From positions 72,882,978-72,915,963 of the forward strand of contig NC_057718.1 of the NCBI RefSeq assembly GCF_004010195.1: a stretch of DNA of 32,986 nt, read 5' to 3'. A model generated the notes under the pieces. It was given only the letters and a program-made list of their open reading frames with translations, did no database searches and was not told where the DNA came from. The position numbers and the translations under genes are program-made. Shown here piece after piece: positions 1 to 32,986 of the stretch. Position 1 is the first letter of the stretch. Each line of letters begins with the position of its first letter. The DNA comes from Chiloscyllium plagiosum (lineage: Eukaryota).

Positions 1-124
1 TGACCTTTAAGCGGCAATTTGATAGGTACATGGATGGGTGCTTAAGCTAGGACAAATGTTCAGCACAACATCGTGGGCTGAAGGGCCTGTTCTGTGCTGT
101 ATTGTTCTATGTTCTATGTTCTAT
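1..124 (+). mobile_element. CR1/HER1-like LINE 3' end
   Basis: GGGCTGAAGGGCCTGTTCTGTGCTGT 3' stem region followed by a (TTCTATG)n tail, typical of CR1-clade 3' ends. Confidence 0.85.
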
Positions 125-1095
125 CTACCATCGTTTGTGTGTAGCCGTGCTTCCTCACATCTTTCCTGAATGAAGGCAAAAGTGAGGACTGCAGATGCTG
201 GAGATTAGAGTGTGGTGGTGGAAAAGCACAGCAGGTCAAGCAGCATCTGAGGATGTTTTGGGCAAAAGACCTTTATCAGGAAGATTCCTGATGCCCGAAA
301 CTTAAATTCTCCTGCTCCTCGGATTCTACCTGACTTGTTGTGCTTTTCCAGCACCACACTTTCGACATCTTTCCTAATTCTAGCCCTAATTCTCAGATTA
401 TGCCCTCTATTTCTAGAATTCCCACCAGTGGAAATAGCTTATCTTTTCCAGTTAATATCTTGAAGATTTTGATAACATTGTGCTTTAGCCTTCTAAATTA
501 TAGAGAAAACAGGCCTAATTTGTATAATCTCTCCTCATAATAATCCCTGAAGTCCAGTTATAGTTCTTGTCAACCTACATTGTACTCTGTTCAAGGCCAA
601 TAAGGTGTGGTGCCAGGTCTGCTTACAGTAGTTAAAGTGGGGTCTAACCAAGTTTTGTATAACTGAAGCATACCTTCTGCATCTTTGTATTCCATCCACT
701 AGATATAAAGGGCAGCATTCCATTAGCTTTCTTTATTATTTTCTGTACCTGTTCATGGAATTTAAAGATCCATGCAACTCAACCCCCAGGTCTCTTTGGC
801 TATCCACTGTATTTAACTTCATACCTTCGAGAATGTACCCTCATCTATCCTTTTACAATCCAAAATGGATAACGTCACACTTGTTTACATTGAACTCCAT
901 CTACCTCAGTTTTTCCCAATCATTTAGTCTATCAATATCTCTTTGTAACTTTATGCTATCATCTACACTGTCTACAATGCCTCCTAGTGCAATTTTTGTC
1001 CAGACTGATTCTGCATTATAGCACTGATCTATTTTGTATAATAATTTTGTAAATAATCTTTGACATAAATTAGGAGAGCATAGAGGGACCATGGA
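125..1095 (-). mobile_element. Decayed CR1 LINE, RT C-terminal region (interrupted by 173-364)
   Basis: Minus-strand peptide TKIALGGIVDSVDDSIKLQRDIDRLNDW and LVRPHFNYC..W motif match CR1 ORF2; frameshifted. Confidence 0.75.
173..364 (-). mobile_element. Penelope-like family A fold-back (inverted-repeat) insertion
   Basis: Arms AGTGTGGTG..GGAAAAGCACAGCAGGTCA and TGAC..GTGCTTTTCCAGCACCACACT are reverse complements. Flanking direct repeat ACATCTTTCCT at 157-167 and 365-375. Degenerate hammerhead motifs at the centre. Confidence 0.8.
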
Positions 1096-1188
1096 AAATC
1101 ATTAGCAGACAATATTAAGAAAAATTCAAAGGCCTTTTATATGTATTAGAGCAAGAGGATTGCCAGGAAAGAATAAGGCCATTAAAGA

Positions 1189-1380
1189 GGAGAAAGTGAG
1201 GACTGCAGATCGGAGCTGATGTGTTGCTGGAAAAGAGCAGTAGTTCAGGCAGCATCCAAGGAGCAGAAGAATTGACGTTTCGGGCATGAGCCCTTCTTCC
1301 TCATTCCCGAAACGTCGATTCTCCTGCTCCTTGGATGCTGTCTGACCTGCTGTGCTTTTCCAGCAACACATTTTCAGTTC
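1189..1380 (-). mobile_element. Penelope-like family A fold-back insertion
   Basis: Inverted arms and terminus GGAGAAAGTGAGGACTGCAG. Perfect 14-bp TSD AAGGCCATTAAAGA at 1175-1188 and 1381-1394. Confidence 0.9.
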
Positions 1381-1722
1381 AAGGCCATTAAAGACCAATG
1401 TGTCAATCTGTGTGGAACCAAAATATCTGGCCAAGGTTTTAAGCGAATATTTGCATCAGCCTCTCCATAGAGAAAGATGATGTAGGTATAAAAATCAGTG
1501 TGGGTGTTGGACAGGATGTGCGGTGGTAAATGTGATACATTTGAATGAATTAGAACTAAGAAAGAGGAGGAATTAACAGTTGCAAATCCCCATTGCCAGA
1601 TGAGATGTATCCCAGGTTGTTACGGGAGACATTGTAGGGGCTAACGAGTTTTGAGAAGATTTGCAGCTCAGGTTGAGGTTCTGGTTGTAAGTTTGCTCGC
1701 TGAGCTAGAAGATTTGTTTTCA

Positions 1723-1756
1723 GACGTTTCATCACCATGCTAGGTAACATCATCAG
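1723..1756 (-). ncRNA. Minimal type-I hammerhead ribozyme motif (family C)
   Basis: Minus strand CUGAUGA-U-GUUACC(UAGCAU)GGUGAU-GAAAC-GUC; stem I UCA/UGA. Confidence 0.75.
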
Positions 1757-2160
1757 TGAGCCTCTGGTGAAGTGCTGGTGTTACATCCCACTTTCTATTT
1801 ATGTGTTTAGGTTTCCTGGGGTTGGTTATGTCATTTCCTGTGTTGGTGATGTCATTTCATGTTCTTTTTCTCAGAAGGTGGTAAATGGGGTCCAAATCGA
1901 TGTGTTTGTTGAAAGTGTTCTGTTTGGTATGCCATGCTTCTAGGGCTTTTTGTACGTGTATCTGTTTGGTTTGTCCTAGGATGGATATGTTGTCCCAGTC
2001 AAAGTAGTGTCCTTCTTCATCCGTATGTAAGGATACTAGTGATGGTGAGTCATGTCTTTTTGTGGCTGGTTGATGTTCATGTATCCTGGTGGCTAGTTTT
2101 CTGCCTGTTTGTCCAATGTAGCGTTTGTTACAGTTCTTGCAAGGTATTTTGTAAATGATG

Positions 2161-2372
2161 GCTGAAACTGTGTTGCTGGAAAAGCGCAGCAGGTCAGGCA
2201 GCATCCAAGGAGCAGGAGAATCGACGTTTCGGGCATGAGCCCTTCTTCAGGAAGAAGGACACATGCCTGAAACGTCGATTCTCCTGCTCCTTGGATGCTG
2301 CCTGACCTGCTGTGCTTTTCCAGCAACACATTTCAGCTCTGATCTCCAGCATCTGCAGTCCTCACTTTCTCC
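2161..2372 (+). mobile_element. Penelope-like family A fold-back insertion nested in the GIY-YIG domain of another PLE
   Basis: Inverted arms ending CTGCAGTCCTCACTTTCTCC. Perfect 16-bp TSD TATTTTGTAAATGATG at 2145-2160 and 2373-2388, which duplicates the IIYKI codons. Confidence 0.92.
2223..2250 (-). ncRNA. Minimal hammerhead ribozyme motif (family A), intact core
   Basis: Minus strand CUGAAGA-A-GGGC(UCAU)GCCC-GAAAC-GUC. Confidence 0.8.
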
Positions 2373-2869
2373 TATTTTGTAAATGATGTTTATTTTGCTT
2401 GTTGTCTGTATAGGGTCTTTTAAGTTCATTAGCTGCTGTGTGTTGGTGGGTTTGTGGGTTACCATGATGCCAAGAGGCCTGAGTAGTCTGGCAGTCATTT
2501 CCGAGATATCTTTGAGGTAGGGGAGAGTGGCTAGGGTTTCTGGTGAGTTTTGTCTGCTTGTTTGGGTTTGTTGCTGAGAAATTGGCGGACTGTGTTCATT
2601 TGCAGGGGTTCTTCAAATCCTCTCTAAACCACAAGAGGGATGCCAGAGAAGTGCTAACATTGTTCTATTATTCAAGAAGGGGTGGTGGGGATAAACCAGG
2701 ATATCAGCTACTGTGTCTAAAATTTCTGGTGGGGAAGCTATTGGAAAACATTCCGAGAGGCAGAATTAGGCTCCAATTAAATAGGCAAGGATTATTCAAA
2801 GATAATTAACATAAGGAGGAGATCATGTCTGACAAATCTAAATTTTTCGAGAAGGTCACTAGGTGTGTA

Positions 2870-3061
2870 TGATTTGGAGATGCTGGTGTTGGACTGGGGT
2901 GCACAAAGTTAAAAATCACACAGCGCCGGGTTATAGTCGAACAGGTTTATTTGGAAGCACTAGCTTTCAGAGTGCTACTCCTTCATCAGGTGATTGTCAG
3001 GTGCAGCACTCTGAAAGCTAGTGCTTCCAAATAAACCTGTTCGACTATAATCTGATTTTTA
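2870..3061 (-). mobile_element. Penelope-like family B fold-back insertion
   Basis: TTATAGTCGAACAGGTTTATTTGGAAGCACTAGCTTTCAGAGTGCT and its reverse complement. TSD ACTAGGTG(T/C)GTA at 2858-2869 and 3062-3073. Hammerhead motif on the minus strand at 2961-2989. Confidence 0.85.
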
Positions 3062-3324
3062 ACTAGGTGCGTAGATGAGCATAATTAAGATGATGTAGTC
3101 AACATGGACTTCAGTGTGCCTTTTGACAAGGCTTCATGGCAGACTGATCAATAAAGTAAGAACTAATGGGATCAACACAAATTTGGAATTTTGTAAACAA
3201 CATCCACTTAGCAGCTGAAAACAGAGGATGATGGTCAAACGTATTTTTGAGGCATGCCACAGGGTTGGTGCTGGGTCTATCGCTGTTTTAGTATATATTA
3301 ATTGCTCTGGGTTTGGTTGGAGTT

Positions 3325-4050
3325 TCTTTGGTGAGAGGTTGAATAATTTGGGTTTGTAATCATTGGAGCTTTGAAAACTAAAAAGCAACCTTATTGACAC
3401 ATAAGATTCTTAGTAAGTTTGAGAACATAGATTAGATTAGATTACTTACAGTGTGGAAACAGGCCCTTCGGCCCAACAAGTCCACACCGACCGGCCGAAG
3501 CACAACCCACCCATACCCCTACAATTACCCCTTTAATCTAACACTACGGGCAATTTAGCATGGCCAATTCACCTGACCCACATATCTTTGGACTGTGGGA
3601 GGAAACCGGAGCACCCGGAGGAAACCCACGCAGACACGGGGAGAATGTGCAAACTCCACACAGTCAGTCGCCTGAGTCGGGAATTGAACCCGGGTCTCTG
3701 GCGCTGTGAGGCAGCAGTGCTAACCACTGTGCCACCGTGCCGCCCATAGATGCTGATGGTTCTAGGCAAGTCTAGGATGAGAGGGTACGATCTCAGTAAG
3801 AGATCACCCATTTTAGAAAGAGATGAGAAGAAATCCTTTCTCTCAGAATGTAGTGAATCTGTGGAATTCTTTACTTCAGAGGACTGTTGAGGCTAAATCA
3901 TTAAGTATATTCAAGACAAGATAGAAGATTTCTAATCATGAAAGAATCAGAAATTAGGGGATAAGGCAGCAAAATGGAGTTGAGGATTATCAGATCAGAT
4001 TGGACTATCAGAGTAGCCTTCTTCTGTTACTATGACTTATGGTCTTATAA
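3325..4050 (+). mobile_element. CR1 LINE 3' end (interrupted by SINE)
   Basis: CR1 C-terminal FSQNVVNLWNSL motif (~3838-3873) and TATGACTTATGGTCTTAT tail. Confidence 0.7.
3433..3745 (-). mobile_element. Full-length HE1-type V-SINE (tRNA-derived)
   Basis: Minus strand GGGCGGCACGGTGGCACAGTGG (A box), GGTTCAATTCC (B box), V-domain GTGGAGTTTGCACATTCTCCCCGTGTCTGCGTGGGTTTCC and (AATCT)n tail. Possible short TSD ATAGAT. Confidence 0.92.
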
Positions 4051-4110
4051 TGCTTTTACAACTGTTGTACTCTGGGGTAAATCTTTTTATACATTGCTTT
4101 TTGTTTTCAG

Positions 4111-4141
4111 TTCAAGCTATCCGAATTGCAGGTGTGTGCAG
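4111..4141 (+). other. Candidate 31-nt micro-exon of an unidentified host gene
   Basis: Strong acceptor TTGCTTTTTGTTTTCAG, donor CAG|GTATGA, open in all three frames, in non-repetitive DNA. Splice signals are the only support. Confidence 0.3.
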
Positions 4142-5251
4142 GTATGACTCAGTTAATCTTACTCTTATATTTCATAGTCAAAGTGAGTTCTCTACATACA
4201 AGTGCAAGTAGAATGATTCTTAACCTCTTTTGCCATTTTTGGAGCTCCATTCATCTTTGCATTTGTTATTTAATATCAGTGAACTATCGCCTGGTGTGTT
4301 TACATTTTAAATTTTTATCTCATATCAGAAAATATTTTAGATTTTTTTCCATCTGAAACTGAGACTTTGTAGGAAGATCCAATTCTCAGAACAAATTACT
4401 TTTTATTGCATATCACTTATATTCACTTTTGTATTTCTATATGGTTTATCTTGTGCCCATTATTGAGTAAAACTCAGAAACTGCCTGTTGGAGTTGGCCA
4501 CAAATAAATTTATGAATAGCAGTGACTTCAATCAGTCACCACAGTGACCACTTCAAAAGACAGAATTACCTTTGGTAAATGAGTGTGAGAAAAGAAAAGC
4601 AGGGTCCTTGTTGCTTAGCACCCTGCAACCTTATATCTGCAAGTCTTTTTATAGCACTGTTCACAACTACTAGGCATCCTAAAGTAGTTCTCTATCATTT
4701 GAGTTTTTTTTTGTGGTGTAGTCGTCTTTGCAATGTGGGAGACATTGCCAATTTTGATACAACAAGCTTTCACAAACTGATTTTTTTCATTGGCTGCTCT
4801 TTTATTCATGAATGACATCTTTTCAGGACTGCAATTTTCAGTCTAGGTTTTTCAGTTGGCTGAACTGATTCTTGAATCCACAATCTTTGGTTTTATAGGG
4901 CAGAATGTCCCATGAGGTGCTGAGATCTGGAGTGCAGGACTTGCTTTCATATCTTTTCTCCCTTTCCAATGTTCTGGTTCATTATTATGGCTTTGGGAAT
5001 CAAAGTATAAGACCATAAGACCAAAAGAAGTAGGGAAAGGAATAGCCTGCTCCATCATTCAATAGGATCATGGCTGATCCAATATTTCTCAAGTCCACCT
5101 TCTTGGCCTTTCCCTGTAATAGCTTCATTCTGAATGATTGGTGATGGGCTCCTGCCATTCATTTAGCCATACTTCAAGGCTAGCTACAAAATGTCATTTG
5201 AGATGTTTCCTTTATCCTTCCCTGTTGGTCTTTTCAGAGTTCAGAAAACAG

Positions 5252-5334
5252 GATCTGGTTGCAAATAGTGTCCACTGCTAGGAAGCCAGGTCTATAAGTT
5301 AAACACTCAGAAAATCAGTATTTGCAACCAGATC
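5252..5334. repeat. 16-bp perfect inverted repeat, 51-nt spacer
   Basis: GATCTGGTTGCAAATA (5252-5267) and TATTTGCAACCAGATC (5319-5334). Confidence 0.9.
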
Positions 5335-6372
5335 TTTTATTCAGCAATTGTCCTATTGAATCTGAAGGATATAGTGGAAGCATTGCTGGTAGAATTTCCT
5401 TTATGCTGTTGTGTTTCGGTAATACATAATCCAACTCTTATGATTACGAGCCTGGTCTCAACAACTAGTCTGTACATTAGGACTGTTGTTGATGTGCTGA
5501 TGTCTTTGTAAAACACTTGCTACTATAGTTTGTAGAAGGCTGGACTTGTGCAGCTGATCAAAAGTTCAGTCTTCTCATCAATGGTAGCTTTTTGCGAGCA
5601 GTCATTTGTCAAGGTAAGGAAGGTGCTCAACATATTCTAGAATGTCTCCTTTGACATGTGTAAGAGATGAACAATTTGGATGACCAGGTGACCAGATTGT
5701 AATGAATTTTCTTTTGGCAAAAGTCTAAATTTCTTGCATTAAGAATTAACAATATCAAGACTGACTTCAGATCCAAAGCAGAATGCCTAACAACATGGTC
5801 ATACATACACAAATTACAGATAATTTATATCTATGGAGGTGTAATGGGTAAATCACTACAAGTTACCTCCAATTTGACCACTTATTAGGTAATCTTACCA
5901 TTAAGCCTCACAATGCAACTTGGCTATTACCTGATTAATGGTGGAATTTAGCTATAATTCCACTAACAGTGTCTACTTCTGAAAGTGTCCAGGGTTTAAT
6001 CCTTGTGCAGTGTTGTTTTTCTGCTTAAGAGTGAGTTCCAGTCTTCGATTCTTTACAGATTTTCATTGTTCATGTCTATGTGTGATATTATTGATGATTT
6101 TTTAAAAGTCCTTTCATCTGAATTAGTGCAACTTGCCTTCTTATCAGAGGTAGATTCTGTATTCCTTTTTACATTTGGGACCGATTGTCTGTTTAAAGAT
6201 ACAGCCTTCCTGCAGTTAACATCTTAAATTTTTCTTCAGGGCAATCTTTGTCCTTTGTGGCAATAAAGCCTCCAGTTTATCAAGCAGGTGTCAAAGCAAT
6301 TTTGTTTACATAATCTTGACTCCCTTTTTTCTAAGACATAGCTAATTTCTTTTAGTCTCAATGAAATAGCCT

Positions 6373-6594
6373 ATGGTTGATGGAATTTAACCATGACGAA
6401 TGATAAGATGTGCAAATTGGGTGGATTGGCCATGGTAAATGCAGAGCTATAGGGATGTTCTTCAGAGGGTTTGTGTAGACTCAATGGACTCAATGGCCAC
6501 TTTCCACACTGTAGGGATTCTATGATTCTATGAATGGGAAGTGCTGCACTTTGATAGAAGGAACAAGACGAGGGAGTACTCAATGCATGGCAAG
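6373..6594. repeat. 222-bp perfect inverted duplicate of 7590-7811
   Basis: Base-by-base reverse-complement identity; the ORF track gives the same peptide for both copies. Confidence 0.95.
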
Positions 6595-6944
6595 CTTATT
6601 TCAGATAGCATTATTACTACAGTTTTCCGTGTGTAACTTTATCTTTTGTTGATTCATTCCATCCATGAACAGTTCTGAATTCTATAATATCATGGAGGCA
6701 ACCGAGAGTAATGAGATCTCCATCTAGGAAGTATTTTATAGTCTTACAAGAGGCTAGTTAATCTTTGATTAAGTGAATAGCCACCGTCAGGTGGATTGTA
6801 CATAATATGATGGTTATTAACATTTCTTTGCCATATCCAGATTTTGAAGGTATCTGTTTCAGATCACCAACTCAAAACTAATTGTTCACATACCATCACC
6901 AAGCTATTGAAACTTGTGATGAAGTTACTTGAATATCCAAATTC

Positions 6945-7270
6945 ACAATCCACAGAGCCAAGAGCAGGGAGTTGATGTTGAATTTTATAAAACACTTATT
7001 TAGCCACATCTGGAGTATTGTGTGCAGTTCTTGGGGCCACATTAAAAAGGATGTGAAAGCATTAGACAGAGTGCAGAGGAGCTTTATGAGAATAGTTCGA
7101 GGGATGAAGAACTTCAGCTATGAGAATGGATTGAACAGATTGGGACTGTAATGCTTGGAGAGAAGAAGAGGAGACCTGATGGAGGTTTTCAAAATCCTCA
7201 GCAAAATGGATAGAGTAGATGGGGAGAAGCTATTTTGGCTCATAAAAGGAACCAAAACAAGAGGGAATTA
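6945..7270 (+). mobile_element. CR1 LINE C-terminal fragment
   Basis: PHLEYCVQF and ERRRGDLMEVFKIL motifs. Confidence 0.75.
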
Positions 7271-7651
7271 TCATAGAATCGTTCAGTCAAATCTGTACCA
7301 CCAAAAATATATTACTATCAACTCTAATTCCACTATCCAGCACTAGGTCCATAGCTTTGAATATTATGACAATTCACGTGTTCAGCAAAATATTTTTTAA
7401 TGGCTGTAAGGTTTCTTGCCTCAATTATCCTCTCATGTAATGCATTCCAGACCACTACCAATATTTGGATGAAAATATTTCCCTCAAATCCCCTCTCAAC
7501 CTCCTGCCTTTCACTTTAAAATTATACCAAATTAAGGGATCTGTGGGCAAGTACCTGAGATCCTTTTGTTTCTCTGAGCTTCCTAGTGTCTTGCCATGCA
7601 TTGAGTACTCCCTCGTCTTGTTCCTTCTATCAAAGTGCAGCACTTCCCATT

Positions 7652-7780
7652 CATAGAATCATAGAATCCCTACAGTGTGGAAAGTGGCCATTGAGTCCAT
7701 TGAGTCTACACAAACCCTCTGAAGAACATCCCTATAGCTCTGCATTTACCATGGCCAATCCACCCAATTTGCACATCTTA
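7652..7780 (-). mobile_element. HE1-related SINE 3' fragment nested in CR1
   Basis: CATAGAATCATAGAATCCCTACAGTGTGGAAA tail and CATGGCCAATCCACC resemble the HE1 3' part. Confidence 0.7.
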
Positions 7781-9112
7781 TCATTCGTCATGGTTAAATT
7801 CCATCAACCATTAACATGCCGATCCGATCAATCTATTTATATCCTCCTGTACCATAAGAAATTCTTCCTTACTGATATGTGCCTGACCAATCTTTGTGTT
7901 ACCTGCAAACTTACTCTCACATTCTATATTATTCATGAATTTTATAAACAATAAGGGATCCAGCACAGATCCCTGTGGTACACCACTGCACACCAGGCTC
8001 CAGGCACACAAACAGTCATCTGCAACTGCCCTCTGTCTCTTATAATTAAGCTAATTTTGGAACCATCTTGCCAAGTCACCCTGGATCCTTTGAGCTTTTA
8101 TCATCCTTACCAGTTTTGCATGTGGGATTTTGTCCTCATGTTTTCCTGAAATCCATATTACCTATACCTTCACCCTCATGCCTGCTCACCTCCACAAAAA
8201 TTTCCACCATTTTGTTCAAAGGCATGACCTCCTTCTGGTAAGGTTATGCTGATTATCTCTGATCAAACCATACCTCTTTAAATGGGGATTAATTTTCTCT
8301 TTCACTATTTTCTCAAGTAGTTTCCCTAACACTGATGTTAGATCACTTGTCTGTCATTCTCTGATCTATTGTAATCGCTTTTCCTGTAAAGTGGAACCAC
8401 ATTAGTTGTCTTTCAATTCTTTAGCACCTCCATTGCAGTCAGAGGTGATTTAAAATTTGGATAATGGCCCCTGTAATTTCCTCCCTCATCTCCCACAACA
8501 GTTTGGGATATGACTCATCTGGACTGGGGAATCTGCCTACTTTTAGATCCATCAAGTCCTCCAATACCTCCTCATTTCTTATTCTCAATCGGCTCAAGAC
8601 CTTCACAGTCCATCTTCTCAAATTCTGTACTTGGAATCTGCTTCTCCCAAGTAAAAATAGATGTGAAGTATTCATTTAACATTCTACCAATGTGCTCCAG
8701 CTTCACACACACATATTAGGTCGTACTATTTTCCTAGTTATTCTTTTCTCCATGGTATACTTATAGAACATCTTGGGATTCTCTCTTGTCTTGCTCGCCA
8801 ATGTTTTCCCATGCCCCTTCTTTGCTCTCCTAATTGTTTTATTGACCTCCTTCCTGCATGTCCTATAATCCTCCAGGGCCTCAGTTGTTTTGAACTCTTT
8901 ATCTCTGTTATATGCCTCTCTTTTCCATTTTATCCAATCCTGAATATTCTTAGACATCCATGGTTCTCTGGAATTGTTGGTCCTATTTTTCACCTTAAAG
9001 GGAACGTTCTGGGCCTGTAATCCTCCAGTATCTTTTTAATTGCCTCCCCCTGTTCAGCCTTGGATTTACCCTCAAGTAAATGTTCCCAATCTATTTTGGC
9101 CAGCTCCTGCCT

Positions 9113-9190
9113 TGTTGATGTAAAGCTGGAAATGCACAACAGGTTAGATAGCATCCGAGAAGCAGGAAAGTCAATGTTTCGGGCCAAAAC
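9113..9190 (-). mobile_element. Penelope-like family A fragment
   Basis: GCTGGAAATGCACAACAGG...AGCATCCGAGAAGCAGG...TTTCGGGC; ends within hammerhead stem II. Confidence 0.65.
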
Positions 9191-9985
9191 TCGGTATTGT
9201 GGTCGCTTTCACGAGAATGCTCCCCCAATGTCACTTTGAATATACCTATCCAACTTCATTCCCCAGAATTAAGTTCAACACTGCGCTGTCTCTTGTAGGA
9301 CCATTTATATGTTTACTCAAAAAGCTCTCCTGTACATATTTCAAGAAATCTATCCCCTCTAAACCCTTGAAAATATGATTACCCCAATTAATATTAGGGT
9401 ACTTAAAATCCCCTCATGTAATTATCCTGTTATTATTTTTACATGCCTTTGTAAATTGACTACATATTTGCTGCTCAATTACTTGATTGTTTGTGGCCTA
9501 TAATCCGCTCCTAACAGTGGGACCAACCCTTTTTATTCCTAGGCCGCAAAGCCTCATTCGATGACCATTCCAAGATATCTTCCCTGCTTATTGCAGTAAC
9601 TAACTCCCGAACTAATAATGCAACACCACTTCCACTTTTGCACATTCCCCTGTCCTGCCTGAGGATACAATACCCTGAAAAATTAAATTGCCAGGCTTAA
9701 CCGTGTCTCTATGATGGCAACATTGCAGTTCCATGAATCAACCGATGCCCTTAATTATAATACATAGCGCATTACAGTAGAGGCCCTGAGGCCTTACCTT
9801 ACTCTCCTGAGACATAACATGACTGAACTTGCTGCACTTTGATGCTGTTTCTAAGTTATATGTGTTGATATTGAACCAACTCAGTGTGTTTCTTGCCCCT
9901 ACTGAACTAGTTTAAATTCTTCCCAACAGCATGAGCAAACCCTTCTGCAGCAATGTTGGTTCCATTCTGATTCAGGTGTGACTGA

Positions 9986-10515
9986 CCCACTTATCCCAGT
10001 TCCAACCTTCCAGCTCAGCACTATCCTCATGACCTGTCCCACCTAACAATCTTCCTTCCCACCTATCCGCTCCACTCTCCTCTCTGACCTATCACCTCCA
10101 TCCCCACCCCCATTCACCTATTGTACTCTTTGCTACCTTCTCCCCAGCCCAACCCCCCCATTTATCTCTCCACTCTGGAGGCTTACTGCCTCTATTCATG
10201 ATGAAGGGCTTTTGCCCGAAATGTCGATTCTCCTGCTCCTCGGATGCTGCCTGACCTGCTGTGCTTTTTCAGCACCACTCGGATCTAGACTCTGGTGTCC
10301 ACTTTTGCCTCACTTTTGCCTAGTTGAAGAAGTTCTCCTCTCTCCACAAGAATCTCAGTGAGTCTCTCTCTCACTGCAACCCCCAGGTCATCTCCTCTGC
10401 CCGAAAGCTCTTCAACCATGTACTGAAACAGACTCGCTACCACAGCCACACTTGCATCCTCAGTGCCTGCCTCCGTAACCAACTGTTCCCACATGGACTC
10501 CGGACTACATTCAAC
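9986..10515 (+). mobile_element. Penelope-like family A parent fragment: 3'UTR, hammerhead, pLTR end and start of ORF
   Basis: A pyrimidine-rich UTR and mutated hammerhead (ATGATGAAGGGCTTTTGCCCGAAATGTC, ~10198-10225) precede the family A arm. It runs into KLFNHVLKQTRYHSHTCILSACLRNQLFPHGL, resembling the PLE N-terminal H..FL..C....P.G motif. Confidence 0.75.
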
Positions 10516-10519
10516 GACA

Positions 10520-12690
10520 TAGCAAGTTGAGGAATAGAGAGAGAGAGGGAGGAGTTGAACACAGGACTACTGGGATTGTGCAGGAGGGAAGGTTTCGGAT
10601 ACCTGGGTAATTGGAGGTCATTCTTGAGTAGGTAGTCTACAGGATGGTGTACACCTGAACCAGAGGGGTACCAATATCCTGAGGGAGATGTTTGTTCATG
10701 CTCTTCAGGAGGATTTAAACTAATTCAGCAGGGGGATGGGAACCAAAATTGTAGTTTCAGTGTCCAGGAGGTTGAGAGTAGTGAGGTCAGAAATGAGTTT
10801 CCAAGGTCGCAAGAGTTCATCGGCAAGTAGGAAAGTGGTTTGAAGTGTGCCTACGTCAACGCTAGAAGGAGACATGAGAAATCATTGGCAGATAAGATCA
10901 AGGAAAACCCTAAAGATTTCTATAGGTATATCAAGAATAAAAGAATGACTAGAGAAAGATTAGGGCCAATCAAGGATAGTAGTGGGAAGCTGTACATGAA
11001 GTCCGAGGAGATGGGGAAGTGCTAAATGAATATTTTTCATCAGTATTCACACTGGAAAAAGACAATATTGTCAAGCAGAATACTGAGATAAGATGGGATT
11101 GAAGTTCACAAGGAGGAGGGGTCAGCAATTCTGGAAAATGTGGAAATAGGTAAGTCCCCTGGGCCAAATGGTATTTAACCTGGGATTCTCTGGGATGCCA
11201 GGGAGGAGAGTGCAGAGCCTTTGGCTTTGACCTTTATGTCATCATTGTCTACAGGAATTGTGCCAGAATACTGGAGGATCACAAAAATTGTCTCCTCAGT
11301 CAAGAAAGGGAATACAGCCAAGCCTGGTAATTATAGACCACTGAACCTTATTTCGATTGTGGGTAAAGTGTTGGAAAAGGTTATAAGAGTTAGAATTTAT
11401 AATCATCTAGAGAGGAATAAGTTGATTAGGGATAGTCAATGCAGTTTTGTGAAGGGTAGGTCATGTCTCACAAACCTTATTGAGTTCTTTGAAAAGGTGA
11501 CCAAACAGATGGATGAGGGTAAAGCGGTTGATATGGTGTATATGGATTTCAGTAAGGCTTTTGATAAGGTTCCCCATGGTTGGCTGTTGCGCAACATATG
11601 GAGGAATGGGATTGAGGGAGATTATGCAGTTTGGATCAGAAATTGGCTAGCTGAAAGAAGGCAGAGGGTGGTGTTTGATGGGAAATGTTCATCCTGGAGT
11701 TCAGTTACTAGTGGTGTACTGCAAGGATCTGTTTTGGGGCCACTGCTGTTTGTCATTTTTAAAAATGACCTGGATGAGGGTGTAGAAAGATGGGTTTGTA
11801 AATTTGTGGATGACACTAAGGTCGGTGGAGTTGTGGATAGTGCTGAAGGATGTTGCAGGTTTCAGAGGGACATAGAGGTGAGAGGAGAGCGCTGAGAGGT
11901 GGCAAATGGACTTTAATGTGGAAAAGTATGAGGTGATTCATTTAGGAAAGAGCAACAGGAATAAGGAGTATTGGGCTAATGGTAAGATTCTTGGTAGTGT
12001 ATATGAGCAGAGAGATCTCGGTGTCCATGTCCATAGATCCCTGAAAGATGCCACCTCGGTTGATAAGGTTGTTAAGAAGGCATACGGTGTGTTAGCTTTT
12101 ATTTGTAGAAGGATTGAGTTTTTGAACCACGAGATCATGCTGCAGCTGTATGAAACTCTGATGAGTCAACACTTGGAGTATTATATACAGTTATGGTCAC
12201 CGCATTGTAGGAAAGATGTGGAAGCTTTGGAAAGAGTTTAGAGGAGATTCACTAGGATGTTGCTTGGTATGGAGGGAGGGTCTTATGAGGAAAGGCTGAG
12301 GGATTTGAGGCTGTTTTTGTTAGAGAGAAGAAGGTTGAGAGGTGACTTAATTGAGATAGGATAATCAGAGGGTTAGATAGGATGGACAGTCAGAGTCTTT
12401 TTCCTCAGATGGTGTGGTTAGCACAAGGAGTCATAGCTTTAAATTGAGAGGTGATAAATATAGAACAGATGTCAGAGGTAGTTTCTTCACTCAGAGAGTA
12501 GTAGGGGTGTGGAATGCACTGCCTGCAACATTGGTAGACTCAAGGGCATTGACATGGTCATTGGATAAATATATGGATGAAAAGTAATAATGTAGGTTAG
12601 ATAAGCTTCAAATTAGTTCCATAGGTCAGCGCAACATTGAGGGCTGAAGGGCTTGGTCTGCGCTATAACATTCTATGTTCTATGTTCTGT
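10520..12690 (+). mobile_element. CR1 LINE with ORF1 esterase C-terminus, endonuclease-deleted ORF2, RT and 3' tail
   Basis: DGVHLNQRGTNIL (SGNH DxxH, from 10643), then LKCAYVNAR fused to RRHEKSLADKIKENPK. RT motifs MDFSKAFDKVPH, QGSVLGPLLF and FVDDTK; (TTCTATG)n tail. Confidence 0.92.
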
Positions 12691-12810
12691 TAGGTATAAT
12701 AATTATCGTGTGTTTAGCTTTTAGACTCCATAAATCTATTTTTATTTGTGCTTAGCATTTTGTAAGTTGAATTCTTCTTCTTGGGAGTTCAAAGGTTGTT
12801 GTATAGGATC

Positions 12811-15762
12811 ATGGCTAACTGTCTTCTTAAATGGTGCACCTGGAATGTTGAGGGGAGTCACTTGCCGTTCAAGAAGTAAAAGGTACTGTTGAGTCTTAAA
12901 AAGAGGAGGATGGATATTGCCCTATTACAGGAGACTCACCTTGATGACATAGAAAATCTGAAATTACAGCAAGGTGGGTTTGATTTTCTCGTCCTTCAAT
13001 ACCAAGAGCAGGTGAGTGGACATACTTGTCTGGAAGAATCTCCCGTTTAAGTTAATAGATCATATTAAATCTGAGTATGGACAGTTCGTAATTCTTAAAG
13101 CCTCAATATACGGTGAAAGGATGTTATTTTGAATGTTTATTGTCCCCTGGTGCACCCCTTAAATTTTTCATTGATGCATTCTCCAAATTGATGGCTCTTG
13201 GATCGTGGCATATCATTATTGGGGTGGAATTTAACTGCTTTATGGACCCTACAGTGGATAGAATGCCCAAAGGTCACTCAAAACTGTCTCCACAATCTAA
13301 GCAGCTCATTGATTTATGTGTGGAACTGGGGCTGGTGAATGTTTGGAGACATCTCCACCCTACGGGTAGGAACTTTATGTTTTTTACTAGTCTGAAAATT
13401 TGCTATCCAAGGATTGGTCTTTTCCTAGGTCGGAGTAAAACCTCTGAAATACAGCATTGATCTTTTAAGAATCAAAAGTGAGAATCCCAGTCCCTTCCCT
13501 AATTGAGGCAATAGATTGGGGATTCAATGAGATCCTGCACAGTTGGGAATATTGCCATCTCTGAATTTGCAGCAGTATATTTAGTAGTTGAGATGAAGGG
13601 AAATGTAACAGGTTCATGGTATGGGCAAATGGATACTTTAATTCTCAAGGACAGTAAGTTCATTAAGTACTTGTCTAATGAATTTAAAACATTCTTGACC
13701 GTCAATTTGGGTACAGCTAGTAACCCTTCTATTCTCTGGGGGACTGCTAAGGGTTATGTTAGAGAGATAATTATTTCTTATACTGCCAGTCAGAAGCGAC
13801 AGAAGGGAGAGCAGCGGTGTCTGCTTGAGGCATGATTGAAGGCAGCCTAGTTGGCATATTTTGACAGGCTAAGTTGCAGCAGGTCACAGCTCTTCAGTCT
13901 GCCTTCAATTCCATGCTCACACAGACAGCGAGGAAGGAACTTTCCTTTATGAAGCAAAGGCTGTTTGAGCATGGTGATAGGCTGGGTAAATATTTGGCAT
14001 ATCTGGCTAGGAAAAAGAATGCCCCCAATCTATTGCCTCAATTAGGGAAGGGACTGGGATTCTCATCTGTGATTCTAAAAAGATCAATGCTGTATTTCAG
14101 AAGTTTTACTCTGAGCTATACCAGTCAGAACACTGTGAGAATAGATAGGATAAGATGGAGTCCTTTGTTAAGAACCTAAATCTTCCAGACATGACTTCTG
14201 AACAGGTGTCTCTCCTTAATGCCCCTTTAAAAGTGCATGAGGTGCAGGAGGCAGTGAAGCAACTTCAAAGTGGAAAGGCACCCAGCCCTGATAGTCTTCC
14301 TATTAAATTTTACAAAGAATTTATAAATATATTGTCAGGGCCGATGTTGGACATGTACAACTATCTCCCGCCATCCAAGCTAATATCTCTCTCATCCTTA
14401 AGAAAGGAAGACTCCAGAGGACTGTGCTTTTTATTAATGCATCTTGCTTTAAAATTCTGATTTTACAATTCTGCCTTCTATTGTCAAAGACGACTTGATG
14501 GGTTTTGTAAAGGGCGGCAGATCCTCCAACAACGGTGGGAGGTTACCCAGCATGATTCAAATGTGTCAGCAGCGATCGGTTCAAGGATTAGTGAATTCCT
14601 TAGATGCAAAGAAGGCATTTGATCGGGTGGAGTGGCTATATCTTTTCTATACCCTGGAACGGTTTGGTCTTAGTGAAGTCTTACGAGGTGGGTAAGGGTC
14701 CTTTATAGTGATCCTCTGGTGGCGGTTCTCATCAATGGTGTAAAATCTAGTAATTTTAATATTTGTAGGGGCAGTCTGCAAGGTTGTCCCCTTTCACATC
14801 TACTTTTTACGTTGGTGATTGAGCCACTGGCAGAGGATAATCATAAGGATTCTTACATTGCTGCCCCAGAAGTGGGATCAAAGGCACATAAGATCACATT
14901 ATATACAGATGATGTTCTTATTTTTCTTTCAAATCCTGTGCCCCATTTGATACAGTGTATCAATTCATGTGGCTCCTTATTGGTTTACAAGATTAATTTT
15001 TCAAAATTGGAGGCTAAGCCTATGGGAGGTCTTGGGGGAATATCTGATGTTGAGGGTGAGTCACGATTTCCCTTTAAGTGGTCACAAGGAGGTTTTCTCT
15101 GTTTAGGCCTTTTTATTACTCCTGTCTTCAATCAGCTATTTAAGGCTAGTTTTGCCCACTTGGGAGGCCCTTCTGATATCTTGGTTAGGTTGAGTAGCTC
15201 TTATTAAAGTGAATGTCCTTCCTCAAGAATGTCCTTCCCCCAGATGCTCCTTGATTTTTCCCAGGCAACTGTTTCAGAGACTTAATGATTGGTTTAGCTT
15301 ATTTATCTGGCACCTTAGGCGGCCCCCTGTTAAGCTCACAAAATAGCAATTGCCCAAGGGCTGGGAGGAATGGACCTCCGGGATATTAAATGGTATCAAT
15401 TAAGCTCCCTTTTATCTTTTATAAGTAACTGGGCCTGTGGGGACCCGGCATCAGTATGGTTGGCTATTGAGGCCTCCCAGGCAAAGTTCATCTTATTAGC
15501 TTCTTATTTCAAGACAAAATTAGGACAGTTGTGGGATATTACTGTAATCCAATAATTATTAATACTGTCAAAGTGTGGAGGACAATGCGGCAGATTCGGG
15601 GTAATATGTTTAAAACACCATTTCTTACCCCTATAGTTGGTATGCTGGGTTTCCAGCCAGGGACAATGGAAGCAGGTTTAAACTCTGGGCAGCTAGGGGA
15701 GTTTCCTGATTGGGTGATTTATTTTGAGGAGAAATAATGATGTTCTTTGACCAAGTAATTTG
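12811..15762 (+). mobile_element. Decayed L1-clade LINE ORF2 (APE endonuclease and RT)
   Basis: MANCLLKWCTWNV, IALLQETHL, SLDAKKAFDRVEW, QGCPLSHLLF and LYTDDVLIFL motifs; multiple stops and frameshifts. Confidence 0.9.
13426..13521 (-). repeat. 96-bp inverted copy of 14023-14118 inserted in the L1 endonuclease region
   Basis: Reverse complement matches 14023-14118 with 7 mismatches and no gaps. Confidence 0.9.
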
Positions 15763-16632
15763 CAAATAGAATTAAGGAGAATCCAAAGGGTTTTTACAAC
15801 TACATTAAGGACAAAAAGGTAACTAGGGAGAGAATAGGGCCCTCAAAGATCAGCAAGGTGGCCTTTGTGTGGATCCGCAGAAAATGGGGGAGATATTAAA
15901 CGAGTATTTTGCATCAGTATTTATTGTGGAAAAGGATATGGAAGATATAGAAAGTAGGGAAATAAATGGTGACACCTTGCAAAATGTCCAGATTACAGCG
16001 GAGGAAGTGCTGGATGTCTTGAAATGCATAAAGGTGGGTAAATCCCAGGACCTGATCAGGTGCACCTGAGAACTCTGTGGGAAGCTAGAGAAGTGATTGT
16101 TGGGCCTTTTGCTGAGATATTTGTATCATCGATAGTCACAGGTGAGATGCCAGAAGACTGGAGGTTGGCTAACGTGGTGCCACTCTTTAAGAAGGGTAGT
16201 AAGGACAAGCTAGGGAACCATAGACCAGTGAGCCTGACGTCGGTGGTGGGCAAGTTAGAGGGAATCCTGAGGGACAGGATGTACATGTATTTGGAAAGGC
16301 AAGGACTGATTCGGGATAGTCAACTTGGCTTTGTGCGTGGGAAATCATGTTTTACAAACTTGATTGCATTGTTTGTAGAAGTAACAAAGAAGATTGATGA
16401 GGGCAGAGCAGTAGATGTGATCTATATGGACTTTAGTAAGGTGTTTGACAAGGTTCCCCATGGGAGACTGGTTAGCAAGGTTAGATCTCACGAAATACAG
16501 GGAGAACTTGCCATTTGGATACAGAACTGGCTCAAAGGTAGAAGACAGAGAGTGGTGGTGGAGGGTGTGTTTTTCAGACTGGAGGCCTGCGACCAGTGGA
16601 GTGCCACAAGGATCGGTGCTGGGTCCTCTACT
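15763..16632 (+). mobile_element. CR1 LINE tether/RT fragment
   Basis: IKENPKGFYNYIKDK, PEDWRLANVVPLFKKG, YMDFSKVFDKVPH, SGVPQGSVLGPLL. Confidence 0.9.
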
Positions 16633-17496
16633 GGCAAGAAGTTTGGTGGAGGGATGAGTATTTGGATAAAAGTAACGTGCAAGGCTAGGGGGGGAAAGCA
16701 GGGAATTGATACCAGCTTACCATATTAGAAAAATTAAAACCCATCTTAAAGATAACTTACAATTTTTTTTCTGTGGGGAGGTATGATGGAGGTGCATGAA
16801 ATATTATAATTATTTGGAAACGTGGATTCTGAAATGGACAGAATCATTGTAAATCTGATTTGTATTTTTATATTGTGTGTGTGTTAAGAAGAGAGTGACA
16901 TAGTTTAGTTTTATTTTGAAGTATTGTGTATGGTGCAGGATTATTTGAAATTTTGTCCACATGCATCAAAATGACTCCTTTGCCATCTTTGAATTGAGTA
17001 GTTCAGGGCATTAGAAACAAGGTTAGAAGAGGAAAGACCCACTATTGTTTAGCAACAGGAGCCCCAAAGCACAAAAAACATCAGGCAATCTGTACAGATT
17101 CAGCCAGACAGAAAAACTGCATAATTTTAGCAGTCTTCCAAAGGTCAGGAATAAAAGTCTTGAATGACTCAAGAAAAAAATTTGGAGCAGCAAACCACTG
17201 GAATCTGAAAATAACCGATGTACATGCTCTGAAAGTATTTAGACGTTCATTGCAGGAAAGTTCCAGAAACCAATTACAGCCATCCCAATTGAATTAGGAA
17301 CTTTAAATTGGAGACAGGGTAACCCTTTCACTGATCTTTGAATATCTGTAAGATTGTTATTCGGAGTAAAAGAGTTGATTTTCTATTTTTGACATTAGAT
17401 CTTTTCAATCAATATAATGTAAAATAGTTTTGATTTTTTTCTCTTTTTGTATATAATAAACATTGTTCTTTTGTTAAAGTACATTGACAACCATTG

Positions 17497-17678
17497 GGAG
17501 AAAGTGAGGACTGCAGATGCTGGAGATTAGAGCTGAAAAATGTGTTGCTGGAAAAGTGCAGCAGGTCAGGCAGCATCCAAGGAGCAGGAGAATCGACATT
17601 TCAGGCATAAGCCCTTCTTCAGGAAGGGCTTATGCCCGAAATGTCGATTCTCCTGCTCCTTGGATGCTGCCTGACCTC
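17497..17678 (-). mobile_element. Penelope-like family A fold-back insertion
   Basis: Inverted arms centred on CCCTTCTTCAGGAAGGG. 15-bp TSD CATTGACAACCA(T/C)TG at 17482-17496 and 17679-17693. Confidence 0.9.
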
Positions 17679-18886
17679 CATTGACAACCACTGACTGACC
17701 ACAACAGTAATCAGATAGCAAAAATGAAACTTATGGCCTTTCAAGCCAAGTCAAACTTTACAATGATTTGACCATTATTGTTATATTCTAGCATCATAGT
17801 ATCTTTACTAGAGTAGCACTCATTGAATTTGAGTGATCTGTAAATCTTTAAAAACAAGTATGTTAGGTATTGAGATCACGCAGACAGAAGCACTGTTGTG
17901 AAGTATATTACATGGATTTGAATTTCAAAATAACTTTGACTGTTGCTAAAACTTTTCTCAAAGTGGAAATGATCACAGTGAATAATTTAAAGACATGAAG
18001 TAAAATACAGAAAGCAAATGATTCTGACATGTTCAGCCCATTGTATTAAATTTTTTTAACGGATGGATCCTGAGTTCAGAGAGCAGTGTCAAACAGCTTG
18101 GTGAAAGCTATGTAATACCATTTTTGAATTTGAATTTCAAAATGGAGGCTGTTATGTGTTAATTCTGAGAGCGAGTTTCTTTATTAAGAAACCAGATCAG
18201 TGGATCCATTCAAAGCAATGATTAAAAACAATATTTTGTCAGAGAGCAGGTGATAGTGGATCCTATAATGTTAATGGAAAGATATTTATACTTTTGGATT
18301 TATCCAGTACACATGTAACACTTTTAGCTTTGTTTTCAGTTCAATAGGAATTAGAATGAACAAGGTTTCTTTTTATAAATTCAGTTTAGAAGATTCCAGT
18401 GTTAAGTTTAGAGGTCAGTTTAGTTCTCACCTAGAAGCAATTCAGGGAACAAGTTATCCTCAGCAGTTTAATTTGTTAAACGTTTCAAGCCAGAAGAATT
18501 TGGTTAGACGTCTCCTGGTTATTGAAACTGAGAAAATTTCAACTTTCAGATTTATAAGAAATTCATGCTGACAGATTTAGAAAGGACTAATTGAATCAAC
18601 TTCTTTGTCTACGGCAAAGCACCTGGAGAAGTCAGTTAAGTAGAACCCTAAATAGTTGCAATGAGGGCGACAATTTCTCTGGATTTGAGTCTGTGTAATG
18701 GCTAGTGTTGGGAAACAGTTTGAAATCATTCTAACTGTATATATTTAGACAGTTTGTATTTTAAAAAGCAATATTTATTTTTGTATGAGAAACTGGTGTT
18801 TTGTCATTTAATACAAAAGGCAGAGCTGAAAATGTGTTGCTGGAAAAGCGCAGCAGGTCAGGCAGCATCCAGGGAACAGGAGAATC

Positions 18887-18914
18887 GACGTTTCGGGCAT
18901 AAGCCCTTCTTCAG
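18887..18914 (-). ncRNA. Minimal hammerhead ribozyme motif (family A), intact core
   Basis: Minus strand CUGAAGA-A-GGGC(UUAU)GCCC-GAAAC-GUC. Confidence 0.8.
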
Positions 18915-18916
18915 GA

Positions 18917-19091
18917 NNNNNNNNNNNNNNNNNNNNNNNNNNNNNNNNNNNNNNNNNNNNNNNNNNNNNNNNNNNNNNNNNNNNNNNNNNNNNNNNNNNN
19001 NNNNNNNNNNNNNNNNNNNNNNNNNNNNNNNNNNNNNNNNNNNNNNNNNNNNNNNNNNNNNNNNNNNNNNNNNNNNNNNNNNNNNNNNNNN
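18917..19091. other. Assembly gap (175 N)
   Basis: Run of N. Confidence 1.
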
Positions 19092-19095
19092 ATTC

Positions 19096-19123
19096 CTGAA
19101 GAAGGGCTTATGCTCGAAACGTC
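19096..19123 (+). ncRNA. Minimal hammerhead ribozyme motif (family A), intact core
   Basis: CUGAAGA-A-GGGC(UUAU)GCUC-GAAAC-GUC, with one G-U pair in stem II. Confidence 0.78.
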
Positions 19124-19339
19124 GATTCTCCTGTTCCCTGGATGCTGCCTGACCTGCTGCGCTTTTCCAGCAACACATTTTCAGCTCTGATCTCCAGTAT
19201 CTGCAGACCTCACTTTCTCCTAATACAAAAGGCGCCCTCATGTGAATATTGCTCAGTGACTAATCACAACTTTAATTAATTAAACAATAAAATGTGTTCT
19301 ACCAAGCCAGATTTCATTCTGAGATGTGACTTTTACATC

Positions 19340-21270
19340 AGTTGGAGTCATAATAGCCTACTTGAAAATTGAATTAATGCCTGAGTGTTGTTGTTTGAAA
19401 GATAAAATATTCATGAGGTAACAGAAATTATTTCTGATACTCACCAACGAGGAAAGGACAGTATCTCATTAGGTGGTATTTCCATCTGAATAATATAACA
19501 AATGTTTGACTGGTTCACAAAATTCCAATAGCAGGTCACTTAAGTAATAGGAAGCACAAGCTAAAATATTACAACAATTTTATTGGCCAGGGTTACATAA
19601 GATTGTGGATAAATTTTGCCAGACATGCTATATATGCCAGGTAGTAGAGAAACGATAATGCGTACCTTTGCTTATGGTACAAACTTTCAAAGAACAATTT
19701 AGCACGGACATAACAAATTGTGAAGGACCCTGACCTAAAACCAAAAATGGGAATCAATATCTTTTAACAATACTGGATGAACAGGATTTCCTAAAGCGAT
19801 ATGTTTGGGGAAAATTACAGCAAAAAAGGAAAATTTAGCACATTTTTAAAATAAGATATGGATTACCCAAAGGAATACAATTTGGTCAGAGTTCAAATTT
19901 TATCTCGCAAATATTTGATGATGTAATGAATAGTTAGGAAAATTAGAAAGTTTGCATCAAGCATTAAATATTTTAAAAAACTTTATTGGATCATATTGTC
20001 AGGAATGTCCTAATGATTGGGGTAAAGGAATTCTCTTGTTATTTTTTATCATTAATGATGCCCCTAGTGAGTCCATGAGATTCAATCCTTTTGAACTGAT
20101 CTATGGACAGGAGGTGGAAGGATCCTTTAAGTTACTTAAATCAAAATTCAAAAACTACACTTCTGACCAAATATCAAAAACTAATGAAAATTTGTGAGTT
20201 AGCCAAAAAGCATTTAAAGAATCCTCAACAAAAAATGAAAATTACAGCAGTTAAAAAGGCAGTTCAGAATTTTGTAGCTAGAAACAAGGTATTAGTAGTA
20301 TTATCTGTCTCTGAGGAACTATTAAAACTAAAATTCATAGATCTTAACAAATAAAAAAAACCTCCGTTATGTGAAATAAGCAGTGAGTTATGTGAAATAA
20401 GCAGCAATAGGGAAAGAACATCAGGAAATAGATCATGCTTTACAGGTTGACATAATATCACAACAGGGAATAAGTATCTTACAATAGATGAAGAAATAAA
20501 AAAACAGAGCAATTTGAGAAGGAGTCATAAATTGAAATTCAAGTCATCTCTCTAGTAATCAGATTAGACAATACGAGGTGCTTGGAAAGTTAAATACAAT
20601 ACTATGTTACCTCCCATAAAGTGTTCAAGATGACTTACAGAATCTACTAGAATCTTAAAAAACAATTCATGCAAATACATCTGGAAAAAATGTCTTTGGC
20701 TGTACATGATGTTCATAATGTGATGTAGTGGATACACTCCCCTTAAAATAACAACATTACAGATTCAAAGGAGGTAGTCCAAGTGAGGGAAAAGATCGCA
20801 TTGTTGACGAACAAAGTCATTACTGAACTGTCATAGTAGCTGGAATTATCTATCATGCTGGTGCCAAAATGAATTGGATCACAACAACTTTGAATAGATT
20901 TAAAAAAAAAATCCTTTATAGGATGTGGGTGTTGTTGATTAGGCCAGCTTTTATCACCCATCCCTAGTTGTCCAGAGAATAATTCTGCTGTGGGTGTGGA
21001 GTCACATGTAGGTCAGATCAGGACAGGATGGCTGATACCTTTTTCTAAAGGACATTAGTGAACCAGATGGATTTTATAGAAATTGACAATGGCCTCCATT
21101 AGGATAGCTTATTGGATTCAAATGTTACTCCCTGCAATGGTGGGATTCGAACCTATGCCCCCAGATCCTAGGGTCATGGATTACTAGCCCAGGGAGATTA
21201 CCACTTCACTGCTCCATCTGTTGCCACAAGGAAAATTTGATTCATATTCAATTTTATAAGTGGAGGACTA
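19340..21270 (+). mobile_element. Highly decayed Gmr1-like gypsy LTR retrotransposon pol (integrase then RT start)
   Basis: HHCC: VHKIPIAGHL...FYWPGLHK..FCQTCYICQ. Core: PKTKNGNQYLLTI, RYGLPK and PFELIYG. Then the RT start IMLVPK*IGSQQL*ID (~20850-20900) and DSYSIL*VED (~21240-21270). Confidence 0.75.
20901..21212 (-). mobile_element. tRNA-derived SINE (non-HE1 family), decayed
   Basis: B box GGTTCGAATCC on the minus strand (21143-21153); interrupts the gypsy RT motifs. Confidence 0.65.
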
Positions 21271-21272
21271 CT

Positions 21273-22168
21273 TGTACTATAAAGCAAAGGTTGACCTCCC
21301 TCTGTAAACTAAAACCCGAACTCCCAAAGAGGTGTGCCTCACCCTAGAATCTGTAAAAGGAGTATGAAAAGTGGTGTAACTTGCTCTTCATCAATTTCTA
21401 GGAGTTAAATAAAAATAATTCCCTGACACCCACTTTAAACTCAACAAGTAACAATTTAGTTATCTAACTCTAACAGTGAACAAATTAACTAAATTATTAA
21501 CAAGTTGAAACTTTATTGCTGGAACAGCACAGCAGGTCAGGCAGCATCCAGGGAACAGGAGATTCGACGTTTCGGGCACAGGCCCTTTCTAACTTCTAAT
21601 ATTCCCAAATAAAACAAGATTCTGATGGCATGCTGTTCCAGTAAATATAAGTCCTCTTATATACATAAAAAAACAAGTCTCTTGAAATGACAGCCAGACT
21701 ACGTGTCTTCTAGAATGTCCTGTGCCTCCTCCATCAACTCTTCTGTCAGTAATGCTTTTCTGCTCAGATTCTTCTGTCAGGAATGCCTTTTTCTATTGTT
21801 GATATGTTTTTTTTAGATGATTGTGAGAGCCAATTTCTCTTTCAAGAAAGAGAGCTGAGGGGCATTAGCTCTTGTGGATGGCAGCTTGCTCTGGGGACTT
21901 TGTCCAACTGCCCCCTTCTTTTATATCCTTGATGACATATCAGTTTCTTATAATAAGATTGGTCTTATGTTGTCAAAACCATCAGATTTAAATTTAATAG
22001 GTTTTTGATATTTAAGTGCCTGGTTTAAGTTGAATGAGTAAACGTAAAGGGACTGGAAAGAGTTGTCTTGGTATAAACTGCTGCTTGGCCTGCTAAATGT
22101 ATGGTCTTTTGAAGCAAATGTTTCAGTTCAGGTGTTCTCTAATCCTGCAAACTTTAAAGCTGCTCACA
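21273..22168 (-). mobile_element. Possible solo LTR
   Basis: Begins TGT and ends ACA, starting where gypsy RT homology stops. Minus-strand CCAAT (21958-21962) and TATAAAAG (21918-21925). No TSD seen. Confidence 0.3.
21504..21586 (-). mobile_element. Penelope-like family A fragment
   Basis: TTGCTGGAACAGCACAGCAGGTCAGGCAGCATCC...GACGTTTCGGGCACAGGCCCT; stops right after hammerhead stem II. Confidence 0.8.
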
Positions 22169-22172
22169 GACA

Positions 22173-22583
22173 TGATTTGGAGATGCTGGTGTTGGACTGG
22201 GGTGTACAAACTTAAAAATCACACAACACCAGGTTATAGTCCAACAGGTTTAATTGGAAGCACTAGCTTTCGGAGTCCCACTCCTTCATCAGGTGGTTGT
22301 GGAGGACACAATTGTAAGACACAGAATTTATAGTAAAAGTTTACAGTGTGATGTATACATTGAAAAATACCTTGATTGTTTGATGAGTCTTTCATCTGTT
22401 AAAATGCCATGATAGTTTTACTTCTTTCATATGTAAATCACAAAACGTTTTTTTAAGAGTTACATTCTCAGGTTAACTGTAAGAATTGGTGTTAGCCAGA
22501 TAATATGTTGAAGGTGTTAGCCCCCTGTGTTCTCTGTCTGTGCCATAATGTTTAGACTGATTCTAATCTAAAAAGTGAGTTAG
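22173..22583 (-). mobile_element. Penelope-like family B 3' end with UTR
   Basis: Same terminus TGATTTGGAGATGCTGGTGTTGGACTGG as 2870 and 26683; contains a hammerhead motif. Confidence 0.8.
22264..22292 (-). ncRNA. Minimal hammerhead ribozyme motif (family B), intact core
   Basis: Minus strand CUGAUGA-A-GGAG(UGGGA)CUCC-GAAAG-CUA; stem I CAC/GUG. Confidence 0.78.
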
Positions 22584-22887
22584 CACTTTTGATTGATTAC
22601 AAAAAGCTGATTTGGTCATAAATCTGAGAAGAAGTGTTTTTGTCAAAGCAGAAATAACTTAATTGATCCACATAGGGCCAAGACCATACAGCCAAATAGG
22701 GTCTAAAGAAACAAAAGTAACGGCTATCTTGAATCTCATTGTGCCTAAGAGTGACTAGATTTTATTAGATGTTTATTCCAAATTTCATCACCACAGTGCC
22801 TCTTTTCACAAATATGTTTGTTAAAAGGTAGAAAATTCACACTGATGAAGGAATATCTGATAAATCATCTTTGCATTCTTTCAATAG

Positions 22888-23353
22888 GAGGTTGCTGGAA
22901 CTGCAGGGTTTGAGTTATAACGAGAGGCTATATAGACTGGGACTTTTTTCACTGGAGCGTAGGAGATTGAGGGGTGACTTTATAGAGATTTATAAAATCA
23001 TGAGGGACATAGATAAGGTGAAGACCAAAGGTCTTTTGCCTCGGTTGGGGAGTGTTCAAAACTAGTGGGCTTATTTTTAAGGTGAGAGGAGAAAGATTTA
23101 AAAGGAACATGTGAGGCAATCTTTTCACATTGAGGATGGTTCGTATGTTAAATGAATTGCTAGAGGAAGTGGTAGATGCAGGTACAGTTGCAACATTTAA
23201 AAGAAATTTGGATAAGTACATGAATAGGAAATTGTTTAGAGGGCTATGGACCAAATGCAGGCAAGTGGGATTAGTTTACTTTGGGAAACTTGGTCAGCAT
23301 GGATGAGTTGGACTAAAGGGTCTGTTTCCGTGCTGTATGACTCTATGACTCTA
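22888..23353 (+). mobile_element. CR1 LINE 3' end
   Basis: LSYNERLYRLGLFSLERRRLRGDFIEIYKIM; (CTATGACT)n tail. Confidence 0.9.
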
Positions 23354-23357
23354 CAGC

Positions 23358-23576
23358 CAAGAGAGTGGTGCTGGAAAAGCATAGCAGGTCAGGTAGTATC
23401 CGAGAAGCAGGAAAATCGATGTTTTGGGCAAAAACCCTTTATCAGGAAGCCCTGATGAAGGGCTTTTGCCCAAAACGACGATTTTTCTGCGCCTTGAATG
23501 CTACCTGACCTGCTGTGCTTTTCCAGCACCACACTCTTGGCTCTAATCTCCAGCATCTGCAGTACTCACTTTCACC
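23358..23576 (+). mobile_element. Penelope-like family A fold-back insertion
   Basis: Inverted arms centred on ATCAGGAAGCCCTGAT. 16-bp TSD TCTATGACT(C/T)TACAGC at 23342-23357 and 23577-23592. Confidence 0.88.
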
Positions 23577-24886
23577 TCTATGACTTTACAGCTCATTGAC
23601 TTTATTTTATAATAGCCAGAACATCCTTTCTCAGATAAAGAATTCAAAACAGCACACAATAACCTGCCATCTAGTCACATTATATTTAATCTGCCATTTT
23701 CCCACTTACCTAACTTGTACCATGGTATATACCCCCACCCAGCTTTGTATGATCTGTAAATGTGGATATATTTAAATCATTTATATAGGTTGTAAGTAGC
23801 TGGGTTCCAAATATTGATCCCACTATTGCCTGTCACTCAAAAAAAGTTCCATTTATACCTACTCTATGTTTCTCAACTGCCAATTAGTTCTCAATCTATT
23901 TCTGTTCATGACTTCCAATCCCATGCACTTTAGTTTTGCATGAAATCTCTTAAATGGGACATCATATAAAGCCTTCTGAAAATCCAAGTAGATCATATCT
24001 ACTGGCTCACGTTATCCACTCAAATATTCCAGCAGATTTGTCAAACACAACTTCCCCTTTGTGAATCCATGTTAGGTCTGTCTGATATTGTCACTATCTT
24101 CCCCAAATATTCTGTTATTACATCTTTTAATGGATTCTAGCATTTTCCCACTGCTGATATCAGGCTTCCAGGTCTATAATTCACTGTTTTCTCTCTGTCT
24201 CCCATCTTAATTAGTGGTGTTACATTCGCAACCTTCCAAACGATAAGAACTGTTCTTCAGTGTATAGAACTTTGGAAGATCACCAATAGTGCATCTGCCA
24301 CTTCGAGAGTCCCTTCCTTAAGTACTTGAGGATGAAGCTTTTCATGCCTTGGGATTTTAACTGCCTTCAATCCTGTTAGTTTCCTCAGCATAAATATTAA
24401 TTTCTTTCAATTCTTCCTTCCCATTAATCCTTGTTTTCCCCAATATTTTTGGGATAGTTTTGGGATCTTCCTTTGTGAAGACAGAATAAAAAGTTATATT
24501 TAATTGGTCCACCATCTCTTGTTCCTCATTATAAATTAATCTGTTTATCTATCAGAGACCTATATTAATCCTTACTAATCTTTTTATCTTCACATTCATA
24601 TAGGAAACTGTTCCCGATTACACCAATTTGTATGCCTATCCTTGGATTTGGCACTATCCCTAATTTCCTTTGTTGGCATTGATCTGATCATCTCTCCCAT
24701 TTTACTTTTATGCCAGACTGGGATGAGTAACTTTTGCAGTTTGTCATGTGTTTTTTAAATGTGTTTACCATTGCCTAGCTACTGTCATGCCTGTCAATGA
24801 TGATCCTCAATTTATCAGAGCAAGCTGGCTCTTTGTAATTTCCTTTATTTAAACTCATTCTCTATCTTAATGAAGAATTCTATTCT

Positions 24887-25986
24887 TTTTTTCTTCTTTT
24901 TAGGAAATTCGGAGTCCCCTTTTTTTTATCCCTTACCTCTACACCACCGCCTAACTGCGGCAGTGCTTATATTTTCCCCAGCACCCATGTTGTGTGTGTG
25001 TGTGCAGGTGTGAGACATAGTGAAAAACACAAGGTATACAAATCTTTATTCAATTTCCACCACCAGGAAAAATGGAAACACCAGGGTGACCAGTGACAAG
25101 CAGTGCTCTTCTCAGAGGGCAATGCTGCGTGATTAGACAGTGAAGGGGAGGGCAGGAATTAAATCAAAATAGAGTTGGAGGGGGAAATAATACACTCCAC
25201 TCCCTGTGGTGCCCACCTTTCCCTGAAAATCTCAAGATTGTTGGTGGACATCGCATGCTCCTTTGGAGCATCATTCCTGATGAAGGGCTTTTGCCTGAAA
25301 CGTCGATTTTCCTGCTCCTCGGATGCTGCCTGTGACCTGCTGTGCTTTTCCAGCACCACTCTGATCTAAACTGGTTTCCAGCATCTGCAGTCCTCACGCG
25401 TGCTCCTTCTCCAGAGACACCTGGTCTCTGACATAACCGCAGAAGACGGGCAGGCAATCGGCCATAACGACCCCCTCCATGGCCCACTGCTTGGATCTGT
25501 TTATGGCCAGTTTGGCCAGGCCCGGGAACAGACCCACGAGAAGGTCCTCTGACGTACCCTCTCCTCTCCAGATTGGGTGGCCAAAGATCAGGAGCGTTGG
25601 ACTGAAGTGCAACCTAAAACAGAGGAGGAGGTTTTCTAAAAAATCAAAAAGGGAGTGTAAGCCCTCACACCCAATGTATACACAGGACCGCAGAACAAGC
25701 AGTTGGGCTGGGAGTTTGTGAACCACCGCAATCTGCTGTTGCAGGGGACTGCCACATGCAGCACCCTCCACCCCAGATCCCTGAGAGAAAGGGAGGGACT
25801 CCCACGTAGAGAGCCCTCCACTGGGCATTCCGAGAACCGGGTGGCAATGGGCATGACAAAGCGTGTCCGGGTGGTGGATGAGGAGAAGAGGTGGACGGTG
25901 TGCAGTAGCAGTCTGTACAGGAACCGCCATTTTATGTCCCTAAAAGGGGACAAAACTAAAACTCCGGAGGCAGCTCAGACTGTGGG
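24887..25986 (-). mobile_element. 5'-truncated Tx1-clade LINE (ORF2 C-terminus, 3'UTR, poly A)
   Basis: Minus-strand DLGWRVLH, CLFCG zinc-knuckle remnant, GLAKLAINRSKQ and FRERWAP. Perfect 15-bp TSD GAAGAATTCTATTCT at 24872-24886 and 25987-26001. Confidence 0.85.
25272..25397 (+). mobile_element. Penelope-like family A single-arm insertion with hammerhead (25277-25304)
   Basis: CTGATGA-A-GGGC(TTTT)GCCT-GAAAC-GTC followed by the family arm. TSD CGC(A/G)TGCTCCTT at 25252-25263 and 25397-25408 duplicates the KEHA codons of the Tx1 ORF. Confidence 0.85.
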
Positions 25987-26346
25987 GAAGAATTCTATTC
26001 TATTGTGGTTACTCTTCCCTAACTGCCCATGCACAACTTAATTGTCAATTACTCCTTCTTTGTTACACAATACCCAGTCAAGAGTGGCCTTTCTTCTGGT
26101 TCACAGCTCAACATTTTGATTCACAAAACTATCCTGGACATACTCAATGAGTTCCTCTATGCTACTTTTCCCAATTTATGTGCAGTTTGAAGTCATCCAT
26201 AATTATCGCCATATCTTTATTGCCTATGAACGTAGAACATAGAATAGTACAGCACAAGGCAGGCCCTTCAGCCCCTAATATTGTGCCGACCATTCATCCT
26301 ACTTGTTTCTCTAATTTCCTTCTGAATGGCTTCTCCAATATTACTA

Positions 26347-27051
26347 TAGGTAGTTCTGGGATAACGCTCATTTCAGCAGTGCGATTTGGCTATAATGTCA
26401 CTGAAGAATTAGGGAACAATATTTTCGAGAACGTTTCCCTCCATTTGCAATAGCGCGATTCTATAGCACGATTGCCCGGTTCATTCTGCGCATGCATTGG
26501 TGACCACGCTGTTCTGCTCATGCTCGATTTCAGGACCGGTCTTAGTGCATGAATGTCAGCTGCTGAAAAGGCAGCTTTCTGTGAGAGGTACTGTACAGAC
26601 AACAGCATTCTTACATTTTTAAAATGTACTGTGTTAAATTTACTTTTGTTTTGTTAATAAATATGACTTCAACCTTCATTCATAATTTAGAGATGGCGGT
26701 ATTGGACTGGGATGTACAAAGTTAAAAATCACACAACACAACAGGTTTAATTGGAAGCACTAGCTTTCAGAGCGCAGCTCCTTCATCAGGTGATTTTGGA
26801 GTATAAGATCGTAAGACACATAATTTATAGCAAAAGTTTAGTGTGTTGTAACTGAAATGATATATTAAAAAAGACCTGGATTGTTTGTTAACCTTCATTC
26901 AGGCTGTGTTATACTTTGGGTGATTTTTGAGTGATCAAGAGTGTTATTTTTTATTGGTCTGCCACACCCCCACTTTTCCCATTGGCCCCATTATTTCTAT
27001 TAAACTAGATTTTGCAGGAATGCAACTGCGGCATTATGGGAGAACTATCTG
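26347..27051. mobile_element. Non-autonomous Tc1/mariner (Tigger/pogo-like) DNA transposon remnant
   Basis: Degenerate 21-bp TIRs TAGGTAGTTCTGGGATAACGC and GCATTATGGGAGAACTATCTG, flanked by TA on both sides. Confidence 0.55.
26683..26889 (-). mobile_element. Penelope-like family B 3' end
   Basis: Family B terminus and hammerhead motif at 26761-26789 (minus). Perfect 12-bp TSD AACCTTCATTCA at 26671-26682 and 26890-26901. Confidence 0.85.
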
Positions 27052-27139
27052 TATTACAAATTGGGTGACTGTTTAGAATCACTACCCTTGTTTTCTGCCC
27101 CTTGGTGTTTCTAAGCTCAACCCATGTGAATTCTAAATA

Positions 27140-27273
27140 AAATCCGAAAGAACTGCGGATCCTGTAAATCAGAAACAAAAATAGAAATGGCTGAAAATGC
27201 TCAGCGGGTCTAGCGGCATCGATGAAGAGAAATTAGAGTTAACATTTCAAGTCCAGTGACCCTTCCTCAGAAC
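27140..27273 (-). mobile_element. Penelope-like family D 3' end with degenerate hammerhead (27241-27270)
   Basis: Minus strand CUGAGGA-A-GGGUC(ACUG)GACUU-GAAAU-GUU, followed by a GATGCCGCTAGACCCGCTGAGC motif related to family A GATGCTGCCTGACCTGCTG. Confidence 0.7.
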
Positions 27274-27444
27274 CTGTAGATTCTATTTCATCAGAGTTAA
27301 TATTCTTCCTCCTCATAACCACATTAATTTATTTCTTATTCAGCAGAGCAACCCCACCTCCTTTTTATTTTTGTCTGTCTTTTCTAAAAACTGAAAACCT
27401 TTGGATATTCTGTTCCCATTCCTAGTCATCCTGCAGCTATTGGC

Positions 27445-27717
27445 AGGGGAGATGAGAACCTGAGGGCACAGCCTTAGAGTAAACAGGGAATAAAGAGAAA
27501 CTTCTTTAGTCAGAGAATGGTTAAACTGTGGAATTGATTGCCACAGAATGATGTGGAGACTGCTTCATTTAAAACAGATATAGATAATTTCTTGATTGCC
27601 AAAGGGATCAAAGGTTATGGGGAGAAAGAGGGAAAATGGAGTTGAAAAACCTATCAGCCATGATCGAATGGCGGAGCAGACTCGATGGATCTTACGTCTT
27701 ATGGTCTTATGGTCTCT
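27445..27717 (+). mobile_element. CR1 LINE 3' end
   Basis: NFFSQRMVKLWN motif; (TCTTATGG)n tail. Confidence 0.75.
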
Positions 27718-28039
27718 GTACACCTGACTGTATCAGACCCATTTTAATCTATATGCATGAACAATTCATTCATTTTATTGTGAATGCTTTGTGCATTAAG
27801 TCACAAGTCCTTAAAGCTTGTCTTTTTAGCATTCTAGTCCTGTTTGAACTGGTCCTGCTCGATTCTAACATGTGAATTCTCTGCCTATCACCTTTCTTGT
27901 TTCCAATTCTGCTTTTTGTTTTAGTTCTTAGTTCTCTGTCATTTGTCTCCCTGTTAGGGTTCCCATCCACTTGCTATTTTTGATTTGATTTGCTTTATTA
28001 TTGTTATGTATACCGAGGCATAGTGAAAAGTGTTGTATT

Positions 28040-30250
28040 ACATAGAGTCACAGAGATATACAGCACAAAATCACACCCTTCAGTCCAACTCATCCATGCT
28101 GACCAGATATCCTATATAAACCTAGTCCCTATTGCCAGCACTTGGCCCATAGCCTCAAAATCCTTCCTATTCATATGAGCATCCAGGTGCCTTTTAACTG
28201 TTGTAATTTTACCACCCTCCACCATTTCCTCTGGCAGCTCATTCCATACATGCACCACGCTCTGAGTGAAAAGGTTGCTCCTTTGGTCCCTTTTATATCT
28301 TTCCCCTCTCACCTTAAGATTAGATTAGATTACTTACAGTGTGGAAACAGGCCCTTCGGCGCAACAAGTCCACACCGCCCCGCCGAAGCGCAACCCACCC
28401 ATACCCCTACATTTACCCCTTACTTAACACTACGGGCAATTTAGCATGGCCAATTCACCTGACCTGCACATCTTTTAGACTGTGGGAGGAAACCAGAGCA
28501 CCCGGAGGAAACCCACGCAGACACGGGGAGAACGTGCAAGCCTATGATTTCTAGTTTGGACACCCCTATTCCAGGGAAAAGACCTTGTCTAATTACCCTA
28601 TGCATGTCCCTCATGATTTTATAAATGTCTATAAGGTTACCCCTCAGCCTCTGACACTCCAGGGAAAATAGCCCCAGCCTATTCAGCCTCTCCCTATAGC
28701 TCAAATCCTCCAACCCTGGCAACATCCTCATAATCTTTTTTTGAATCCTTTCAAGTTTCACAACATCCTTCCCATAGGAGGAAGACCAGAATTGCATGCA
28801 ATACTCCTGACGTGGACGAACCAATGTCCTGCCAAGTCCTATACTCAATGTACTGAACCAATAAAGGCAAGCATACCAAATGCCTTCTTCACTATCCTAT
28901 CCACCTCCACTTTCAAGGAACAATGAACCTGCACTCCAAAGTCTTATTGTTCAGCAACATTCCCCAGGACCTTACTGTTAAGTGCATCAGTCCTGCCCTG
29001 ATTTGCCTTTACAAAATGCAGCACCTCATGTGTATCTTAATTAAACTCCTCAGCCCATTGGCCCATCTGATCAAGATCACATTGTGTTCTGAGGTAACCT
29101 TCTTCGCAGTCCACTACACCTCCAATTTTAGTGTCATCTGCAAGCTTACGAGCTATACCTCCCATGTTCATATCCAAATCATTTATATAAATGACAAAAA
29201 GCAGTAGGCCCAGCACCGATCCTTGTGACATATCGCTGGTCACGGGCTTCCAGTCTGAAAAGACTTCTCTCCCTCATCAATTCTCTTTGCTACTTCTTTA
29301 AAAAACTCAATCAAGTTTGTAAGACATGATTTCTCACACACAAGGCCATGTTGACTATCCCTAATCACCCCTTCCATTTTGAAATACATGTACATCCTGT
29401 CCCTCAGGATTCCCTCCAACAACTTGCCCACCACCAATGTCAGGCTCACCAGTCTATAGTGCCCTGGATTTTCCTTACCACCTTTCTTAAATAGTGGCAC
29501 CATGTTAGCCCATCTCCAGTCTTCTGGCACCTCACCTGTAGCCATCCATGATACAAGCAAGGGGCCCAGCAATCACTTCTCTAGCTTCCCACAGAGTTTG
29601 AAGGTACACCTGATCAGGTCCCAGGGATTTATCCACTTTTATGCATTTCAATACCTTCAGCACCTCCTCCCCTGCAATATGTACATTTTTAAAGAAGTTG
29701 CTATTTATTTCCCCATGTTCTCTATCTATCCATATCCTTCACACAGTAAACACTCATGCAAAATATTAATTTACTATCTTCTCCATCTCCACACATAGGT
29801 GGCCTTGCTGATCTTTAAGGGGCCCTATTCTCTCCCTACTTATCCTTCTGACCTAAATATATTTGTAGAATCTCTTTGGATTCTCCTTAACACTATTCTC
29901 CAAAGACATTTCACATCCCCTTTTTTGCCCTCCTGATTTCCATCTTAAGTATACTCCTCCTGCCTTCTTCTAAGGATTCACTTGATCCCTGCTGTCTAGA
30001 CCTCACATATGCTTCCTTCTTTTTCTTGACCAGAACCTCACTTTCTCTAGTCATCCAGCATTTCCTATACTTAACAGCCTTGCCTTTCATCCTGACAGGA
30101 ATGTACTGTGTCTGGATTCTCATTATCTCATTTCTGAAGGCTTTCCATTTTCCAGGTGTCCCTTTACCTGTGAACATCTAATTCCAATCAATGTTTGAAA
30201 GTTATTGCCTAATACCGTCAAAATTGGTCTTCCTCCAATTTAGTACTTTA
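28040..30250 (-). mobile_element. CR1/HER1-like LINE ORF2 (tether, RT, 3' end) with internal deletions
   Basis: PEDWRWANMVPLFKKG, QGSVLGLLLFVIYINDLD, LADDTK, LGLFSLE..RLRG; CATAGAGTCA tail. Confidence 0.9.
28317..28539 (-). mobile_element. 5'-truncated HE1-type V-SINE
   Basis: Near-identical to 3433-3650; (AATCT)n tail. Confidence 0.9.
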
Positions 30251-30252
30251 AC

Positions 30253-30384
30253 TTTTAGAATTAGAATTAGAATCCCTACAGTGTGGAAACAGGCCCAACA
30301 AGTCCTCCGAACAGTAACCCAGCCAGACCCATTCCCCTATCCTATATTTTCCCCTGACTAATGCATCTAACCTACACATCCCCC
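30253..30384 (-). mobile_element. HE1-related SINE 3' fragment
   Basis: (TAGAAT)n tail followed by CCCTACAGTGTGGAAACAGGCCC. Confidence 0.7.
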
Positions 30385-30530
30385 AGCTGCTGCTCCAGCT
30401 CCTAACCATTGGGCTTCCAGCACTGCAGCTGGGGACACTCCCCTCACACATGCTGGCTCAGGTACCGGAACTGTGCCTGGCTTCCCACATAGGGCAGGAA
30501 AGAACATACCATGGTCTTGAGCCCTCCTTT
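30385..30530 (-). mobile_element. CR1 ORF1 N-terminal zinc-finger/coiled-coil remnant
   Basis: Minus-strand, frameshifted SCPMWE...HVC..CPQLQ...ELEQQL. Confidence 0.55.
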
Positions 30531-30624
30531 CATCTTTTATACCTTTGACTTAAATGTCCTTAAATTTAAACTACATTATTTCTATGTCCTTCTACTCTAG
30601 ATCTCTGAAGTATAGCCCTTAGAA

Positions 30625-32605
30625 AACGAACAAAGAACAGGACAGCACAGTGGGCGGCACGGTGGCACAGTGGTTAGCACTGCTGCCTCGCAGCGCCAGA
30701 GACCCGGGTTCAATTCCCGACTTAGGCGACTGACTGTGTGGAGTTTGCACGTTCTCCCCGTGTCTGCGTGGGTTTCCTCCGGGGGCTCCGGTTTCCTCCC
30801 ACAGTCCAAAGATGTGCAAGTCAGGTGAATTGGCCATGCTAAATTGCCCGTAGTGTTAGGTAAAGGGGTAAATGTAGGGGTATGGGTGGGTTACGCTTCG
30901 GCGGGTCGGTGTGGACTTGTTGGGCCGAAGGGCCTGTTTCCACACTGTAAGTAATCTAAAAAAAAAAGAATAGGCCCCTTCAGCCCACCAAGACTGCGCT
31001 GACACATTATGCGATTCTAAACTGAAAACCTTTTGCCTCTATGTTGTCCATGTCCCTTTATTCCCTGACTATACATATATATCTGTCAACATATCTCTTA
31101 AATGTTTCTATTGTATCCACCTCCACTACCTCTAGTGGCACATTCCAACACTTATCACCCTCGATGGAAGAAAAACCCACTTTTCACATCTCCTTTAAAC
31201 TTACCTCCTTTTACCTTAACCCTTGTCCCCTAATAATTGATATTTCTACCCTTGGAAAAAGATTCCAGCTATCTATTCTATCCATTCCTCTCATCATGTT
31301 GTAAACTTCTATCAGGTTGCCCACATCTTTCAATGTTTCAAGCGAAAACAAACAAGTTTGTACAATCTGTCCTCATAGCTAAAACTCTTCAAACAATACA
31401 ATATCCTGGTAAACCATTTCTGCACCCCCTTCAAAACCTCCACAGCCTTGTGCAGTGTGGTGACCAGAACTACACACAATTTTCCAAATATAGTCCAACT
31501 GAAGTTCATTACAGCTGCAACATCGCGTGCCCCAACCAATGAAGGCAAGCAAGCTATATGCCTCCTTGATCACTTTATTGACTTGTGTTGCCACTTTCAG
31601 GGAACTGTGGACCTGGAGATCCTTTTGAATATTGATGCTACTATGGGTTCTGCCATTTAATGTAAACTTCCCTTTGCATTAGATCTCCCAAAATGCATCA
31701 CCTCAGATTTGTCCAGATTTAACTCCATCTGCCATTTCTCCACCAAAGTATCCTGCTGTATCCTCTGGCAGTCCTCCTCATTATCTGCAACTCCTCAAAT
31801 CTTTGTGTCATCTGCAAACTTACTAATCAGGCCATTTACATTAAGCTCCAAGTCATTTATTTTTATTATAAACAATAGGGATTCCAGCATTGATCTCTGC
31901 AGAACGCCACTGGTCACAGATCTTCAGTCAGAAAAACAGCTTCCACCATTACTCTCTGTTTTCTGTAACTAAGCCCTCCTCTATCCATCCCACCATGGAT
32001 CTCATGTGACTTCACCATTTGTATCAGCCTACCATGAGGGACCTTGTCAAAAGTCTACTCAAATCTATATAGACAAAATCTACTGCCCCACCCTCATCAA
32101 TAATCTTTGTCACTTCCTCAGAAAACTCAATTAAGTTTGTGAGACACAACCTTCCCCATTCAAAGCCATTTTTCCAAATGTGAGCAAATCCTATTTCTAA
32201 CAATCTTCTCCAATAATTTCCCTACAACAGATGTAAGGTTCACCAGCCTGTAATTTCCCAGATTATTCCTGCTATCCTTCTTAAACAATGAAACAATGTT
32301 GATTGTTCTCCACCTCTCAGGACCTCTCCTGTGACAAAAGGAGATGCAAAGATTTCATACAAGACCCAGGCAATTGTTTCATTTGCTTCCCTCAGCATTC
32401 TGGGATAGACCCATCAAGTTCTGGGACTTGTCTACCTTATTTCTTTTTTAAAACATCCAACACCTCATCTGTTTTTATATAGATAAGCCTCAGAATATCA
32501 ACATATCTTTCCTGAGACCCCGCCATCCACCACATCCTTCTGCTTTGTGAATATCTATGCAAAGTATTCATTAAATACCTCATCCACTTCCTCTGGCTCC
32601 TTTCA
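30625..32605 (-). mobile_element. CR1 LINE ORF2 RT and 3' end (SINE inserted in tail)
   Basis: Minus-strand FADDTK (~31800-31818), FDKVPHG (~32032-32052) and SYEDRL motifs. Confidence 0.85.
30652..30967 (+). mobile_element. Full-length HE1-type V-SINE
   Basis: GGGCGGCACGGTGGCACAGTGG A box, GGTTCAATTCC B box, V-domain, CR1-like tail ending AATCT plus A10; CpG-rich, suggesting a young copy. Confidence 0.93.
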
Positions 32606-32606
32606 T

Positions 32607-32986
32607 AAAATGTGTTGCTGGAACAGCGCAGCAGGTCAGGCAGCATCCAGGGAACAGGAGAATCGATGTTTCGGGCATAAGCCCTTCTTCAGGAATGAGG
32701 AAAGTTTGTCCAGCAGGCTAAGATAAAAGGTAGGGAGGAGGGACTTGGGGGAGGGGCGTCGGAAATGTGAAAGGTGGAAAGAGGTCAAGGTGAGGGTGAT
32801 AGGTCAGACTGGGGTGGGGGCGGAGAGGTCAGGAAGACGATTGCAGGTTAGGAAGGCGGTGCTGAATTTGATGGATTTGACTGAGACAGGCTGGGAGGAG
32901 GGGAAATGAGGAAACTGGTGAAATCCGAGTTTCCAGCAATACATTTCCAGCTCTGATCTCCAGCATCTGCAGACCTCACTTTCTCC
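32607..32986 (+). mobile_element. Penelope-like family A insertion with long inverted arm
   Basis: Inverted arm 32607-32930 (hammerhead on minus ~32665-32692 plus ~240 nt of UTR) joined to a short direct arm ending CCTCACTTTCTCC at the last base of the window. Confidence 0.85.

Follow-up and report, generated by a model that had tools for sequence, protein, structure and literature searches.

The eight palindromic insertions found in a 32,986-nucleotide stretch of Chiloscyllium plagiosum DNA (the window) are very likely heavily 5'-truncated stubs of EN+ Penelope-like elements (PLEs), and each was probably built anew at its landing site by twin target-primed reverse transcription. Seven of them (173, 1189, 2161, 2870, 17497, 18822, and 23358) were recovered as local inverted repeats by self-BLAST and a repeat finder, and the arms of the eighth (32607) by family BLAST. 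This confirmed the eight insertions of an earlier sequence-only reading, together with its density of about 1 per 4 kb (8 insertions per 33 kb) within the window. In 8/8 insertions, the arms stand head to head, each with its sense 3' end facing the target. The arms are stubs of 55–130 nt from which the element body is gone. The stem of about 90 bp proposed earlier holds as an upper end but not as a general figure: main stems run from 36 to 94 pairs, counted for 18822 without its N gap, and only 3/8 have at least 83. The 2161 insertion folds at -167 kcal/mol (z -21.6). The insertions are listed below with their target-site duplications (TSDs) and with arm ends numbered from the hammerhead core.

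168..364, insertion 173, subfamily A': tail arm left (sense on the minus strand), short arm right; TSD 157-167 / 365-375 (11 bp); 1-nt G insert at the centre, 11-13 nt deletions in both arms.
1189..1380, insertion 1189, family A: tail arm left, short arm right; tail 33 nt; TSD 1175-1188 / 1381-1394 (14 bp); tail arm ends at +3, short arm starts at -10 (manual reading of the junction), 3-nt TTC overlap, 18-nt deletion through the hammerhead in the short arm.
2161..2372, insertion 2161, family A: short arm left, tail arm right; tail 35 nt; TSD 2145-2160 / 2373-2388 (16 bp); short arm to -3, tail arm from +3, GAA overlap.
2870..3061, insertion 2870, family B: tail arm left, short arm right; tail 37 nt; TSD 2858-2869 / 3062-3073 (12 bp, 1 mismatch); right junction also spanned by contigs of organisms B and C.
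17494..17678, insertion 17497, family A: tail arm left, short arm right; TSD 17482-17493 / 17679-17690 (12 bp, 3 extra nt at the tail end); tail arm to -3, short arm from +6, GAA overlap.
18822..19220, insertion 18822, family A: arms 99% alike; tail 32 nt; TSD 18809-18821 / 19221-19233 (13 bp); centre replaced by a 175-N assembly gap (18917-19091).
23358..23575, insertion 23358, subfamily A': short arm left, tail arm right; tail 34-37 nt; TSD about 23341-23357 / 23576-23592 (14-17 bp, 1 mismatch); short arm to -3, tail arm from -1, GC insert at the centre.
32605..32986, insertion 32607, family A, asymmetric: arm from the short start about 324 nt long, of which about 238 nt are pLTR lying upstream of the hammerhead; tail arm about 57-67 nt; the window stops at the terminus.

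Every testable insertion (7/7) carries its own TSD of 11–17 bp, close to the 11–16 bp that had been claimed; 32607 lies at the window end. Among random spacing-matched sites, drawn with real elements left in, 22/1478 scored as high. The TSD of 2161 duplicates five codons of the GIY-YIG motif in an older PLE (family C), whose ORF is otherwise in one frame across the insertion site. No obvious target motif was seen by eye at the nicks, and no empty site occurred among the 15 of 5496 read joints listed from public DNA runs.

Related copies in the window connect the arms to PLEs.

10000..10525, plus strand: read-through A' copy with pLTR, hammerhead and terminus, then the PLE ORF N-terminus (10324-10512).
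25265..25396, plus strand: solo A' stub from core -6 to the long terminus, 12-bp TSD (1 mismatch).
21503..21587, minus strand: family-A solo stub running from near core +7 (5' end) to the short terminus; TSD not found.
9125..9188, minus strand: decayed solo A' stub; TSD not found.
22176..22600, minus strand: solo family-B copy with longer upstream sequence.
26686..26887: second solo family-B copy, 12-bp TSD.
1640..2620, minus strand: older family-C PLE fragment into which 2161 inserted; it comprises the end coding for GIY-YIG, the 3' region and a minimal hammerhead of its own (core at 1756).

The read-through copy runs from the hammerhead into the PLE ORF, tying an ORF to the arm sequence. This ORF is homologous to shark proteins and, via P0001, to the N-terminus of the full-length P0027. 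The linkage is direct for A' and reaches family A through about 85% arm similarity; family B lies outside it. The A' ORF seems to start at the terminus, judging from relatives with an MPSLKK-type N-terminus, and family A has no ATG at the position where the A' relatives start. The autonomous GIY-YIG/RT parent expected by the earlier reading was sought, and no intact one was present among 139 candidates of at least 812 aa; another search for it gave five matches of 277–481 aa, all without RT. P0027 is a distant full-length relative (29%) whose GIY-YIG scores above cut-off and whose RT is seen only as pattern-matched motifs, Pfam showing no RT family. It carries a CX2-5CxxC linker, a Neptune/Nematis feature that Poseidon lacks. 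The parent search gave 0 matches in PDB, its ESM Atlas leads were HEAT/TOG-like only and were rejected, and an exact 33-nt arm pattern had 0 matches in viral, prokaryote-genome, and metagenome contigs.

A pattern scan predicted a minimal type-I hammerhead with core boxes, helix II, and a palindromic ACGU/AGCU. A recognizable core is kept in only 5/8 palindromes, plus several solos, and the family B hammerhead differs (CUGAUGA...GAAAGCUA). These features agree with the metazoan PLE minimal hammerheads of Cervera and De la Pena 2014 (PMC4209133), which share the core boxes, an extra nucleotide before helix II, G10.1-C11.1, a palindromic 15.2-16.2, and a mostly solo occurrence. Rfam gave no hammerhead match up to E=1. 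Its miRNA precursor matches scored 37–40 bits against cut-offs of 61–89, below gathering; they reflect the hairpin shape, and a miRNA precursor was rejected. Single-arm RNAs folded no better than shuffles (z 0.74, -1.39, -0.60, and 1.68), as expected if the motif acts as a dimer, and these folds were given no weight.

The insertions had been described as hammerhead-centred, and 10/12 determined family-A inner ends do lie at -10 to +6 of the core, four independent arms ending exactly at -3. The description fails for 32607, whose junction connects a point some 238 nt upstream of the core in one arm with about +69 in the other. No two of the 7 visible centres are alike, the 18822 centre being hidden in the gap; this supports the proposal that the insertions are not copies of one master element. 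The junctions of 1189, 2161, and 17497 carry 3-nt overlaps, and those of 173 and 23358 have 1–2 nt inserts. Hammerhead cleavage was rejected as the origin of the centres, with 0/12 determined arm ends at the predicted site (+28/+29).

The outer ends are more regular than proposed. One arm always ends at the long terminus, but the quoted family terminus ...CTCACTTTCTCC occurs in only 5/7 family-A copies; 173 and 23358 form the sister subfamily A' and end in TTTTGCC and TTTCACC, respectively. The inverted arm, reported to vary in length, is nearly fixed at its outer end: in 7/8 insertions it stops 32–39 nt short of the long terminus (1/200000 under a uniform null), and only the outlier 17497 departs from this, stopping 65 nt before it. 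All eight insertions combine one tail end with one non-tail end, a pattern with a chance of 0.004 if ends are independent at p=0.5. Frangieh 2024 (PMC11167929) places reverse transcription starts of an Anolis PLE at two internal sites that bound the tail and lie 111–118 nt into the ORF, and the long terminus lies 122 nt from the core triplet equivalent to the Anolis reference triplet. The short arm probably begins at the second known PLE start site rather than at a random truncation, which would give a tail of 30–40 nt as published.

Construction at each insertion by target-primed reverse transcription was supported by these data, and we favor a twin-primed form of it. The GIY-YIG endonuclease would nick both strands 11–17 nt apart, the distance recorded by the TSDs. 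Each 3'-OH would then prime minus-strand cDNA on the element RNA at its pLTR/ORF junction, with an outer and an inner start site about 35 nt apart used by one cDNA each; the spacing is read from the end positions, and the identity of the sites would follow the Anolis in vitro results. Both cDNAs would usually stop at the 5' edge of an uncleaved hammerhead, where the arm ends are positioned, probably because the template RNA begins at this edge. The two cDNA 3' ends would be joined through the 3-nt microhomology or 1–2 added bases seen at the junctions and then filled in, probably by polymerase-theta-type end joining. Two separately primed first strands are proposed because the arms of 32607 and of 1189 each hold sequence that the other lacks. 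Arms of 32607 are mutually non-contained (about 238 nt versus 39 nt of private sequence), and the short arm of 1189 holds 7 nt of upstream pLTR sequence absent from its tail arm. Post-insertion deletion can fake such non-containment, and 1189 and 173 carry microhomology-flanked deletions near the centre; the sole large case among the 8 copies is 32607, which has no testable TSD.

Three public DNA runs also bear on the route. Loose read ends pile up at 2372–2374 and 2869, and other centre joints occur. At the joints 2253 to 2331, 2252 to 2301, and 253 to 2295, an arm that reaches the hammerhead edge meets a much shorter opposite arm, arm identity being partly visible in these reads. Read depth rises from tens in unique bins to millions over the arms, which is not a copy number and shows only that the arms are very abundant.

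A fold-back or inverted second-strand event, as the sequence-only reading had it, fits some copies and is a rather unlikely competitor. Here, a cDNA from the long start site would run off near the hammerhead, snap back on a 3-nt stem, and copy itself to the inner site; alternatively, it would self-prime on an antisense template, as proposed by Arkhipova et al. 2013 (PMC3846280). The 17497 cDNA end ...CTTCTTCAGGAA folds with a 5-nt loop and yields the exact junction. The short arms of 2870 and 17497 are contained in the tail arm, with both junctions fully compatible, while those of 173, 2161, and 23358 are only 1–2 nt off the prediction, and the recurrent -3 ends also suit it. Arms share subfamily letters within insertions and, in 17497, a CpG-type change, but nearest-neighbour arm-to-arm comparison finds matching subfamilies without separating the models. 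Against self-copying stand the short arms of 32607 and 1189, with upstream sequence missing from the tail arm, the read joints from other loci that pair an edge-reaching arm with a much shorter one, and the stop 32–39 nt short of the terminus, which needs a separate reason.

Long palindromes are prone to central deletions. The insertions could at first have been longer inverted structures, with their centres and short lengths produced later by deletion of unstable palindromes, a course we judge quite improbable. In its favor, 173 and 1189 have lost microhomology-flanked segments close to their centres, and 18822 may be longer inside its gap. However, the hammerhead edge is likewise the starting point of non-hairpin solo stubs (25270 at -6, 21508 near +7), and the four independent arms ending exactly at -3 speak against it.

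A true MITE or fold-back DNA transposon, in which one palindromic master is moved by a DDE transposase, is scarcely credible and already largely refuted: the size of about 200 bp, long inverted arms, absent coding capacity, and very high depth resemble one, but TSDs of 11–17 bp are not of a fixed short length, the termini are not inverted repeats (one end overhangs by 32–65 nt in 8/8), visible centres differ in 7/7, no centre joint dominates among the rows listed (highest listed depth 1137 versus millions over the arms), and solos exist along with the copy that reads through into the PLE ORF.

Twin-primed reverse transcription, the reading we prefer, has a relative in L1 retrotransposition. 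In L1 twin priming (Ostertag and Kazazian 2001), two target 3'-OH ends reportedly prime cDNA that is joined at short microhomology and flanked by a TSD. The shark insertions would share the two target primers, and they show the short-microhomology join and the TSD. An inversion results in L1, where the arms are copied from different segments of a single RNA; in the shark, both arms come from the same region, and a palindrome results.

The layout of inverted pLTR, one-end tail, and TSD is already published for PLEs, and the insertions belong to this known class. Arkhipova 2013 (PMC3846280) describes PLE insertion units with a 31 bp tail and TSDs of 8–10 bp, and Craig 2021 (PMC8557442) gives a tail of 30–40 bp. 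These EN+ PLE units share the head-to-head inverted pLTR, the 30–40 nt tail at one end only, the variable-length TSD, heavy 5' truncation, and a palindromic or overlapping inverted junction. The shark TSDs are longer (11–17 versus 8–10 bp in PMC3846280), the body is gone, the stubs meet at the hammerhead, and the density is about 1 per 4 kb. Opposite-strand dual hammerheads are likewise in print, lying 100–700 bp apart in Schistosoma (PMC4209133), whereas in the shark they touch or overlap, with a weak helix I in family A; the word "shark" is absent from the main text of that paper. The density that had been called unusual is real; the architecture itself is in print (PMC3846280, PMC8557442, PMC4209133).

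According to PMC11167929, the Anolis PLE protein acts on both strands, cleaving and extending each, and is predicted to dimerize, and hammerhead cleavage is not required. Poseidon of Anolis carolinensis (PAc) resembles the shark copies in its pair of start sites, which delimit the tail and lie about 120 nt downstream of the core, in the uncleaved RNA template, and in the extension of both strands. The sections on these results derive no inverted insertions, and the shark A' ORF seems to start at the terminus, not inside the hammerhead as in PAc. Non-LTR retrozymes (Li et al. 2026, 10.64898/2026.07.22.740005) are also non-coding, hammerhead-bearing, PLE-derived, and abundant, but they are head-to-tail tandem units, whereas the shark insertions are head to head with individual TSDs. 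A retrozyme was rejected, family BLAST within the window having found solos and head-to-head pairs but no other arrangement. Outside subscription papers and Repbase, no article on palindromic PLE insertions in sharks came up by title or abstract, and no printed twin-priming account for PLEs was found by title. The origin of PLE inverted pLTRs and tails is stated to be unresolved in Craig 2021 (PMC8557442) and Frangieh 2024 (PMC11167929).

Herein, our findings suggest that such insertions should be filed in repeat annotation as PLE stubs, not as MITEs or miRNA hairpins. Their value is that of a natural data set, with very many short TSD-bounded copies that hold both ends and the junction inside 200 bp. 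Such short copies allow the choice between twin priming and self-priming, and the part played by the uncleaved hammerhead, to be addressed by direct counting. More speculatively, and in our estimate rather unlikely, palindrome formation would be programmed: a dimeric ORF protein would have to use one outer and one inner start site, as the mixed ends in 8/8 insertions suggest, and the minimal hammerhead would serve not as a cutter but as a 5' cap or an RNA-RNA dimerization handle (palindromic ACGU helix III) presenting two short templates. The outer edge of helix I (-3/-4) would thus be the stopping point for both cDNAs, giving hairpins of 55–95 bp genome-wide in at least two families. If this is true, programmed hairpins could feed ADAR, Dicer, or piRNA pathways.

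Inverted repeats had been claimed at eight places in the window, and self-comparison, a repeat finder and family BLAST recovered them at all eight. These palindromic insertions are real and belong to a published architecture, the inverted pLTR, as summarized in PMC8969392. Copy 2870 is the single member of family B; the other seven fall in family A or the sister family A'. Main stems over the eight copies were 59, 74, 84, 58, 55, 94, 83, and 36 pairs. In every copy, one arm reaches the long terminus (tail arm) and the other ends earlier (short arm).

Palindromic insertions by window start: TSD length, inner ends counted from the first C of the hammerhead core (families A/A'), and short-arm shortfall
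173: TSD 11 bp; inner ends -3, -4; shortfall 37-38 nt
1189: TSD 14 bp; inner ends +3, -10 (right arm, read by hand); shortfall 33 nt
2161: TSD 16 bp; inner ends -3, +3; shortfall 35 nt
2870: TSD 12 bp; shortfall 37 nt
17497: TSD 12 bp; inner ends -3, +6; shortfall 65 nt
18822: TSD 13 bp; shortfall 32 nt
23358: TSD 14-17 bp; inner ends -3, -1; shortfall 34-37 nt (script value 44 with 7 nt unaligned)
32607: inner ends about -238, +69; shortfall 37-39 nt

All seven copies said to carry their own TSD were flanked by one scoring at least 9, a score reached at 22 of 1478 random sites; 32607 ends only where the window itself ends, and the tally covers the other seven.

A pattern scan found minimal hammerhead cores in five of the eight palindromes and in solos (single, unpaired stubs) of four families, with features listed for PLE minimal hammerheads by Cervera and De la Pena (PMC4209133), who had already described paired motifs separated by 100-700 bp and lying on opposite strands. 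At 10000-10525, an A' copy runs past its terminus into an ORF with 75-80% identity to the shark models P0001 and P0002. This read-through removed, for A', the objection foreseen by the sequence-only reading that no PLE ORF might be linked to the arms; the link covers A'. A search with P0001 returned 59 representatives, including P0027, a distant full-length relative (882 aa, E 5.7e-7, 29%) and the only one of 13 longer matches scanned to contain GIY-YIG. An intact close PLE parent was not found in the protein searches. Copy 2161 interrupts an older PLE where that element encodes GIY-YIG (Pfam E 8e-4, under the cut-off; tblastn 1.5e-7), and its 16-bp TSD duplicates five codons of that element, a repeat that can be read as standing in for an empty site.

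Further features were observed in the element families:
10306-10330 (+): A' terminus, at the point where shark relatives begin their ORF (MPSLKK-type), then a pyrimidine tract and TAG, also resembling a splice acceptor
9896-9979 and 10651-10734: 85-bp inverted pair (76%) on either side of the 10000-10525 fragment
27135-27275 (-): stub of a fourth hammerhead family, D, core CUGAGGA at 27270; the match appears to start a few bases ahead of the core, and no TSD was found
2191-2308, 2951-3035, 17594-17648, 23412-23485: hairpins scored by Rfam as sub-threshold miRNA precursors

Family A may be non-autonomous or spliced, because it has no ATG where the shark relatives of A' start their ORF. Public shark models named 'mucin-2-like', 'uncharacterized', and 'prostatic acid phosphatase-like' (P0001, P0002, and P0004) contain the PLE ORF N-terminus and are therefore probably mis-annotated or chimeric repeat models. 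In sharks, the hairpins with sub-threshold scores are likely to be miscalled as miRNAs.

With arms aligned in sense orientation, the outer ends of seven of the eight short arms fell within 8 nt, correcting the variable inverted-arm length proposed earlier; uniform draws placed seven of eight shortfalls in such a window once in 200000. The shortfall of 32-39 nt corresponds to the PLE 'tail', given in PMC8557442 as 30-40 bp and often on one end only. For Adineta PLEs, PMC3846280 describes a 31-bp tail on one inverted pLTR, with TSDs of 8-10 bp. The in vitro work of Frangieh et al. (PMC11167929) showed that two internal RT start sites bound the tail, that cleavage and extension take place on both target strands, and that hammerhead cleavage is dispensable. 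Loose ends in three public DNA runs accumulated at 2372-2374 (at least 763-1176 records per place) and at 2869 (at least 520-624), indicating that the long termini are fixed beyond the window.

Twelve inner ends were counted, the 18822 arms running into an N gap. Ten lay within -10 to +6; of these, four were exactly at -3, which belongs to the outer strand of helix I. The hammerhead cleavage site was rejected as the arm end, with none of the 12 at the predicted +28/+29. Start points among the solos were -6, roughly +7, and roughly +17, while one solo reached far upstream. The template 5' end would be the most likely cause of cDNA stopping at the hammerhead edge. Junctions of 1189, 2161, and 17497 showed a 3-nt overlap, and those of 173 and 23358 held 1-2 added bases.

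Twin priming is the route that we favor, with some reserve, for palindrome formation: both arms join the target by their RT-start end, as two primed minus strands give. Fold-back, which like antisense self-priming is an unlikely origin, demands that the short arm be contained in the tail arm. Containment was seen in 17497 and 2870, and within this small sample it was missed by 1-2 nt in 173, 2161, and 23358, by 7 nt in 1189, and by about 238 nt in 32607; the inverted second-strand event of the sequence-only reading thus suits some of the copies. Later deletions, visible in 173 and 1189, can create non-containment. The upstream sequence of 32607 is element-derived: the 10000 copy carries a similar upstream stretch (76% over 50 nt), and the same six letters open the loose-end consensus behind 2253.

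All seven visible centres differed, as had been proposed (18822, with a centre of 175 N, was left out). Joints from other loci provided additional distinct centres: 2253 to 2331 (5, 5, and 6 contigs from public runs), 2252 to 2301, 253 to 2295, and 2253 to 2219. Depth was at most 1137 for every joint among the 15 of 5496 listed, and none of these was an empty site. Later central deletion is an improbable maker of the short centres, and a MITE origin can be given almost no weight.

Public contigs from organisms A, B, and C bridged the right junction of 2870, which is therefore shared and old. The arms of 18822 are 99% alike, and those of 173 and 23358 match the reference at about 80-86%; the process has thus been active over a long time.

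The window is repeat-rich vertebrate DNA whose closest named protein relatives are from the carpet sharks Chiloscyllium, Hemiscyllium, Stegostoma, and Rhincodon. Exact arm matches were absent from prokaryote, viral, and metagenome collections. Other repeats were also present:
6373-6594 and 7590-7811: 222-bp inverted duplication of old-looking repeat sequence, 100% identical, 995 nt between, no obvious TSD in the flanks; either duplicated recently by template switching or an artefact of assembly
13426-13521 and 14023-14118: 96-bp inverted copy (93%) within a long LINE-like stretch (about 12800-15750), which we take to resemble L1/Tx1
3437-3746, 28325-28540, 30651-30959: tRNA-headed SINE, three copies 94-97% alike, presumably elasmobranch HE1-type
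19400-20900: AT-rich and decayed, presumably a Gypsy-type integrase/pol remnant (motifs judged by eye)

These results draw on the eight copies and solos in the window, public contigs over window 1-3400, protein searches, and papers. Our literature searches, which did not extend to subscription papers and Repbase, turned up no publication on palindromes in shark PLEs or on twin priming in PLEs. Non-LTR retrozymes, as described in 10.64898/2026.07.22.740005, are tandem units, unlike the palindromes described here. The palindromes offer a testable mechanistic angle on PLE insertion.

Follow-up and report, generated by a model that had tools for sequence, protein, structure and literature searches.

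Short Penelope-like copies in a Chiloscyllium plagiosum genomic stretch are mostly truncated or inverted at the front edge of a hammerhead motif, most likely where their template RNA starts

Most short copies of Penelope-like retrotransposons (PLEs) in the stretch of Chiloscyllium plagiosum DNA analysed here are cut short or turn back on themselves at the front edge of their hammerhead motif, most likely through an RNA start and run-off there rather than a block by the ribozyme. The clustering of 5' ends at this edge is confirmed. The preferred reading, to which a joint probability of about 0.6 is given, attributes the pile-up of 5' ends to a predicted start of the template RNA 4-8 nt before the core, and takes the short inserts to be cDNAs made from the ribozyme-plus-tail end module of these elements. 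The window, that is, the whole stretch at its full length, comprises 32,986 nt of NC_057718.1 (GCF_004010195.1, forward strand 72,882,978 to 72,915,963). Positions with a sign are counted in the ribozyme sense from the C of the CUGANGA core, which is +1.

Penelope-like insertions of the window

A profile scan of the whole window yields 16 Penelope-like insertions with 24 arms (Table 1), a count from which two weak matches (E 0.32 and 0.97) were left out. The insertion with a 175-N gap at its centre was also set aside for scoring, leaving 15 scorable insertions with 22 arms. The families are labelled A, B, C and D, and at least three are mixed among the breakpoints listed in the first-pass annotation, which lacked the fold-back at 18822-19220, the long copy at 1630-2600 and the inverted arm at 32930-32986; copies split further into subfamilies by common variants. 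Half of the 16 insertions (the seven fold-backs and the 32607 copy) carry an inverted copy, and each of these eight units has one tail, on one arm only. Measured from the core, tail arms end at 120-126 nt and tail-less arms at 86-93 nt. TSDs of 12-17 bp flank 9 of the 13 insertions examined.

Table 1. Penelope-like copies of the window and the predicted family A promoter, with arm ends relative to the core
Feature	Position	Strand	5' end(s) of arms	Centre and other details	TSD
Family A fold-back	172-364	both	minus-strand tail arm -3; plus-strand arm -4	single G at 283 between arms; plus-strand arm with 11-nt deletion across stem II	157-171/365-379, 2 mismatches
Family A fold-back	1189-1380		tail arm +3; other arm -10	TTC 1297-1299 common to both arms; -10 arm with 18-nt deletion of core and stem II	14 bp
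Family C long Penelope/Poseidon-type remnant	1630-2600	minus	about 850 nt beyond core	core at 1756; GIY-YIG piece; ATG of the core opens a frame	
Family A fold-back inside the family C copy	2161-2372		-3; tail arm +3	GAA 2251-2253 common to both arms	16 bp
Family B fold-back	2870-3059		tail arm -8 (2997); other arm from +8 (2999)	centre 2997-2999; one base between arms	14 bp, 2 mismatches
Family A single arm, old	9119-9190	minus	in stem II, +11 to +13 (9190)	no tail	none found
Long family A copy	9984-10510	plus	about 214 nt of upstream region	core 10198; hammerhead, tail, then ORF N-terminus (10324-10509); interrupted by LINE-like insertion	
Family A fold-back	17497-17676		tail arm -3; short arm +6 (its other end near +58)	GAA 17623-17625 common to both arms	17 bp, 2 mismatches
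Youngest family A fold-back	18822-19220		reach at least -2 and at least -4	arms 99% alike; 175-N gap hides centre	13 bp
Family A single arm	21503-21588	minus	about +7 (21587)	no tail	none found
Long family B copy	22172-22420	minus	beyond -98, not fixed	core 22292; initiator match, A at -8 (22300); TATA match at -40 (22326-22332)	none found
Family A fold-back	23358-23575		-3; tail arm -1	centre 23448-23451; 2 filler bases	17 bp
Family A single arm with tail	25264-25396	plus	-5 (25272)	8-nt filler before arm copies its own target in inverted orientation	12 bp
Long family B copy	26683-26887	minus	-98	TATA match at -40 (26823-26829)	14 bp
Family D single arm	27141-27274	minus	about -3 (27273)	one G before the end in sense; no long copy of family D for comparison	possible 11 bp, 2 mismatches (by eye; doubtful)
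Long family A copy	32607-32986	minus	-238	core 32692; joined head to head to tail arm	
Inverted tail arm of the 32607 copy	32930-32986			57 nt; ends about 40 nt downstream of cut	
Predicted family A core promoter	32694-32727	minus		TTTAT at -35 (32723-32727); initiator A at -4 (32696)	

Several traits of the PLE layout are present, namely an inverted, 5'-truncated copy at the 5' end, a tail of 30-40 bp on one arm, TSDs and, as in a partial tandem, a pseudo-LTR (pLTR) abutting the start of the ORF. The last is seen directly in the 9984-10510 copy, whose tail leads straight into an ORF whose N-terminus shares 75-79% identity with two bamboo-shark proteins, and the family C frame opened by the core fits the same arrangement. 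The ORF of endonuclease-positive PLEs encodes a telomerase-like RT with a C-terminal GIY-YIG endonuclease; the GIY-YIG piece of family C scores E=7e-4, below the gathering cut-off. Pfam finds no domains in the two shark proteins or in the family A ORF, and a search for longer relatives of that ORF found none. A PLE motif is feasible by frame-shift in one of the two proteins, but 31 and 46 of 200 shuffles also allow a looser form of it. Neither family B nor family D has an ORF within the window. Non-LTR retrozymes, as defined in bioRxiv 10.64898/2026.07.22.740005, were rejected as an identity, there being no head-to-tail tandem units and the copies standing solo or head to head. A scan for further copies by sequence pattern gave none in viral contigs and none in prokaryote genomes, and 17 metagenome matches, each only 20-26 nt long, were rejected as chance.

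The motif follows the order of a minimal type I hammerhead, namely CUGANGA, an extra base, stem II, GAAA, a palindromic stem III, NUH and stem I. Across 13 scored cores, stem II has 4-6 bp in all, stem I has 1-4 bp and stem III is palindromic in eight. An Rfam search of the window gives no match at gathering score, and the raw count of CTGANGA (35 against 22.7 expected) is only mildly in excess. Since stem I of family A has only 2 bp, self-cleavage of its predicted hammerhead is doubtful.

Clustering of 5' ends at the front edge of the hammerhead

In 10 of 15 insertions and 16 of 22 arms, the 5' ends fall between -10 and +13; the other five insertions extend far past the core. All six fold-back centres lie where the first-pass annotation had located them, and the four single arms likewise stop at the core or nearby. 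Ten of the 16 scored ends lie 5' of the core, the rest (+3 to +13) inside the core or stem II. Smooth decay from the 3' end, which that annotation had named as the contrary pattern, is disfavoured by a scan test against a fitted geometric decay (P=5e-5) and by a best-case fixed-window binomial (P from 1e-7 to 2e-4). Under steeper assumed decays of 0.018-0.04 per nt the scan test gives P=0.03-0.58, but such decays cannot yield the five long copies.

Two details of the annotation needed amendment. The copies given there as exceptions (9986, 22173, 26683 and 32607) are real long copies, but the last three of these positions are 3' ends; the corresponding 5' ends lie at least 98, at least 98 and at least 238 nt upstream of the core. 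The distance from the breakpoints to the predicted cut, put at 5-35 nt, is 18-38 nt upstream. That the breakpoint differs from the cleavage site was borne out: depth across the predicted cut has a ratio of 1.02, and the cut was accordingly rejected as the breakpoint for want of a step.

A genome-wide histogram of 5' ends was approximated, for family A only, by placing reads and contigs on the long copy at 32607-32986. From +12..+25 to -4..-17, the depth of contigs from two public runs drops to 0.28 (X1) and 0.31 (X2), so that about 70% is lost across the front edge of the core, at 0.042-0.045 per nt against at most 0.008 elsewhere. Subfamilies whose upstream region is unlike the reference may cause part of this step. 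By estimate the true step could be nearer 2-fold than 3.3-fold, since the common ORF end is already far below the ribozyme in depth (1.5-1.8 M against 9-11 M). Among the best 24 of 964 listed loose ends, the top one in X1 is 32696 (-4), with 115 contigs whose flanks are unrelated (agreement 0.33), a second pile of 58 contigs lies at -8, and X17 has a loose end at -3. Same-strand joints agree, with 10 of 13 leaving the long arm between +8 and -4 among the best 15 of 254 joints.

Promoter-like motifs before the core

The motifs before the core resemble those of a focused Pol II core promoter, which has an initiator (BBCABW, BBCA+1BW) with a TATA-like box about 23-33 nt upstream (PMC5287114). In family A, position -4 (32696) is both the modal genome-wide 5' end and the A of the only BBCABW match in 60 nt upstream, against a background of 1.5% per position. 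The only initiator match of family B copy 22176 is at -8, where the sole family B fold-back arm also ends, the family B case being one breakpoint, and TATAWAW stands at -40, 32 nt before it, in both long copies. The TATA-like box precedes the initiator A by 31-32 nt, and the offset of the breakpoint follows the box between families, from -4 in A to -8 in B. The TATA-like element of family A is only TTTAT. An initiator sits at the breakpoint in two of four long A and B copies; no match was found at -4 in copy 9984 or at -8 in copy 26683. Two arm ends lie off this pattern, one at -10 (the 1297 centre) and one at -5 without a G (25272).

An untemplated G before the end is expected from a cap, according to the accessible part of PMC9341517. 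A sense G precedes the end at all 3 joints at -4/-5 and at 1 of 9 others (Fisher p=0.018, best 12 of 278), and also occurs at the window junctions 283 and 27274. This cap-G signal is thin: the base at 2998 may alternatively be part of a 6-nt direct repeat, and a C in the loose-end consensus could stem from fold-back arms. In the published anole template, a TATA run stands at -45 and the initiator is matched at -14 (by-eye count from the methods of PMC11167929). The start site of D. virilis Penelope is located considerably upstream, and an intron ends at helix I (PMC2377424, PMC4209133), so an RNA start at the ribozyme edge is not universal. Among 2,600 raw single-cell reads there is no site where many molecules begin, a weak test because the reads come from both strands of a fragmented poly(A) library.

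Of the two causes suggested in the first-pass annotation, a nearby transcript end is the one that the initiator match behind its TATA-like box and the module directly before the ORF favour; a folded or dimeric ribozyme acting as an RT stop is not supported.

Proposed origin of the short inserts

We infer the following course. The pLTR would drive Pol II from the initiator some 31-32 nt behind the TATA-like box, placing the hammerhead first in the transcript. The element's protein would prime reverse transcription internally, at two tail-flanking sites 90-125 nt from the RNA 5' end, with either full-length RNA or read-through RNA from 3' pLTRs as template. RT would then copy the uncleaved ribozyme and run off the cap, which would give the 95-130 nt size. 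With both target strands primed, two cDNAs would become fused head to head, in many cases by pairing of the core's complementary 3-nt TTC/GAA, and such joining would shift the end of one arm a few bases into the core. Long copies would derive from RNAs with the module at their 3' end. The anole enzyme behaves compatibly in vitro: it primes both strands, has two internal start sites and takes uncleaved RNA as substrate, and its product length tracks the template 5' end (PMC11167929).

A bolder extension can be offered tentatively, with the odds against it. PLE replication might be a retrovirus-like cycle of strong-stop and strand transfer, with priming near the mRNA 5' end and run-off at the cap. 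Hammerhead cutting in the 3' pLTR would leave an RNA ending in the same ~32 nt with which it starts, a terminal repeat for use in the jump by which the pLTR is rebuilt, and the stubs and fold-backs would be strong-stop products inserted before that jump. The PLE hammerhead would then gain a function, and genomic stubs would form a fossil map of PLE start sites.

Alternative explanations

It is unlikely that the RNA end is instead a trimmed one, with transcripts decapped or cut upstream and a 5'-to-3' exonuclease blocked by a protein-bound hammerhead, leaving 3-8 nt from which RT runs off. Ends do lie close to stem I in three families (-3 to -8), and cleavage by the anole ribozyme requires the element's protein, which therefore probably binds or folds it (PMC11167929). 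Trimming nevertheless leaves unexplained the exact match to initiator A's 31-32 nt behind TATA-like boxes as well as the G bias, and the motif alone is barely structured.

Stalling of RT at a folded or dimeric hammerhead, followed by template switching, is quite unlikely. The six ends inside the core or stem II, the deletions across stem II in two arms and the palindromic stem III of intact copies, which permits dimers, would suit it. Three of the six inner ends are, however, accounted for by TTC/GAA pairing with the partner arm, and the other ten of the 16 ends, together with the modal end, lie on the far (5') side, which RT reaches after it has copied the motif. Depth is not lost at the 3' edge of the motif (ratio 1.02), folding of the hammerhead region is no better than that of shuffles in five of five copies (z -1.1 to +0.6), and in vitro RT reads through the motif, core mutants leaving product size unchanged (PMC11167929).

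Joining driven by sequence at the core TTC/GAA, between cDNAs of varied length or within a self-folded cDNA, or palindrome centres deleted back after insertion, appears very unlikely as the source of the peak, since the peak position is also where single-arm copies with unrelated flanks end (the loose ends; 25272 and 27273). Exactly TTC/GAA is common to the arms at three of six centres, but 3-nt homology is common everywhere and the motif is absent from family B. In its favour, the centre of the 17497 fold-back forms a perfect hairpin whose loop has 5 nt, young arms are nearer to each other than to other copies (0.99 and 0.96), and self-priming is proposed for rotifer Penelope in the accessible text of PMC3846280.

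Amplification of a small set of short master copies whose 5' end was fixed, which would make the breakpoints non-independent, is highly improbable. Subfamilies share variants among copies, and non-autonomous Penelope derivatives exist, going by the accessible parts of PMC8557442 and bioRxiv 10.64898/2026.07.22.740005. Against this, no two of the six centres are the same, the pattern recurs in at least three families and several subfamilies, sequences flanking the end on its far side show no relationship (agreement 0.33-0.43), and the longer arm may be the tail arm or the tail-less one. A spliced template ending at an intron acceptor, as in D. virilis Penelope, where the intron runs up to the 5' end of helix I (PMC4209133), is largely refuted, with no AG preceding the family A end at -4 or the family B end at -8 and no common upstream exon beyond the end (loose-end agreement 0.33).

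Comparison with known systems

Retroviral minus-strand strong-stop DNA is primed near the RNA 5' end and runs off at the cap, and L1 twin priming joins two target-primed cDNAs by microhomology. Here there is no tRNA primer, LTR or poly(A), and, except in the 32607 copy, the arms overlap fully and do not cover adjacent parts.

The inverted-copy-plus-tail layout is already published, and elements and layout are otherwise ordinary. Units of endonuclease-positive PLEs (Penelope/Poseidon, Neptune) comprise a pLTR, an adjacent inverted 5'-truncated copy and a 30-40 bp tail, as the accessible portions of PMC8557442 and PMC3846280 describe; those portions also report head-to-head inverted copies, a tail on one arm, TSDs, a small overlap or palindrome at the junction, and assembly gaps, all of which recur here. 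They describe truncation without a peak, whereas here both arms are usually stubs of 55-130 nt and the 5' ends peak at one position. No published statement of the clustering was found in the literature, where figure-only supplements (Fig. S2 of PMC11167929, copy and RNA coverage) and subscription papers may already show the peak, and 'strong-stop' was absent among the matches listed in the literature search.

Minimal hammerheads of metazoan PLE pLTRs share the core, the extra base before stem II, the short stem I and the palindromic stem III, and they too occur mostly as solo motifs of truncated elements, with some opposite-strand pairs (PMC4209133); stem I of family A differs in having 2 bp. 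Cleavage and circularisation are proposed there, whereas the stubs of the window start ~30 nt before the cut, which implies copying from uncleaved RNA. Anole Poseidon is alike in its two 3' ends flanking the tail, 85-130 nt downstream of the core, in the priming of both strands and in the module at the pLTR-ORF junction, and its text accounts for the 3' ends of copies only, not the 5' ends (PMC11167929). How PLE pLTRs are built and what the hammerhead does are posed as open questions in PMC11167929 and the accessible text of PMC8557442. The sharp 5' end just before the ribozyme shows uncleaved RNA to be the usual template in vivo, in agreement with the in vitro result. Should this end mark the transcription start, PLE start sites would be on record in many thousands of dead copies, and a simple test is possible in the anole system and in any genome assembly.

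Hammerhead-bearing elements

Motif scans and profile searches of the window identified four families (A-D) of Penelope-like elements with a minimal hammerhead, comprising 16 insertions and 24 arms (single element copies, two of which stand head to head in a fold-back), alongside abundant LINE and SINE remnants. Cleavage is predicted after +28 in family A, +29 in B, +30 in D, and +34 in C, counted in the ribozyme sense from the C of the CUGANGA core (+1). A probable GIY-YIG piece, scoring below the gathering cut-off at E=7e-4, is preserved in family C, and two bamboo-shark proteins match a 62-aa ORF piece at 75-79%, in line with a genome of cartilaginous-fish type; no link of the family A ORF to a reverse transcriptase (RT) was found, Pfam and longer-relative searches included. 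The tail of the long family A copy that begins at 9984 runs on into the ORF N-terminus, which makes the ribozyme-plus-tail module the leading part of the transcription unit as well. In this copy (10201-10509) the ORF shares its frame with the core ATG, but 18 codons on the frame is broken by a TGA; nearly every copy has this stop, and one has TAA instead. The tail closes with a run of pyrimidines and an AG right before the ORF, resembling a splice acceptor.

The 25272 copy lies within the remnant of a different LINE-like element (25164-26041; no Pfam hit in the one frame tested). A 222-nt inverted pair (6373-6594 and 7590-7811), 100% identical, 995 nt apart, and built from decayed LINE and SINE pieces, reflects either recent duplication in inverted orientation or an assembly error.

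Position of the 5' ends

The fold-back centres and single-arm ends reported in the first-pass annotation were all borne out on re-checking. The breakpoints do lie upstream of the predicted cleavage site, at a measured 18-38 nt rather than the 5-35 nt first proposed.

Fold-back centres and single-arm ends in the window, with arm ends relative to the core
Feature	Window position	Family	Arm end(s)
Fold-back	283		-3/-4
Fold-back	1297-1299		+3/-10
Fold-back	2251-2253		-3/+3
Fold-back	2997-2999	B	-8/+8
Fold-back	17623-17625		-3/+6
Fold-back	23448-23451		-3/-1
Single arm	9190		about +11 to +13
Single arm	21587		about +7
Single arm	25272		about -5
Single arm	27273		about -3

Ends fall between -10 and +13 in 10 of 15 insertions and 16 of 22 arms (counts that omit a fold-back with a 175-N gap at its centre), leaving five long insertions and one very short arm. 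Against a fitted geometric decay the clustering has P=5e-5 (scan test, with the 5' end of the 22172 copy set approximately); steeper decays weaken this result yet are unable to yield the five long copies, and a fixed-window test under best-case assumptions gives P<=2e-4. Because 9 of 13 insertions tested carry TSDs of 12-17 bp, most ends are insertion ends; the arms at 9119 and 21503, with neither TSD nor tail, could be later deletions.

The youngest fold-back has the window's only N gap (18917-19091) at its centre. Assembly probably fails at perfect hairpins, and fold-back copies may be under-counted as a result. Deletions of 11 and 18 nt spanning stem II, each bordered by short direct repeats, occur in two fold-back arms (288-294 and 1306-1308).

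Depth of sequencing reads

Four public runs (X1, 56,185 contigs; X2, 63,252 contigs; X17, 5,516 contigs; X21, 2,600 raw RNA reads) were placed on 32570-32986 at 88% likeness. The genome-wide breakpoint distribution, approximated by reads on one long family A copy, has a sharp step at the core rather than a smooth decay. Depth (summed word depth, not copy number) falls to 0.28 and 0.31 in X1 and X2 from +12..+25 to -4..-17, a step that subfamilies with a differing upstream region inflate, perhaps from about 2-fold to 3.3-fold. The loss at the core edge is 0.042-0.045 per nt, versus at most 0.008 on either side; one of the runs is possibly the assembly's own sample. Depth does not drop across the predicted cut (ratio 1.02), in agreement with the earlier claim that the cleavage site itself is not the breakpoint. 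On the 5' side of the core the strongest loose end, with unrelated flanks, is at -4 (best 24 of 964 loose ends), and the long arm is left at +8 to -4 in 10 of 13 same-strand joints (best 15 of 254 joints).

Predicted transcript start and probable origin of the ends

The most likely course, with a probability of roughly 0.6, is that transcription would start immediately before stem I, the element's protein would prime internally, on one target strand or both, at two positions either side of the tail, RT would copy 95-130 nt and run off the cap, and the paired cDNAs would be joined head to head. The first-pass suggestion of a nearby transcript end is supported in that the modal end falls on an initiator match behind a TATA-like box; a start pile-up was absent from the X21 RNA reads, a library hardly able to show one. 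In the long family A copy (32607-32986), the human initiator consensus (PMC5287114, available text) matches only once within 60 nt; the A of this match is at -4 and coincides with the modal end, and TTTAT lies 31 nt upstream of it. Both long family B copies have TATAWAW at -40, and the sole initiator match of one is at -8, where a B fold-back arm also ends; in family C, CATAAA lies at -47 and an initiator match at -1. In the anole template of PMC11167929, positions counted by eye put a TATA run at -45 and an initiator match at -14. Copies 9984 and 26683 have no perfect initiator where one is expected, and one arm extends to -10, past the predicted start. An untemplated G can signal a copied cap (PMC9341517, available text); a cap-matching base opens 3/3 joints at -4/-5 versus 1/9 elsewhere (p=0.018, among joints listed), and a cap-matching G also occurs at two window junctions, evidence that is small and in part ambiguous.

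A candidate cycle of strong-stop synthesis and strand transfer, where cleavage by the ribozyme would make a 32-nt terminal repeat, is doubtful, its jump being hypothetical. Exonuclease trimming of the RNA as far as a protein-bound ribozyme is unlikely. Somewhat less probable is the RT stop at a folded hammerhead proposed in the first-pass annotation. Such a stop is favoured by six arm ends that lie within the core or stem II and by two arms that skip stem II; however, RT travels from tail to core, and ends left by a structural block would be expected 3' of the motif, whereas most lie 5' of it. Moreover, folding of the motif is no stronger than that of shuffled sequences, stem I has only 1-4 bp, and core mutants of the anole element leave the product unchanged, whereas 5' truncation of the template shortens it and uncleaved RNA is the main substrate (PMC11167929, available text). 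Three of the six inner ends have TTC/GAA in common with a partner arm reaching -3 or -10, which, on sequence, reads as microhomology joining. That sequence-driven joining sets the ends is improbable, and descent from short master copies more so. Least probable is a template end made by splicing: in D. virilis transcription starts upstream of an intron whose end is at helix I (PMC2377424, available text), but neither an acceptor AG nor a common exon was seen at the ends of the window elements.

The 5'-junction filler at 25264-25271 repeats the element's own target site in inverted orientation, a sign that a free target end may have folded back during joining. At 17623-17676 the second arm ends near +58, before either usual 3' start site, and fold-back synthesis fits better than start-site priming.

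Comparison with known elements

No statement of a 5' peak or its tie to promoter motifs was found in the literature covered, outside which lie the figure-only supplements of PMC11167929 and subscription papers. The present analysis adds the depth step in the reads, the match to initiator and TATA motifs, an offset that differs between families, and the cap-G lead. The elements and their layout are already known: endonuclease-positive Penelope-like elements, as described in the available text of PMC8557442, PMC3846280, and PMC4209133, share with those of the window a copy inverted next to the 5' end, TSDs, a minimal hammerhead, and a tail of 30-40 nt that just one of the arms carries.
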